From positions 2,418,001-2,482,000 of the forward strand of contig JAYWIR010000013.1 in the NCBI GenBank assembly GCA_036172245.1: DNA of 64,000 nucleotides. Direction: 5' to 3'. The notes below the pieces were generated by a model. That model did not search any database, had not been told where the DNA came from, and worked only from the letters and a program-made list of their open reading frames with translations. This document shows, piece after piece, positions 1 to 64,000 of the stretch; the stretch's first letter is position 1; the number at the start of each line of letters is the position of its first letter. Position numbers and translations under genes: made by a program. The DNA is from Raillietiella orientalis. Its lineage: Eukaryota.

Positions 1-3000
1 CTGCCGGGGGGAACCGGGCGGGGCGCCAGGAGCTCGCGCCCGCCCTTCCGGCCCGCGTCTCGCCGGACCGGCGTCCGCCCCTCGGAGGGGTGGGGCGGGG
101 AACGACCCTTCCGCCCGCGAGGGACTCCCCCAGAAGCCGCCCCGGGGGGTTCCCCGGAGAGCCCTTTTTGCCCCTTCCGGAGGGTGCGGTCCTCCGGTCA
201 TCGACCGAAGTCGAGGCGCTCGCGCACGCGGCAGCCTTGAGCCCGGACTGCAAGGTCATGTGTTGGGGTGACGGCGGGGGGTGCCCCGGCCCTTGAGTGA
301 CTTCCTGCCGGTCTCGCTCGGTGAGGACCAGAAGGGAAAGCGACGGGGGTGGACGGGAGGTGCGAAGCTGTCCGTCCTTCGGCCCCCCTTCTGGCCCGGG
401 AGCGGGGAGCGCGCGCGCGAGGACCTCGCCACCCGCAGCGCTCGTCTGCGCCAAGGCCGGCTGCTCGCGTCGCGCTCCCCCCCCTCCTCTTCCTGCAGCG
501 CCGGTGGGCGCCTCCGGAGGGAGCCAACGCCTTCTTCCTGCCTGCTCTGCCCGCGGTCTTCTGCCCCGGTGCTCCTCGCCTGTCCCGGAGTGCGCGCGCA
601 GTTGCCGAGCCGCCGCTCTCCCCCGGTACGCGTTCCGAATTCCTCAGTTGGGGGGTGAGGGTGGAGGGTCCCCGATTCATCTTGCGCGTCCCCTTCGAGA
701 GCGAGGAGCCGCGGAACGTCCCTGCCGTGAGATGCCCCGCCCCCTCGTGCGAGCCGAGGCGACAAGGATTCCCTGGCTCCGCGCTAGGCGCTCGTCCTGG
801 GTGCGTGACTCGGAGTTGCGCTCTCGCTGGCGCGTCTTCCTCGGTCTGCGGGAGCACCCGGGCTCCCCACACGGCCGACTCGCCCCCCAGACGCCACTGC
901 CGGTGCACGCCCGTCCTTGATGGCGAGGGAGGGGTCCGCCCCCCTTTTGGGGAAATGGGGAATCCTGGGGGAGGGCGGCGTCACACAATGCTGGCTCCTT
1001 CGCAACCGGTCCTTCCCTGAGGACAGGGACGGGTTGTGACCATCCACAGAGGGCTACCGCGGCGACGACCCTCCCCCCGCAGGCAGAGAGCGCGTCCTAG
1101 GTTTAACTCCCCTTTCGTTTTCCTTCCAGTTAAGGGTTGCTTCCTTGTTCTTGGCGACTGACAGCAATTCGTTCCAGCGCGCTCTCTTCACGGGCGCCTT
1201 AGCGTCCTGGAAGGGTGGCGTGAACCCGTGTCGTCTCGCCGGCGCAGGGGCTCCCCCTCGGCCACGGGGAGTCGCGCGCGTTTCTAAGGCGGGCGCGCCG
1301 CCAGCTGCCGCCCGGCGGTCGGCACTCGATCTCCCCACGCATTCCTTTCCGATGAGTCCCATTGAAGGGGCGTAGGGTTCCTCCGCGAGTGGCATTCCTG
1401 AACGGGCCCCTCCCTCCATCTGTGCGTACGAAGGATCGGGTTGAAAATGTACAAGTTTCTCTAAAAGGAAGAGGAAGTAGCCGGCGTGCGGTGGATGACG
1501 CGAGCGCTCGTGCATCGCAGCTGGCCGCTGGTGCTCGTGTGGAGGACCAGTGCTGTGCCACGTAGTGGAAAAGGAGGTGAGCCACTTCCTGCCGGGGGAA
1601 AGCAAGCCGCCTGAAGCATCGCCGGGAAGGGCGTGGATCTCCTCGCGTAGGGCAGCGGCCCCCTCCGGCAGCCACCGCGGCGGAACAGCGCCTGCCCGCC
1701 GTTTCCGCTTGGCGCGAAAACGGCGGAAGAGGGCGAACCGGCGAGGTCCATCCATTTCGTCCTCTTCCGAGCGAGAGCACTCCGCGACGCTCGCTTGACC
1801 GGTTGCGACTGCCGTGGGCGGAGGATCCAGGTGCCTCCTCCTTCCCAGAGATGGCCGGTTCCAAGGTGGCACCCGCCCGGCAACGGTTTTCACGGCGAGC
1901 GAGCGACCACCTCGCAAGCGGCTCAATGTGAACCGACGGGGTCTTCGCAGCCGCGCAACACCTTCCTTTGAGAAGAGCGCCGTCCGTCGTCGACTGACTG
2001 CACAAGCGGTTGCGGACCCTTGTCGACTGATGGGCAGAGGGAGGTTCGCCGAGGCAACCGGGTAGCATATGAAAGGGATGGCAATCGGCCTTGACTTCGC
2101 GGAGGATTGCAGCGTCACCGGTGGTGGGACGTGGGTGTGTGCGCGGTGGAAACCCGTCGGCCTGTGCCTTTCTTGCCCCGCCCCAGGAAAGGCACACTTA
2201 ACGGTGCCGGTCATGCTGCGAAAGCGGTATGTTGGTTGTGTGTGCTGTGCTGGAGGGGTACCGATTCGCAAAAGTGACCAAATAAGCCTTTTATATATAT
2301 GTATATATATCATCGCGTGCTCTGCATGGTGCCGATTGAGGGATGAAGGAGCTGCCGCCGCGGTGCGCTCTTTGCGGTCTGGATCGATGACGCGTGCAGC
2401 CAGCACATCAGCGCTCCTTGACGTTTTGCGTGACACGTTCGATGGTCCAGTTGGACCACGGAATGAAGCTGCCAAAGAGAGTTTTTTTTTTTTTGTCAGC
2501 CAAAAACTAACTCTCTTTTGGTAACTTCATTCCGTGGTCCCACCGCACCTCTCTCGCCAGCGAATTTTCCCCTGTTCTCCGGAATCAGAGTGAACCCAAA
2601 GGTCGCGGATTTCACGACAGCTGAAATGATAAGGTCACCCCAGCAACCGACTTCACGGTAACGGCAAGGAGGCGGCACCCAACGCTTTGCTCCAAGAGCT
2701 GTAGAGATGTCTAGACGCGCGTGCGTTAAGCTCACAAGAAATGGTGTGCTTGAAATGTGCTTTTGAAAATAGAAAGGCCAGGTCTTGCTTGCCTCATCAT
2801 TTCCAGGTGCAGTGCACTGATTCGTGGTCGGCATAGGAACATAATAATGGGTAACCTGCACAAGCTAGGGCTTCGAAGGAAACGGATGTTTGTACGCTCG
2901 TTGCACTCACGGAGCGGGGGCCTGAACACCGGTGTACACTACACTTTATAGATATCGGAGTATCCATAAAGTGCCATTGCGAATCAAAACTGTGCGTCCA

Positions 3001-5709
3001 AAAGCGTCCTGATGTTCACTTGATCTGCGGAACGCAAATGTCTGGAATGTGGTACATGGAATGTTTATTGCAGGAACAGTCCACGTCCGACGTGCGTTCC
3101 TCAGATGGCAACCTCGGTGCACTGACACACATGCAGCCGCCGCACCCGACGGAGCTACGAGCTGCACTCCGCGCTACTGGCTTGGTCCTGCTACGCGCAC
3201 ATGGAACGAACGTTTCCATGTTTACGGCAACCGGGGTGTGAACTCTCACTGGAAGCAGGACACAGCACACCTCTCACAGGGGAGTCGTGTCGGCACGGTG
3301 TGAGAACGGGGGTGTCCGCGTTTCACCCGCCCTCAGGTGATGAGCGCGTCTCGCAGGGAGTGCGACGCATCCGTGCAGTGTTTTCGCCATCGCTCCCTGT
3401 CGGTGAGTACACTTTCCGGAATGCGCCCCGGGCAAGCACGTGATCCCTGTCCCCGCTGTGTAGATTTCGGAAGGTGCGCACCACAGTAATCGCGAGACTG
3501 GCAACATGCGAGAAATCCAAACTGATGCCTGAGCAGAGAAGAGCACAGAAATCCTTCCTGTTGGTTCCGAACGGAGCCACCGCCCTGCCAGATTTGCAAC
3601 TCCAGCAAGACACGCTCCCTGCCCTGTTGGCACGTGCAGTGGTGCTTTCCGCGCCTGCCACGATAAGAAGACTTTGGAGCACGTGCTAGGCCGGTCGGGT
3701 CGCAACGGCTTTCTGCTGGGATCGTATGGAAGAAGAACCTTCGACCACTTTCGCCACAAGTTCACATCCACTTTTTGTCAAGGATTTTCGCACCATCCCA
3801 GTTGCTCTCAGTCGCCATTCCGTGCGGAGCGAACGAAGGCCGTTCCCTGGCGGACGGCTGTGATTTCCGGACGAACCCCACCGTCACGGTTTTATTGGTT
3901 TGACCGCCAGTGTCAATTCACTCTTCCTGCACCAACTCTCCACTGTGCCAGGATGTTTCACCACTCTAGATGAAAATCATCCACACTTTTTTCCAAGTCT
4001 TTCGGCAATAAATTACAGCGAAGCCTGCTGCAGCATCGTGGCAAAGAGGACATTTCCGTCAGCATGTGCTCAGAAAAGCATTCCATGTTTTTTACGCATG
4101 CTTCCCGAATGGCGCTGCCTCGACCATACCAAAAGCACCAACAGAAGCCATTCGCTTAAAACAAGGACCCCCGATGACATCGTATCAGGAAGGAAATGCT
4201 AGCAAGAATTCCCAACCTGGTTCCCATGTTTACGTGCATGGAAGCAAAATGGAAATGCTAATCCAGACCTCTCTCTCTGGAGACCCAGAAAGATTTCTTA
4301 CACCAGGCTGCACTTTTCAAACAACAGATGACAGCGCCAAACACTACAAAGGCACCTTTTAAAGTTCGGGATACTACGTTTGGCACACAACTTGAGCACT
4401 TCCCGGACCCTTCCTCCTGTTGGTTCACAAACAACTTTATCCTTTCACCGGCTTCCAGAGAATCCGCTCGTGCCGTAAATCAGCCGTGCTGAAAGCTGCG
4501 GAGGCAGTGTGTGCTTCCGTGCCGAAAACAGTTGCCAAAGAACGGCGCGGGGCTACGGGAAAAAAAAAAATTGCCTTTTGCATCAACGCAAACTCTCGAA
4601 GCAAGCTGAGCACTCTGCACCAATAATAATCTTCCCTCGAAGGATGAGAAAGGAAAAAAGCCGCTGTGTCACCCTGGGGAATTTCTGAAAGCATAAGGAC
4701 GAGGGCATAATTCTTACGACGAAACGCTTCCAGGACGATCCTTAATCGTAATCTCGAAGCAGCGAGGAACAAGGTGGGCTTCAACGCTCGTGGCATTCCT
4801 CACTGCTTCATTCCCCGACTCCTTCTCCGAATCTTCCTGGCGGAAGATCGCTGCTCCAGCATGGCACCCACGTTCTCACGATGAGAGCCAAAGTCAGAAA
4901 CGCGTCCGTGACGTTTCGCTTTTTTGCCATCCTCCGCTTTCCCGAACTATCACCGAGATAAGACGGCAGAGGCGATTACCAGTAACCTTAGTTACGTGAC
5001 CTGGCGCCCTCATTTCTGGTCCAGAAGATAACAAAAAGGCACTGAACACAAACGGCACCTGCCACACCCACGAGAACGCACGGATACGGCGTCCCCAACG
5101 CCTCTTGGTCTGGTTGCTTCCCAATTTTCGAGACCCCCTCGCTAAAACGGAAACCCAAAACACACGAGGGGCGTACGGGGGGGGGGGGAGGAACTCATCA
5201 TGCACTCATCTTCGACACGACTCCGTTGTCGCCGAACTTTCAGTTAGGGGAAGTTGCCGACGGCCCAATCCAATCTGTGGCCCTTCGGCGTCCTCGTCGG
5301 CGGAAGCACGGGGACACCCAAGTGGGACAAAACGCGCGCGCCGGCAACGCAAAACATTCCTTAAGATAAAGTGTTCTCGGTGACCGAATTGCTTTCGTGC
5401 ATGGCACCCGTGGTATCGGGATCATCGCCCACAGCATCCAACGATTCCCATTCAAACCCCTGCACGTTATTAGAACCTACAAATTGTGAAGACAACTTCG
5501 CCCGGAACAAAAAAAAAAGGTGGTGAGGCTTCCGTTTCCGCTGGACTACCAACCACCTCATGATCTGTTTCCAAATTTCACAATAAATATTTATTATCAC
5601 AGCATCAAGTGACGGGGCAAGTAGAAAAAAACTTATGGCGCATAAAGTAAAAGATGGGCATCCGAGTCTTTGGTTGAATATCACATGTAGCTTACTAACG
5701 ATTTTCATA

Positions 5710-8700
5710 CTACTTGCGGAACTTTTTGAGCCATGATATAAAGCTTTTCTTTCGGCGAAATGAATAAGTGGAGTTTCTTGGGTGAGCTACGTGAAGATCC
5801 CGAGAATCACTGTTCACAGAGTTTGCGTAGTGCGCTTCCTGATCTGGAAGACTCAGATGACTAGATTGCAAGCAGCGTTTGCTATCAAGAAAACCGTTAA
5901 GTTCTTGGGCTTCCAAAAACTGATGGTCACAGTCAACGCTTATGAGAGCCTCCTTGCTTTCAGAAAGTAAGCACTTCCTGTCTGTAAGCAGCTTTGGTTC
6001 AACATCCTGGCTCTTCGGATGTGGGAATGGGATTTCGAGAGACAGACAAGTCCGAGTTTCTGAGTATGACCGTTGATTTATGCACATATTTCTATACAAG
6101 TCACTAGTAGATAAAGATCGGAATGATTCCAATTTCGCTTTCCTGTGGTGCTTTGTACTTTCAGCTATTACTCGCACATATGCAAAATGTGATTATCCTA
6201 CCAATGGGCTTACTTTGTATGCATACACCATTGCTTTCAAAAAGCATTTTCTTGAGATGTTTGCGACAGCCTATGAACACACAGCACAGCAATATTATTT
6301 CCGCCAACAGGGCCACAAGATGAGTCTGGATTATCTGAAACACAATTGCTCTATGCTGTTAAGGAATTCAAAGTCTTGTACCCAGCTGTACAGCTCAGTC
6401 ATCTGCTCCTTCATCATCTGCAGGGACTGACTCAGATGAAACACTTCAAGAGCCAACTGCTCCAAAACTTTACTGTGATTCTGCTGAGATTCTATAACAC
6501 TAGTGATAGTATAGTTAAAGTTGCGCTTTAGCTCCCTGTAGCTATGACTTAGCTGATCTAAGTACTGGGTACTCAAAGATAAGTTGATTTCCAATGCCTA
6601 CAAATCAATTGGAGAAATTAGTTTATTTGAAAATTCGTCACTCCATCTCATGATAACTGTAAAGATCAAAGGAAAAATTCAATCGCGCACCACAGAATCA
6701 ATTGCTGCTTTGTTGCTGTTGTTTATTTAACTACAACTACACCAGGTGTATTTGTTCACCAGATGAAAAGTATACATGGTAAAATATAATTACTTCAATG
6801 AAAAGTTTGCAAAGGAAATTTACTGTTGGGCAGAAACTTGCAAAAATAAACCGTGACAAGCATCTCTGCACCAAATGCATGGTTCTACGATGAGGGCAAA
6901 ACAATTATGTGTACTAAAAAACAGTGGATAGTGGCCAAAAGCACCAACAACTGATGTGCAAAAACAATCAAGCATTCTGTATTTTGTGCATGAAACATAC
7001 AAATGCTGATTGTTTAGCCTTCCACCTGTTACTAGAGACTACAAGTGGAATACAAATCCCATCTGAATCATAAATCACAACAATTTGAAGAGATCAAAAC
7101 AAATATTACCAGGCACAGAAATCAGCAACTCACAAATGGCCATTAAGTTTGGTAAAACACTACTTGTTACCTTGATACGATTTGATATTCTCAAGAATGC
7201 TGTTTCCTTAGGAACAGCTGAAGGAACCATGATGCTTGCAAGTCCTTCCCATGAACTATCAGAAATATTTAAAGAAGCATAGGTTTCATTCACTTTTACA
7301 TCTTTCAGTGTTTGGAAAAGAGAACTGGCATTCTTGTCTATGCTTGCTTCTTCTTCCTGTGGTAATATTAATATTTCTTTATCAGGTTTGAGATCAATCA
7401 CATCAGCCACTGCACTTGAACTCAGATTGCTCTCAACGTTTGTATCAGAGAGAAGAGAAGTCAAATACACAGGCAAAGACCGATATGCATTGCTGCCATC
7501 AGTTTGGAATGTATCATAAAGTGAGGGGGAATCATTTAGATTTGTATCTTCAAAGGAAGATGACAAAAATGGTATCTGGCTGTTTTCCCATGATAAGAGT
7601 TCAATGTCAGCAGTTGGTTTCAGAGGGGACACAGCTTCCACAACAAAAGATGCCTTAAATCTTCTGTCTTGCCAATGTTTTTCACTCAAAGTTAGAGAAC
7701 AGCAGGCCTCCAGAAATCCGCAGGGAAGCATGTTCCAAATCAACTGCACAGAAGGTGGCACAGAGAAGGTATTGCTAGTGAGCTGTGTACAATATTGGGA
7801 TAGAAACCTCCATAAATGAGTATGCATGAAATTGTACAGCTGTGCTGATTGGCATGCAAGCCAGTGGTTGGCACTAGCTGACACCTTGGTTGCATTTTCC
7901 ATCACAAAGTGGGGATGTATAAGGTTCATACAAGCAGTAAATACAACATCTTTGTTTCTATGAGAGGATGAAGTTTCATTGCTATCATGGGAACCTGACC
8001 AATTATAACACCTGAATCACTCCCCATTACTGACTTGGCACTACCTTTTATGAAAGCCTCAGTAGCCAATTTGACAATGTTCATGACAGCCTGCTTGGCA
8101 CTTCCAAATAGATCTGAATGGTTGACTTCTGACTCAGAGAAGTCTGCAGGATAAGTGAGGCATGCTCTGAAAGCCAATAACTCTCACATGCATGCTTACC
8201 ATTGGATGCCTCTTCTTCAAAGTCATCAGGATGAGAAACTACTACTGGTACTCCATCTGTTTCCAGAGCCTCATACTCTGATGTGCCATAGACATGGAAA
8301 AAAGTCAGTGGACAAAAGTGTTCATTCCCATAGTGGCTGATAATATCCACTTTAATGAATTTAGCAAACAACCGTTGTTCAACAGGGAAATTCTGGATAA
8401 CTCGTTCATTCTTGGCAGTAAAGTGACCCAAAAGGGTCCACTCTCGTGTTGGAAAGTGATCACTTGCGAAAAGCATAAAATCCTTAGGGCTGGATGAATA
8501 CAATTCGAAGTTGGCTAATTCCACCTGTTTTCATAGTCTGCTGAGAACAGGTAATGAACAGCCTGAACACTTACTTTCTCAGTCTGCACAGCTTCGCACA
8601 ATTCAACAACAAACCAAAGCTTGAAGCGGCATACTGTGAGCAGATATTCATCACTGCTGGGTGTTAACAAGGCCCATGGATTCTGAACCTCAGGGTTAGC

Positions 8701-9426
8701 CTGCACAACTTTGGCTCCACAATCAGGGGAAGCATAATTCTTAGCTCTTCGTTTGGTTTTCTTTGAGGTCACGTTATTGTTCTGCAGTGTGACATTAGGA
8801 ACTACAACCCCTTCCTTGTTCATCCACAATGGTCCCACCCACCTGATTTTTCCCTTTTCAGCCATTCACTGTATGTGGCAAAGTCTTCGTCCCCTTCTCT
8901 ACTTTCATTCCCTGAAATTAAGGTTTACATAAAGAGACAGACAAGATATCACCTTTGATCATGCTCCGAGTAACATTTGCAGAAGTAGAAGCATTACTTT
9001 CAAGTGTTTCATTTCCTTCAATAGCAGTCTGATCAATGTGTCCATCCATGGTACTGTGTTCACCACAAATCTAACGTATAATTAGATACCCTTACCTTAC
9101 CTTGCTAATTGTGCAGCGGGGCATGAATGAAAATAACGCAAGAAATCCCAGCCTGCTGGCCGATAACATCTAGCAGTATACACCTACCCACACTCACTCA
9201 TCCCACTATTCCCATTCTAATACCTGTGACTCCGAATATTCTGCCTCATTCTCATGGGGCACTCCACCTTCATGCTGAATGTTTGCACTTTTCCTGAAAT
9301 TCAAAATAAGAACCCTTCTTTATATATGGTCCATTATTACAGGTTTTCCAAGCCTGAGTCCATTCTGTTAGTGCTTTTACAAGCCCATAGTAGTAACAAG
9401 AGACACAGCATTTCCAGCTGAGTCAT
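5710..9426 (-). CDS. SUCO: SUN domain-containing ossification factor (SUCO/SLP1-type mid-SUN protein), multi-exon
   Basis: Spliced reconstruction gives a signal-like N-terminus MTQLEMLCLLLLLWAC (ATG 9424-9426, tentative). It continues ATYSEWLKRENQ and a SUN domain KNYASPDCGAKVVQAN...WFVVELCE|VELANFELYSSSPKDF...KFIKVDIISHYGNEHFCPLTFFHVYGTSEYE (intron 8525-8574). Later parts are DLFGSAKQAVMNIV, the coiled-coil motif KETAFLRISNRIK|ALEINLSLSTQYLDQLSHSYR (intron 6598-7170), a TM segment HLVALLAEIILLCCVFIG, and a stop at 5710-5712. GT-AG introns keep phase. One boundary near 7960-8035 and the start exon are uncertain. Confidence 0.88.
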
Positions 9427-9736
9427 TGTAAGCTCTCAAGGAAGTGCCCATTCAATCTATCCTGATGACTACAACAAATTGTAAAGTTTGGTCTTAATGT
9501 GCTGTGGTGGTTTCTTAGATAAGACGATTTTAATCTACCACCAAAGAGCTAAATTTATTTTACTGACCAAAATAATGCGTAAAAAAAGAGAAAAGGAATG
9601 ACATTTTTTTTCTTTCTTTTGTTTTTTACAAAGAAAATATTTCCTTCTACCCCAACATGGATGCCCAATCTTGGGACATTCATGTTATTTATAAAGTGGA
9701 ACAACTTGTAACAGAATCACTTTTTCACTGACATAT

Positions 9737-9742
9737 TTTATT
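9737..9742 (-). terminator. Polyadenylation signal of RPS18
   Basis: AATAAA on the minus strand 7 nt after the TAG stop. Confidence 0.7.
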
Positions 9743-9749
9743 GAACAAA

Positions 9750-11253
<1,504 letters not shown>

Positions 11254-11265
11254 TTTTGGATTTTC

Positions 11266-11272
11266 AAAGAGG
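11266..11272 (-). promoter_or_regulatory. Candidate TCT/5'TOP polypyrimidine initiator of RPS18
   Basis: Minus-strand cctcttt lies 12 nt upstream of the ATG and fits the YCTYTYY pattern typical of ribosomal protein gene starts. Confidence 0.5.
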
Positions 11273-12919
11273 TGATATCCACGTCTACCGTACTAAGCAC
11301 TTATCGCAACCATGCCAAGGCAAGGTGTTCCACTTGTATTGCCAGAGTCACATGTGAAAGTACTCTTATGTGTCGGTGCTTGTAATCCTTCAGAATATTT
11401 CATTTCATGCATAATAATTCATAAAATATCTTCAACAATATTTCGAAAATATGTAAAATTTTATTTTGGAATAAAATCATATTTATCACAACTTGATTAT
11501 GTACCAAAAACAGCATGATACTGTGCAGTTTGTCTGTTATGTTATTTGTAATTTTCCCTTCTTAACATGCCAGAATTGGAAACATTCAAATTAATTTATA
11601 AATAGAGAGACACATCGATAATTACAGTGATATAGTATTCATTATAACAAATTTGTTTAGAACGAAAACGGAAGCACACGATTTGTGCATGTGAAACCGA
11701 ATACGTTAAGTATCAAAATATAAATTTATGATTGTTTTCTGTGACTGTTTATTTACATCTACTAATACACTCATACTGAAGTAATAAGTACAGAGGAACC
11801 TGATTAACAATCGATTACATTTTCTTCATACAGAAATGTATATTGAATGTGAAACGTTCGTAAAAGAGTAAAGCTGTGGGAAAATCAGTTCATCTTATGC
11901 AGACATACAACGATCTAGGAAACATTCTAAAGGGAATTTTCATTAGTAGTATTTTTCGAATGATTTGCATCAATTTTCCATATTTTTCTCTCTAAAAGTA
12001 ATTCAAATTCGTTAATGAGATTTTTCACTATGTTTCGAAACGTTTACTGCACTAGTTTATTGTAGTGTTCGAAACATTTATGATATTCATAAATTGAAGC
12101 ACATCTTCAGTTTTCCTCTAAGATATATTCCGAAATGCTTTATAATGTGCCAGCTGTGAAATAAGTGTGTTTAATTAAATAATGTACTAGTACATGAAGC
12201 AAAGTAAATCCATAGAGAGTAGAATTTAAGAAAGAAACTGCAAGAATGCTTTTGAGTCTCGTGCATGCTCCATGGTCCACGGAGGAGACTGCGTATGAAA
12301 TTCAGCGACGTGCAGATACTAACACTGAGAGAATACATATATGAAATGTTCTTTCACGGGAGAACCAAAGACACGTAGGTAACATTCACGCACCAGACGT
12401 GAGAACAGTCTGCACCAGCCACATCGGTGGTGGTGAATTTTCAGTAGCTATGCCTCGGAGCAAAATATCCAAGTGCATCAGGTGACTGACTTGGACAGTA
12501 TCCTTCCAGATTCTTGGTTACCGTAGCTTAGATCAATCACCGTAGCTTAGATTAATGCGGACGGATACGCGGATGGCCTTGCTTTATCAATCAAGGTCAT
12601 TAACGCAGAGGAAACACCGTAACAAAAAAAATGCTCTAGGCGTATTGAAACTTCTAGAGACACGGACGTAGTGCTCTCACTTTGCAAGATCAAGCTAACC
12701 CTTCGTGGGGGACTTGTTGGCTGAAAGTGGTGTTAGCAGCGTTAAAGATGGGCACAATTCAAGCGTTCCTTCACAAGAGTCAACTTATGTCTTCGGATCT
12801 AGAATTTCCTTTGACTCACCTTTATGGAGAAGCCAAGCAATGCTAGGGTAAAGCCGGCAGTTGCTCAGTACTCGTCAAAGATCCAATGTGGTGACATCGT
12901 AATGTCCACAACCAAGAGC

Positions 12920-14357
12920 TGCTATGGTGGAAGATGAGATAGGAGGAAGAGAAAGTATTGCAGCACGAGGGAACAGTCGTCGAGAGACGATCCGACAGCT
13001 CCCGTCCAGTCGGGGGTCACCCGCCCGCCGACGGGAAAGCAGACTCCCATTCGCTCACCCACCACAAATTCAGGGGGTTACCTCGCCACGTTGTACAACT
13101 GCAGCCTGTTGGACTGCAGGGAACGCATTCGCGCCTATTCGATCTTGCAGGAGATTCGTACCGTCTCCGTTAAGGGTTGGTGGAGCTGCGAAGATCTAAG
13201 AGGAAGCGGAAGGGAAGCTACGTGGCTTGAGGGTGGAAAAGGCTGCGCTGCTTTGCTGATGGAGCTGGCATTGGCAGGGTGACGTGCAGCGCCCGTCACC
13301 GACGGAAGACTGGGAGACGGTCGTGCTATCCAGTAATACGACCCGATGGACCTCGTAGTTGGCAAGAAAGACGGATCGACGCGCCGGATGGCTACTTCTG
13401 GACAACCGCTAGCTCATGAGCTCTGGCCAAAAATAAATAAATAAAAACCGTTGCTAAGCAGGAAACTTCAACATCCAACCGTTCTCAAATGAAGGCGAAG
13501 ACCTACTCAGTCCCTTAACAACCGGCAGACGCCTAGGCGCGTGCGCCGCGAAATTGGTGGACGGCAAGGCAACTCCGTGCTTCCAGTCTAAGGGAGTCCA
13601 CCGGTCTGGACCCAAAACTTGAGTTGTGTGTGCCTCTGGAGGCACTGTGCGTCCCTCCCCTGTGTCTGGACAGTTCTGTGTTCCCTCTCCGATGGCAACA
13701 CGACGAGCACATGCACCGCTTGACCGGGGAAGAGCGTCTCTTCTGCGTGCAACAGGTGAGGGACAATGCTGAAGAACTGCGGTCTTCTCCGTCGATCGTG
13801 AGAGCGACTGGTTTAATTCTTTCCTGCACCTCCAGTTCTCGCCAGCCAAACTGCTGCGTCGCTGCTTTCTCCACCGAGGGAGAACTTTCGTCTCCCGCCG
13901 TGATTGCAACGATATGTTGCATCCGCGGTATTTTGAAAGTCCGCAACTCACCAGAGCTGCAGCAACAACAGCGGGAGCCACTTGCATCGCTGCCTCCTTC
14001 ATGAGGAAGACTTTCGGGTGACCCCACATATGAATGGAAATCGGCAAGGAGGTCACCACTATCTCGCAGCAGTCTTGGCAAAGGAACAGGAATCCCGGCG
14101 ACCCCACCCACTATCCTCTATCATTTATGAGTCATTCCGGCGAGCCCACCCACTGTCCTCTATCATTTATGAGTCATACCGTCTCCACTGATGCCCGGAC
14201 ACGTTTTTAAACCGACCTTAGCGTCGGAGAACCTTCTCGAGTGGGACTTCTTTTCGCTTCTTCTTCTTAATGGATCACACGGAACGACATTCCTTGTTTA
14301 GGGTGACTTCATTTATTTTTATCAAAGTAAAGTAAACGCCCCGGGGCAACAGGGTCG
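12920..14357 (+). mobile_element. Old, internally deleted Tx1-like element relic
   Basis: Decayed endonuclease motifs (AACWT, SILQEI, DPMDLVV at about 13100-13360). The C-terminal ORF2 remnant VPLEALCVPPLCLDSSVFPLRW resembles VPPEELVVPPSCLNTSVFPLSW at about 31850. It ends in taaacgccccggggcaacagggt at about 14332-14355, a decayed copy of the family 3' terminus. The left boundary is approximate. Confidence 0.6.
14095..14177. repeat. Two-copy 42-bp tandem duplication
   Basis: ccggcga(c/g)cccacccact(a/g)tcctctatcatttatgagtcat occurs at 14095 and 14137. Confidence 0.85.
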
Positions 14358-14519
14358 AAAACAACCTTGAAACTGGCATGAGGTCATTCTGGTGAGCCTC
14401 CAAGAGACTAGTAAAAGGCTCAAGGTGAACCTGACCTTCTCCAAGTTGTGGGCTGCGGGACTCGGCAGCCCACTCGGAAAGGTTGCAGGTTCTTCGTCAT
14501 GTTCGATGAAGACGCCTGC

Positions 14520-14880
14520 TGTTCACTCCGTCTGTGTCCATGGCCAGGTCAGCCTGCTTTCACGTGGACCTGACTTCAACTGAAGAGTCGAAGGAAGCTG
14601 CGTTTCTCTGGGAGCTGCGCCAGAAATTTCTCTCGGAGGACCTCGTTCTTTCCAAACAGCAAGCTCTGCAGCCGCAGACAGTCCGCGGGGCACGCACGAC
14701 GGTGGACACACTGAGAACTCAGGCGTTCACGGTCAATCTGCGAAGAGCGTCCGCCTGATTCGACCAGGAACTCCTCCTGCAGCTCCTGGAACGTCTCGGT
14801 CTTCCGTTGCGCTTCCCGATGCGCTTGAGCTCTAGCTGGCGCAAGGCCAGCATCGGCATCTCCTTTGCTGGCCACGTGGA
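14520..14880 (-). mobile_element. Possible decayed LTR-retrotransposon gag fragment
   Basis: ETFQELQEEFL...NEVLREKFLAQLPE resembles Ty3/gypsy gag capsid helices. No pol or LTRs were recognised. Confidence 0.3.
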
Positions 14881-16469
14881 CGGCGTGTCCATCCGCGGAG
14901 GAACAAGGCTAGAGAGATGGTGAAGGCCTCATGCCCTTCAGCATCTCCGAGTCGGCGCTCGGCTCCGAACCCAGCACTACTGGTGGGAAAAGACTACGTG
15001 GACGCCCTGCATCTCAAATGCTTTGGTGACTTGAGCTGTCAGGCAGTTCTGCAGGTGCATCTCGCACCGCACTGATAAAGCAGACCCATAACTCGAGATG
15101 GTCTCGATAGCTGCCGCGTCTACTTGTGAAACATAGTGGATTTCCTAAAGAAGTAGGTCGTAGGGTTTCAATGCGTCTGCAACGTTCCGGAGCCTGCTGA
15201 CGCTCCTGCAGGCTGCACAGAAACGGCTCCAGGAGACTGAAGTGCCCTTGGTGCTGTGGAAGGCTCTGCAGGATCCCTGCCCACTTCGCTCCAGGGCAAA
15301 GAGCGGTAAGAACTCTTAGAGGCAGCGCAGCGCTCCCGGCTCGAGTAAGTGGATCCTGGATTTTCGCCCGAGTCTCCGACGGGTTTTGGGAAGCGCACAA
15401 GCGCAGCATCACTCGCTCCGCGTTTCCTCCAGTGACTTCGCGCGGACGACGACCATTTGACTGACTATCCACATGCCGTGATGGCGGCAATCGCCAGCCG
15501 CTGTGGACGCCCGGGATTCAATTTTGGAGTCCCAGCATGCCAGCCTTGTGTCACAGGTTCTCATCCACGCAGGGAAGTAAAGAATTCAAAGCTGGAGGTT
15601 CCTGGAGCCGCGCGGCAAAGCCGGAACGTGCGACCGCCACGACGTCGTCCCAACCGCGATTTCCTATGGCAGCTGATTTCTGCGAGTCTCCTGCCCGCGT
15701 GAAGCAGACATCCCACACATTCCACCAGCCGAAGCAAGCTGCAAGGGAAGCCTCCGACGCGGCCACGTGGCTACTGAGATCTCCGCGAGTGACGCCACCA
15801 TGGCTCTGCAAGCTCGAATAATCGACAAGAATCCATGCCGAGAGATGAAGGGGTACGTCGCAGGTTCCGAGTTCCTCCCACAAGATGATGCTGGTTGGCC
15901 TTCATTCATTCGGGTGAGGAGGCAATGGTAGCGGTTCAAACCGATCACTCCCCATGAGTGGTCGGGACAATGCGGAGTCGACCCTCCGGGTCATTCCAGG
16001 AAGCTGAATCAAGGAGCGGGTAGTTTCGGGCCGGTTTTGCAAAGGAGCCGTCCCTCCCCCCTCTTGGGTGGACCTCCTCCTTCATGTATCGTGGACTAGG
16101 TGTGGTGCCGCTCCAGGGTGCCTAAAGAAGCGTGCCGCGCCCTTCGGACCCTTCAGAGAAATTCGGAAGCGGCCCTTCGGGTTTCTCTTCAAAGGAGGAG
16201 GAAACAGGGATCGGTTCCCTTGCGGGGCTCCCTCCGGAGAAGTTCCCAGTAGTGGAACCTCTCCGGGTTCCCTCCAGAGGAGAAAAAATGGAGCGGACCC
16301 CTCCGGGGGTCCGTCCGGAGAGAATAAGGAAGAAGATTCCCTTCGGGGTTCCCTTTCGGATACAAGCGGGGTGGCGGTTATCTTCCTGAGGACCCCTCCC
16401 CCGGCGTAAGAGGAACGGAATCCAATCCCTTCCTGAATTCATGGGGCGGTCCCCCTCCGGGGGTACTTC

Positions 16470-17340
16470 CTATGTTGAAGAATTGCACGCACCCTCGGGT
16501 GGCGTGGAACAGTGTTAAGGGGCTGCATGAGCCGGCAGACGCGCGGTGGTTCTTGAGGTGCTCAGCGAACCCGAAAAAAAGAAACCTGAAAAAAAAAAAA
16601 AAAGCTGGAAGGGCGACAGTGAAGGCAGAAAAAGAAGAACCCGAAAGGATTTCCATCATCCATCCGAATTCCCCTTAAACGGCCGGAGTCAGTGTTTCTG
16701 GTGGTGCACGGGGGGAATATCGTGCAAAGCGCTCCTTCAACGCTGGACACGGGGGAAAGGGGAGCGTGGATGCTTAGTGAGAGACAGGTGCAGGAAGAAG
16801 GAGAACATTTCGCACCTGCTGTTGGACTGTTTTGCCCTCCGACCCCTTTGGGATCTCCTCTCGCCGACCCTAGGAATCCCGGCGGGCGACCCCAGGGACA
16901 TTTTGAAGGTGCGTGCCGCACTGCCTGCCTAGCAGTTCTCTGCTGTGTTCCCGGGTTCATGACGGCTCGGAATGGCAGGAGAAGAGGTCGAAATGGCAGG
17001 GACTCCATCCACTGGGCGCGGATCTTCCTTAGGACTGCCTCGAGATGCCTCCACCTGGGGGTTATCCGGGCGGAACTTGACAGCATCCTGAACAGGCTGC
17101 CGGAGACGATTGGTAGCAAACCGTGATACCTCCCTCGATTCCCCCCCCCCGTTTATAAATTCCCCTCCCCTGTTATGTTTGTTAATTTGTTTTTGTTTTG
17201 TATTCTTTTCCAGCACGCTGCCGAAGCGGACCTCGCCGGTCAGCGTACGGTCCTCGGCAGGTTCACTGCACATGGAAGAATCAACCGTTCTACCACAAAA
17301 GTGTATTTTGCTTACTAACGTAATAAATGCCCGGGTGAGA
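16470..17340 (+). mobile_element. Decayed Tx1-like ORF2 C-terminus plus 3' UTR
   Basis: RWTRG...C..C...ENISHLLLDCFALRPLW...LAVLCC...FLRTASRCLHLG..RAELDSILNRL*, then a T-rich UTR and aataaatgcccgggtg (terminus with part of the hairpin lost). Confidence 0.8.
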
Positions 17341-20300
17341 AGCATCCATCCGAATGAGAGAGCGGGTCCATCTTCCACTCCTTACGAAAAGCGCTGACGA
17401 GCGCGAAGCAATCGCTCATTCCAATGCTCCCTATTTCAAATATGATAGGTTACACACGGGATTTTCATGTCACTCAATGCAACGGGACAGCTGTGCCAAT
17501 ATCAGTGGAGGGAGGCTGCCAATTTAAATCTTGTGTAAGGGTCCATTCTCGACAGCTTCTTTAGAAGAATCAGCGGATGAAAAACAAGGAACTTTTTGCT
17601 TTGTTAATCATTAATTCTCATTACCAGCTGGCATGTGACGTCATTTGATATTGGAGATGGTTTCCAATTCCATGTACTTCATTGACTGATGCAGGGTGTC
17701 CACGCCACGCATTGACGGATTCCTTTTTTTGAGAAGGGGGGGGACAGTGAATATGAAACAAAAGAAAAGAAGAGACCAAAGACCAAAAGTCAGGAGTTCC
17801 AAGAAACTGCAAATAAAGTGCGGACCTTTGAAAGCCTTCGGAACTCGCAGTAAGGTTTTATTGCTCGATCGGAGAATGAATGTTTCGGATGAATCCCAGA
17901 AAGAAAGAGCATGAAATTGCAATTGCTTGCGAGAAAACTCGCTGCTGAAGGAAGAAGAAAAGCACCAAATTTACAATCGGAAGCTCCATCATTGCGTAGC
18001 TATAAACCTGGAGGAAAGATTGTGGCAGAAATAAGATTCGTTCACGTGAAAGTGAAAATTAGTAGGCAGGGGCGCCGCTGAGCGATGGCGATTTGTAAAT
18101 TTCAATTGTACATCATTATAATAGATCGTTAATGGTTTATATAAGAAGAGTAATGACTGCTGTTGTACTCCAGTTGTTCAATTGCCTGTGTGCGATATAA
18201 GACGGTCAAGATCCATTGGATCCATTCCACGCAAACTGTGTGCGTCTTCGTTACTTTGGGAGTAAAAAAGAAACACGTTATGGAGAGAGCACAAATTCTA
18301 TCAAATTTCGCTTTGGTTGACAGGAATGATGATGGATGATTTTTCTACATTGGTCCTGAAGACGTGAGAAACACCCAGTAAATAACAGCACGGAGCGATT
18401 CAGAGAAGCCATTTTCGGGAAAGGACCGCAGTCTCCTCTTGGTTGCAAACCCATGATGATGATGATGATGAAACGAGTCCTCAGTAAGAGCCTGCTCGCA
18501 CTTCTTAGATGCTTCTTCATTCAGCAGTTTTTCAGACAGCGATCATTTGTTTTCCGCTACATAAGTGATAAGATTATCCCATGTGGTGTTGCATTCATAA
18601 ATAAAATATTTGATTGTGTAAGTTTCGTCGGTGGAACTTTCGCGGAAAAAGTTCGAAGCAATCGAATGCCTTCAGTGTGAATGTATTCCAGTGGAATGTA
18701 GTCATTCTTGTTATGTGTTTTCCATGGGTTCCTATGCAATAATCCACATAAGGAATCGTTCCCGTTTAATGCTTTTTGAGCAGAAATGCCAGAATGTGAT
18801 AGGTAATCCAATGCATTATTTTACTTTCTCATTTTCCTTCGAAATGTGCCTTTGCAAACGAAATGCACTGATTCTTTGCCTTACCATTCTCAAGTATTGA
18901 AGACATGTCAGTATGCATGTCAGCTGCTGCTCATCCGTTTGGCAGATGTCCTCTTAAATTCTCTCAAATGCTCGTGCAGTGAGTTCCGGGCAGAAAGAAG
19001 GCAAGCTTAGTGTAAGAGTTTAGTTGAACCTTTTGCAAGTTTTGCTCGATTTTACGATCCGAACTTGGCTACCGTTGCGCACTTATCATGGGGAGATACT
19101 TGGGAGGCTGCGTGGAAAGTCCCTGGCCAGGCTCAAGTTTCTTGCAATCTTTGAAAGTATGTGAAGCCACCTACGTGCTTGTTTGTAAGCCTCATTTCCA
19201 TGCTGCCAATTCGTGAGCAGTTGTCCTTGAGCCGGAGTCACAGACTTCCGAATCAGATAACATTCCTGCTGCTTTTCATGGTGTTGCTTGTTTACTGGTA
19301 GTACGGGGTTTGGTTAACGAAAATCTTCAGTGGAATTCTGTCTATAACTTTGGAAGCAAAGGATCCTGAAACGGAACGAACATCTAGAAGTTATGAGTTG
19401 CTTTGACGTGTGAAAGTATTTTTCAAGAAACTTCCCGTTTTGTAATCCAGGCCCCTGTGTTTCGGAGGAATATGAATAAGCATTCACGACATTCGATTCC
19501 ATTGTAAACTCCCATTTCGGCTTGGGTCGACAGTCCTCAGAATGATATGCCCTGAAAAATTCCTCTCTATTTCGACAGATTGAAGGTGAAATTGTATCCT
19601 GCAAAAAGCACATGTCCTGCTATCCACAATACGTCCGTGCTTTGTTTGAATTTGATGGTGTTGAAAGTGGATTAAAAATTGGATTCGTCTCTGCATTAAT
19701 GGTTTCCAGATCACAGATTGCATTCATTCGGCTGCAGGTGAGCAAAGGTACGAGACACATCTCAAAAGTAAGGGCGGATCGCATATGAAGAAAGAACAAA
19801 TAAGAGAACCAACGATGGGTTGGTGGTTCTAAACACACGCATCCCCGTGTCATTTTCCCATTAAGTCGCCATTTTTTCCCAAATGCTTTCGATACCGTGG
19901 AAGAAGCTTTTGAAACCCTCTGCATGAAATACCGCCGCCTGGGAGTTCAGCCACTTCAGCAGCACTGCAGTTTTCAACTGCTCCCTTTCCCCTCGAATCG
20001 TTCAGCCACTTCTGGAGGTGCGGGAAGAAGGACGTGGTAGTCACTGGGCACGACCGTAAGGCGGTTGATCGAAAAGTTCCCCTCTGAATAACCCTATGTT
20101 TTTCATCTGTAAAGATCTGAAATCCGAAGATCTGAAAAGTATTATAGACAATCGAATAGTCAAATATAGATACAAAAATAAGAAAATACATCTCCGGAAA
20201 AGATGAAAATATTTAATTTGATTGGGGTGAATGAATGGTGTTAATGGTAACTCCAATTGGCACTTTATGTAGCCGATTGGTACCTCGATAAAGTGCGTGG

Positions 20301-22539
20301 TAAGCGGAAACAGCATTCCTTCCACAGAGTTCGCCACTGCGACTCGCGAACCGCCAACACAGAACGTTTCAATCTGATGAGCTCCACCTCCCTCTCACTC
20401 TCCCTTCTGCTATCCTCCAAGATCCCGCGGCGATTCTTGGAGGTTACCAGAAGAGGCTTCCGAAGTCACGCCCGCGCAGTCGCGGTCTACAGTGGATCAA
20501 CATCTTTCAGGAAGCTTCGAGGTTCTCTTCGAGCTGGTATGCAGAATCTCTTCGGAGGCAGCAAGACAAGAGAGTCCAAGGTTTCGTTGCTATCCAGCTC
20601 GAAGAACAGCAACGACGGGAGAGAATCACATGAAGCAACGCGCACCACCCCCGAAGAAAGGGTGCGCGCTGACTGACACGAAGGAATCAAAGCGAGCAGC
20701 TCTTTCTGAAAGACGAGTACCGGAACGAAAATGGGGGAGAGAAAAGGAAATCACCCTGTTGTTCGAAGCCACCGCACTGATCTCTTCTGCAAATGTAGCG
20801 GTTGATCCTGCAGCGCCGTGCTCGGTGTTGAGAACTCATCCGTGCGATGCCCACTCGCGGAAGGTGTGCTCTCCGCGGCCACCACCCGAGAAGAGAGAGC
20901 GCCTTCTGCCAGCTCGCCAGCCAACCCATGCCTCGCCCTTGGTTCCGGTCCACTGCGCTCGAGCGAGCGGCGAAGGACGGGCACGGGCCGCGCAGGGGCT
21001 ATTCGGCCGGCTCCCGTTTGCGCTGAGGAGCTCGCCGGCGTTTCCCGAGCCACGCGTCCCTCCCCCGCCTCTATCGATCCCGCCATCCTCCTCCCCGCTT
21101 GGCAAACCGAAAGCCTGCGCTCTTCTCCCGCCTCCCCAGGACTCATGCTCGACGCTTCGCCCTCAAGGCTGTCGGGGCGCGCAAACCTCCCGGAGAAGTG
21201 CTGGCGCATGCGCACTTATGGAACGCAGCCTAAGGATAGGCGCGCAGGGACTGGACGGGACACGCATCCGCCTCCACCTAGCGGGCACGTACGGCTACCG
21301 TGCTCTTCAAAGAGGTCGTCCACGGCGACGCCTCAGCCGCGCCCTCTAGTCAATAAGATTCGTGGTCTCTCCGAGGCGACCTCCTCTCGATCGGCGGGCG
21401 CTCCTTCTAGTGCGGACGGTTTTTATTCTATGAAATCAGCCGTGGACAACGCACGCCACACTGAGGACGGGAGGCGGTAGGTAGGGCCAGAAGGAGCGGA
21501 AGGTCTCCAGCAGAACAGCCTTTAGCCATTTGGTGTATCCGTGCTCGCAAACTGGCCACCAGCATACCACGACCTGAAGCGAGGTGAGCAACGTGCAGAC
21601 ACTCTTCCGGGTTCCCGTTACTACCCTCTTAACCTTCCATTTCGGTGTCCCTGCAGACGCATCAGAGCAAGGGGATCGAGGCAAAGAAAACCTCAAGAGC
21701 ACAGGGGTAAAAAGGGGAAGGAGTGGCCGGGAGCTGCAATAAAGAGCCACGCGTACACCACGACCGTGCACTGAAAGCGAAAGAGAGCTGACCCCAAAAG
21801 TCGGGAAGAGCGCATGCTGCAGGACACAGTCGCCTTGAGGACATCGGAAAGCCCCAGGACACCGCTCTCTCTGCCGAGCGCGAACTCCGAACCCATTCGG
21901 TCGTTCCACGACACGCAATAGCACCGCTACTCCTTAAAACGAGCGTCCGAGTTCGTCCGCCCTACATGGCAACCGTGACAGGAGGAAGTGCCGACCGGAA
22001 GAATAAGAGACAACCGCGAACCGAACGAAAGTGCGTCCTCCTGACCGTCCCTTGGCGCTGCAAGGAGGAGATAGCTGCTGTAATCCGGAATGCGCAAAGA
22101 CCGGAGGCTGGCTACACGACCGACCGTGGGTAACGTGCTCTGCCGGAAAACGCACAGAGCGTGCGGCTGGAAGCAAACGGTTCGGCGACCATTGGACGTC
22201 CGTCTGCGCGTTGCCTGGTCAAATAAAAAATACATCAAGCGCAGCAGACGAAGCTACCCAGCTCCACGCCACAGTGACCAGAAGGGTGGAGCCGGTGAAG
22301 CTGCAGCACCGGCTGCGAGCGGCGTGGTTCTCCCGGTGGTGGCTCTGAGAGAAACGGATGGCAACGTGTCCTTCTCGAGATCACAGCATTCAACCACCAC
22401 CGTGGATGCCACATTGGATCTCCCCGTTGTGTTCTGTAGACCCATTTCGGTCGTGGGAGGGCGCATGCAGGGGCACGGAGCAGCTTGGGCGTGTTGGTGC
22501 GACAAAACGAGTCACCTTCCGGTTGGAGGTTCAAACGTC

Positions 22540-23930
22540 ATTTAACTTTATTGATGGAGGAGCGGCTCCGAAGGTATCCTCGGGAAGCTGTACTCAAGTG
22601 GTCAAAGACCTCGTTGTTCCTCATTCCCCTGCTCGGCTGCTTGTCAGACAGATCTCTGCAGTTCCTCCTTCGGAGCTTCCGCATCAGCGGTGCTGCCAGC
22701 AAATTCCCCGGAGGAACGAGAGCTTTCCATCCTAATGATGACCGTGAGCGCATGGAGCAGCGGCGAAAGGCACACCCACCTTTGACTTCTGCACGTACTC
22801 AAGGCATGGAACATTTTCAGCATGAGCTGGTTGTATTCGTGCAGGTCAGCCAGGGAACGGCTCATCCGCCATCGTCTCCGGCGTACCGAGGAAAGGGAAT
22901 TTTTAAAGTGCCACAGCATCTCCATGAGGTTATCGTTCTCATTGCTGCACTAAATACGTGGGAATGTCATCGACATACATCTGAAAAAACAGCTATGATT
23001 TCCCTCACCTCTTTCTCCGTCTCTTTCAGACGTTTCATAGTTTCGGATGCATTTCTGTTTTCTCTGGCAATTTTCTTCGAATGCTGGACCTCAGCGGCAA
23101 ATTGAATTTCCCACAGAGAGCTATGAATAATGTTTTAAAGAAGTTATGGAGAAGACCTGCTAACCTTTGCAAATCTTCTTTCTCAGCTTGCTTGCTGATT
23201 CTGAGATGCTGTGTCTGTTCGAAGAATAACACTTCTTGAAAAACAGTTGAGAAGCCTTCCGCGTGTATCCTTAGATTCTCAATAATTCGATTGCATACAA
23301 GTCTCAAGTAACCCGCCTTGGAATCCTTAATGTCAAAGATGGATTCACGCATATATTGCAGCTCATTCCACAGCTTAGATTCCACGGATAAAATGGTGGA
23401 GATGTTAGTTTCGGAAGTCGAGACCGACAACTCCTTCTCGCACAAACTGTCTTCCTGCATCCAGCTGAAGGCCATTGAAGTGACCGCCTGCAACCGACTT
23501 ACCAGAACCAGCTCCTTTGGGCAAACTTCCCATACAGAATCGTTTTGGCGTTCGTGAATACCGAGATCTTCTCCAGCAAACCGCAGCAGGCTGCATTCAG
23601 ATTCACCTCCTCCTGGAGCTCTCGCGAGAGATTCCCCGCGCATGCCGAGCGCTTCTCTTCCCAATAACGGAGGCTACTCACGTCCTCTGCGGCGACCGCA
23701 CTCCTGAAAAGCACAGCAGAAACTCGCAACTACCACCTTGTCTCCGCCAGATAGTCACGTTGCTTGCACCAGGCTGTCCTCGAGCATGCGCAGGCAACGC
23801 TGCCTCCAGTCCTCCTCGCTCTGTTCCGCGCGGGCATCCTCTGCCGTCTTTCTGTGGTTTGTCTCCTGCTCCGATGGGCTTCCATCCTCTACTCCCAACC
23901 TCTGGAACATCCCCATTTTCGAGTAAGAGA
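22540..23930 (-). pseudogene. Possible degraded protein-coding gene of unknown function
   Basis: Consecutive minus-strand ORF pieces (23755-23930, 23035-23664, 22644-22925) have protein-like helical composition and a ttttttcag acceptor near 22982. They are interrupted by stops and frameshifts, and no family was recognised. Confidence 0.3.
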
Positions 23931-26156
23931 GAGCGTCGCGACGCTCCGTCGTCTCACATCCAACGGTGGTCCACGTACCGATCTGATTTCCTGCCCTCTC
24001 GCCGCCCTTCTGGATGACACGTGCAGCAACTTCGAGCTCTTCAGCAGTGCTTGAATGTCCTCTTGCCTCTTTCTGTGCTGCACAGACAAGCTGCGAATGG
24101 TTCTCTCTACCGAGCACAGAAGGGGGGAATCGGCATGAGCCTGGATTTCCATGGAATTCTCTGTTGCACCTTGCTGAAAATGGGTCGCAAGTAGCACGGG
24201 CAGGGATCACTGTCACCCACCTCCAATGCCATCACGACCTTGAGGCCTGGGGGCGGGATCCAGGCGATGAACGCGCCCTCTGGGGGGCTTGCTTGTAAGC
24301 AAGGCGACGAGTCTTCGCACTCAAGGACTTGTGCTACCGCCTTGGGGGCAGCAAAACTCGGGGCCAAGAAACGGCTTATGGAGAGGAAGCGACACGCTCT
24401 GGAAGGTTAACAATCGTGACCTCGCCATGGCAACACAACTTGAATCTGGGCGAGAAAGAAACGTAGTTTGAGTGAAATTGCCGGACACTCAGTGAAAACG
24501 GTGCCACCTGGCTGGCGCGTGTTTGCTACGATCACTTGCTTTCCGGATTGTCTTCTCCTCGTGAGGCAGCGAGCCACTGCAGCAGCCGTGCAACTCGCAG
24601 CTGAGGAGATCGCACGACAAATTAGGTGGACCGCCGACGGCAATGCGGCATGCGCGCGCTGCGCGCCGAGTGGACCCTTCACAGACATCCACCGGGCGAA
24701 CATATCGACTCTTGCGGCCGCCCTGCCAGAGGGGAAAGCTGTCTCCTTACGCCAGTGAATGCTCACGCAGGTGTCAGCGGATGCGCTCGCGAGGCACCGC
24801 CTGTTTCCTGGCAGGCAGTAGGGGGACGCATCTCCGGTTTCGTGTCACGAGGACACGCGTGGGAGGTGAGGGCGCGAACTAGGTTTGCTGATGCCCTGAG
24901 TGCTGATCTTTACGCGAAGGGAGCGCAGAGATCGGCAGGAGGCAAGATGGTGGCAACGATGCGCTGTGGAATCCGGAAATAAGGGAGCGCACCGATGATT
25001 GACGCAAGAGTGACGCTAGCGGTCGCACTCTTGCTGTGCAGCTGACTTCACTCGAGTGCGCTTGTGATGGTGGAGGTGAGCGCGTTAGGCACGCGGGGGC
25101 GCTCAGGAGTTCTACAGAAATAAGGCGCATGCATGGAGCCAGTAAGTGAGTTCGCCTCCTTTCTGGGGAAGGAGTGCAGCCGATGTAGGCGAGGTAGAGG
25201 AGAGAGCACCGGATCGGGGTGCGTTCGGACTGCAAGTAAGTCATCCTCGGAGGTCGGAGGGAGCGGCGTCGTATGTCTGGCAGGCATCTTCGTTCTAGAG
25301 TAGGTCCTCCACTCTCGGATCTACGAGAGTACTTCTGGGTGCTTAGTCTGCAACTTTTCCTTCCCGAAAACATGGATGCCTAAAATCGTGGTAATTTTTG
25401 CATCCGTGAAGATGACACGGCCGGAGGTCACTTGAAGTCACGCGGGGTTTTTGCCGACATTCCTTTATCCTGCATGCCCCCGATGGCCGCTGTTCGGTGG
25501 TTATGTCTGCAGCCTATGACCGCAAGATGACGTGTTGTGTTTTTATGAGCCTTCATTTCTCTCTGGGAGAGGTTTTGAAGCCTGGTCCTAGTGATCCCGT
25601 GGCTTTCCGCGTGTACATCGGGCCATTCACGTTCGCATGCATGCATTCGTGAGTTCTGCACAAAGCTGTTCCACAGCGTGTCCCTATTCGGGTCCAGCAA
25701 AGCGCCTATTTCCTGCGATACCAGGAAAATGGAAAAGGCGGTAGCGCCACCGCCTCTACCACGTTCCAGAACATGAGGAGCTTAGGAGCCTGCCGAGATT
25801 CCGGCGCGCAGGTAGGCGTGGATTCCTTCCTTCATGCTAACACTCGGCATAAGGGATGCAATAGGAAAAATTGAAATAACAACTATCTGTGAGGAATTGA
25901 TAACTCGTGTTGGATCTGGTGGTTCATCGATATCGCTCAATTCTTGATACTCTCTTAAGCTGGTCGACGATTGTGTGTTGGTGCAGGTTTCAACTTCCAT
26001 AGGTGGAGAGACGTTGGTTTCACGTCTCCGTTAGCCGGTCAAGAGGCGTTCACATGCGTTCCTGCCTTCAAACAGCCGCGATACCACAGAGAAGTTCCAA
26101 AACCGCCGGCTGTAAGAAGAGCTTCCAAGAAACGCGTGCAGTCCTCAGAGCAGGGT

Positions 26157-26854
26157 TTTCACACGGATATGACGGGGCATTTATTATTAAAAGTTGAGAA
26201 ATAAAATTTTATAACAAAGTCTTCAAGTTCTTTCAGGCAGAACAGGTGGTTCCGCCTGTCTCGGAGCACTTGTCGTTACCGACCGGCAGACCGATGAGGT
26301 CCTTTCCGTTGGCGATGCAAGAGGGAAAACCTCAAAAATAAATAAATAAACAAAAACAAGAGGAGAGGGCAATGTTCTCCTGGGGGAAGTGGAAAAACAA
26401 GGGATCACTGCTCGTAGCGTGTGGTTTTCCGCATCCGGTTATGGATGCGGACAAGTACTGGTCGTAAAGTTCGTAACCGGCACCATAGGGAATCCTTACC
26501 CACTGACATAGCTGCTCAGTGAATGGCTCTTTGGATGTTACGGCCTATTATCGACTCAGTCCATTTGTCCAGGATTCCGAATATGAAGCAGAGAACTGCT
26601 ACACACGAGGCTGCTGGCAGGGCGTCCCTCATCAGGAGGCGACGGAAAGTGTTCTTCAGATCGCCAACCGGAATGTCAAGGATCGACGACAGTCGATTCC
26701 AAATTGTACGGAGGGCGACGCAGTCGATAAGCAGGTAGGAAAAGATTTTCATTTCCCCGCAGGCTGCACAATTGGCATCGACCCTCCCTAGTGTCCAGTG
26801 GGAGAGGCGTGCTCTGCAAAGGGTCCCCAATGCAACACAAGCAGCGCCTTCTCT
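26157..26854 (-). mobile_element. Tx1-like 3' fragment (host, left half)
   Basis: EKALLVLHWG...HWTLGRVDANCAACGEMKIFSYLLIDCVALRTIW, then a UTR and a decayed terminus aataaatgccccgtcatatccgtgtgaaaa. Confidence 0.8.
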
Positions 26855-27807
26855 GTGCGTGGGCTGATAGGACCTCCCTTGCCACGGCTCTGTTCCACCT
26901 CAGAGAGCACCTGGGCAGTAGCCAGCCGGCGAAATGGGAAGTCTGGTGCAGTATCTCTGGAAGAGAGAGAGAGCAAGGTGGTTGGACCACGGGCCAGTTG
27001 ACAGACGCTGCGACCCCAAGTGCCCCACCGAAAGGACTATTGCGCTAGGGCGAGCTGCTGAGCATCCCCATGGATGTACTCGAGTGGCCCCCGGTGCTGA
27101 AGACTACCCGGGCCCTCCACCTAAAGTGGCAGGAGTCGGCGTTCCTGGTGTTGCACTGGGGACTCTCCAGCAACGCCCGCCGTTCTCACTGGACGAGGGG
27201 GGCTGTGGACCCAAATTGCGTCAGATGCGGGGAACGAGAAACCCTCCCGCACCTGCTTCTTGACTGTGTTGCCATCCGGCCCCTATGGTTGCGTTTCGCA
27301 ACGGCCCTAGGAGCACCCACGATCAACCCTAGAGACGTTCTGACGCGCCTCTTTGTGCGTGACGCCCTTCCGCCTGCCGCAGCCCTTGCAGCCCTCTGCT
27401 GTCTACGAGGGATTGGGGCGGCCTGGAGCACCGCCACTGGTGGACTGAACGACAGGGACATCATCTGCTCCGCCCTGCGCTTCCTGAGGACGGCAGCCAG
27501 ATGGTCCCATTTGGGACGTATGCGGACTGAACTTGCCGGCATCCTGGAAAGGATGTAGAGGACGACCCCAGCGGAAAGTGATCCCTTCCCCAACCCCTCC
27601 TTGCTTTTGTAAATAGTGTTTTCTTTTTGTTTTTATTTGTCCTTTTCCCCCCCGCTGCCGAGTCGAACTCGCCAGACTGCATGCTGGCTACTCGGCAAAT
27701 TCAGATTCTTCATTAGAACATTTTTTAGGACGCTGTAGGGGCAATAGCCCTACACTTGCTTGTTTGTTTTTACTAAAAAATAAACGCCCCGGCGCACCCG
27801 GGTATAA
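26855..27807 (+). mobile_element. 5'-truncated Tx1-like insertion (about 950 bp) with a 16-bp target-site duplication
   Basis: ORF2 C-terminus (NARRSHWTRGAVDPNCVRCGERETLPHLLLDC...ELAGILERM*), UTR, and terminus aataaacgccccggcgcacccgggt. Flanks are aagcagcgccttctct (26839-26854) and aagcagcgccgtctct (27808-27823). Confidence 0.88.
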
Positions 27808-29523
27808 AAGCAGCGCCGTCTCTTGCCAATCCAAGGGAAGAGCGCTATTGTCTTATAACGCTCGGGGCCACTTCACCTCCTCCGGAGGCATGCCGAGCAG
27901 TTCGCCCCAGCACACAAGTCCTTTAGGCGGGACACTCCGGGTTGCAGCATCCGCTAGCCCCCGAGTCGCACACGCCTTTAACAGTCTATTCCTTCTTCCG
28001 ATGAAGCAGGACACTTTCCACGATGCCTCTTCCCACGCGGAGGATGCTGCTGGCTCCGATGCCGCTTTCGAGGTCTCGGCATCAGCAGCTTCTCTTTCGT
28101 TGCAGGCGACTGCTACGGTGCACGCAACCGCAGCTGAAGCTTTTTCGTGTGCCTTCTTTGGCGCACGGGGCTGCTTCTTCACTTCGCCTACCTTAATGAT
28201 GGGGAAGATGGAAGTTTCTCTTTTCTTCTTGTCCTTCTCCTTCCTCTGCCTCCCCCTCACTACAATCGAGCCAGGGTAGCAGTCCTCCGGATTGCCTCCG
28301 TTAAACGCGAAGGCCTCAAGGGCCCTTTTTTGCCCTCTCTAGGGGCCTCTGTTGCACGATCGCGGCCGGGTGTGGCCTCGTCATATATGCCTTTAGCGCC
28401 TCCTTACCGGAAGATGCAGGCCAAGTAGCGGAATTCTTCGGAATCGCGCGAGGCTTTGCAGCCTTTCCCGCGGCTTGGCTCGCCGTGGACGGGTTGCCTT
28501 TTGCGGTCTGAGAGGCGCGCGACCCCTAGATGGCGGCCCCGGTCGCTTTGCCGGGCGAACTACTGCCATTTCGATCCGGAGCAGCAAGGAGCGCGGACCG
28601 CGAGCTTAGCAGTGGGAAACTTTTCCCTCGCAGTGCAACGCGGCTTTTTGCTCTTCTGCGCGAGATTTCGTCTTGTTTTCATTTTTGAAACGCCCGCGCG
28701 ATCTTTTTCTAGCCTAGAATTTTAGGTGGAACGGCAGTCATGCCAGATTTCTCGCCCGACGACTGGATCGCAGTATTCAGCGCGTTCGGCGTAGATGCAG
28801 GAAGATTCTTCACCAGCCGTTTTCGCCTAAGCTCGGCACACTCATTGGTTGAGTGACCAAGCATTTTGCAGTAGCGGCAACTGCGAGTAGGGCACTCTCG
28901 CGGGAGAGGGTCCTCCTTGCCGCAGTTGCCGCAAGCCGGAGTTTGTCCGGCAAACCGAAGAAATACGACGGCGTCACCAAGGTGGATCTGCGAAGGCAGC
29001 AGCCTCCGGTTGTCCATGGTGACGCGCGTCCTTGGCGAGTCCGCAAGACAGGCGTGGAAGCTTCTTGACTGGGTTCACGCGCCTCCACAATGCATGCAAG
29101 GTGGCGAACGCCTCCAGTGCAAGAATCAGGTCGCGGTCGGCGATTCCCGGCCGAATGGCCCAGAGTTGGACCAAGAACGAATGGTCCAGGGCCGAGGGGA
29201 CGACTTCCTTACCCCTGATTTTCAGGGGCGTTCGGAACAGGTGCTGGACGAGGGATGCATCCTTGCAGTGCACCTCCCAATGTCCGAGCAAGCTTACTGG
29301 CATTAATGCCAGGAGGTCATCCTCGCGGACCCCGACGCGTTCCAGCTCGTTCCAGCCCGTTCCATCCGAGTACAGAGCAGAGCGTGGGCTTGTAGGCTTG
29401 GGCTACTTACGTTCGTAGCTGTGCTTCGCCGGGGCTGAGAGCCAAGCCTCTCAGTCCGGGCCGCCCACCCTGCAGGACCGGGAACACTCGGCCTCGTCCG
29501 CGATTCGACACATCCTGCGAGAA
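27808..29523 (-). mobile_element. Internally deleted Tx1-like element: 5' end and frameshifted ORF1 fused to a late-ORF2 piece
   Basis: ORF1 motifs YSDGTGWN...GHWEVHCKDASL...CGNCGKEDPLPREC..CRYCKMLGHSTNEC (28709-29420). Late-ORF2 piece WKVSCFIG...LADAATRSVPPKGLVCWGELL...WQETALL (27808-28030). Confidence 0.82.
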
Positions 29524-30164
29524 TTTTATTCCTCCCTTTGCGCCAGGGCGCCTCCCGAGCGAAACTCCTCGCGACTGCTGCTCCTGGACGGAGCCCCGGC
29601 AATAGGGGAGGAGGAAAAGGGAAGCCTAAACGAGCTTTTTACGACCGGTGAAATCATCACCGCGATAAAAAGGCTCAAGAGGCGGAAGGCGCCAGGGGAG
29701 GACGGCCTGCCCGCGGTGTTTTTTTAAAGCTTCGCGGCAGAGATGACCTCCTTGGGGCTTAGGTTGACACAGCTGATCCGGGAAGAAGGTGATGTTCCCG
29801 CCTCGTTCCGGTCAGCTAGGATGAGGTTCCTTCCTAAGAGAGGAGACCTCCGTAAGTTGAACAACTGGCGTCCGATCACGATGGTGAACACGGACGTCAA
29901 GTTGGTCGCAAAACTGTGGACTGCGCGGCTCGGACAGGTAGCCGAATCCGTAATTAGCCCGGAGCAGACTTACTCTGTTCCCGGGCGAAGTATGGAGGCT
30001 AACCTGCTCTTCGCCAGCACATGGTTTTATGGACAAGGCGAATTGAAAGAGCGGAAGGGATCTCTCGGCAACCTCAATGTAAGGGTGACCGCTGGTCAGG
30101 GTGGGGACAACCAAGCGGGCAAGGGTGCCCTAGAGATCGCAGTCGATCTCCATAAGGCGTTCGA
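29524..30164 (+). mobile_element. Tx1-like ORF2 fragment (linker to RT motif KAFD), interrupted at KAFD
   Basis: SSLCARAPP...KAPGEDGLP...LPKRGDLRKLNNWRPITMVNTDVKL...EQTYSVPGRS...IAVDLHKAFD. Confidence 0.9.
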
Positions 30165-30440
30165 TTTTCACCCGGATTCCGCCTGGGCGCTTATTGAAAC
30201 AATAAAATTTAACAAAGAAGTGCAGTGGCTGGATCATTGCTCCAGTCACGCACGAAGAAACACAGAGCCTGCCGGGTCACCGGTTCGCAGACCGGTACGG
30301 TCCACCACGGCAGCAGGAGGAAGGGGGAAAAAACAAAAAAACAAAACAAAAAGAAAAGAAAAAGTGGGAGGGTACGGGAAGGGATCACTGTAGCTGGTGG
30401 GGCCGTTGCATCCTTTGCAGGATGCCAGCAAGCTCTTGCT
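30165..30440 (-). mobile_element. Short 3' end of the KAFD-targeting Tx1-like family
   Basis: ELAGILQRMQRPHQLQ*, the family 3' UTR, and terminus ...ggaatccgggtgaaaa. Confidence 0.88.
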
Positions 30441-31190
30441 GCGCTAAAGGCCTTGCGAAGGCCGGCCGCGACCAGGGCACCTCCAACAGGTGACCATCAC
30501 CCGGATGCCGGAAGTGCGTCGTCCTCCGCGGAGGCGCCTCCGAAGAAGACTGGACGGAAGTCCAAGAATCCCAAGAGGCGCATCCCGACAAAAAAGGAGG
30601 GGGACGCACCGGCAGCCGAGGGGGAAACCGGTAGCGTGGGAACGGAGGGAGGGATTTTCCCACCCTCCGCAACCGAGCAGCTGGAGACCCCCATGGAGGA
30701 GGGGGAGAAGGTAAGTGATTGCCGCTTCCTTCCAACGGTGGGACCTGCTGAGGAGACAACCATGGAGGAGGGGGAGCAGACGGTTGACAACCGCTCCCCC
30801 CTGCCGTCCAGCGCAGCAAACGAATTGGCCCCCATGGAAGAGGGGGAGCAGGTGCGTGAGACCCGCCCCCTTCCACCGTTGCGGTCCGCCGAGGAATCGG
30901 CCCCCATGGAGGAGGGAGAACCGGTGCGCGGTGATCCCGTTCCTCCATCCGTCCCGCCCGACCAGGTGGCGGGAGCCCCACTGCCACTTTCCCAGGAATA
31001 ACACCTGGGCTCGCCTGTCGCCGTCGATTACGCGTGGCCTGCTGGAACGTGAACGGGCTGCGCGACGACGGCAACAGACGGGTCACGGCCGCCACCCTGC
31101 GTGACTTCGACCTGGCGCTCCTGCAGGAGATCCACGTGATCACTGCGGAGAACGCCCAGGAGATCGAGAGGATCACAGGGGGACGGTTGA
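30441..31190 (+). mobile_element. Tx1-like ORF1 C-terminus (PMEEGE repeats) and start of endonuclease
   Basis: Closely similar to the minus-strand copy at about 52745-53410. Reads ACWNVNGLRDDG...LLQEIH...GGRL and is then cut. Confidence 0.88.
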
Positions 31191-33660
31191 TTATCACCCG
31201 GTTGCGCCGGGGCGTTTATTAAAAACCATCCGGGAACAGAATTCCTGGACAAAGGGAAAAACAACAGACGAAGGGGGTGGGATCCCCGACACGCAGGTCC
31301 GTATGCCGAAAGTCCGGAACGGGAGGGAGGGGACCACAAATACACTACTATAAAAAATAAAAATAAAAATATGGTGGGCAGGGGACAGGGGTCTTTGGTG
31401 AGTCCGTTCCTTCCTTTCAAAGCCGGCGATGGATGCCGGCGATCTCTCTCCTTACGTCCTGTGGCAGATGAGCCCACTCGGCAGCCGACGACATGCTCGC
31501 GCTGGCTAATCCGGTGGGCTGAGAAGGATGGCCAGCTTCTCCAACTCTCGGTGGGCCTTGTCGATGGCGCGGGTGCAACAGACCGTTGCGATGACAGCAC
31601 CTAAAGACAGGCAGCCTGGCGTGAAGAAGCGGCGCATCAAATCCCTCGCGGCGTCCCCCTGGTGCAGGAGAGCTGAGGCCAGCCTCCGCCAAAGTCCTTG
31701 GAGGGCACTGCAGTCCAAAAGCAGGTGCGGGAGCGTTTCCACTTCCCCGCACCGCTTACACTTTGGGGAGACACTCCCCCGGAAACACGGTTCGTGCGCT
31801 GGTTGGAGTGAAAACCCCAATGCACCAGCATGATGACTTCGTGCTTCCACGAAAGGGGGAACACAGAAGTGTTCAAACAGGAGGGAGGGACCACAAGTTC
31901 TTCGGGGGGCACACTCAAGTGTTCACTCCACCAAAGGTGTCCCTTCGAGATGTGGCGAGGCGTGGCGGCGTCTGCCAGCTCGCAAGTCCTCCAGCCGCCA
32001 ATAGGTCGTGTTGTTCCTGCAATGGTGCAGGCGACCTCCCATCTCGCCGGTTCGCAGCTGTCATCTCTTGCCCTGAGGGCTGACAGTGCGTCGGCGAGGG
32101 GGGTGAGGGCCAGGCGGGTCCACTTCCCCTGGCTGTTGCACACTTCATCCACCATGCAGTACGGTAGAAGGTGAGCGCAACGGAGTTCCAGGAGGAAGAC
32201 ATCCTGGTGCTTTGCCCAGCCATGCAAGGGTTCCTGCCGCCAGGATTGAAAGTTCGTTGGGCGGCAGGAGATCCATTCCTGGGCTGCCAGGAGCCAGTAG
32301 AGCGGTTTCAAAGGGAAACCGAAACTTGTCGTGGGGCGCTCCGTATGTGGACGCAGCGACAGAAGTCCGTCGCTGCCGGTGCAGCGCCGCAGGAGCAGGC
32401 GCGCAAGAGCGCACCACGGAGTGGACCAAAGGTTGGCGCACAGGGCCAACATCCGAAGCTGCACCTGCAGCTCGATTCTCTCCAGCGTCAGGATGCCTAA
32501 GCCAGCATCCCGACGCGGAGCCGCCAAGTCTTTGAGGCGGATCCTGGAACTCGCAGGTCCCCACAAAGCGTTCCTCAACAGGCTGTGCGCCTGGAGCTTG
32601 GCCGAGTAGGGGGGTGGGCAAACAGAAAGCTGGGGGCGCAAGAGGGGGGCAACGAAGGTGTTCCATATCGCGGCCCGCTCCGACAGGAGGAAGCTGCCGT
32701 GGAGGAACGGGCTCAGCGCACTCGTAGACTTCCGAAGGCAGTCCAACCACACTTCCACTGGGCTGATATTCCCCAGCGGAATGCCCAGATATTGGATGAA
32801 CGAAGCGGTCGGGATCCCCAGGCGGTTCCAGTCGGACTGCCCCTCCCACGCCGCACCAATGGGTACGACCACGCTCTTGCTCCGGTTTACGCTCATGCCC
32901 GCTCCCCGGCGAATCAGTTCGAAGAAATGCTCGAGACTGGACGCCGGGGTGGTCATGGGTAAAAGGAGAAGCAGGTCGTCAGAATAGGCCGCCACGGACG
33001 GCGTTCCTGGACAAAAGCTCGGCAGGTTGGACAGCGTCAGCTTGTACGCCCTCAGCACCAACTCAAAGAAGATGCTGAAGAGAAGGGGGCTTAAGCTGTC
33101 TCCCTGCCGGATACCCTGCCGTATGGGAATGCCGTACACGTGGCGCCCGCTGAAAGAGATACAGCATAACGCGTGGCGCCAGCAGGAGCGCAAGTAGGCG
33201 ATGAGGTGCTTCGGGAGGCCTAGGCGTCCCAGAAGCTCCAGAAGGAGGTCCTGGTTTACGCTGTCGAACGCTTTGCAGAGATCGACGGCGACCGCTAAGG
33301 CTCCCGGCGTTGCATGGTGCCTTGAACACCGCCGCTTACCTTTGGAAGCAACGATTTCGGCTGCCTGGCTCTGCTACGCCACGCGCTGCTGCAACTCGAA
33401 CCATGTTCGCGCGAAGAAGAGATTCGCGTCCATGGACCGCCCGGAACAGCATACGTCTGCTCCGGACTTACCAAGGACTCCGTGAGTCTCCCCAGTCGCG
33501 CGACCCATAGCTTGGAGAACAACTTGACGTCCGAATTTACCAAGGTGATGGGACGCCTGTTGCTGGGGTGACGCAAATCACCGCCTTTCGGCAGGATCCG
33601 CACCTTTGCTGAGCGGAAAGAAGCGGGAACATCTCCCGTCTCACGCATCAGCGGCGGTCG
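31191..33660 (-). mobile_element. 5'-truncated Tx1-like element (RT to 3' end), frameshifted
   Basis: RPITLVNSDVKLFSK, VDLCKAFDSVNQ, GIRQGDSLSPLLF, AAYSDDLLL, YLGIP, CKRCGEVETLPHLLLDC, and terminus aataaacgccccggcgcaaccgggtg. Confidence 0.92.
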
Positions 33661-35279
33661 CGTACGGACGTGCTTTTGCGTCGCTCCGCTGTAGATTGGC
33701 TCTTGTGTGTTTTTGTTCTGCTGTGCTTCTGTGCTGCAATGGGAGCAAAGAAGAACATCAGCCGCAAGAAGGGAACGCCACCTGCTCCTGAGATGGCTGC
33801 TTCGGCTGCTAGCAAGGAGCCTCTGTCCTCGCCGACGGCGAGGACATTCGCCCAGGTCGCTGCCCTCGCGGCTACGATGGGACCTTCGCCCGACAGCCCT
33901 GAGCTTCAGGCGTATGTAGCAAATGGCTACACGCCTGCACTCAGCTATAAGGTAAGTGTCCTTATGCCTGAGCGGGTTGGGCGCGAGTTTGGCCAGGAAC
34001 TCCAACGGATTGGAGTTCAAAAAGGCCAACTGGAGTCCATCATGCCCATGAGTGGGTGCGGCTACTGGGAGGTGTCCAGTAAGGACGCTCTCCTTACGCA
34101 GCGTTTGCTGCACACGCCGCTGCTCATTCGTGGGCAGGAAATACTCCCTGTCACAACGGACCAGTCGTTCGTTGTCCGGCTCAGTGGAGTGTGTAAGGGC
34201 CTTTCGGACCTCCAGGTCGTGGAGGCCCTTGAAAAATTTGCTACCGTCCACGCGCTTTGGAGGCTGCCAAACCCTGCTGAAGGGTTCGAAGACCACCACA
34301 GCGGGCTCGCGCAAGTGCGAGTGACGATGAAGGATCGCCGTTCAATGCCCACGCGACTGCAGGTGGATGGAATGACCGTCCGCCTGTGATTTGCCGGGCA
34401 AACGCGTGTATGCGCGGAATGCGGGCAGAAGGGTCTCCGCATTACGAAGTGTCCCTCGGCCGCTTGTCGTTACTGCCACGACCACGGGCACACTAAAGGA
34501 ACGTGCCCGGAGCTCCTTTCAAAAAACGAAAAGCGCAGGAACGAATCGCGTTCCGCATTGCGGAATAATCGCAGCGAATCGAGAGAAAGAAACATCAAAG
34601 CTCCGAAAAGCGTTGCGAAAACTGCGACCACGCACGTGCAGAAAACTGTTTCTCGCCCCCACAAAGAAGGGGTGAAAAACACAAAAAAACTCGTCGCGGC
34701 AAAGCCTCCGGCTATCGACCCGAAGGAAGCTCGCGAAGAATGCGACCTTTCTACGAGACCTCGCAGCCAATTGTTGAATGCAGGAGACATTGTGCCGAAG
34801 GTCAAAGAGCCTCGTACTGTCGGCATCACGACCGCGAAGCCTCGTACCAAGGCCTCGACGAGCGGCGCGGAATGCGGTCGTTCGCCCGATACGGGAAAAA
34901 CGCGCCCGCGGGCAAAGAACACCGCGCCGTCTGAAGCTACCGCGGCCAAGGTGCCCCAGGCACCGAGTGCCGCGAGGAAACAGCCGGCAAACCAGTAGTC
35001 CTCGCGCGCGGACGCAGCGCCTACTGCGGCCAAGGAAGAAACTGCTAGGGCGAGCACAACCGCTACAGCAGTGCCCCCAACGGTCGCAAAGGCAACGCGC
35101 GAACCCTCCGATCTGGAAGAGGCAGCGCCTCTCGCGATCGCTAAGTTTCCCCAAGTCCCACAAGGGGTGGGGTAAGTTTATTTTTCTATAAAAATACAAT
35201 ATTTACATTCGCACTCTCATTCACTCAATACAAGCATTTTGCACTTGGGGGTCCTTGGGTTGCACTAGAGTTCTGCTTT

Positions 35280-38200
35280 TCAGGGAGGAATTCCAGCTGG
35301 ATGGTCCCGGGCGTCGTCCTGGATCCTCTTCAGGATGAATCGGTACGTCCAGGCGTGGATCTTCCCGCAGTTCCTGATGCCGATTTCCCTCTTCAAGAGC
35401 CCTTGTAGGATCTCCGTCGGTGGTGCGGCTCTTCTGGCGTTCCTCATTTTCCACCACCGCACAAGTATGGCGGTGATGAAGAGGGCTATGGTCGTCCTCA
35501 CCATGGGATTGTAACAGGGAACATTACCATCCCCCTGAAACATCCCGGCGAGGATCTCCATTACGGACCTGGTGGTTAGTCCGATGATCCTTTTCAGGAT
35601 CAGCCAGTCATGCAGCAATGTGGGACACGTCAAGACGTGAAGTCTCGTGTCGATGTCTCCACATGCTGTGCAGTCTCGGTCTTCCCGTCTTCCTGTGAAG
35701 TGCTGCAATCGGGACCCACTCTGGATTCCTCCGTGATAAAACATCAGGAGGTCATCCTGGGTGCCCGGCGGAAGGTCACTCCTCCAGAGCGTCGTGCCGA
35801 TCGCTAACAGGTTGAACCGTTCACTCCCGTAGCGTTCGGTGGCTTCCTGGAGGGCAATGGTGTCACGGTCGTTTTCTTGGATAAGCCTTCGGAGGTTTGT
35901 TCTGGTTACCCTCGACCATGCGAAGTCGTTGTGGTTGAACCACACTTCGCATGTCCTGTGGGTAAACCTTCCTAACATCATCTCTGTATACCGAAGTATA
36001 CGAGTTTGATGTAGGTAGCCTCCTCGCCTCCACTCCTGGATTTGCAGTAGGGTAACTCTGGACCGCTGGTAGATCCAGCTTCTCGTGTCCGGCGGGACAG
36101 GAAGCAACCAAGGGATCACCAGGATGGACTCGTCCTGCCAGAGTTCCCTGCTTCGCGGCACGATCTTGATTTGGTGCTTCCGCACCAGCCGTTGCTTCCT
36201 CGTCCAGGTGGGGTCGATTTTGTTCCATTTGCCTGCTCGGCCTAGCAGCGCAGTCATCAGGCCTTTCGAGTTGTTAAGCAACAACGCGTAGGCCCTGTGC
36301 GCCGCATACGGCCAGTCATCCCAGTAAGTGGCAATGTCCAGGATGTGTCGCGTATCCATGATTTCCATGGAATGTGAAGCGACTTCATCCCGGAACCGCC
36401 TTCTTCCCTGGGACGACACAGGGGTTTCAGTCTTACTCTTGGGCGATAGTGGCCCCAGAGTGTTTTTCTTTGCAGCTTGTCGAACTCTTTAGTAGTGTCC
36501 TTGTTCATCCTCGCGAAGGCCGCCCCGAAGAGCACTTTCGGGAGGAGTACTCCGTTCCATATGTTGGCCTTTCGCTTCATCCCAAGGTCCGTTTGGGTGT
36601 ACTTGGCTGCTTCCTTGGCCGTTTTCCCCAGGATTTCCTTCCACAGCAGCTTCGACGCAGAGCCGTCGCCGATGTAGACTCCCAGGTACTTGGCCGTGTC
36701 CACCGTACGGAATCCACTACCCGTTAGAGTGGAGAGATCCAGTATTCCGACGGGCAAAAGCTGGCTCTTCTGGGAATTGATTTTTAAGCCCAAGCCCTGT
36801 TCCATCAGGTCCACCACATCCAGAAACGCACGCTGATTTTTCTCTCCCTTGATGAAGAAGAGTAGATCATTGGCGTATGCCAGTTGGGTAAGACGCTGGC
36901 CATCGATGGTAATCCCGCTCAGTCGTCCGCTATTCTCGATAAAGGACGACAACGCCTCCATATAGATGACGAACAGCATCGGACTTAGCGAGTCGCCCTG
37001 TCGGACTCCTCGTTGCATCCGGATTACTGCCGTCTCCTGGCCGCTAATTTTGATTCGGCAGTTCTGGTTCTGGAGTTCCACCTTTACGAAGTTGCTGAAG
37101 TGTTCCGGAAGCCCTAGCTTCTCCAGAACCTTCAGCAGCATCCCGTGGTCGATGGAGTCGAAAGCCTTCTCCATGTCTGTGAACACCAGCACCAGGTTCT
37201 CGCCGACGTATCGACTAAGTCCAACAGTGGCCTGGGCACACTTGACATTGTCCGACATGTGTCGTCCTGGGACTGCACATGTCTGGACCGGAGAGATCAG
37301 CCTCGACATGACCTTGCCTAAGCGGTTGGACCAGATCTTCGCCAACCACTTGGCATCGGAGTTTAGGATCGAGATTGGCCTCCATTGGGCGATCTGGGTA
37401 GAGTCGCCTCCTTTCGGCAGCAATCTCATCCGACTCTCGTGGAAGGACTGAGGTAGTCTGCCTTCTTCCCGGATGCAGAGGGTCAACTGGTGGAACAAGC
37501 GCAGGTAGGCGTGCAGGTACCGCTGATAGTGCGTGATGGGTACACTGTCAGGGCCCGCTGCCACGTCCTTGCGAAGTTGCCCAAACGCAGTCTTCACCTC
37601 TTCTTCGGAGAACTCCTCCACCAGTCTGTTCCGCTGGAGGTCGTCGGTCCTCTTCTCGAGATAGCTCAAGAAGGCCTGTTGACTAGAGCGACACAGATGT
37701 TGTCGCCTGAAGTGTTTCGTGTAATGCCTGTGAAAGGCATCCACGATGTCCTCAGACGACTGTCGCTTTTGGCCGTCGTACTGGATGCAGAAGATATCTG
37801 TTGCCAGATTTCTCTTCTCCAACACGCCGACTTCCCCTTTTATGTTATTGAGGACGTACCGACTCTCGTACTGATCGAAGTACTTTGAGAGGGAGCGATC
37901 TTGGATGTTCAGCTCCCGGTACGCCTCTTGCCTCAAGCGCCTATCCCCGAACTGCATGTTCGCAAACAGGTGTATCCTGTGTTTCAGACTGTCCCAGTCG
38001 GCGACTCTTCGGATTGTTGTTGCCCTCAGAATCGCTCCAGGACAGCCTGATGTCCGGGATGGGTTTCGAACCAGGCGGGCATGCTGATGAGCGCCGCCCT
38101 GGTGCCTTGCCTCCTCCGAGGATTCTCCGTTCTTAGGGAAAACCGCACCAGGGGGTGATCGGACACCGTAGTCATAGTGTCGCGAAACCCCTGGATGCGG

Positions 38201-38796
38201 TTCCCAAGTTCGGTGCTGTGCAGGACGTGATCGATCGGCTTGTGGCTTGCTGTTCGCCAGACCAGTCCAAACTCGTCGGATAGCCGTCGATACGCCGTCC
38301 TTCCTCTGGCGTCTTCTGAATGAATGATCTCATCCAAGATGTTAAGATCGCCAGCAACAATCACGACGTCCTTAGGGGCGACCTTTTGCCGGAGTGCTGC
38401 ATGCAGCGCCTCCGCACAACGATGTTTTAGCCTGTGCGGCCCGTACACGTTCACCAGGATAAGGTGAACAGTTGCGGACCAGGCCAGTCGCACGCCGATG
38501 ATTCGTCCGGGTTGGAGACAGAACACTTCCAGAATAGTGAAGGCTAAGTGGTTCTTTATTAGCACCGCCACACCCTTCGTGTTCCGTTCTCCTTCGCTGA
38601 CGAACATCTGCCCGTTGAATCGCCGTTCCATTCGCTGGCTGATCTCGAGACCCATCCTGTGGGTCTCCTGCAGGCACACGATGTCTTGTTGTGCGATGGT
38701 CCGCACAATCCTTCTTCTTTTTCCCTGGTCGACCACATTGTTTACGTTCCAGGAGGCGATGTTCAGCCTCCTGGCGGTAGATAGGGAAGAGGTCAT
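35280..38796 (-). pseudogene. ORF2 (APE endonuclease + reverse transcriptase + C-terminal Cys/His domain), disabled
   Basis: SWNVN, CLQETH, NVYGP, GDLN, IDH, SDH; WRPISILNSDAK, DMEKAFD, GVRQGDSLSP, YLG; CTACGDIDTRLHVLTC. Frameshifts lie near 38030 and 36380, and the catalytic YADD reads YAND. Confidence 0.93.
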
Positions 38797-38809
38797 AAAA
38801 GGGGAAGAC

Positions 38810-40669
38810 CTATTTCTTGGCCTTCCTGAGCTTCTTCTGTCTGAGAGAGCTTGCTCTTCCAGACAATGAAGAAGCAGCGGGCTTCTCGCTGCCGGCGTTA
38901 CTCTCCGTACCTGTGAGGTCGGTAATTTCCGCCTCCTCCGTAGAGTGTTCCGCCCGCGCGATCAATTTTCGAGATAGCGCCTCTATCTCGACCTTGGCGC
39001 AGAAGTTCGCCTTCACGTCGAGAAGCTGTTCCTCTAACTTCTCGCGTTCAGCGACCTCCACCACCTGGTTGATGTTCTCTTGTGCAGTGCAGATCTTCTG
39101 CAAGATTTTCTCTTGCTGAGGACCGCTCTGCACCTCCATGATCTCCTCCGCCAGTGTTGCCAACTCCTCCGTGGTCTGCAGAGCCTCCTGCGACACTTTA
39201 GTGGCTTCCTGTCTCTCTTCCTTCGCGCCTTCCTGCGCTACCTCCATCTTCTCGCCTTCCTGCTCTGCTGCTTCCAGGATTTGAGGAGTTTTTTGCTCCT
39301 TGACGAGCATCCTCCTCTTTCCCTTCTTTCCCACTTCTATGAAGCCGTCCGCCGACACCGGGACGGCTTCTTTCACCTTCTTCGGCCTTCCTGCCTTCTG
39401 AGGCTGTTCGGCCTCCTTGATGTTTCTCTCTCTCACGGGAGAGAGACCTCGAATCCTTCTGCAGTTTTCAAACTCCGGACAGCTCCATTTCGCATGTCCG
39501 TGTTTCTTGCAGAAGGAGCACACCTTCGGCTGCGGGCAGTTTCGTACTTGATGTCCTACTTTGCCGCAGCGGAAACAACGACACGTTGGGCAAGCGCCGG
39601 CCCTGTGGCCGAACTGCTTGCACCCAATGCAGAATACCGGTTGTTGCCGGTAACGCACATTCACTCCCTGGGATTGTTCGTCAATAACGGCCAATCCAGG
39701 GATCACCGCTCCCTCCCTCAACTTGATCTTGGCGATCATGTCGCCAGAAAATATGTTTCCAGAGAAGTTCTGGAAATCAAGGTCCAGAACTTCCCCAAAC
39801 TGCTTCAAGTAATTCCACACCGCTAGTTGCGGTGTGAGGATGGAGATGCCGTTTAAAAAGACGGTTGTGTATGGCATCTCGCCAATACCACAAACCATCC
39901 GTCCTTGTATATTGATCCCCTTCTGGATCAATCGCTCTCTAATGTTTTCACAGTCTGTAAAGACTGTGAACCCGTTGTTCAATGGAATGATCGCCTGAAT
40001 GCGATCAAAGTCTATGTCTGTCTTGTCGAGGGACAAATAGACCTCCCTGATGTTATTAAATTTTATTAGCCCGGTCTTGAAGATAATGGGCTTCACGTTG
40101 GGGCCTATTTCGACTATTGGTCGGTCCACTTTTAGAACTTTTCCGCTAAGCGGCTTACCAAATTTCCTAGGTGGGTGGACACTCGCCTGTCCAGCCGCCA
40201 CCGACGCATAAGAAAAGGGCTGCGACGCCGCAGCCGAACAAGATGGCGTCGCTCCCTGCACCGCGTGGACGCCCGCGGGTCCCGCCTGGGACGCCGCCGC
40301 CGCGGGCGCAAACCTCGACGTTGCCGCCGTTACCGCCGCGGGCGGCACCCTCGGCATCGCCGCCGCAGGCGCGACCTCCGCCGTCGTCGCCGCGGGCACG
40401 ACCCTTGGCATCGCCGCCGCCGGCGCAGCAAAGCCCGCCGCGGGCGCGATCCTCGGCATGCCTGCCGCCACCTCGCCGTTGCCGCACGTTACCTCCATGG
40501 CTTCCATGGGGGACGATGGCCTCACCACTCCTCCAACTCCAGATGCCTGCATCCTGGAAGCTGTTCCGGCTGCTCGGGACGACTGCAGGACTTCCACCGT
40601 GGACTTCTCGGCGCTGCTGCTGCTGCTGCTGATGGTCCCCGGTTGCACTCTTTCCACACTGGCGTTCAC
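38810..40669 (-). CDS. ORF1 gag-like nucleic-acid-binding protein with three CCHC zinc knuckles
   Basis: Open 619-aa frame with CIGCKQFGHRAGAC, CFRCGKVGHQVRNC and CSFCKKHGHAKWSC. An RRM-like region lies upstream, with an Ala-rich N-terminus and a Glu-rich coiled-coil tail. The true start codon is uncertain. Confidence 0.9.
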   Translation of the reverse strand: MNASVERVQPGTISSSSSSAEKSTVEVLQSSRAAGTASRMQASGVGGVVRPSSPMEAMEVTCGNGEVAAGMPRIAPAAGFAAPAAAMPRVVPAATTAEVAPAAAMPRVPPAAVTAATSRFAPAAAASQAGPAGVHAVQGATPSCSAAASQPFSYASVAAGQASVHPPRKFGKPLSGKVLKVDRPIVEIGPNVKPIIFKTGLIKFNNIREVYLSLDKTDIDFDRIQAIIPLNNGFTVFTDCENIRERLIQKGINIQGRMVCGIGEMPYTTVFLNGISILTPQLAVWNYLKQFGEVLDLDFQNFSGNIFSGDMIAKIKLREGAVIPGLAVIDEQSQGVNVRYRQQPVFCIGCKQFGHRAGACPTCRCFRCGKVGHQVRNCPQPKVCSFCKKHGHAKWSCPEFENCRRIRGLSPVRERNIKEAEQPQKAGRPKKVKEAVPVSADGFIEVGKKGKRRMLVKEQKTPQILEAAEQEGEKMEVAQEGAKEERQEATKVSQEALQTTEELATLAEEIMEVQSGPQQEKILQKICTAQENINQVVEVAEREKLEEQLLDVKANFCAKVEIEALSRKLIARAEHSTEEAEITDLTGTESNAGSEKPAASSLSGRASSLRQKKLRKAKK

Positions 40670-41507
40670 TCAAACACTTGCCCTCTCAGGGCACTCAAAA
40701 ATTGCCTTGGCAGTGGTTTTAAACACTGCCTTGGCGGGGTATTGGGTATAGTTTTAAACTAGCAATAATCACGCCTCCCTTTCGTTCAGCGGCGGCGATA
40801 CCGCCCGTGCGCAAGGCTCTCGCGATCGCTAAAGGAGTTGCTTACGCCTGCGTGGAGGCAGCACTCCAAGAGGCAGCCAAGGCAACGCCTCTTACATCCG
40901 TGTAAGCAGCGCCATCTCAGGATGGCAAAGATAACTGCGACGCGAAGGAAGACGGCTGGATGCAAGTGAGAAAGATCATTAGAAAGAAACCATCAAGGTC
41001 TTCGCAGCTCTGTGTGAAGGTGAGTGGGCGAAAGAAACCCGCGAAACCTTCGCAGAAAAAGATTGCGATTCTTTCCTCCTGCGCATTCGTTCTCTCGCGG
41101 ATGGAGCGGGAAGCTGCTGCTGCGGCTAAAAGGACGAAAGTCCCAGCCGCAGTTGCAGAAATTGCTAGGAAACAGGCAGCGAACGATTTCCCTAATTCCG
41201 GGAAACAGCAGCAGCGCCTGGCAAGCCCTGGACTGTCGGATTCTGATCCAGAGTCCGACAGAAAGAGCACACAGCGCGACAACCGCCCGAAACCGCGCAA
41301 TCGCCTCCCGAAGACCCGCAAGCGCGTGGTTGCCGAGGAGGAACTGTTGCTGGGGAGCAAAGAGGAGGAAAAGGACCTCACCTCTGAACTACCGGCAACA
41401 AGCAGTGCGGCTTCGAATGGAGATGTCCAGTCTCCGAGATCGACCGCTCTGTCTCGTGACCACTCGCCGGACAAGGCGAGAAATCTGTGCTCACCTTCCC
41501 AGCCTTA

Positions 41508-43262
41508 ATGCAGGAAGTCGCCTCTTTTCGTCAATCCAGTGTATCCTGTTGGAACGTCAATGGGCTGCGCAGGGACGGAAAGAGGCGCGACGTGTCAGAC
41601 ACCCTGCGACATTTCGATTTGGCGATCCTTCAGGAGATGCATTACATCTCCGATGCGGAGGTTGCGGAAATCGAACAGCGCGCGGGTGGCACCCTGTACT
41701 GGCGAAAAGGTTCTGCACAATCGTGCGAAGTCGGTTTTCTCGTCAATAGTAGGATGGCGGGAGCGGTGTGCAGCGTTCGATTCGACCAGGAAGGGCGAAT
41801 GGGCCAACTTGCACTCAAGTGGTCAGATTCAATCGACCTCGTCGTAACCAACGTCTACGCGCCGAGCGGCTTTCATCGGCGTGTCGAAAGAATCGAGTTC
41901 TTCGACGTGCTGGAGAGCCAATGGCTCAGAAACTCCGGAGCCAGAGTGGCGCATCTCGTCGCAGGGGACTTCAACGTCCACCTTCTTTCCAACGAGACGC
42001 GGTCCCTGGCGGAACGGTCGCGGGTGGAAGAGGCATGCGCGTCGGTGCACGCGCGTAACTTGGAAGCCGGCGAGCCTGGACTGGAAAGGTGCGTGGATCA
42101 CCTCTACCTCGATGAGCACCTACTCTCGCGAGTGGGAAGGAGAGGCAGGGTGCCGTCCACGTTATCGGACCATGATAGGCTGGAGTTCGAGCTACTCCCG
42201 CCGGGCAAGGGACCTCCAAACAATGTTTGGAGGATACCGGCGGATTGGCTGAGTCATACGGAAGCGGCGGAGCATCTTCGCCGATTCCTTCGCGGCTTTG
42301 CCATCCGGGAGCTCGCAGACTGGGACCATCTTAAAAGATCGGTTCGCGAGTTTTGCGACCGGTTCCCCCTGCACCTGCTACCACGCGGCTTCCGGGAAGG
42401 CGTGGCCAATAGCAGAGCATTCCTGCAGGCGCGCACCTTCTCGAGACGTGCGGAAGTCCGGCAACTCGCAGAGTACAAGGCGAGGGCCGAGCGCCAGGTC
42501 TGGCAGTCTGGAGCGGCTATTCTGCTCGACGACCAAGGCCGGGAATGCACGGCTCCTGCCGAAGTGCGGCGAGCACTAAAGCGTCACTTCTCCTTGCTCT
42601 ACGCTAATTCCCCGACGGAAAGAGTCCTCTCCGAACTACTTTTGCCGCGGGCTGCACATGGCATCGGCGAGGAGGAACGCGATCGTCTCGACGAGCCCTT
42701 CACGTTAAGGGAAGTTTCTTCCGCCATCGCAGGACTCAAGAGACGGAAGACGCCAGGTGAGGACGGACTGCCCGCGGAGTTCTATCAGAGCTTCGCGGCG
42801 GAACTCGCCCCACTGGTTCTTAGAATCTCGACGCTGATGAGGGTGACGGGCGATGTACCTTCTTCCTTCCGCTCAGCAAGGGTGCGTCTCCTTCCGAAAG
42901 GAGGGGATCTGCGCCAACTCAACAACTGGCGTCCGATCACATTAGTGAATACGTACGTCAAGTTGTTTTCGAAGCTGTGGGTCACGCGCTTAGGGAAAGT
43001 CGCGGAGTCCGTGGTAAGCCTGGAGCAGTCTTACGCTGTACCGGGTAGATCCATGGATGCGAACCTTCTTTTCGCGCGCACCTGGTGGCAGCTTCAAGAG
43101 CGCGTTGCGGCGGATAGCCGAACAGCGGCAAGACCTTCTGCCGACTGCGTGCGCCAGTGCGGACGGACGGGAGAAACGCCGGGAGCCTTGGCACTAGCAG
43201 TAGATTTGCACAAAGCATTCGATTTTCACCCGGATTTCGCCGGGGCGTTTATTGTAAAATAA
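41508..43262 (+). CDS. Open truncated ORF2: complete APE endonuclease plus RT N-terminal part, ending FHPDFAGAFIVK* inside the antisense insert
   Basis: No stop from ATG 41508 to TAA 43260-43262. Contains CWNVNG, LQEMH, NVYAP, GDFN, VDH, SDH, PGEDG, WRPITL and DLHKAFD. Confidence 0.8.
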   Translation: MQEVASFRQSSVSCWNVNGLRRDGKRRDVSDTLRHFDLAILQEMHYISDAEVAEIEQRAGGTLYWRKGSAQSCEVGFLVNSRMAGAVCSVRFDQEGRMGQLALKWSDSIDLVVTNVYAPSGFHRRVERIEFFDVLESQWLRNSGARVAHLVAGDFNVHLLSNETRSLAERSRVEEACASVHARNLEAGEPGLERCVDHLYLDEHLLSRVGRRGRVPSTLSDHDRLEFELLPPGKGPPNNVWRIPADWLSHTEAAEHLRRFLRGFAIRELADWDHLKRSVREFCDRFPLHLLPRGFREGVANSRAFLQARTFSRRAEVRQLAEYKARAERQVWQSGAAILLDDQGRECTAPAEVRRALKRHFSLLYANSPTERVLSELLLPRAAHGIGEEERDRLDEPFTLREVSSAIAGLKRRKTPGEDGLPAEFYQSFAAELAPLVLRISTLMRVTGDVPSSFRSARVRLLPKGGDLRQLNNWRPITLVNTYVKLFSKLWVTRLGKVAESVVSLEQSYAVPGRSMDANLLFARTWWQLQERVAADSRTAARPSADCVRQCGRTGETPGALALAVDLHKAFDFHPDFAGAFIVK

Positions 43263-45432
43263 ACATTTACAAAGACGTGCGGTGGCTGGACCATTGCTCC
43301 AGCCACGCAAGAAGAAACACAGAGCCTGCCGGGTCACCGGTTTGCAGACCGGTACGGTCCACCACGGCAGCAGGGGGAAGGGGGAAAAACAAAAAACAAA
43401 ACAAAAAAGAAAAGAAAAGTTGGGAGGGTAAGGGAAGGGATCACAGTTGCTGGTGGGGCCGTTGCATCCTTTGCAGGATGCCGGCAAGCTCCTTCTGTAT
43501 TCCTGGATCCAGGTGGAACCATTGGGACGCTCTCCTCAGGAACTGGGAGGCTGGCTGGATGGCACCCTGGTCGCGTTGTCCTCCCGTAGCCTTGCTCCAA
43601 GCGGTGACGATCCCGCGTAGGCAGCACAAAGCTGCTAACGAGGCCGCTGGCCGAGGGGCGTCGGAAACGAAGAGGGCTTTCAGTACGTCCCTCAGTTGCC
43701 TCAGGGGATTCCGATGGCCGCGGCAAAGCGAAACCAAAAAAGCCGAAGGGCAACACAATCCACTAGCAGGTGGGGGAGGGACTCCCGTTCCCCACACCTG
43801 ACGCAATTGGGGTCCACCGCTCCCCAGGTCCAGTGGTGTCGGCGGGCTTTGCAGGGGAGTCCCCAGTGCTGCAACAGGAGAGCCGACTCCCGCCATTTTA
43901 AGGGGAGGGCGGAAGTGTTCATGAGCACCGAGGGCCACTTCAGATGTTCAATGGGAACATCGAGCAGCGCGCCTCAGCGCAGAAGTCCATTGGGAGGCGT
44001 ACTCGGGGACGCAGCGTCTGTTAACTGGCCCGTATTCCACTCTCCTATCTTCTTCTCCTTTCCGGAAATTGTAACTGAAACCTCCCACTTAGCCGCAACA
44101 TCGCTGTCCAGATCTTCCATCAGGGAGGGCAGCGCAGCAGCGAGGGGGGTTCTTCCTGCCCACGCTCTGTTCTTTGGATCCTCCAGGATCTCGCGGAGCG
44201 TGCAACTTCTGTAACCCCCAAACGGGAACCTTCGTTCCTGTTGGGAGCGTTGCATGCCGAACTGTCCCCACGTTCGAACGGTTTCCTGCAACCAGGCACT
44301 ACCGTTCAAAGGGCGACAGGTGACCAATCCTGGGTTTTTGCGATACAGCGCAGCCACCCTCCGTAGCTGGAGTCCGCATCGGTTGAGGCGGCGACGGAGT
44401 GCAAGAAACGACGTCAGTCCCGTCTTGCCGGTGGCTTGCTGGAGAAGGAGACGTGCAGGGACGCACCAACACATGCACCACAACTCTGGAACGAGTGCCG
44501 ACAATCGGAACTGGAGCTGAAGCTCCAGCCGCTCCTGCGTCAGGAGGCCTAGACCACCATCCCGACGAGGAGCGCACAAGTCCTTTAAGCGGTCTCGGGC
44601 CCTCCCGTTGCCCCAAAGGGCGATACGGAGGAGGTCCCTTGTCCGCTTTTTAATTCTCTCTGTGGGGGGGCAAACAAAAGGCAGGGGGCGGAGGAGAGGA
44701 GCCGCGAACGTGTTCCAAACCGCGGCCCGTTCAGGCAGGAAAAACCTGCCGCCTCGGAACGGGCCGATCGCCGTCTCTACTTTTTGGAGGCAGCCGGACC
44801 ATGCTTCCGCAGGGGAGTAGTCCCCCGACGGCACACCAAGGTACTTGAAGTACCTCACCGTGGGGATCCCCAAACGGACCCAGTCCTGCTGCCCTGCCCA
44901 CGCCGCACCAACTGGCATCACGGACGACTTCGCCCTGTTCACCGTAAGTCCGGTTCCCCGATGCAGCAGGTCGAAGAACTCCTCGATCGCCGCAGCCAAG
45001 GTGGACATAGGGAGCAGCAGCAGAAGGTCGTCCGCGTATGCTGAAACGGCCGGCGTACCGGCACAGTCGTGCGGCAGGTGCGCCAGAGTTCCCCTGTACG
45101 CTCTCAGCACCAACTCAAAGTAGGTGCTAAAGAGCAGGAAACTGAGGCTGTCGCCCTGCCGTATGCCCCGCCGTACCGGCACGCCGTACGCCATTTGACC
45201 TCTGAAAGAGATATTGATCAGCGCGCTGCGCCAGCAAGAGCGCAGGTAGGTCGGTAGGGAGGGAGGGAAGCCCATGCGTCCCAGGAGCTCCAGCAGGAGA
45301 TCCTGGTCCACGCAGTCAAACGCTTTATGCAGATCGACTGCGATCGCTAGGGCTCCCTTCCCCCCTGGGAGTCCTGTCCCTGCCCGGCTGACGCCCCCAA
45401 AGCGGTGCTGCCAATCGTTCCGTCTTTCATTT
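43223..45432 (-). mobile_element. Tx1-like RT-to-3'-end segment of the KAFD-targeting family
   Basis: DLHKAFDCVDQ, GIRQGDSLS, SAYADDLLL, YLGVP, CVRCGERESLPHLLVDC, and terminus aataaacgccccggcgaaatccgggtgaaaa. In-frame stops occur near 43976. Confidence 0.92.
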
Positions 45433-45678
45433 CTGCAAACGGCCTCACCAGCAACTGTGATCCCTTCCCGTACCCTCCCAGTTTTTTCCTTTCTTTTTGT
45501 TTTGTTTTTTGTTTTTCCCCCTTTCCCTTGCTGGGGTGGTGGACCGTACCGGTCTGCGAACCGGTGACCCGGCAGGCTCTGTGTTTCTTCTTGCTTGGCT
45601 GGAGCGATGGTCCAGTCACTGCACGTCTTTGTAAATGTTTATTCAACAATAAACGCCCCGGCGAAATCCGGGTGAAAA
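45433..45678 (+). mobile_element. Very short (about 250 bp) 3' end of the KAFD-targeting family
   Basis: The same 3' UTR and terminus as 43223-43440, abutting tcgaacg (KAFD motif of a minus-strand host). Confidence 0.88.
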
Positions 45679-46602
45679 TCGAACGTTTCTGTAGATCGAC
45701 TGCGATCGCTAGGGCTTTCTTCCCACCTGGAAATCCTGTCCCTGCCCGGCTGACGCCCCCAAAGCGGGGCTGCAAATCATTCCCTCTTCCTTTTCTTCAC
45801 TACTCTGCACATAAAACCATGTGCTCGCGAAGAAGAGGTAGGCCTCCATACTTCGCCCGGGAACAGCGTAAAACTGCTCCGGGCTAATTACGGAATTGGC
45901 CACCTGCTCCAGACGCGAAGCCCACAGTCCGGCGATCAGCAAGGCCTCCGTATTCACAATTGTGATCGGACGCCAGTTGCTGAGTTTCCTGAGGTCTCCT
46001 CCTTTCGGAAGGAGCCTCACCCTGGCTGAACGAAACGAGGCGGGAACATCGCCTTCGTCTCGGATGAGCCTTGTCATCTGAAGCAGCAGGGGTGCCAGCT
46101 CTTCCGCGAAGCTCTAATAGAACTCCGCGGGCAAGCCGTCTTCCTCTGGAGCTTTCCGCCTCTTGAGCCTTTTGATACCGGCGAGAATTTCGCCGGTGGT
46201 AAAAGGCTCGTCGAGGCTTTCCTTCTCCTCCTCCCCTATTGCCGGGGCACCTTCCGGAAGCAAGCGCCGAGAGTCATCTTGGCCCGGGGGCGCCCTGACG
46301 TAAAGGGAGGAAAAATAACACCGCACGAGGTGCCGTATTCTAGCCGGAGCCGAGTGCTCCCGGCCCTGGTCGTCCAGCAAGCTGTCCGACCCGGATTGCC
46401 AGGCTTGACTTTCGGCCCCTGCTCGATACTCCGCCAGGCGACGGATGTTGGGGGTCCTTGCGTAACGGCGGGCATACAAATACGCCCGTTCGTTACGGAA
46501 CCCATCCCAAAATCCGGGGGGCATGCGGTGCAAGGGGAACTCCTCGCAAAACTCGCGGACCGAGGCCTTAAAAAGGTCCCAATCAGCGAGATTGCGGAGT
46601 GT
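45679..46602 (-). mobile_element. Tx1-like ORF2 fragment (TLRNLADWD to the KAFD position)
   Basis: TLRNLADWD...SLYVRAPP...KAPEEDGLPAEFY*...LPKGGDLRKLSNWRPITIVN...AIAVDLQK. Confidence 0.88.
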
Positions 46603-49600
46603 CGAGCGGACGTGTCTTTTTGCTGCTCCTGAATTTCGATTTCCGGTGGTGTTTTGTGTGGTGTGGGTGGAGGATTAGGCAGCAATGCCTGATTCCACTA
46701 CCGGTGAGATTCCGGGGGCGATGACCCCATTGCCCCCGGAGGAGATGGAAGTGGGGGCTCCCGCCCCCACTGATGCGCTCCCGGCCCTACCCAGGGCTTG
46801 GAACGCCGTGGCTGCGGCACCTACACCAGCGGCTATGGCGAAAATGCGCGCTTACCTGGAGGAGGGGTAAAACCCACCCCTTCTATATAAGGTAGGCGGT
46901 CTATATTCTCCCGAGAACGCGCGCGCCCTCTTGCAGGCGATGCGCGTTCTCGGCGTACAAAAAGAGGAGCTTCTGGCTATGTCCGTCAGAAGCGGGGGTC
47001 AATTTGTGGAAGTTATCTGCAAGGAGGCAACTCTTGCGCAGAGGCTTCTGCGAACCCCCGTAATGATGGGAAGCCGGAGGCTTCTTCCAATAACGGAAGA
47101 CAGGTCGGTGATCATTCAACTGACCGGGATTACGTTTCGGATGACCAAGGAGGCCGTCCGGAACGAAATAAACAAATTTGAGACCGTCCACGCGCTGTGG
47201 GGGAAGCCAACCCTGTTCGCTGACTACGATGGGTTGTTTGGCGGCCGGGGTGCAGCGCGAGTGACGGTACGCGAAGGGTGTGAGTTTCCCCACAAACTCA
47301 CCGTCAACGGTGAATCCGTTGACGTGTGGTACGTGGGGAAACCCAAGTTCTGCGGCTGCTGCAGCAGCTTTGGTCACCTTAAAATGAGGTGTCCGAGCGT
47401 GCAGTGCCAGCAATGCAAACAAGCGGGGCACACCCGTCTGGTGTGCCCCCAAAACACAGTCCGCGTCGTGTCCGCGAAAAACGCGAGAAAGTGCGCGGCT
47501 AAAAAAAGAAAGAAGCTGGCAGCTCGTGCTGCTGCTAAGGAGGTGACGTCCGCCACCAAGGCGAAGGCCAGCCCCGAGACCCCGGCGAAAAACGCCGAAA
47601 AGGTCAAGGGCGAGGGTCAAAAGCCAGGGTGGCAGAAGGTCGACCCCAAGAAAAACTCCCCTAGGAAGGGAAAGAACGTGGCGAAACAGAGCGAAACCGC
47701 TCCGCGCCGCGAAAAAACCAAAAGCTGCTGCGTCGTTGTAGAGCAGATTCCCGCCGTCGACGAATGCGGCGCTAAAGAACTCGCTGCTGCCCCTGATCAA
47801 CCCTCCGTTGACAAAGTCAACAAGGAGGGGAGCGAGGCGGCGGCGTCCGTCATCGAGCCCACGCTCGATGACGTCGCCTTCGAGCGCGCCGCGGAGAAGC
47901 TCGCTGCCTCGCTGCAGCCGGTTGCCCCCAAGGCTGGCAAGAAGGCCGTCAGGCGTCCGGTTTCCCCTCAGGAGTCGGCCACTTCCCACCCCGAGGTGAA
48001 GGCCGGAAACACAGCATCCATCTCCGCGGCATCCCGCAAAAAGGCAGGACGAAAGTTCACAATGCCCCGGAAGATCGTCTCCCACGACGAAGGGGAAGAG
48101 ATGGCTTCCGGTAGCGAGGTTGCCATGAGCTTGGGAAACTCCCGGGACCTGTCGCCCGAGAGAATTCCACGCTCGGACACGGAGGGGATGGTGAGGATGG
48201 AGGCCGAACAGGTACCCCAGGTGCCTGAAGAGGCCTCCGTCCTCGTTCCGATGGTCCTCGTACCGATGGACCTTTCCTACACCTGCCCCGCGGCAGGTGC
48301 CGCGACGCCACTTTCCCAGCCATAATGCCGGGAATCGCCTCTCGCCGTCGTCTGCTGATCGCCTGTTGGAACGTGAACGGGCTAAGCGATGACGGCAAGA
48401 GGCGTGACGTGGCCGCCGCCCTGGCATCCTTCGACCTGGTGCTGCTGCAGGAGATCCACGTGATCTCCGCAGATGAAGCCCGGGAGATCGAACGGATCTC
48501 GGGTGGGCGGCTGTTGTGGCGTTCCGGCACCGCGAAATTAAGCGGTGTCGCCTTCCTGCTTCGGCCAGCCATCGAGACCGCAATAAAGGACGTTCGGTTC
48601 GATGACGCAGGTCGCGTCGGTCAGCTGACTCTCAGCTGGTCCGACTCTATCGACCTGGTCGTCACCAACCTATACGCTCCTAGCGGAAACTCCGCGTTGA
48701 GGGCGAAGGCAAGAAGGTAGTTCTACCTTGACCTGAGACGCGATTGGCTGACCGAACCAGGAGTTCGCAAAGCGCACCTGATCGCAGGTGATTTCAATCT
48801 GCGCCTGCTTTCAGGTGCGCCGGATACACTGAACGACCGCGTCAACGAGGTGTGCGCAGAAATGAACACGCGCAACTTGTTAGCCGGGGACACGGCCATG
48901 GAAAGCAGCATCGATCACGTGTACCTTGATCAGCACCTATGCTTTCGGGTGGGCAGGCGCGGCAAGGTACCATCCGAGCTGTCGGACCATGGTCGGATCA
49001 TGTTCAAATGCGTCCGCGCGACAAGGGTCCCCCCTCGTCAGCGTGGCGTCTGCCAGGGGACTGGCTGAAGTTTCCCGACGCGGCGGAACACCTCCGCGCG
49101 TTTATTCGGAGCTTCAAAATGCAGACACTTCAGGACTGGGACCGCTTCAAGCGGTCGGTCCAGGAGTTCTGCGACCAGTTCCCTCTGCATCGCCTACCTG
49201 CGGGATTTGGGGAGTGGCCGCGTAACGAAAGATGCTATCGTCAGGCCCGACGTTACGCAAGAACTTCCGACATGCGCAGGTTAGCGGAATACCGAGCGGG
49301 AGCCGAGAGGCAAGCCTGGCAATCCAGGTCGGCTAGCTTGCTGGACGACCAGGGCCGGGAGCACTCGGTTCCCGCTCAGAAACGCGGGATAGTGAGGAAA
49401 TTTTTCTCCTCCCTGTACGCCAGGGCGCCTCCGGAGCAGGTCGTCTCACGACTCCTGCTTCCGGAAGGTGCTCCAGCGATCGGGGAGGAGGAGAAAAGGA
49501 ACCTCGACGAGCCTTTCACGATGGGCGAGATCATCTCGGCCATCGGAAAGCTCAAGAGGCGAAAGGCTCCAGGGGAGGACGGCCTGCCTGCGGAGTTTTA

Positions 49601-52131
49601 TCAAACTTTCGCGGCAGAGCTTACTCCCCTGGTACAGCAACTCACCTTGCTGATACGCGAGACAGGTGACGTTCCCGCCTCGTTTCGTTCAGCAAAGGTG
49701 CGGCTCCTCCCTAAGGGAGGAGACCTTAGGAGCATGAACAACTGGCGTCCCATCACAATAGTGAATGCGGACGCCAAGTTCTTAGCCAAGCTGTGGGCAG
49801 AGAGCGTGGGACGGGTCGCCAACATCTTCATCAGCTCGGAACAGACATATGCTGTTCCCGGGCGAAGTATGGAGGAGAACCTGTTCCACGCTTCCACATG
49901 GTTAGAGCTCCAACAAGGAAGGAGCATAATAAGCAACCGGAATTCCGGTGCGTCCGTCGGTGGGGGACGGGATGGTCGGGAGGGGAGATGAGCCCTCGCG
50001 GTCGCAGTCGATTTGCATAAAGCATTCGATTGCGTAGACCAGAATCTCCTTTTGGAGCTTCTGGAACGCTTCGGCTTCTCGGCCTCTTTGCTGGCCTACC
50101 TGCGCTCCAGCTGGCGCGACGCGCTTATTATTGTCTTTTTTAGTTGATCCACCGTATACGGCGTACCGGTGCGATGCGGCATACGGCAAGGAGACAGCCT
50201 CAGCCCCTTGCTCTTCAGCGCCTATTTCGAATTGGTGCTGAGAGCGTACAGGGAGACTCTGGCGCACCTGCCGTGCGATTGTCCCGGTACGCCTGCGGTT
50301 TCGGCGTACGCGGACGACCTTCTGCTGCTGCTGCCTATGTCCACCCCGGCTGCGGCAATCGAAGAACTCCTCGAGGAGTTCTTCGACCTGCTGAGTCGGG
50401 GAACAGGACTGACGGTGAACAGGGCGAAGTCGTCCGTAATGCCAGTCGGAGCGGCGTGGGCAGGACAGCAGGACTGGGTCCGTTCGGGGATCTTCACGGT
50501 GAGGTACTTCAAGTACCTTCGAGTGCCGTTGGGAGATTACTACCCTGCGGAAGCGTGGTCCGGCTGCCTTCAGAAGGCTCAGGCGGCGATCGACCATTTC
50601 CAGGACGGCAGGTTCTTCCTGCATGAACGGGCCGCGGCGTGGAACGCGTTTGCGGCCCCCCTCCTTCGCCCCTTGCTTTTTGTTTGCCCCCCCTCAGCGG
50701 AGTCAAAGAAGAGGACGAAGGACTTCCTGAGGATCGCCCTTTGGGGCAGAGGGAGGCCCCGACTCCGTCTTTCGGACTTGTGCGCTCCTCGTCGGGATGG
50801 TGGTCTGGGCCTCCTGACGTTGGAGCGGCTGGAGCTACAGCTCCAGTTCCGAGTTGTCGCCTTTATGGCAGAAAATTGGTGCACCCCTTGGTGCCTCCCT
50901 GCACGTCTCCTCGTCGAGCGGGCCACCAGCAATGCGGGACTCTCGTCCTACTTTGCACTCCGAAGCCCCATCTGCCACTGCGGACTTCAACTTCGGAGGG
51001 CGGCCAAGCTGGTGAAGAACAACTCGGCGCGGATCCTCGTACGCCTTGCGAACGGTCCTGCCTGGCTGCAGGAAACCGTGCGCACGTGGGCAATGATTCA
51101 GGAGCAGAGCCCGTAACACGAGCGAATAGCTCTGTTCCGGCCTCACGCCCACCGCACGCTCCGAGAAATCTTCGAGGATCCCCGAAGGAGAGCGTGGGCT
51201 CAAAGAACCTCCCTTGCTGCGGTACTGCCTACCCTACGGGAACATCTGGGCAGCAACGTCGCGGCACAATGGGAGGTTACTGTGAAGATCGCCAGCATGG
51301 CAAAGAAGATCGGGGATTGGAGAACGGGTCAGCTCACCAACGCTGCGACCCCGAGGACCACCCCAAATGGACTCTTGCGCTGGGGCGAGCTACTGGATGT
51401 TCCGGAGGAACATCTGGAGTGGCCCCCGGTGCTCATGGACTCGCGCACCCTCCCCATGAAATGGCAACAGTCGGCACTGCTGGTGTTGCATTGGGGGCTT
51501 CCTTGCAACGCCCGCCGACACCACTGGACGCGGGGTGGTGTCAACCCTAATTATGTCAGGTGCGGGGAGAGGGAATACCTCCCCCACCTGTTAGTGGATT
51601 GTGTTGCCCCCCGTCCCTTGTGGGAACGCTTTGCCGCAGCCCTGGGGATCCCCGGAGGCAACCTTAGAGACTCTTTGCGCCCCTTCTTCGTCTGTGACGC
51701 CCTGCCTCCAGCGGCCTCGCTTGCAGCCCTGTGCTGCCTACGCGGGATCGTCGTGGCATGGAGCAAAGCGACGGGAGGATCCAGTGACAGGGATGCCAAC
51801 GTGCATGCCGCCCGTTTCCTAAGGATGGCGACGCGATGGCCCCATCTGGAACCACACACGCAACAACAGCTTGCCGGCATCCTCCAGAGGATGACGGACC
51901 CTCCCAGCAAACTGTGATCCCTTCCCGCTCCCTCTTCGGTTTTTGTTTATTTTTTTTGTTTTCTTTTTGTTTCGTTCCCCCTCCCCTCTGCTGCCGAGGT
52001 CGACTGCGCCGGTCTGCGCACCGGTAGCCCGGCAGGCTATATCTTTCCAGGGCGTGGCTGGACTACTGGTCCAGTCACAGATTGTATAGGTTTATTCTTG
52101 AGAATAAACGTCCCGGCGCACCCGGGTTTCA
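46603..52131 (+). mobile_element. Full-length (5.5 kb) Tx1-like element with disabled ORFs
   Basis: 5' motif at 46608. ORF1 spans 46685-48325 (stop at 46868; CGCCSSFGHLKMRC, CQQCKQAGHTRLVC). ORF2 spans 48325-51917 with EN, uninterrupted DLHKAFDCVDQ and YADD, plus several stops and frameshifts. Terminus is aataaacgtcccggcgcacccgggt. The 18-nt flanks match at 16 positions. Confidence 0.93.
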
Positions 52132-55017
52132 AGCGAGATTCCGGAGGGTGACGCCTCTCAGGAATTGGCGGTGTTCTTTCGCACCTGAGAGTCGCGTCCA
52201 GTCTCCAGGCAGCCGCCAGGCCCTGGAAAGGGGATCCTTGTCGCGCGCGCATACCTCGATAATTAGCCGGGAATGGTCCGACAGCGTCGACGCAACTCTC
52301 CCCCGATTGCCGACCCGTGGACACAGGTCAGCATCCAGGAAAAAATGGTCGAAGCCTTTGGCCATTCCCGGGAGATCCCCCAACAAGTTGCGCGTGCGCA
52401 TGGCAACGCACAACTCGTTGGCCGTCCGCTCCTGTGCGTGAACATCATCTGAGAGCAGGCTCAGGTTGAAATCGCCAGCAATCAGGTAAGCCCTGCGCAC
52501 GTTCGCTTCCACCAGCCAGTCGCGCTTCAGGGTTTCCAGAAACGCCGCACGTTCCTGGTACCTGGCAGGACCGCTCGGGGCGTACACGTTGGTTACGACG
52601 AGGTCAATAGCGTCGGACCACCTGAGAATCAGCTGGCCGACACGACCGGCTTCGTCGAAGCGCACGCCCTTCACGGCTGCGTCGACTGCCGGCTTCATAA
52701 AAAACGCGACGCCGCAGGTGTATCGGGTGCCGCATTGCCACATCAGCCGTCCCCCTGCGATCCTTTCGATCTCCTGGGCGTTCTCCGCGGTGATCACGTG
52801 GATCTCCTGCAGGAGTGCCAGATCGAAGTCACGCAGGGTGGCGGCCGTGTCCCGTCTGTTGCTGTCGTCGCGCAGCCCGTTCACGTTCCAGCAGGCCACG
52901 CGTAATCGACGGCGACAGGCGAGCCCAGGTGTTACTCCTGGGAAAGTGGCAATGGGGCGCCCGCCACCTGGTCGGGCGGGACGGATGGAGGAACGGGATC
53001 ACCGCGCACCGGTTCTCCCTCCTCCATGGGGGCCGATTCGTCGGCTGCGTTGGACGGCAGGGGGGAGCGGTTGTCAGCTGTCTGCTCCGCCTCCTCCATG
53101 GCTATCTCTTGGACAGGTTCCACCGTTGGGAGGGGGCGGCAATCACTCACTTTATCCCCCTCCTCCATGGGGGTCTCCGGTTGCTCGGTAGCGGAGGGTG
53201 GGAAAATCCCTCCCTCCGTTCCCACGCTGCCGGCTTCCCCCTCGGATGCCGGTGCGTCCCCCTCCTTCTTTGTCGGGATGCGCCTCTTGGGATTCTTGGA
53301 CTTCCGTCCAGTCTTCTTCGGAGGAGCCTCCGCGGAGGAGGACGCACTTCCGTCATCCGGGTCGTGGTCACCTGTCGGAGGTGCCTTGCCTGCGGCCGGC
53401 CTTCAGAAGGCCTTTCGCGCGCCGTTCTCACGCTCCGCGAGTTCGGCCGCGAGCTCTTCTGCCGCCTGTTGGAAGGCGTCGTCGTCGATTGCGGCGAGTG
53501 CGTCGCTCGGCTCCCCCTCTGTTTGCACAGAGGGTTCGCCTTCCGAGGTCGCGACTTCGTCGTCAACGAGGCGAGGGATATCTCCCCCTGTGGCGGTCTC
53601 GGGGACCTCCACACGCTCCAAAGCGACCGAACATTCGCGGAGCAACGCGCGGCGTTGTCTCCTATTTAAAGGAGATGTCGCGGGTTCCGCTGTCGGATCT
53701 TCGGTCTTCTTGCTCTTTTTACATTTAGGCTTCGCCTTATGCCAGCCCTCGCTCTCTCCAGTGTCGTTAAGAGTATCCTCGACCGGCGCTTGCTGCACGG
53801 GTTCGGGTTCTGGCTGTGGGTTCCGCCTCTCGGGTGCCTCCTTGGGCTTGTCCGGTGGCCCCGCGCGTTTCCCTTTGGCTTTTTTCAAAGCAGGGGGAGC
53901 CGGGGTTTCGCGTTTAGGACACACCTTCCGCAGGTGGCCCTTTTCGCCGCAGTGGAAACACTGGATGTGGGGCATCGTATTTTGACGTGCCCTGTTGCAT
54001 CACAGTGTCCACAGTACTTGGGCTTATCCACGTACCAGACGTCGACGACCTCGTTGCCGACGTCTAGTTTGTGGGGCAGCCCATTGTTTTCCTTGACGGT
54101 CACACGCGCTGCGGCCATGCCACTGAACAGTCTTCCGTAACTTTGGAAGATGTTCGGCTTGGTCCATACCGCGTGTACCGTACCGTATTTGCTTAATTCC
54201 TTCTTCACGCCGGCTTTTGACATGCGGAGGAATACTCCCGTAAGATGCGCTACCACAGAGCGATCCTCGGTTACAGGGAAGACCTTTCTGCCTTCCAGCA
54301 TGAGAGGGGTATTCAGCAGGCGTTGAGCCAGGCTTGCATCTCTGAAAGTAAGCTCCACCCGCTGGCCCCCACTGAGCACTGAAAGGCCTTCCAGTTCCTC
54401 CTCTTTTACTTCTAACAGCTGCAATTCCCTCTCGAAATTGCGGGCGTTGTTTCCAACGAACAGGTTTCCTACCTTGTAAATCAAGGACGGCTTGTATCCT
54501 TGTTCCAGGTAGGCCCGCAGTTCTGCTAAGGCTGCAGGAGATGGCGCTGCAGCCACGGAGCTCCAGGTCTTCGTGGATGGAGCAGACGGATCCAAGGACG
54601 CGGTTGCCCCCTTTTTCAAGGGGGCGGTTGCGGCCTTTTGCACGAGAGGGGTTGCTCCCTTTTCCAAGGAGGCGGCAGCACTCGTTTCCGGAGGGGCGGT
54701 TGCCCCCTTTTCCAAGGGGGCGGTTGCGGCCTTTTGCACGAGAGGGGTTGCTCCCTTTTTCAAGGAGGCGGCAGCACTCGTTTCCGGAGGGGCGGTTGCC
54801 CCCTTTTCCAAGGGGGCGGTTGCCCTCTTCTCCGTGGAAGCGGTTGCCCCCACCTCTGTGGGTTGGGGAGAGGAACCATCCTCTCCCCCGCCAACTTCCA
54901 TCGCGGTGAACTCAGGCATTCCTGCCATGGGACACCGGCGATGCACCACGCACTAACACACTAAAAAAGGCTTCGAAAACTCTCACGGCAGGAGCACAGA
55001 AAAAACACGACCGCACG
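52132..55017 (-). mobile_element. Tx1-like 5' half: 5' UTR, frameshifted ORF1, endonuclease up to TLRNLA
   Basis: 5' motif at 54991-55012; CGHCDATGHVKIRC and CFHCGEKGHLRKVC; ACWNVNG, LQEIH, NVYAP, GDFN, FDH, SDH. Confidence 0.92.
54600..54850 (-). repeat. In-frame 96-bp higher-order repeat (4 x 24-bp subunits) in the ORF1 N-terminus
   Basis: The unit restarts at 54600, 54696 and 54792 and encodes KGATAPPETSAAASLEKGATPLVQKAATAPLE-like repeats. Confidence 0.88.
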
Positions 55018-55656
55018 CTCCCTTTACGCCAGGGCGCCCCCGCATCAAGACGCCTCTCGGCGCTTGCTTCCGGTTGGTGCTTCGGCAATAAAGGAGGAGG
55101 AGAAGTTAAGCCTCGACGAGCCTTTTACCACCGGCGAAATTCTCGCCTGTATCAAAAGGCTCAAGAGGCGTAAAGCTCCAGGGGAAGACGGCTTGCCTGC
55201 AGAGTTCTTTCAGAGCTTGGCTTAAGATCTGGAACCCCTGCTGCTCCAGTTGATAAGGCTGATCCGAGACGAAGGCGATGTTCCCGCCTCTTGTCGGTCA
55301 GCCAGAGTGAGGCTCCTTCCGAAAGGGGGAGACCTCAGGGATCTGACCTCAGAGAACTGGCGTCCGATCACGATCGTGAATACGGACGCCAAGTTATTAG
55401 CAGGGCTATGGGCTTCGCGTCTGGGGCAGGTGGCAGAATCCGTAATTAGCCCGGAGCAGACTTATGCTGTTCCCGGGCGAAGTATGGATGCCAACCTCTT
55501 CTTCGCAAGCACATGGATGCACCTGCAGAGATGGGAAAAGAAAGGAAGGAAGAAAATCGGCAACCCCACATTGGGGCCGCCAGCCGGGCAGGGAAGGGAC
55601 ACCCGGGCGGGGAAGGGGACCCTAGCTCTCGCAGTCGATCTCCACAAGGCGTTCGA
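55018..55656 (+). mobile_element. Tx1-like ORF2 fragment (SLYARAPP to KAFD), interrupted at KAFD
   Basis: SLYARAPP...KAPGEDGLPAEF...LPKGGDLRD...WRPITIVNTDAKL...LAVDLHKAFD. Confidence 0.9.
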
Positions 55657-56072
55657 TTTTCACCCGGATTTCGCCGGGGCGTTTATTGTTCAATAAACAT
55701 TTGCAAAGACGTGCAGTGGCTGGACCATTGCTACAGCCACGCACGAAGAAACACAGATCCTGCCGGGTCACCGGTTCGCGGACCGGTACGGTCTACCACG
55801 GCAGCAGGGGGAAGGAAGAAAAACAAAAAACAAAACAAAAAAAGAAAAGAAAAGGTGGGAGGGTGCGGGAAGGGATCACTGTAGCTGTTGGGGCCGTTGC
55901 ATCCTTTGCAGGATGTCGGCAAGCTCCTTCTGTATTGCTGGATCCAGGTGGGGCCATCTCGACGCTCTCCTCAGGAACTGGGAGGTTGGCTGGATGCTAC
56001 CCTGGTCGCGTCGTCCTGGTTAGCCTTGCTCCAGGCGGTGACGATCGCGCGTAGGCAGCAGAAACCTGCTAA
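55657..56072 (-). mobile_element. 3' end of the KAFD-targeting family
   Basis: Family UTR and terminus; joined head-to-head to the next copy through an acg overlap at about 56072. Confidence 0.88.
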
Positions 56073-57560
56073 CGTTCGCGGCTCCTCTCCTCCGCCCCTG
56101 CTTTTTGTTTGCCCCCCCACAGAGAGAATTAAAAAGCGGACAAAGGACCTCCACCGTATCGCCCTTTGGGGCAACGGGAGGGCCCGAGTCCGCTTAAAGG
56201 ACTTGTGCGCTCCTCGTCGGGACGGTGGTGTGAGCCTCCTGACGCTGGAGCGGCTGGAGCTTCAGCTCCAGTTCCGATTGTCGGCACTCGTTCCAGAGTT
56301 GTGGTGCAAGTGTTGGTGCGTCCCTGCACGTCTCCTTCTCCAGCAAGCCACCGGCAAGACGGGACTGACGTCGTTTCTTGCACTCCGTCGCCGCCTCAAC
56401 CGATGCGGACTCCAGCTACGGAGGGTGGCTGCGTTGTACCGGAAAAACCCAGGATTGGTCACCTGTCGCCCTTTGAACGGTAGTGCCTGGTTGCAGGAAA
56501 CCGTTCGAACGTGGGGAAAGTTCGGCATGCAACGCTCTCAACAGGAACGAAGGTTCCTGTTTGGGGGTTACAGAAGTTGCACGCTCCGCGAGATCCTGGA
56601 GGATCCAAAGAAGAGAGCATGGGCAGGAAGAACTCCCCTCGCTGCTGCGCTGCCCTCCCTGATGGAAGATCTGGACAGCGATGTTGCGGCCAAGTGGGAG
56701 GTTTCAGTTACAATCTCCGGAAAGGAGAAGAAGATAGGAGAGTGGAAGACGGGCCAGTTAACAGACGCTGCGTCCCCGAGTACGCCTCTCAATGGACTTC
56801 TGCGTTGAGGCGCGCTGCTCGATGTTCCCATTGAACATCTGAAGTGACCCTCGGTGCTCATGAACACTTCCGCCCTCCCCTTAAAATGGCGGGAGTCGGC
56901 TCTCCTGTTGCAGCACTGGGGACTCCCCTGCAGCGCCCGCCGACACCACTGGACCTGGGGAGCGGTGGACCCCAATTGCGTCAGGTGTGGGGAACGGGAG
57001 TCCCTCCCCCACCTGCTAGTGGATTGTGTTGCCCTTGGGCCCCTTTGGTTCCGCTTTGCCGCGGCCATCGGAATCCCCTGAGGCAACTGAGGGACGTACT
57101 GAAAGCCCTCTTCGTTTCCGACGCCCTTCGGCCAGCGGCCTCGTTAGCAGCTTTGTGCTGTCTACGCGGGATCGTCACCGCTTGGAGCAAGGCTACGGGA
57201 GGACAACGCGACCAGGGTGCCATCCAGCCAGCCTCCCAGTTCCTGAGGAGAGCGTCCCGATGGTTCCACCTGGATCCAGGAATACAGAAGGAGCTTGCCG
57301 GCATCCTGCAAAGGATGCAACGGCCCCACCAGCAACTGTGATCCCTTCCCTTACCCTCCCAGTTTTTTCTTTTCTTTTTTGTTTTGGTTTTTGTTTTTCC
57401 CCTTCCCCCTGCTGCCGTGGTGGACCGTACCGGTCTGCGAACCGGTGACCCGGCAGGCTCTGTGTTTCTTCGTGCGTGGCTTGAGCAATGGTCCAGCCAC
57501 TGCACGTCTTTGTAAATGTTTATTGTTGCAATAAACGCTCCGGCGAATTCCGGGTGAAAA
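56072..57560 (+). mobile_element. 5'-truncated copy of the KAFD-targeting family
   Basis: Nearly identical (inverted) to 43223-44710. The terminus ...gaattccgggtgaaaa abuts tcgaacgccttg. Confidence 0.92.
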
Positions 57561-60003
57561 TCGAACGCCTTGTGAAGATCGACCGCGACCGCCAAGGCAC
57601 CTGGCGTTCCCTCCTTGCGTCGGCGCCTGTTATTCTTGCCTGCGGCTGTGACTTTCGCAGCAGCCTGGCTTTGCTGCGCAACGACTTCCTGCAGCTGCAT
57701 CCATGTACGCGCGAAAACGATGTTCGCCTCCATGGATCGCCCCGGAACCGCGTAGGTTTGTTCCGGGCTCACCACAGATTCCGCGATACTTCCTAACCGC
57801 GCGACCCACAGCTTCGAAAACAACTTGACGTCCGAGTTCACCAAGGTGATCGGACGTCAGTTGTTAAGTTGGCGCAAGTCTCCTCCTTTCGGCAGGAGAC
57901 GCACCTTCGCTGAGCGGAAGGAATCCGGGACATTCCCGGATTCACTCATAAGCGTCGCGAGTCTTAGCATCAAGGGAATGAGCTCCACTGCAAAGCACTG
58001 ATAAAACTCTGCAGGGAGCTCATCCTTGCCTGGCTCCCTTCGTCTCTTCAGCCCAGTGATGGCGGACGAAAATTCGTCCGCCGTGAAGGGCTCGTTGAGA
58101 CGTTCGCGTTCCTCCTCGCCGACAACACGAGCATCCTGAGACAGGAGTATCTCAGAGAGAATATCCTCCGTCGGGGATTCCGCGTACAGCAAGAAGTAGT
58201 AGCGTCTCACATTGCGGCGTACTTCGGCTGGGAATTCCCGGCATTACTGCTGGGAAGATTAAGATGTGGGGGAGCCCTCCTCTTGCGAGGCGGGCGGGAT
58301 GTCCATGGGGGTTTCGGCCTTCTCAGGCACCTGAGGCACCTGTTCGGCCTCCACCCCCTCGATCCTTTCCGTGTCCGCGCGTGGGAGTCTCTCGGGCGAC
58401 GGGTCCCGAGAGTTTCCCACGCTCATGGCACCCTCGCTTGCTTAAGCCATCTCTTCCCCTTCGACGGGGGAGACGAGCTTCCTTGGCTTTGTGGACTTAC
58501 GTCCAGCCTTCTTGCGCGGTGCTGTGGAAACGGAGGCCGCTCTTCCGGCCTCCACCTCGGGGTCGGAAGTGGGGGACTCCTGAGGGGAGGCCGGACGCCT
58601 TACGGCCTTCTTGCCAGTTTTGGAGGGTTCTGGCTGCAACGAGGCTGCCAGCTCCTCCGCGGCTTGCGCGAAGGCTACGTCATCGATGGTAGTGTCGATG
58701 ACGGACGCCGCCGCGGGCTCGCTCCCCTCGCTGTTGACAGAGTCAACAGAGAGGTGGTCGACGGTAGGGGCGAGTTCTTTTTCGCAGTGGTCGGGAATAC
58801 GCTCGACGACAACGCTGCATTCTATAATTTGCTCGCTTGCCTGCTGTTTTTTCTGGCGGTACGCGAGCTTTTTCTCCATCCTTCTCTCCTTCTTTGATTT
58901 TTTGGCTGTAGCCACCTGCCACCCAGGCTCCTGGCTAGTTCCCTCGACTTGTTCGGCGTTGTTCGCCGAGGTCTCGGGTGCGGCCTCGGTCTTGGGCGCG
59001 GCTGGCACAGCTTTCTACGCAGCTTTCTCCGCCAGCCTTTTCTGCAGAAGCCGGGCAGGTTTTTTATGGAATCTCTTGGAAACCACCCACACTGCTTCTT
59101 TAGGGCACACCTCCCTCGTGTGTCCCATGGTTCCGCATACTTGGCACTGCACATTGGGACACCTCTTTTTGAGGTGGCCCGACGTATTGATGAATGCACA
59201 GTATTTCGGCTTCCCCACATACCAGAGGTCGACGGTTTCGCCTTCGACCACCAGTTTGTGGAGAAGAGTGCAGCCCTCCCGAACGGTCACGCGCGCAGCA
59301 GTGACGCCGTGTTGCAGCCCCGTGTAATCCACGAAAGGATTAACTTTCGTCCACTGCGCGTGGACCGTTCCGTATTCCTCCAACGCGGCCCGAACCTGTT
59401 CCTTGCGCATCCGCGCGGTAACACCTAACAGGTGGACCATTATGCTGCGGTCCGCCGTAATAGGGAGGAGCCTGCGCGTCCTAATCACCACAGGGGTTTT
59501 AAGCAGTCGTTGGGCCAGCTCTGCTTGTTTGCAGATGACCTCAAAGTACTGACCCCCGCTTCGGATGGTCATAGCGCTGAGCTCCTCCTCTTTCACATCG
59601 AGAGCGCGCATGCCCTTCGATAAGGCGCGCGCGCTCTCTAAAGAATATAGATTGCCTACCTTGTAGAACAATGAGGGGTTGTACCCCTTTTCTACATAAG
59701 CCGACAATTCCGCCGCGGCTGCAGGCGATGGCGCCGACACAACGGCGCTCCACGCCCGCGATGCAGCGGGGACCGATTCTGTGGAGGAGGATGCCCCCAC
59801 CTCCATCGCCTCTGAGGGCGACGTTACCGCCGCCCCCAGGCTCTGCATCGCCTCTGGGGGCGGCGTTACCGCTGCCCATTGGCATCCCTGGTGGTCGAGT
59901 CAGGCATCGCTGCCTGATCGACCACCGAACCACACGACGCTTGCACTGGGGGAGACTTCCTGGCACGAGGAGCACCGAGAAAACACTTCCACCCTGGAGC
60001 ACG
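57561..60003 (-). mobile_element. Tx1-like 5' part: 5' UTR, frameshifted ORF1, endonuclease deleted, RT N-terminus to KAFD
   Basis: 5' motif at 59969-59990; ORF1 59848-58244 (CQVCGTMGHTREVC); TAATG at 58242-58246; jump to YFLLYAESP...LPKGGDLRQLNN*RPITLVNSDVK...AVDLHKAFD. Confidence 0.9.
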
Positions 60004-60072
60004 CAAGGCGTTCGACTGCGTAAATCAGGATCTTTTGCTGGAGCTCCTGGAACGCCTCGGTCTCCCGTTGCA
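60004..60072 (+). mobile_element. Downstream half of an RT KAFD target (KAFDCVNQDLLLELLERLGLP)
   Basis: caaggcgttcgactgcgtaaatcaggat; the first 12 bp equal 55645-55656. Confidence 0.85.
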
Positions 60073-61276
60073 CTTCGTGGATAGGGAGTTTTTCTTTCCT
60101 GGTGTTCCGTGTGTGTTTCGCGGCCGTTGACAGGCAGAAATGCCTGTGAACGCCGCAGTTTCAGGTGAGGGAGGCGGGAAGACCGCGTCTAACAAGCCAA
60201 AGGAGGTAGGATCACGCCCCACCACTTCTTCTGAACCCGCCACTACGGCGAGGGCCTGGAGCGCGGTGGCAGCGGCGGAAACGCCCGATGTCGCCGCCGA
60301 AATTTAATCCTACATCCAGGAGGGCTACAATCCGGCCCTCCTGTACAAGGTAGGCAATTTATATTCCCCGTTAAGGGCGCGAAAGTTCGGCAATGCCATC
60401 AAAAAAATGGGCATTGCCGACCATGAAATTCTTCGCCTCTCTATACGGAGCGGAGGGCAGTTGGCGGAGCTCATCTGCAAGGATGCAGCTCTTACACACA
60501 AGATGCTCTGCGCGCCCGTACAATTTGATGGCAGGAATTTACTCCCACACACTGTGGACCACTTCATTGTGGTCCACCTAACAGGGACAACAGTGCGGAT
60601 GGATGAGAACGCCATCCGCGCTGAACTCGAAAAATTCGCTAGCGTTTTCGCGATGTGGAGAAAGCCCAACACCTTCGGAGAGAACGGTGCATTCATTGGG
60701 CGAGTAGGCGCGCGCGTGACGCTTCGAGAAAGCGTACAGCTTCCCCACAAGCTTCAAATTGGCGACGAGTTCGTCGACATTTGGTTTGTGGGGAAACCTA
60801 AATTTTGTGGAAACTGTAAGTCGTTCGGGCATTTGAAAAAGCGGTGCCCGGACGCAGTTTGCCCAACGTGCGGCGCAAAGGGCCACACCAAAGTGGTGTG
60901 CCCGATGAACGTCGCACCAACGCCGGAACTTCCGCAAAAGAAGGAAGGGAAGGCAAAAATAGTGATAAACCCCACAAAAGGGGATCAGCCGTCGGCTCCG
61001 ACAAAAGTCGCGCAGCAGGAAAGGGACTCGGTACAGGAGCTCCCGGAAAAGACTGCCGACGAGGAAGGCTGGCAGCTGGTCACCCGTAAAGTAAAAATTG
61101 TTAAAAAAACCGCGCCCGCACCGGCGAAAGTGGTCAAGGGCAAGGGGAAGGTCGCGCCACGCCCAACAATCGAAGCGTGCAGCGTGGTCATCAAACGCGT
61201 GCCGGCGATCGATACTCGCTCCGCTGACGGATCGATGCGTTGTGACGTCACGCCAGCTGTTCAACCCGCCGCCTGA
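60073..61276 (+). mobile_element. Tx1-like 5' fragment (ORF1)
   Basis: AWSAVAA...GYNPALLYKVG...CGNCKSFGHLKKRC..CPTCGAKGHTKVVC; one internal stop at about 60305. Confidence 0.88.
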
Positions 61277-62793
61277 GAGGGTGGACGTGCTTTTGTGGTG
61301 CTCCGCGTTTTTCTCGCGAGTGTTTTCGGTGTTTTCAGCTGTGAGCGGTTGTTCCTGGGCAGAGATGCCCGAGGACGCCGCAAAGACGGCGGAGGGGGGC
61401 GAGCGAGCCTCGTCCCCCCAGCCCATGGATGTGGGGGCCATCTCCCCCACGGAATCGTCCCCCGCCCCGGCGAGGGCTTGGAGCGCGGTGGTGGCGGCGC
61501 CTGCGCCGCCCCCCGCAGAGGAACAGCGGGCCTATATGGCCGACGGCTACAACCCGGCCCTACTTTACAAGGTAGGTGGCCTGTACTCCCCCGCGGTGTT
61601 ACGATCGTTCGCCGCGGAGTTTAAAAAGTTGAAAGTCCCGGAGGACGAAGTCCTCGGGCTTTCGGTTAGGAGTGGCGGGCAGCTGGTTGAGCTGAACTGC
61701 AAATCTGCAGGGTTGGCTCAGCAGCTGCTCCGCCTGCCGGTGACCGTGAACGGGAGAAGGATCTTCCCGTTCACGGCGGACAACTCCATCGTGGTGCATT
61801 TGACCGGCATAACGATGCGCATGGCAAAGTGCGCCGTGCGAGAATCGTTAGAGAAGTTCGGGACCGTTCACGCGTTGTGGGCAAAACCCAATGTCCTGGG
61901 TTACACCAGGGCATTTAGTGGTTACGCCGCTGCGCGCGTGACGATACGTGCCGAGGGTGGGCTACCCCACAGACTGCAGGTCGGGGAGGAGGAGATCGAC
62001 CTGTGGTATGTGGGGAAACCCGTATACTGCGGCTTTTGCCAGGTGTCGGGGCATTTAAAAAAGAAATGCCCCAACATCGTGTGCTTGGGCTGTGGGGAGA
62101 AGGGGCACATCAGGCGGATGTGCCCCAACCGAAAAGGTCCGTTCCGTCAGGCGCGAGGAAGGAAGAGACGCCGAAGGAAAAGGACCGAAGCCAACAACTG
62201 GCAGAATCCCGCCCTGCCGACCAACCCGCTACTCAGGCATCCACCAGCGAACAACCAGCTGGAGAAAGCGCCGAGAACGAGGAAGGTTGGCAGGTGAAAA
62301 GGGGAAGAAGCCCCCAGAAGAAGGGAGGCAAAGAAGACCGTGGGCGGGCCAGAAGAACCGATGTGGCTGACGAGGACCCGACGCGTCACCGTGCCGGGCA
62401 AGAGCAACGGTGATCGTGCGTCGATTCTGGTCGTCGTCGCCACTGGTGATCACCGTGGTGACATTGTGTTCGCCATTGCCAGAAGGACGTCTGCGCGCCG
62501 ATCGATGAAGCCGCCCCTGTCGCGCCTGCGCAAAGCGTCGGTGCGGAAAGCGAGGAGGCGGCGCGCATAACGGACGCGACCTTCGCGCAGGCCGCGGAAG
62601 AGCTGGCAACCATGTTACGGCAGTCTGCCAAGGCCGAGAAGAAGGCCTTGAGACGACCGGCAACGGTGAAGGGCCCGGAAAATTCCGAGTCCGAAACCGA
62701 AGCCGGTCATTCTCACAACCGTGCCGAAGAGGAAGGCTGGCAAGAAGACCGGTTGCCCGAGACAACCACGTTTACTCGTCAAGGGCTTCGGCG
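61277..62793 (+). mobile_element. Tx1-like 5' fragment (5' UTR + ORF1)
   Basis: 5' motif at 61283; MPEDAAK...GYNPALLYKVGG...CGFCQVSGHLKKKC..CLGCGEKGHIRRMC; frameshift at about 62135. Confidence 0.9.
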
Positions 62794-63800
62794 TTGCCAC
62801 CCGGGTACGCCCGGAACGTTTATTTATAAAAAACTCTACAATCGCGGTACCAGGCTCCGCTCACGGCCTTATGCACGGGACCTACCGGGACGCCGGGACG
62901 CAGCCCGGCGTGGCACTCCCCGGCAGCGAAAGGGGATGGGGAAAAACAAAAATAAAAACAAAAACGCAAACAAACAAATGAGGTTGGAGGGCAGGGAAGG
63001 GATCACTGTTCGCTGAGAGGACGGCCCATCCGTTGAAGGAAGCCCTCTAGGTCCATCCGCATATTCCCCAGTTGGGGCCATCCAGCAGCTCTTCGCAAGA
63101 AGCGTTGGGCATACGGGATGACATCCCTCGCTTGTGGAGCCACTCCTTCGTTTTTGGCGTCGCTCCATGCCGCCACGATGCCACGGAGTCAGCACAAGGC
63201 TGCGATGGCTGCGGCTGGCTGCAGTGTGTCCTTCACGCAGATGGTCCAAAGAACGTCTCTGGGGCTGCTGCCTGTAGGGAGCCAGAGGGTCCTCCCGAAC
63301 CGTTTTCAAAGGGGTCGGAGGGCAGCACAATCCACAATAAGGTGGGGAAGCGACTCCCGCTCCCCGCACCTGGCACACGCAGGATCCACAGCTCCCCTCG
63401 TCCAGTGGAAGCGGCGCGCGTTGCAGGGTAGATCCCAGTGCAACAAAAGCAACGCCGACTCTTGCCACTTGAGGGGGAGGATTCTGGATTCCTTCATCAC
63501 CGGGGGCCACTTCAGCTCATCCCTGGGGATGGCGAGCAGCTCGCCATATCTTAATAATCCTCGCGGCTGGACGCTCGGGGTCGTGGCGTCGGCCAGTTCT
63601 ACTGTTGTCCAGCCGCTGATCAACTTCTCGCGTTCCTCGATGCAGCAGGAGACTTGCCACCTTGGCGTCCGGCTGCTGTGAAGTGCCTTCCTCAGGAAGG
63701 GCAGCGCCGTAGCTAGGCAGGTCGTCTCTACCCACGTGCATCTTGCTGGTCTCTCCAGGAGATTCCGCAGCGTGCAGCGGGCCTAGGGGCTGCATCTAAG
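62794..63800 (-). mobile_element. 5'-truncated Tx1-like 3' fragment
   Basis: WQESALLLLHWDLPCNARRFHWTRGAVDPACARCGERESLPHLIVDC; terminus aataaacgttccgggcgtacccgggtg. Confidence 0.9.
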
Positions 63801-64000
63801 ACGATTTTACGTTTCGATGGTCCTCTGGTTAACCGCTGCCTACGTTCCAATATTCTCCTCCACCCAGGCGGGGGAGTCAGGAACGAGCGGGCATACCTTC
63901 AGGCCCGCCGTTATTCCAGGCGTCCCGACGTCCGTTGCCTGGCAGAATTCAAGGCTGAGGCGGAGAGGCAAGCCTGGCAGTCAGGCTCGGCCTTCTTGCT
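63800..64000 (+). mobile_element. Tx1-like ORF2 linker fragment running off the window
   Basis: RNERAYLQARRYSRRPDVRCLAEFKAEAERQAWQSGSAFLL matches the linkers at about 42420 and 49220. Confidence 0.85.

Follow-up and report, generated by a model that had tools for sequence, protein, structure and literature searches.

Positions 26157..64000 of the window, by which we mean the whole 64-kb stretch of DNA analysed, are a pile-up of dead LINEs in an invertebrate genome. Judged by its sequence, this cluster is probably the graveyard of a single clade of L1/Tx1-like LINEs without poly(A). We consider it likely that members of the clade nick defined motifs on the coding strand of their relatives, which would fix the antisense orientation of each newcomer, and that the nesting reflects such site-specific targeting and not a host trap. 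Pfam matches in the LINE ORFs were Exo_endo_phos (1.3e-17), RVT_1 (4.6e-30) and, in ORF1, zf-CCHC. As in APE-type LINEs, ORF2 carries an APE-type endonuclease and RT, together with a C-terminal domain, and ORF1 has CCHC knuckles. The best database proteins were at most 31% identical, none was labelled Tx1 and most were unnamed; many of the best-matching ones carry PF03372, PF00078 and PF13966. The cluster is dense and continues past the window edge.

All ten 3' ends that a previous, sequence-only reading had placed in the cluster exist, with coordinates right to within 1 nt: 27807+, 30166-, 31192-, 35146-, 43224-, 45678+, 52131+, 55658-, 57560+ and 62795-. Each has AATAAA, a short (5-bp) GC hairpin and, instead of poly(A), a tail of 4-6 nt, and each adjoins LINE coding sequence of the opposite strand (tblastn maps and blastn), as that reading had held; the weakest host assignment is at 62794 (tblastn E 0.001, blastn 5e-4). 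Its claim of at least five 3'-UTR types is borne out by the six we counted (K, E, S1, W, X2 and R), as are its six target positions and its more than 20 strand alternations (21 strand switches at 24 LINE-LINE boundaries). The targets are KAFD for the 3' ends at 30165, 43223, 45678, 55657 and 57560, the TLRNLA codons for 52131, early EN (..ITGGRL) for 31191 and the end of ORF1 for 35145 and 62794. The target at 27807, previously labelled ETALL, is indeed the xxALL motif of the C-terminal domain, but reads EKALL in its host, H1.

An eleventh 3' end, that of H1 at 26158-, opens the cluster. It is degenerate and K-like (..CCGTGTGAAAA), and no LINE similarity was detected in the DNA adjoining it. 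Same-strand adjacencies in the cluster number only two, both at 5' ends, at ~60085 (P2/Y1) and ~61265 (Y1/Y2). Outside the cluster range, a degenerate 3' end at ~14356(+) has a weak plus-strand RT match 14 nt downstream (tblastn E 0.095, then 0.003). Antisense 3' junctions thus make up 10/10 in the cluster and, counting the weak ~14356 case, 10/11 in the whole window. Together with the two same-strand 5' adjacencies, that weak junction suggests that the antisense rule is not absolute.

Family K provides the clearest case of targeting. All five of its 3' ends lie at one and the same nucleotide within the KAFD codons of RT, after ...GC(G/A)TTCGA, and in one orientation. The K 3' UTRs are mutually 84.9-94.5% identical, whereas the 600 nt of host before the junctions are only 57.7-83.4% identical; because like inserts lie in unlike hosts, these are separate insertion events and not copies of one junction. 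The hosts span at least two RT lineages, plus K's own family, and KAFD sites are occupied in five of the eight elements of the cluster that have them. The 276-bp family-K 3' fragment K1 (30166..30441, -) is antisense to X (29428..30165, +), an RT fragment that ends exactly at its KAFD codons (..AAGGCGTTCGA T). H2 (43224..55018, -; pieces 43224-45437, 45679-46602 and 52132-55018), a full-length K, is joined by its 3' end antisense to the element A at KAFD, and is split in turn by E and by C (45438..45678, +), a 241-bp family-K 3' fragment lying antisense at the KAFD site of H2. The host RT fragment P (55019..60084, +; pieces 55019-55657 and 60005-~60084) is split at KAFD by the antisense QQ' (55658..60004, -; pieces 55658-56075 and 57561-60004), which has a family-K 3' UTR and a full-length 5' end and lacks both the EN region (E-coordinates 48274-49371) and ~1.7 kb past its own KAFD. 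At the KAFD site of QQ' lies, again antisense, S (56076..57560, +), a 1.5-kb family-K 3' part with 94.5% amino acid identity to H2.

K-type 3' ends read ..CCGGGTGAAAA. In both K insertions that bear target-site duplications (TSDs), the second TSD copy lacks the last T of TTCGAT and reads GAC. From this, the nick maps behind TTCGA and the K tail reads ..GTGAAAA. As a point against such targeting, the sequence GCGTTCGAT is also present at 41773, in EN of A, where it is not used as an insertion site. Pattern scans of metagenome and viral contigs returned one chance match and none, respectively.

A second family, for which a recurrent site has some support, is W (31192..33656, -), which has its own 3'-UTR type (tail GTGATAA), is 5'-truncated in RT and keeps its own KAFD site (33263-33274) empty. 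With its 3' end W abuts, in antisense, Z (30442..31191, +), a fragment that spans the ORF1 end and early EN, is ~90% identical to H2 over that span and stops at the ..GGACGGTTGA codons (ITGGRL); the junction follows ...CGGTTGA. A contig of public run X1 holds a second W-type joint, with tail GATAA, at the same EN position in a different host copy (16/26 flanking letters match Z in a by-eye comparison). The joints in X1 contigs are thin, with depth 2-4.3 and a shorter side of 25-27 letters.

Each of the other families is represented by one insertion. H1 (26158..28026, -; pieces 26158-26854 and 27808-~28026), the host that starts the cluster, is split at its EKALL codons by the antisense S1 (26855..27807, +), a 5'-truncated LINE of 953 bp across which the H1 pieces meet at E-coordinates 51473 and 51481; an ORF1 fragment, O1 (28838..29333, -), lies beyond. 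A (33657..43223, +; pieces 33657-35144 and 40819-43223) runs from a full-length 5' end to KAFD, and no continuation past KAFD was found. R (35146..40680, -), which interrupts A in late ORF1, is nearly full-length and the most divergent of the LINE types; its 619-aa ORF1 has CCHC knuckles and is followed by EN, RT and C-terminal pieces spread over three frames, and its 3' hairpin differs (CCCCA..TGGGG). Fused to the R 5' end in the same orientation is a complete U4 snRNA copy (40681..40818, -; Rfam RF00015, 93.9 bits, model positions 1-138 of 138). E (46603..52131, +), a full-length LINE of 5,529 bp that has a distinct 3'-UTR type (tail TTTCA), is antisense in H2 at the TLRNLA codons, and its own KAFD site (50019) is empty. 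One contig bridges 46569 to 52145 in another copy, as an empty E site would, at a weak depth of 2 with a shorter side of 27 letters. Finally, the 5'-truncated LINE X2 (62795..63788, -), whose 3'-UTR type is again its own, has swapped hairpin arms (CCGGG..CCCGG) and the tail TGGCA, and is antisense to Y2 (~61265-62794, +) near the ORF1 end. Y2 and Y1 (~60085-61264, +), both 5' parts with ORF1, share one strand with P2 and have their 3' ends outside the window.

Five of the ten insertions are proven by TSDs and are consistent with target-primed reverse transcription (TPRT): S1 (16 bp, 26839-26854 / 27808-27823, 1 mismatch), R and U4 together (CTCGCGATCGCTAA, 14 bp, 35131-35144 / 40819-40832), E (18 bp, 46585-46602 / 52132-52149, 2 mismatches), QQ' (AAGGCGTTCGA, 11 bp, 55646-55656 / 60005-60015) and C (a direct repeat of ~122 bp, 45316-45437 / 45679-45799, 87% identical). 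After excising insertions in silico and counting open codons across the join, we found the host frame open in three of four cases, H2 across E over 445 codons, A across R+U4 over 167 and P across QQ' (..AVDLHKAF|DCVNQDLLLELL..) over 167, with just 7 open codons before the join for H1 across S1. A fifth test, of H2 across C, gave 0 codons before the join. For the other five insertions (K1, W, H2, S and X2), no TSD was found and the adjacent host does not resume, so their history needs extra deletions or rearrangements; the missing host halves may be insertion-associated deletions or products of later rearrangement.

Under the reading that we prefer, new copies would enter older ones by TPRT at defined sequence motifs. 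The nick would fall on the coding strand of the older copy and its 3'-OH would prime cDNA synthesis, which would necessarily make the newcomer antisense. K would nick at its junction in KAFD, a core RT motif conserved in the clade even at the DNA level, and could therefore enter at least two RT lineages as well as its own family. W would nick at its junction in the EN codons, and the four other families (S1, E, R and X2), each represented by one event at a further motif, are presumably site-specific too. An element-encoded endonuclease probably supplies the specificity; in the account given by PMC4494074, citing Takahashi and Fujiwara 2002, it is mainly the endonuclease that sets target choice in site-specific LINEs. 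No motif is clearly common to the nick sites of all six families, leaving the constant choice of the coding strand without a mechanistic explanation so far.

How far beyond K the rule extends depends on how many independent events there are. The sequence-only reading had put the probability of ten antisense junctions at ~0.001. The ten stand, but its assumption of independence fails: five are family K at one site, so ~6 independent orientation choices are left (2^-6 = 0.016, one-sided), or ~5 if the K and W nick motifs, after TTCGA and TTGA, are common by descent. Only ~5 independent trials come from non-K families. Antisense targeting of relatives is accordingly well supported for K, by five independent same-nucleotide insertions, and to some extent for W, whereas a clade-wide strategy, with four families contributing one event each, draws on ~5-6 trials, with up to three possible same-strand cases against it. 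It is conceivable, if unlikely, that only K, and perhaps W, is truly site-specific and that the remaining four or five families all lie antisense by chance, given so small a sample. Besides the small number of choices, the absence of a common nick motif would fit this, and counting Y1, Y2 and ~14356 as sense would give an unremarkable 6/9. Against it, no clear sense 3' junction occurs among the ten in the cluster, and another X1 contig, thin and subject to ascertainment, has a hairpin-type 3' end antisense to a Q-like ORF1 at 58806. More generally, nested repeats should be collapsed by family and target site before orientation statistics are computed.

The earlier suggestion that the host keeps antisense nesting for dsRNA or small RNAs and purges sense copies, as in a transposon trap, found no support, and we regard it as improbable. 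Transcription of the locus, if it occurs, would yield hairpin-forming RNAs from the inverted nesting, and a dense cluster reaching past the window would suit a trap. However, a single LINE clade is the only TE content recognised in the 38 kb, and LINE bases show no net strand bias (plus 17.2 kb, minus 19.7 kb), which uni-strand (flamenco-type) clusters are expected to show. CpG observed/expected is 0.95 in the cluster versus 0.60 in neighbouring genes, giving no sign of long-term germline methylation. Selection would also leave the identical-nucleotide junctions unexplained, and the insertions with near-perfect TSDs (R+U4 14/14, QQ' 11/11) are antisense already. The dead-on-arrival fragments C and K1 (241 and 276 bp), never expressible, keep the rule as well, which indicates that orientation was fixed at insertion.

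A filter acting after insertion, by which nested copies in sense orientation, being direct repeats of their host, would be removed through recombination or deletion while antisense ones remain, is highly improbable. It would fit the age of the elements (TSD copies up to 13% diverged) and the many deletions or missing host halves (5/10 insertions). Yet families are 58-78% identical in DNA and thus a poor substrate for homologous recombination, the young insertions are likewise antisense, and a filter cannot yield five junctions at one nucleotide. That strand alternation came from mis-joined repeat copies is barely credible: repeats 70-95% identical do assemble poorly, but five insertions are flanked by TSDs, interrupted hosts resume in register with frames open for up to 445 codons, and nucleotide-precise junctions recur in diverged contexts.

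Site-specific targeting on the coding strand could be taken further. As a tentative extension, which we think rather doubtful, the clade may be a guild of LINE lineages acting as mutual hyperparasites, with each endonuclease homing to a different conserved LINE coding motif. In K this would be KAFD of RT and in W a motif of EN; the remaining lineages would use the EN-RT linker, the C-terminal domain or the ORF1 end. Every lineage would nick the coding strand, and the antisense invader would disable the resident, its own kin included. Such invasions would seed self-growing LINE-only islands, a conserved RT motif would be a 'safe haven' that cannot vanish while LINEs exist, and dsRNA would be an inherent product of the inverted nesting.

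The value of site-specific LINEs lies in their use as integration models, for the roles of endonuclease and RNA, and as tools for targeted insertion; they are known to enter multigene families of the host, microsatellites and a handful of DNA or LTR transposons. If our reading is true, a KAFD-targeting LINE family would be a clear case of transposon-on-transposon parasitism, as would sister families with other LINE motifs as targets. LINE-only islands would then be explained without any host trap, and the clade would offer a natural experiment on the diversification of target specificity.

Among known systems, piRNA clusters and transposon traps share with this cluster a dense nested pile of dead TE copies. 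Many unrelated TE families, abundant small RNAs mapping to it and, in uni-strand clusters, one prevailing orientation would mark such a locus; here we found one clade, nearly balanced strands and site-specific junctions. LINEs of the R1/R2 type insert into rDNA with nucleotide precision and fixed orientation, and 3'-UTR structure, not poly(A), marks their template; R2 uses a restriction-like endonuclease. The present elements resemble them in precise, orientation-fixed insertion into a conserved multicopy target, which is another LINE here and a host gene there.

R+U4 has the features of a chimeric snRNA-LINE retrocopy, a complete snRNA in the same orientation at the LINE 5' end and one flanking TSD. 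In PMC4494074, snRNA/L1 chimeras are said to arise by template switching (citing Garcia-Perez et al. 2007). The snRNA here is U4 and not U6, U1 or U2. It may be a one-off chimera or a family-wide head, and a single copy is compatible with either.

Zepp and Zepp-like L1 elements of green algae are described in PMC8226300 (citing Higashiyama et al. 1997) as forming dense clusters by self-targeted nested insertion, mostly of 5'-truncated copies. The nesting into relatives is similar here. In that description, Zepp forms tandem arrays of 3' ends, that is, in the same orientation, whereas our copies are antisense (10/10 3' junctions, with a strand switch at 21/24 boundaries), join at exact codons and lack poly(A).

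The closest likeness is to Tx1-clade LINEs, which are known to enter other transposons at fixed sites and in fixed orientations; membership of the present elements in that clade is putative. PMC4494074 gives DNA transposons, LTR elements, snRNA and 5S genes, satellites and microsatellites as Tx1 targets, including Tx1L in the piggyBac-type Tx1D, Tx1-8_Crp in LTR elements, Keno in U2 genes and Tx1-Mar in Mariner-N4_AMi, which it enters around position 240 in the opposite direction. Some Tx1 families described there bear snRNA-derived heads, as R here carries U4. Like them, the present clade appears to be an APE-endonuclease LINE that takes a defined position and a fixed orientation inside multicopy sequence, transposons included; it differs from the Tx1 families above in entering LINE coding sequence of its own clade, the invader's own family included, at the KAFD of RT.

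The genic part of the window is AT-rich (GC 0.32–0.40) and carries a SUN-domain exon (8084–8530, minus strand) and an RPS18 exon (10527–10943, minus strand) that is 85–92% identical to arthropod RPS18. From 26.2 kb to the window end lies a GC-rich block (0.55–0.62), in which one kind of LINE accounts for all recognisable coding pieces. Composition differs strongly between genes (4001–12000; GC ~0.40, CpG observed/expected 0.60) and LINE cluster (26158–64000; GC 0.585, CpG observed/expected 0.95), and the CpG contrast looks like past methylation of the genes and not of the LINE island. At the start of the window (1–2600), GC is very high (0.69) and both strands have long open frames, which reach 490 aa and match nothing in Pfam.

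The LINEs have an ORF1 with CCHC knuckles and an ORF2 encoding an APE-type endonuclease (EN; Pfam Exo_endo_phos, 1.3e-17) and a reverse transcriptase (RT; RVT_1, 4.6e-30). In protein database searches, RT relatives reached at most 31% identity and no match was labelled Tx1; 'Tx1-like' is thus a label for these elements rather than a finding. The rulers for mapping all pieces by tblastn and blastn were two near full-length copies, R (35146–40680, minus) and E (46603–52131, plus). The 3' terminus consists of AATAAA, a 5-bp GC hairpin (CCCGG-loop-CCGGG) and a 4–6-nt tail, without poly(A); the arms are swapped in family X2, and R has a different hairpin. We rejected the hairpin as a thermodynamic signal: its position is conserved, yet its energy is not statistically exceptional (minimum free energy −8.2 to −13.2 kcal/mol, with z of just −0.4 to −1.6 relative to shuffled sequences), and RNAalifold gave 13 pairs, four with double changes, and a weak covariation term (−0.51). 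The 3'-end motif had a single match in metagenome contigs, inside a bacterial coding region and taken as chance, and none in viral contigs. At the other terminus, full-length copies of several families share the motif GCGT.CGG.CGTG[TC]TTTT..GCTCC (33657, 46603, 55018, 60004 and ~61265), which flags complete 5' ends and may be part of an internal promoter. The 5' untranslated region of H2, a full-length copy with a K-type 3' UTR, holds a tandem array (54591–54861; 24/48/96-bp units, up to 10.9 copies) that may be a promoter repeat, and the N-terminal part of R's ORF1 contains 27/54-bp tandem repeats (40297–40469) coding for a repeated Ala/Pro-rich motif.

Scanning by motif and by similarity, with all UTR types as queries, recovered the ten 3' ends of the sequence-only reading, plus the end of host H1 at 26158 (minus) and a degenerate end at ~14356 (plus). 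Six UTR types can be told apart: K (five copies, 84.9–94.5% identical), E, S1, W, X2 and R. As had been claimed, opposite-strand LINE coding sequence lies beside all ten junctions, and strand alternation does exceed 20, with 21 switches at the 24 boundaries between 25 annotated segments in the cluster. Target-site duplications (TSDs) prove five insertions: S1 in H1 (16 bp, one mismatch), R with a fused U4 snRNA in host A (14 bp, identical), E in H2 (18 bp, two mismatches), the two-piece K-type copy QQ' in host P (11 bp, identical) and C, a 241-bp K fragment, in H2 (direct repeat of ~122 bp, 87% identical). The repeat flanking C (45316–45437 and 45679–45799) is unusually long compared with the 11–18 bp elsewhere. 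We then excised each insertion with one TSD copy in silico and read the host frame through the join. The frame was open in H2 across E (445 codons, ..GV followed by TLRNLADWDLFK..), in P across QQ' (167 codons, ..AVDLHKAF followed by DCVNQDLLLELL..) and in A across R and U4 (167 codons); in H1 across S1 it ran for just 7 codons ahead of the join, and in H2 across C, cut at the repeat boundary, for 0, which makes that join uninformative. TSDs, together with host frames kept open across the joins, are not expected from mis-assembly.

Family K is site-specific. Its five 3' ends (30166, 43224, 45678, 55658 and 57560) all abut ..GC(G/A)TTCGA of the codons for KAFD, a core RT motif, and join the host coding strand every time (5/5). 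Chance cannot account for this recurrence, in which five events share a single nucleotide and a single strand within an element of 5.5 kb. Five of the eight elements in the cluster with a KAFD site are occupied there (X, A, H2, P and QQ'), and the site is empty in E, W and R. As H2 and QQ' have K-type UTRs and are themselves struck at KAFD, K targets its own kind too. Both TSD-bearing K insertions have TTCGAT in the TSD copy at the 3' junction and GAC in the other copy, which places the nick after TTCGA and assigns the terminal A to the K tail (..GTGAAAA). More than the 9-mer must be needed, since GCGTTCGAT also occurs at 41773, in the EN of A, and was not used there. When the junction peptide (..AVDLHKAFD plus the translated antisense K end) was searched against 1.84 billion protein representatives, the junction was not found; the two hits, 1,700 and 1,895 aa long, were multi-repeat proteins whose matches lie in 11–13 stretches and not at the junction.

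Alignments spanning the junctions (for example, 42586–44711 versus 56072–58200) suggested that one composite junction had been copied by segmental duplication. This was ruled out by the divergence, which is far greater in the hosts than in the inserts: over the 600 nt ahead of the K junction the hosts are only 57.7–83.4% identical, whereas the inserted K UTRs are 85–95% identical. The hosts also belong to two RT lineages (X, H2, P and E; A, Q and W), and insert lengths differ (241, 276, 418+ and 1,485 bp, and full length). The idea that P1 duplicates A as a TSD of 620 bp was likewise ruled out (60.6% identity).

A second family may recur at a site of its own. The junction of W (tail GTGATAA) with host Z follows ..GGACGGTTGA, within the ITGGRL codons of EN. 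In a public run, X1, whose DNA contigs are short, come from other copies (15/237 at ≥99%) and hold only 0.14 of sampled words, one contig has a hairpin end with tail GATAA at W's EN position in a different host copy, which agrees with Z at 16 of 26 flanking letters; the orientation is antisense again. This contig is thin, with a depth of 4.3 and a shorter side of 25 letters. Two further X1 contigs are relevant, though weak. In one, a hairpin end meets a Q-like ORF1 in antisense at 58806; the other runs from 46569 directly to 52145 and has the TSD region of E once, a weak indication of an empty E site in another copy.

Several copies have unusual structures. R carries a complete U4 snRNA (40681–40818, minus; Rfam 93.9 bits, model positions 1–138 of 138) fused to its 5' end, and one 14-bp TSD surrounds the pair (35131–35144 and 40819–40832). 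The fusion either arose as a chimera by template switching or represents a LINE family that has a U4 head, and it suggests that the reverse transcriptase can switch templates at an RNA 5' end. QQ' (57561–60004 piece, minus) is complete at the 5' end, has a K-type 3' end and is flanked by a clean 11-bp TSD, yet lacks the whole EN region, with 66 nt only between matches to E-coordinates 48274 and 49371; an EN-less RNA may have been mobilised in trans, or EN may have been deleted later. K1 (a 276-bp K fragment), W, H2, S (a 1.5-kb K-type part) and X2 have no TSD, and the host is not resumed beside any of them. At 55018/55019 the complete 5' end of H2 adjoins the 5'-truncated start of P, at 33656/33657 the truncated 5' end of W adjoins the complete 5' end of A, and ~1.7 kb of host is absent around S inside QQ'. 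Misfits of this type require deletions that accompanied insertion, or rearrangements afterwards.

The antisense rule itself may have exceptions. Two adjacencies within the cluster are same-strand (P2 with Y1 at ~60085, and Y1 with Y2 at ~61265), and may be sense insertions with 3' ends past the window or 5' template-switch chimeras. Outside the cluster, old degenerate plus-strand LINE fragments occupy 13600–17100. There, 14 nt beyond the degenerate 3' end at ~14356 (plus), the NWRPI..L region of RT is matched on the plus strand (E 0.095; NW..I.L motif at 14371), and so, farther on, is the KAFD region, near 14745 (E 0.003). This junction is probably same-orientation, and possibly an exception to the rule. 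The probability of about 0.001 proposed for ten of ten holds only under independence, and K represents one orientation choice, not five. With one choice for each of six family/site classes, p = 0.016; with K and W pooled for their similar nicks (after TTCGA and TTGA), p ~0.03; and with the three possible same-strand cases counted as real, 6/9 is unremarkable.

In target-primed reverse transcription, the element RNA is copied into cDNA with the nicked target strand as primer, so a new copy is antisense to whichever strand was nicked. That strand is the coding strand of the host LINE in every case. A strand-specific recognition site would fix orientation as a by-product, which is the simplest reading. 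In site-specific LINEs the target is held to be set by the endonuclease, according to a passage of PMC4494074 citing Takahashi and Fujiwara 2002. Guidance by homology or an R-loop, with the invader's own RNA exposing the coding strand, is disfavoured, because E itself does not conserve the sequence that it targets in H2 (KMQTLQDWDRF in E, TLRNLADWDLF in H2). Host selection for antisense nesting, as in a transposon trap, is unsupported: the cluster holds a single transposon clade, LINE bases are balanced between strands (plus 17.2 versus minus 19.7 kb), CpG is at 0.95 against 0.60 in neighbouring genes, and antisense orientation in the 241- and 276-bp fragments, which were never expressible, and in insertions with perfect TSDs indicates that it was set at insertion and not by later selection. 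The proposal of clade-wide antisense targeting stands in part, with K recurring at one KAFD nucleotide and W at the same EN position in the window and the X1 contig; each other family contributes one event.

A full-text literature search returned no report of a LINE targeting LINE RT codons, which is weak evidence of absence given that subscription journals and Repbase Reports were mostly outside its coverage. Many Tx1-clade LINEs have sequence targets, other transposons included, according to PMC4494074: Tx1 enters the piggyBac-type Tx1D, Tx1-Mar enters Mariner-N4_AMi at two positions with direction fixed at each, and further targets are LTR elements, Harbinger, U2 genes (Keno) and microsatellites. 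The same source describes U1- or U2-derived heads in some Tx1 families, which a U4 head on R would resemble. Nested insertion into existing copies, resulting in tandem arrays, is described for the L1 element Zepp in PMC8226300. Set beside the Tx1-type systems, the way of working appears the same, whereas the kind of target is new, being LINE coding motifs, those of the own family included, entered in antisense.

Follow-up and report, generated by a model that had tools for sequence, protein, structure and literature searches.

Known site-specific LINEs target rDNA, snRNA and tRNA genes, microsatellites, telomeres and, in one case, a DNA transposon. L1 elements carry a 3' poly(A) and use a loose T-rich nick at TTTT/A. 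Tx1L of Xenopus laevis sits in Tx1D, a non-autonomous piggyBac DNA transposon, and Keno, Kibi and Koshi are other target-specific members of the Tx1 group, as described in PMC4494074. Zepp and ZeppL of green algae are reported to insert into existing copies of their own with frequent 5' truncation, forming nests that spare genes, and Zepp is described as tandem arrays of 3' ends, with one cluster per algal chromosome (PMC8226300, PMC3446292). For R1Bm, a downstream target sequence in the RNA is reported to be required for accurate reverse transcription (PMC7265360, citing Anzai 2005).

The DNA analysed here, a window of 64 kb, harbors from about 26 to 64 kb a nest of related LINEs that combine an APE endonuclease with an RT (Table 1). 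A gene exon in the window is most like insect SUCO proteins (55-63% identity), and the animal that carries the nest appears to be arthropod-like. The LINEs of the nest show the features of the APE type: an N-terminal Exo_endo_phos endonuclease followed by an RVT_1 RT, a constant 3' end with 5' truncation to varying extents, and target-site duplications of 121 bp (junction J3), 18 bp (element C), about 20 bp (element a) and 14-16 bp (element D). A domain search has revealed Exo_endo_phos (4.9e-13) plus RVT_1 in 41460-43262, and the second half of RVT_1 (68-203; 4.3e-15) in 43974-45638, the region of the J2 insert. The closest solved protein in the PDB, where the LINE proteins are those of L1 and R2 only, is human L1 ORF2p (E 1.9e-27 to the RT N-terminal part, 7e-4 to the L1 endonuclease). 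The nest family resembles it in its APE-RT order, 5' truncation and variable duplications but, unlike the L1 clade with its poly(A) and loose T-rich nick, it ends in GAAAA at one defined site. Like Tx1L, as described in PMC4494074, it is an APE-encoding LINE of an animal host whose specific target sequence belongs to a transposable element; the target, however, is not a DNA transposon but the RT coding motif of LINEs, including those of its own lineage, and it is always entered antisense. As reported for Zepp, it inserts into copies of its own family (the J1, J3 and J4 hosts), but unlike the tandem, same-orientation 3' ends described for Zepp, it flips orientation at each junction, at one base in the RT gene and in an animal host. 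A base-precise first-strand nick and a precise cDNA start would be shared with the rDNA-specific R1Bm and R2 as these are described, whereas their target is 28S rDNA and the second-strand break appears variable here (a 121-bp duplication, perhaps one of 12 bp, and deletions).

Exact-word searches of open-access text and bioRxiv found no prior description of such a LINE. The protein database returned only distant, mostly unnamed relatives (22-49% identity), none of them an ORF that crosses a junction, and protein atlas clusters were generic APE/RT, with no useful taxon. A scan of metagenomes with the tail of the inserted family gave 51 loci, all chance matches of 21-27 nt, and a 23-mer of the tail had no match among the genome contigs or the viral contigs searched.

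At five junctions in the nest, an APE-type LINE has inserted independently, antisense and with base precision, into KAFD codons within other LINEs. On one side of each stands the RT of the host LINE, reading ...AVDLHKAFD up to TTCGA, and on the other the reverse complement of one LINE 3' end. The junction falls after the second base of the KAFD Asp codon, that is, after ...GC(G/A)TTCGA, six codons past the Asp of AVD, so that each insertion splits this codon and breaks the RT frame. The J3 host copy has a 1-nt deletion within the motif (..CTACAG-AAACGTTCGA). The 16-mer TTCGATTTTCACCCGG (TTCGA|TTTTCACCCGG across the junction) occurs exactly five times in the 64-kb window, once per junction, while the mean expected by chance is 0.04 and none of 100 dinucleotide-preserving shuffles reaches five; this count bears out the original prediction, which had noted that the five junctions share one structure, KAFD to TTCGA and then the reversed 3' end of one family. 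The 3' end of the inserted lineage (A group), referred to here as the T tail, is ...AATAAACGCCCCGGCGAAATCCGGGTGAAAA without poly(A), in the form ..CCGGGTGAAAA. A 31-nt stretch of it is present at all five junctions, with 0, 0, 0, 2 and 3 mismatches, and is absent elsewhere in the window. Each of the five T tails terminates precisely with GAAAA and adjoins TCGAA, which argues for precise initiation rather than poly(A) slippage. The predicted pairs of their 3' stem-loop are invariant and thus give no covariation evidence. The target preference amounts to five of five close T tails at one base, each antisense to the host RT, all those examined coming from one 64-kb window (n=5 events).

Table 1. 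Features of the LINE nest, in window coordinates
Feature	Position	Strand	Description
Older T-like 3' part	26155..26871	-	Tail ..CCGTGTGAAAA; flank not recognisable as LINE
Element a	26859-27803	+	
J1 host	29428..30164	+	A-group RT N-terminal fragment ending ...AVDLHKAF-GA (tblastn with query p2 residues 341-598, blastn boundary, alignment)
J1 junction	30164/5	+	TTCGATTTTCACCCGG at 30160-30175
J1 insert	30165..30435	-	271-bp T tail, 5'-truncated
LINE piece F	30441-31192	+	Unrelated; adjoins 5' end of J1 insert
Element E	31194..33651	-	B-group LINE; KAFD site 33264-33286 unoccupied
J2 host (B)	41460..43222	+	Open 587-codon ORF2 piece: APE and B-group RT N-terminus up to KAFD
J2 junction	43222/3	+	TTCGATTTTCACCCGG at 43218-43233
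J2 insert (A')	43223..45437	-	At least 2211 bp: RT from KAFD on, ORF2 C-terminus, about 750-bp 3' UTR ending in T tail; includes downstream copy of J3 duplication (45316-45437), with motif TTTGA
J3 insert	45438..45678	+	About 245-bp T tail, 5'-truncated
J3 junction	45678/9	-	TTCGATTTTCACCCGG at 45668-45683
J3 host (A-N)	45679..46641	-	A-group RT N-terminus, same element as A'; holds upstream duplication copy 45679-45799
Element C	46603..52131	+	Sister LINE of almost full length; unoccupied KAFD site; tail 70-75% like T
Element A, 5' part	52132..55021	-	APE 52132-52965, ORF1 53199-54952
Tandem repeats	54591-54861		24/48/96-bp repeats in 5' part of element A
J4 host (H6-N)	55018..55656	+	A-group RT N-terminal fragment up to KAFD
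J4 junction	55656/7	+	TTCGATTTTCACCCGG at 55652-55667
J4 insert	55657..56074	-	418-bp T tail, head to head with J5 insert
J5 insert	56072..57560	+	1489 bp: ORF2 C-terminus and T tail; 96.7% identical to A'
J5 junction	57560/1	-	TTCGATTTTCACCCGG at 57550-57565
J5 host (B2-N)	57561..58231	-	B-group RT N-terminal fragment up to KAFD
Orphan downstream RT half	60003..60085	+	Starts CAAGGCGTTCGAC (KAFDCVNQ...), 11-12 nt before nick site

The J2 insert continues across the J3 duplication into an A-group RT N-terminus, and hence the J1, J3 and J4 hosts, which belong to the same group, are kin of the inserted family. Judged by these relationships, the family is not a separate predator but a lineage that nests in itself and its siblings, with its own lineage providing three of the five targets and a sister lineage the other two. 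The original claim that the insertions kill competitor retrotransposons is thus right as to the broken RT frame, found in every case, but not as to competitors alone, since three of the five hosts are kin.

Both host flanks are resolved at one of the five junctions, J3, where host sequence lies on either side of the insert, with a 121/122-bp target-site duplication that is identical in 106 of 122 columns and ends exactly at TT(C/T)GA. The J2 event must be recent, as the ORFs of both its host and its insert are open. The other half of the J1 host was not found, the 5' end of the insert adjoining piece F. At J1, J2, J4 and J5 the nest could not be decomposed into insertions that nest properly. 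For the J4/J5 locus two parses compete, each of which requires a deletion of 0.7-1.8 kb. According to one, 55657-60002 is a single bottom-strand element; this fits the orphan RT half at 60003, which could be the partner of J4, with an overlap of 12 nt, or of J1, with one of 11 nt, but requires a B-type RT on a T-type tail, a combination against which the family matrices speak, and this parse is therefore unlikely. According to the other, the J4 host and the 1489-bp piece form one A-type element into which the 418-bp copy inserted, deleting 720 bp; here the families agree and the orphan half is left unexplained. Long duplications (390-635 bp) linking host fragments were also considered, and they are ruled out because those pairs of fragments are just 62-75% identical.

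It is probable that an A-group LINE integrates by target-primed reverse transcription from a coding-strand nick at KAFD in the RT gene of another LINE, thereby nesting in its own kind. The model proposes that this coding strand would be nicked exactly after ...GC(G/A)TTCGA and would then prime reverse transcription of the incoming RNA from its 3' end; with the coding strand as primer, the new copy would always lie antisense to its host LINE. The 5' end of the new copy would be truncated at variable points, and the second-strand break would not be fixed, as suggested by one 121-bp duplication, one possible 12-bp duplication and other cases that resemble deletions. The outcome would be self-nesting, in which host genes are spared and the copy hit is disabled.

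As regards what sets the position, a sequence-reading nick by the APE may well be responsible, an assignment of the role to the endonuclease that comes near to being probable while falling somewhat short of it. It is also conceivable, if rather doubtful, that RNA-DNA pairing is mainly what sets or sharpens the position, and that the target is inherited from the location of the master copy. As every resident copy sits in the KAFD site, a read-through transcript would carry the complement of the conserved ...GTCGATCTNCANAAGGCGTTCGA, and base pairing between this stretch and the nicked coding strand in another LINE could then fix the cDNA start. Pairing of read-through RNA, as reported for R1Bm with its downstream-target requirement (PMC7265360, citing Anzai 2005), would yield identical junctions, and specificity is said to gain from co-transcription with the target (PMC4494074). 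The approximately 23 nt that precede the nick position are conserved in both host groups, which speaks for pairing, and sister lineages with closely related 3' ends occupy different ORF positions, for which an inherited flank is simpler than a repeated re-tooling of the endonuclease. However, a copied flank is found at no junction, the J2 host retains its own divergent version of the motif, GTAGATTTGCACAAAGCATTCGA, and a nick at the site would still be required. The APE nick and the pairing may also set the position together.

Five further LINE 3' ends (elements C, E, a, D and M) are likewise antisense within LINE ORFs, each at another position, so a general bias towards nesting or antisense insertion, rather than reading of the motif, may account for part of the pattern. 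The tail of element E adjoins antisense APE sequence at about residue 80, and element C is inserted in element A near ORF2 residue 284, flanked by an 18-bp duplication identical at 16 of 18 positions and with a weak empty-site joint. Taken to its extreme, such a bias, arising from repair or from nicking of the displaced or non-template strand, would make LINEs insert antisense into transcribed LINE DNA generally, KAFD being a mere hot spot. All ten LINE 3' ends with a recognisable LINE flank, the five T tails included, are indeed antisense, and human L1 is reported to disfavor sense insertion into transcribed genes already at the insertion stage (PMC5717806). This extreme form is nevertheless quite improbable, as it does not account for insertion at an identical base on five occasions, in hosts up to 42% different from one another, and the five non-T junctions lie at five different places. 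Specificity of the T tail is not absolute in the visible data: the older T-like tail at 26155, which belongs to the 3' portion of a LINE split by element a, adjoins DNA not recognisable as LINE, and the same target sequence is unoccupied in elements C and E, along with three non-RT GCRTTCGA sites.

That the five junctions derive from one original event, multiplied by segmental duplication, by gene conversion among the tails or by 3' transduction of the flank, is very improbable and already contradicted by the present data, even though the J2/J3 and J4/J5 loci are similar in outline (a host, then a short antisense tail, a long piece bearing a tail, and an antisense host) and three host fragments start near one another (query protein p2 residues 341, 375 and 380). 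Over 245 bp, the T tails are 85.6-94.2% identical in pairwise comparison, with terminal branches of 0.019-0.079, and the host RT flanks share 58.2-82.9% over 540 bp; in no pair are the hosts as similar as the tails (J2-J5, 74% vs 94%; J3-J4, 83% vs 88.5%). The host-flank tree has a deep, fully supported split of (J2,J5) from (J1,J3,J4), and it is incongruent with the tail tree, branch lengths being about 5-10-fold apart. Over 195 gap-free codons, host differences are most frequent at third and least frequent at second positions in each of the 10 host pairs (for J2-J5, 44/28/82 at first/second/third), from which it follows that the hosts had diverged as working genes, under selection, before being hit. 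These differences, together with the unequal 5' truncation of the inserts (about 245 bp at J3 to at least 2211 bp at J2) and the J3 duplication, establish the five insertions as independent. The original prediction had asked beforehand for separate trees of flanks and tails, and its claims of independence, of at least two host subfamilies and of largely synonymous host differences agree with these results; the tails, which it described as nearly identical, are merely similar.

An assembly artefact is the least probable explanation and can practically be discarded: a LINE nest is difficult to assemble, and sequencing run X1 yields short contigs, none among the listed pieces bridging a T junction, but mis-joins would not hit one base in five diverged contexts, nor would they yield a diverged 121-bp duplication. 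X1, the only other run found, is a DNA run that contains 13% of the sampled words, and no RNA run was listed as containing them. The contigs of X1 that align to the window number 223 and are mostly 90-99% alike, and three joints noted have sides of just 25-27 letters (bar 31), which makes them leads only.

A broader proposal, which we consider unlikely, is that sibling LINEs form a guild with a common 3' recognition module (AATAAACGYYCCGGCG..CCGGGT plus 4-6 A-rich bases), which would partition LINE genes into separate antisense homing sites, with site choice inherited by way of read-through RNA that pairs to the conserved coding strand. Lineage T would home to the RT active-site motif, E to a point near APE residue 80 and C to one near ORF2 residue 284; element a would use the ORF2 C-terminus, and both M and D would use ORF1. 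If so, the address of a retrotransposon would be copied from the location of its parent and not encoded in its endonuclease. If, on the other hand, the precision stems from the endonuclease, this would be a natural APE nuclease re-aimed at a defined site of 10-20 nt. A LINE addressed to the conserved RT active-site motif of LINEs would represent a new class of target, one that is hard to mutate away, is present wherever LINEs are and carries no cost to the host organism, while one retrotransposon copy is disabled per hit. It would thus bear on how transposon families limit themselves and one another, and on the growth of nests and of transposon-built heterochromatin.

The five junctions (J1 to J5, at 30164/5, 43222/3, 45678/9, 55656/7 and 57560/1) join an interrupted LINE reverse transcriptase (RT), the host, to an antisense LINE piece, the insert. 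Aligned in host orientation, their left side is an RT fragment ending in ...AVDLHKAF plus GA, and what follows on the right is one LINE 3' end, the T tail, in reverse complement. The 16-mer TTCGATTTTCACCCGG has exactly five copies in the window (+ strand: 30160, 43218, 55652; - strand: 45683, 57565), against a chance expectation of 0.04 matches in the shuffled window, and the 31-nt tail of the original prediction matches J1-J5 with 0 to 3 mismatches and no other place in the window, which confirms the predicted five junctions of one structure. The host motif is alignable with AVLDFAKAFD of the R2Bm protein. Its first Asp (AVD) is the catalytic residue of RT motif A; the second D, six residues on, is the one whose codon the insertion interrupts.

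Among solved proteins, human L1 ORF2p is the nearest (E 1.9e-27), R2 proteins being far weaker, and CCHC-knuckle ORF1-like frames lie upstream of several copies; by sequence, the nest is made of L1/Tx1-like APE-type LINEs. Composition changes sharply between the genic part (6000-12000, 32-40% G+C) and the LINE nest (26000-64000, 55-62%). The AT-rich left part carries a SUN-domain exon (8081-8530, - strand) most like insect SUCO proteins (55-63% identity), which marks the genome as that of an animal, probably an arthropod or something close to one. The 5' region and ORF1 start of element A, the copy holding the J3 host, contain tandem repeats of 24/48/96-bp units (54591-54861; the 96-bp unit in 2.3 copies, 98% match).

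Features of the LINE nest and neighbouring tails
Feature	Position	Strand	Details
J2 host	41460-43262		Apurinic-type endonuclease and first part of RVT_1 (Pfam); open 600-codon frame
J2 insert (A')	43974-45638	opposite to J2 host	Rest of RVT_1 (Pfam)
Tails compared, with the five T tails	27779-27803, 31194-31220, 52103-52127, 62799-62824
Element C 3' end			Antisense in ORF2, about residue 284; 18-bp duplication, 16/18 identical
Element E 3' end	31194 (E|F junction)		Antisense in APE, about residue 80; adjoining sequence GATAATCAACCGTCCCCC...
Element 'a' 3' end			Antisense in ORF2 C-terminus; duplication about 20 bp
Element M 3' end			Antisense in ORF1
Element D (U4-headed)	35129-40832	-	Antisense, inside apparent ORF1 of B (J2 host element); ORF1 38810-40669, ORF2 about 35280-38802
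LINE 3' end AGTAAACGCCCCGGGGCAACAGGGT..	14331-14361	+

The five events are independent, as originally proposed. Tails are 85.6-94.2% identical over their common 245 bp, whereas hosts are 58.2-82.9% identical over the 540 bp preceding each junction. The host tree has a deep, fully supported split between (J2,J5) and (J1,J3,J4 and element C), and the tails form a shallow star whose terminal branches measure 0.019-0.079; this comparison of trees, suggested as a check, bears out both the lower divergence of the tails and the origin of the hosts from at least two subfamilies. Host differences, originally noted as largely synonymous, rank third > first > second codon position in all ten pairs (195 gap-free codons), which argues that the hosts diverged as working genes and not as decaying duplicates. 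The inserts also stop at different 5' points (lengths about 245, 271, 418, 1489 and at least 2211 bp). Together, the identities, trees, codon positions and 5' stops rule out that one junction arose once and was then copied.

Both sides are resolved for one of the five events in this single window, J3, where the host resumes past a 245-bp insert. A duplication of 121/122 bp (45799-45679 and 45437-45316, 106/122 columns identical) has both copies terminating at TT(C/T)GA, the second leading directly into ...CVDQDLL and the remaining RT; this layout places the first nick on the coding strand, just after TTCGA, and the second break ~120 bp upstream. CpG decay after insertion is the simplest explanation for the TTTGA of the downstream copy. 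The J3 site itself has lost one base. An orphan RT half at 60003 starts CAAGGCGTTCGAC and overlaps the J4 host end by 12 nt and the J1 host end by 11 nt, making it a candidate second half of either event.

The proposed route of integration is target-primed reverse transcription, in which the coding strand of the resident LINE would be nicked after ...GCRTTCGA and the 3' OH would start cDNA synthesis precisely at the terminus (..GUGAAAA) of the incoming RNA. Such a route would account for the inserts being antisense, for their variable 5' ends and for the four T's that do not vary. The position could be set by a sequence-reading APE, as described for the Tx1 and R1 clades (PMC4494074, PMC4640811), or by read-through RNA that pairs with the conserved motif, as described for R1Bm (PMC7265360). 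Both candidates are compatible with the data, and the pairing model would also account for sibling lineages at differing ORF positions. A general bias against sense insertion, described for human L1 at the insertion stage in transcribed DNA (PMC5717806), may contribute to the orientation, but it cannot produce the same base five times.

Site specificity has limits. GCRTTCGA occurs ten times in the window, seven times in RT (four occupied, two empty in elements C and E, one the orphan half) and three times elsewhere, all empty; all seven matches to a 23-nt degenerate motif are RT sites. An older T-like tail (..CCGTGTGAAAA; 26155, - strand), the sixth, adjoins DNA without LINE similarity. Another LINE tail, at about 14355, has no recognisable LINE in its flank; about 360 bp beyond it, at 14700-14910 (+), lies an RT motif region that is decayed but not interrupted (..AFTVNLRRASA*FDQELLL..).

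The sequence AATAAACGYYCCGGCG..CCGGGT with 4-6 A-rich bases after it is common to nine tails of five lineages and is probably the RT recognition module; these tails lack poly(A), ending in GAAAA, GATA, ATAA or TTCA, and their predicted 3' stem is invariant and hence uninformative for covariation. Wherever a LINE 3' end has a LINE flank, the T junctions included, it is antisense (ten of ten). A sister lineage may have a second fixed homing site at the APE position of the E junction. Two joints in short contigs of the sequencing run X1 are leads only, with shorter sides of 25-27 letters: one links 46569 to 52145, the would-be empty site of C, and in the other, 52127->52769, a C/E-like tail meets, via a homologous 31-nt stretch, E's APE position in another copy (52745-52769; shorter side 25 letters). 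At 60085/60086 and about 61291/61332, + strand pieces adjoin one another; these may be sense-oriented nestings with 3' ends beyond the window, exceptions to the antisense pattern. Two successive ORF1-bearing 5' parts, both + (about 60086-61291 and about 61332-62713), directly follow the 83-bp orphan RT half. LINEs on the - and + strands also meet head to head six times (26848/26857, 29427/29428, 33651/33652, 55021/55022, 56072-56074, 60002/60003), several times at full-length 5' ends. Some of these meetings simply mark the 5' end of an antisense insertion; the expected host continuation was absent at 33651, 55021 and 56072.

Element D is distant from the A and B families, the two RT subfamilies (about 30% amino acid identity), and is headed by a complete U4 snRNA (40681-40818, Rfam 93.9 bits, model positions 1-138). 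The unit begins at U4 nucleotide +1 and is bounded by copies of TTAGCGATCGCGAG(AG), a duplication of 14-16 bp, at 40832-40817 and 35144-35129. It looks like the retrocopy of a transcript from a U4 gene promoter, which suggests a LINE resident at U4 genes or just behind them, comparable to Keno/Utopia, which sit at U2, and to SINEs with snRNA heads.

The nearest known systems are Tx1L in Tx1D (an APE LINE targeting a transposon), Zepp/ZeppL (a LINE nesting in itself; PMC8226300, PMC3446292) and R1/R2 (base-precise homing). Exact-word searches of open-access text and bioRxiv found no report of LINE homing to a LINE RT coding motif or of an obligate antisense arrangement; both features were seen here in five events in one window. 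The J1, J3 and J4 hosts belong to the A group (75-80% nucleotide identity among themselves), and those of J2 and J5 to the B group, about 60% identical to A. Since the J2 insert A' is linked via the J3 duplication to an A-group RT N-terminus, three of the five T-lineage insertions lie in its own kin and two in a sister lineage. The event at J2, at least, is recent, as the host (587 codons) and insert frames there are both open. The pattern is less the killing of competitors originally proposed than self-nesting of a lineage at one fixed site.
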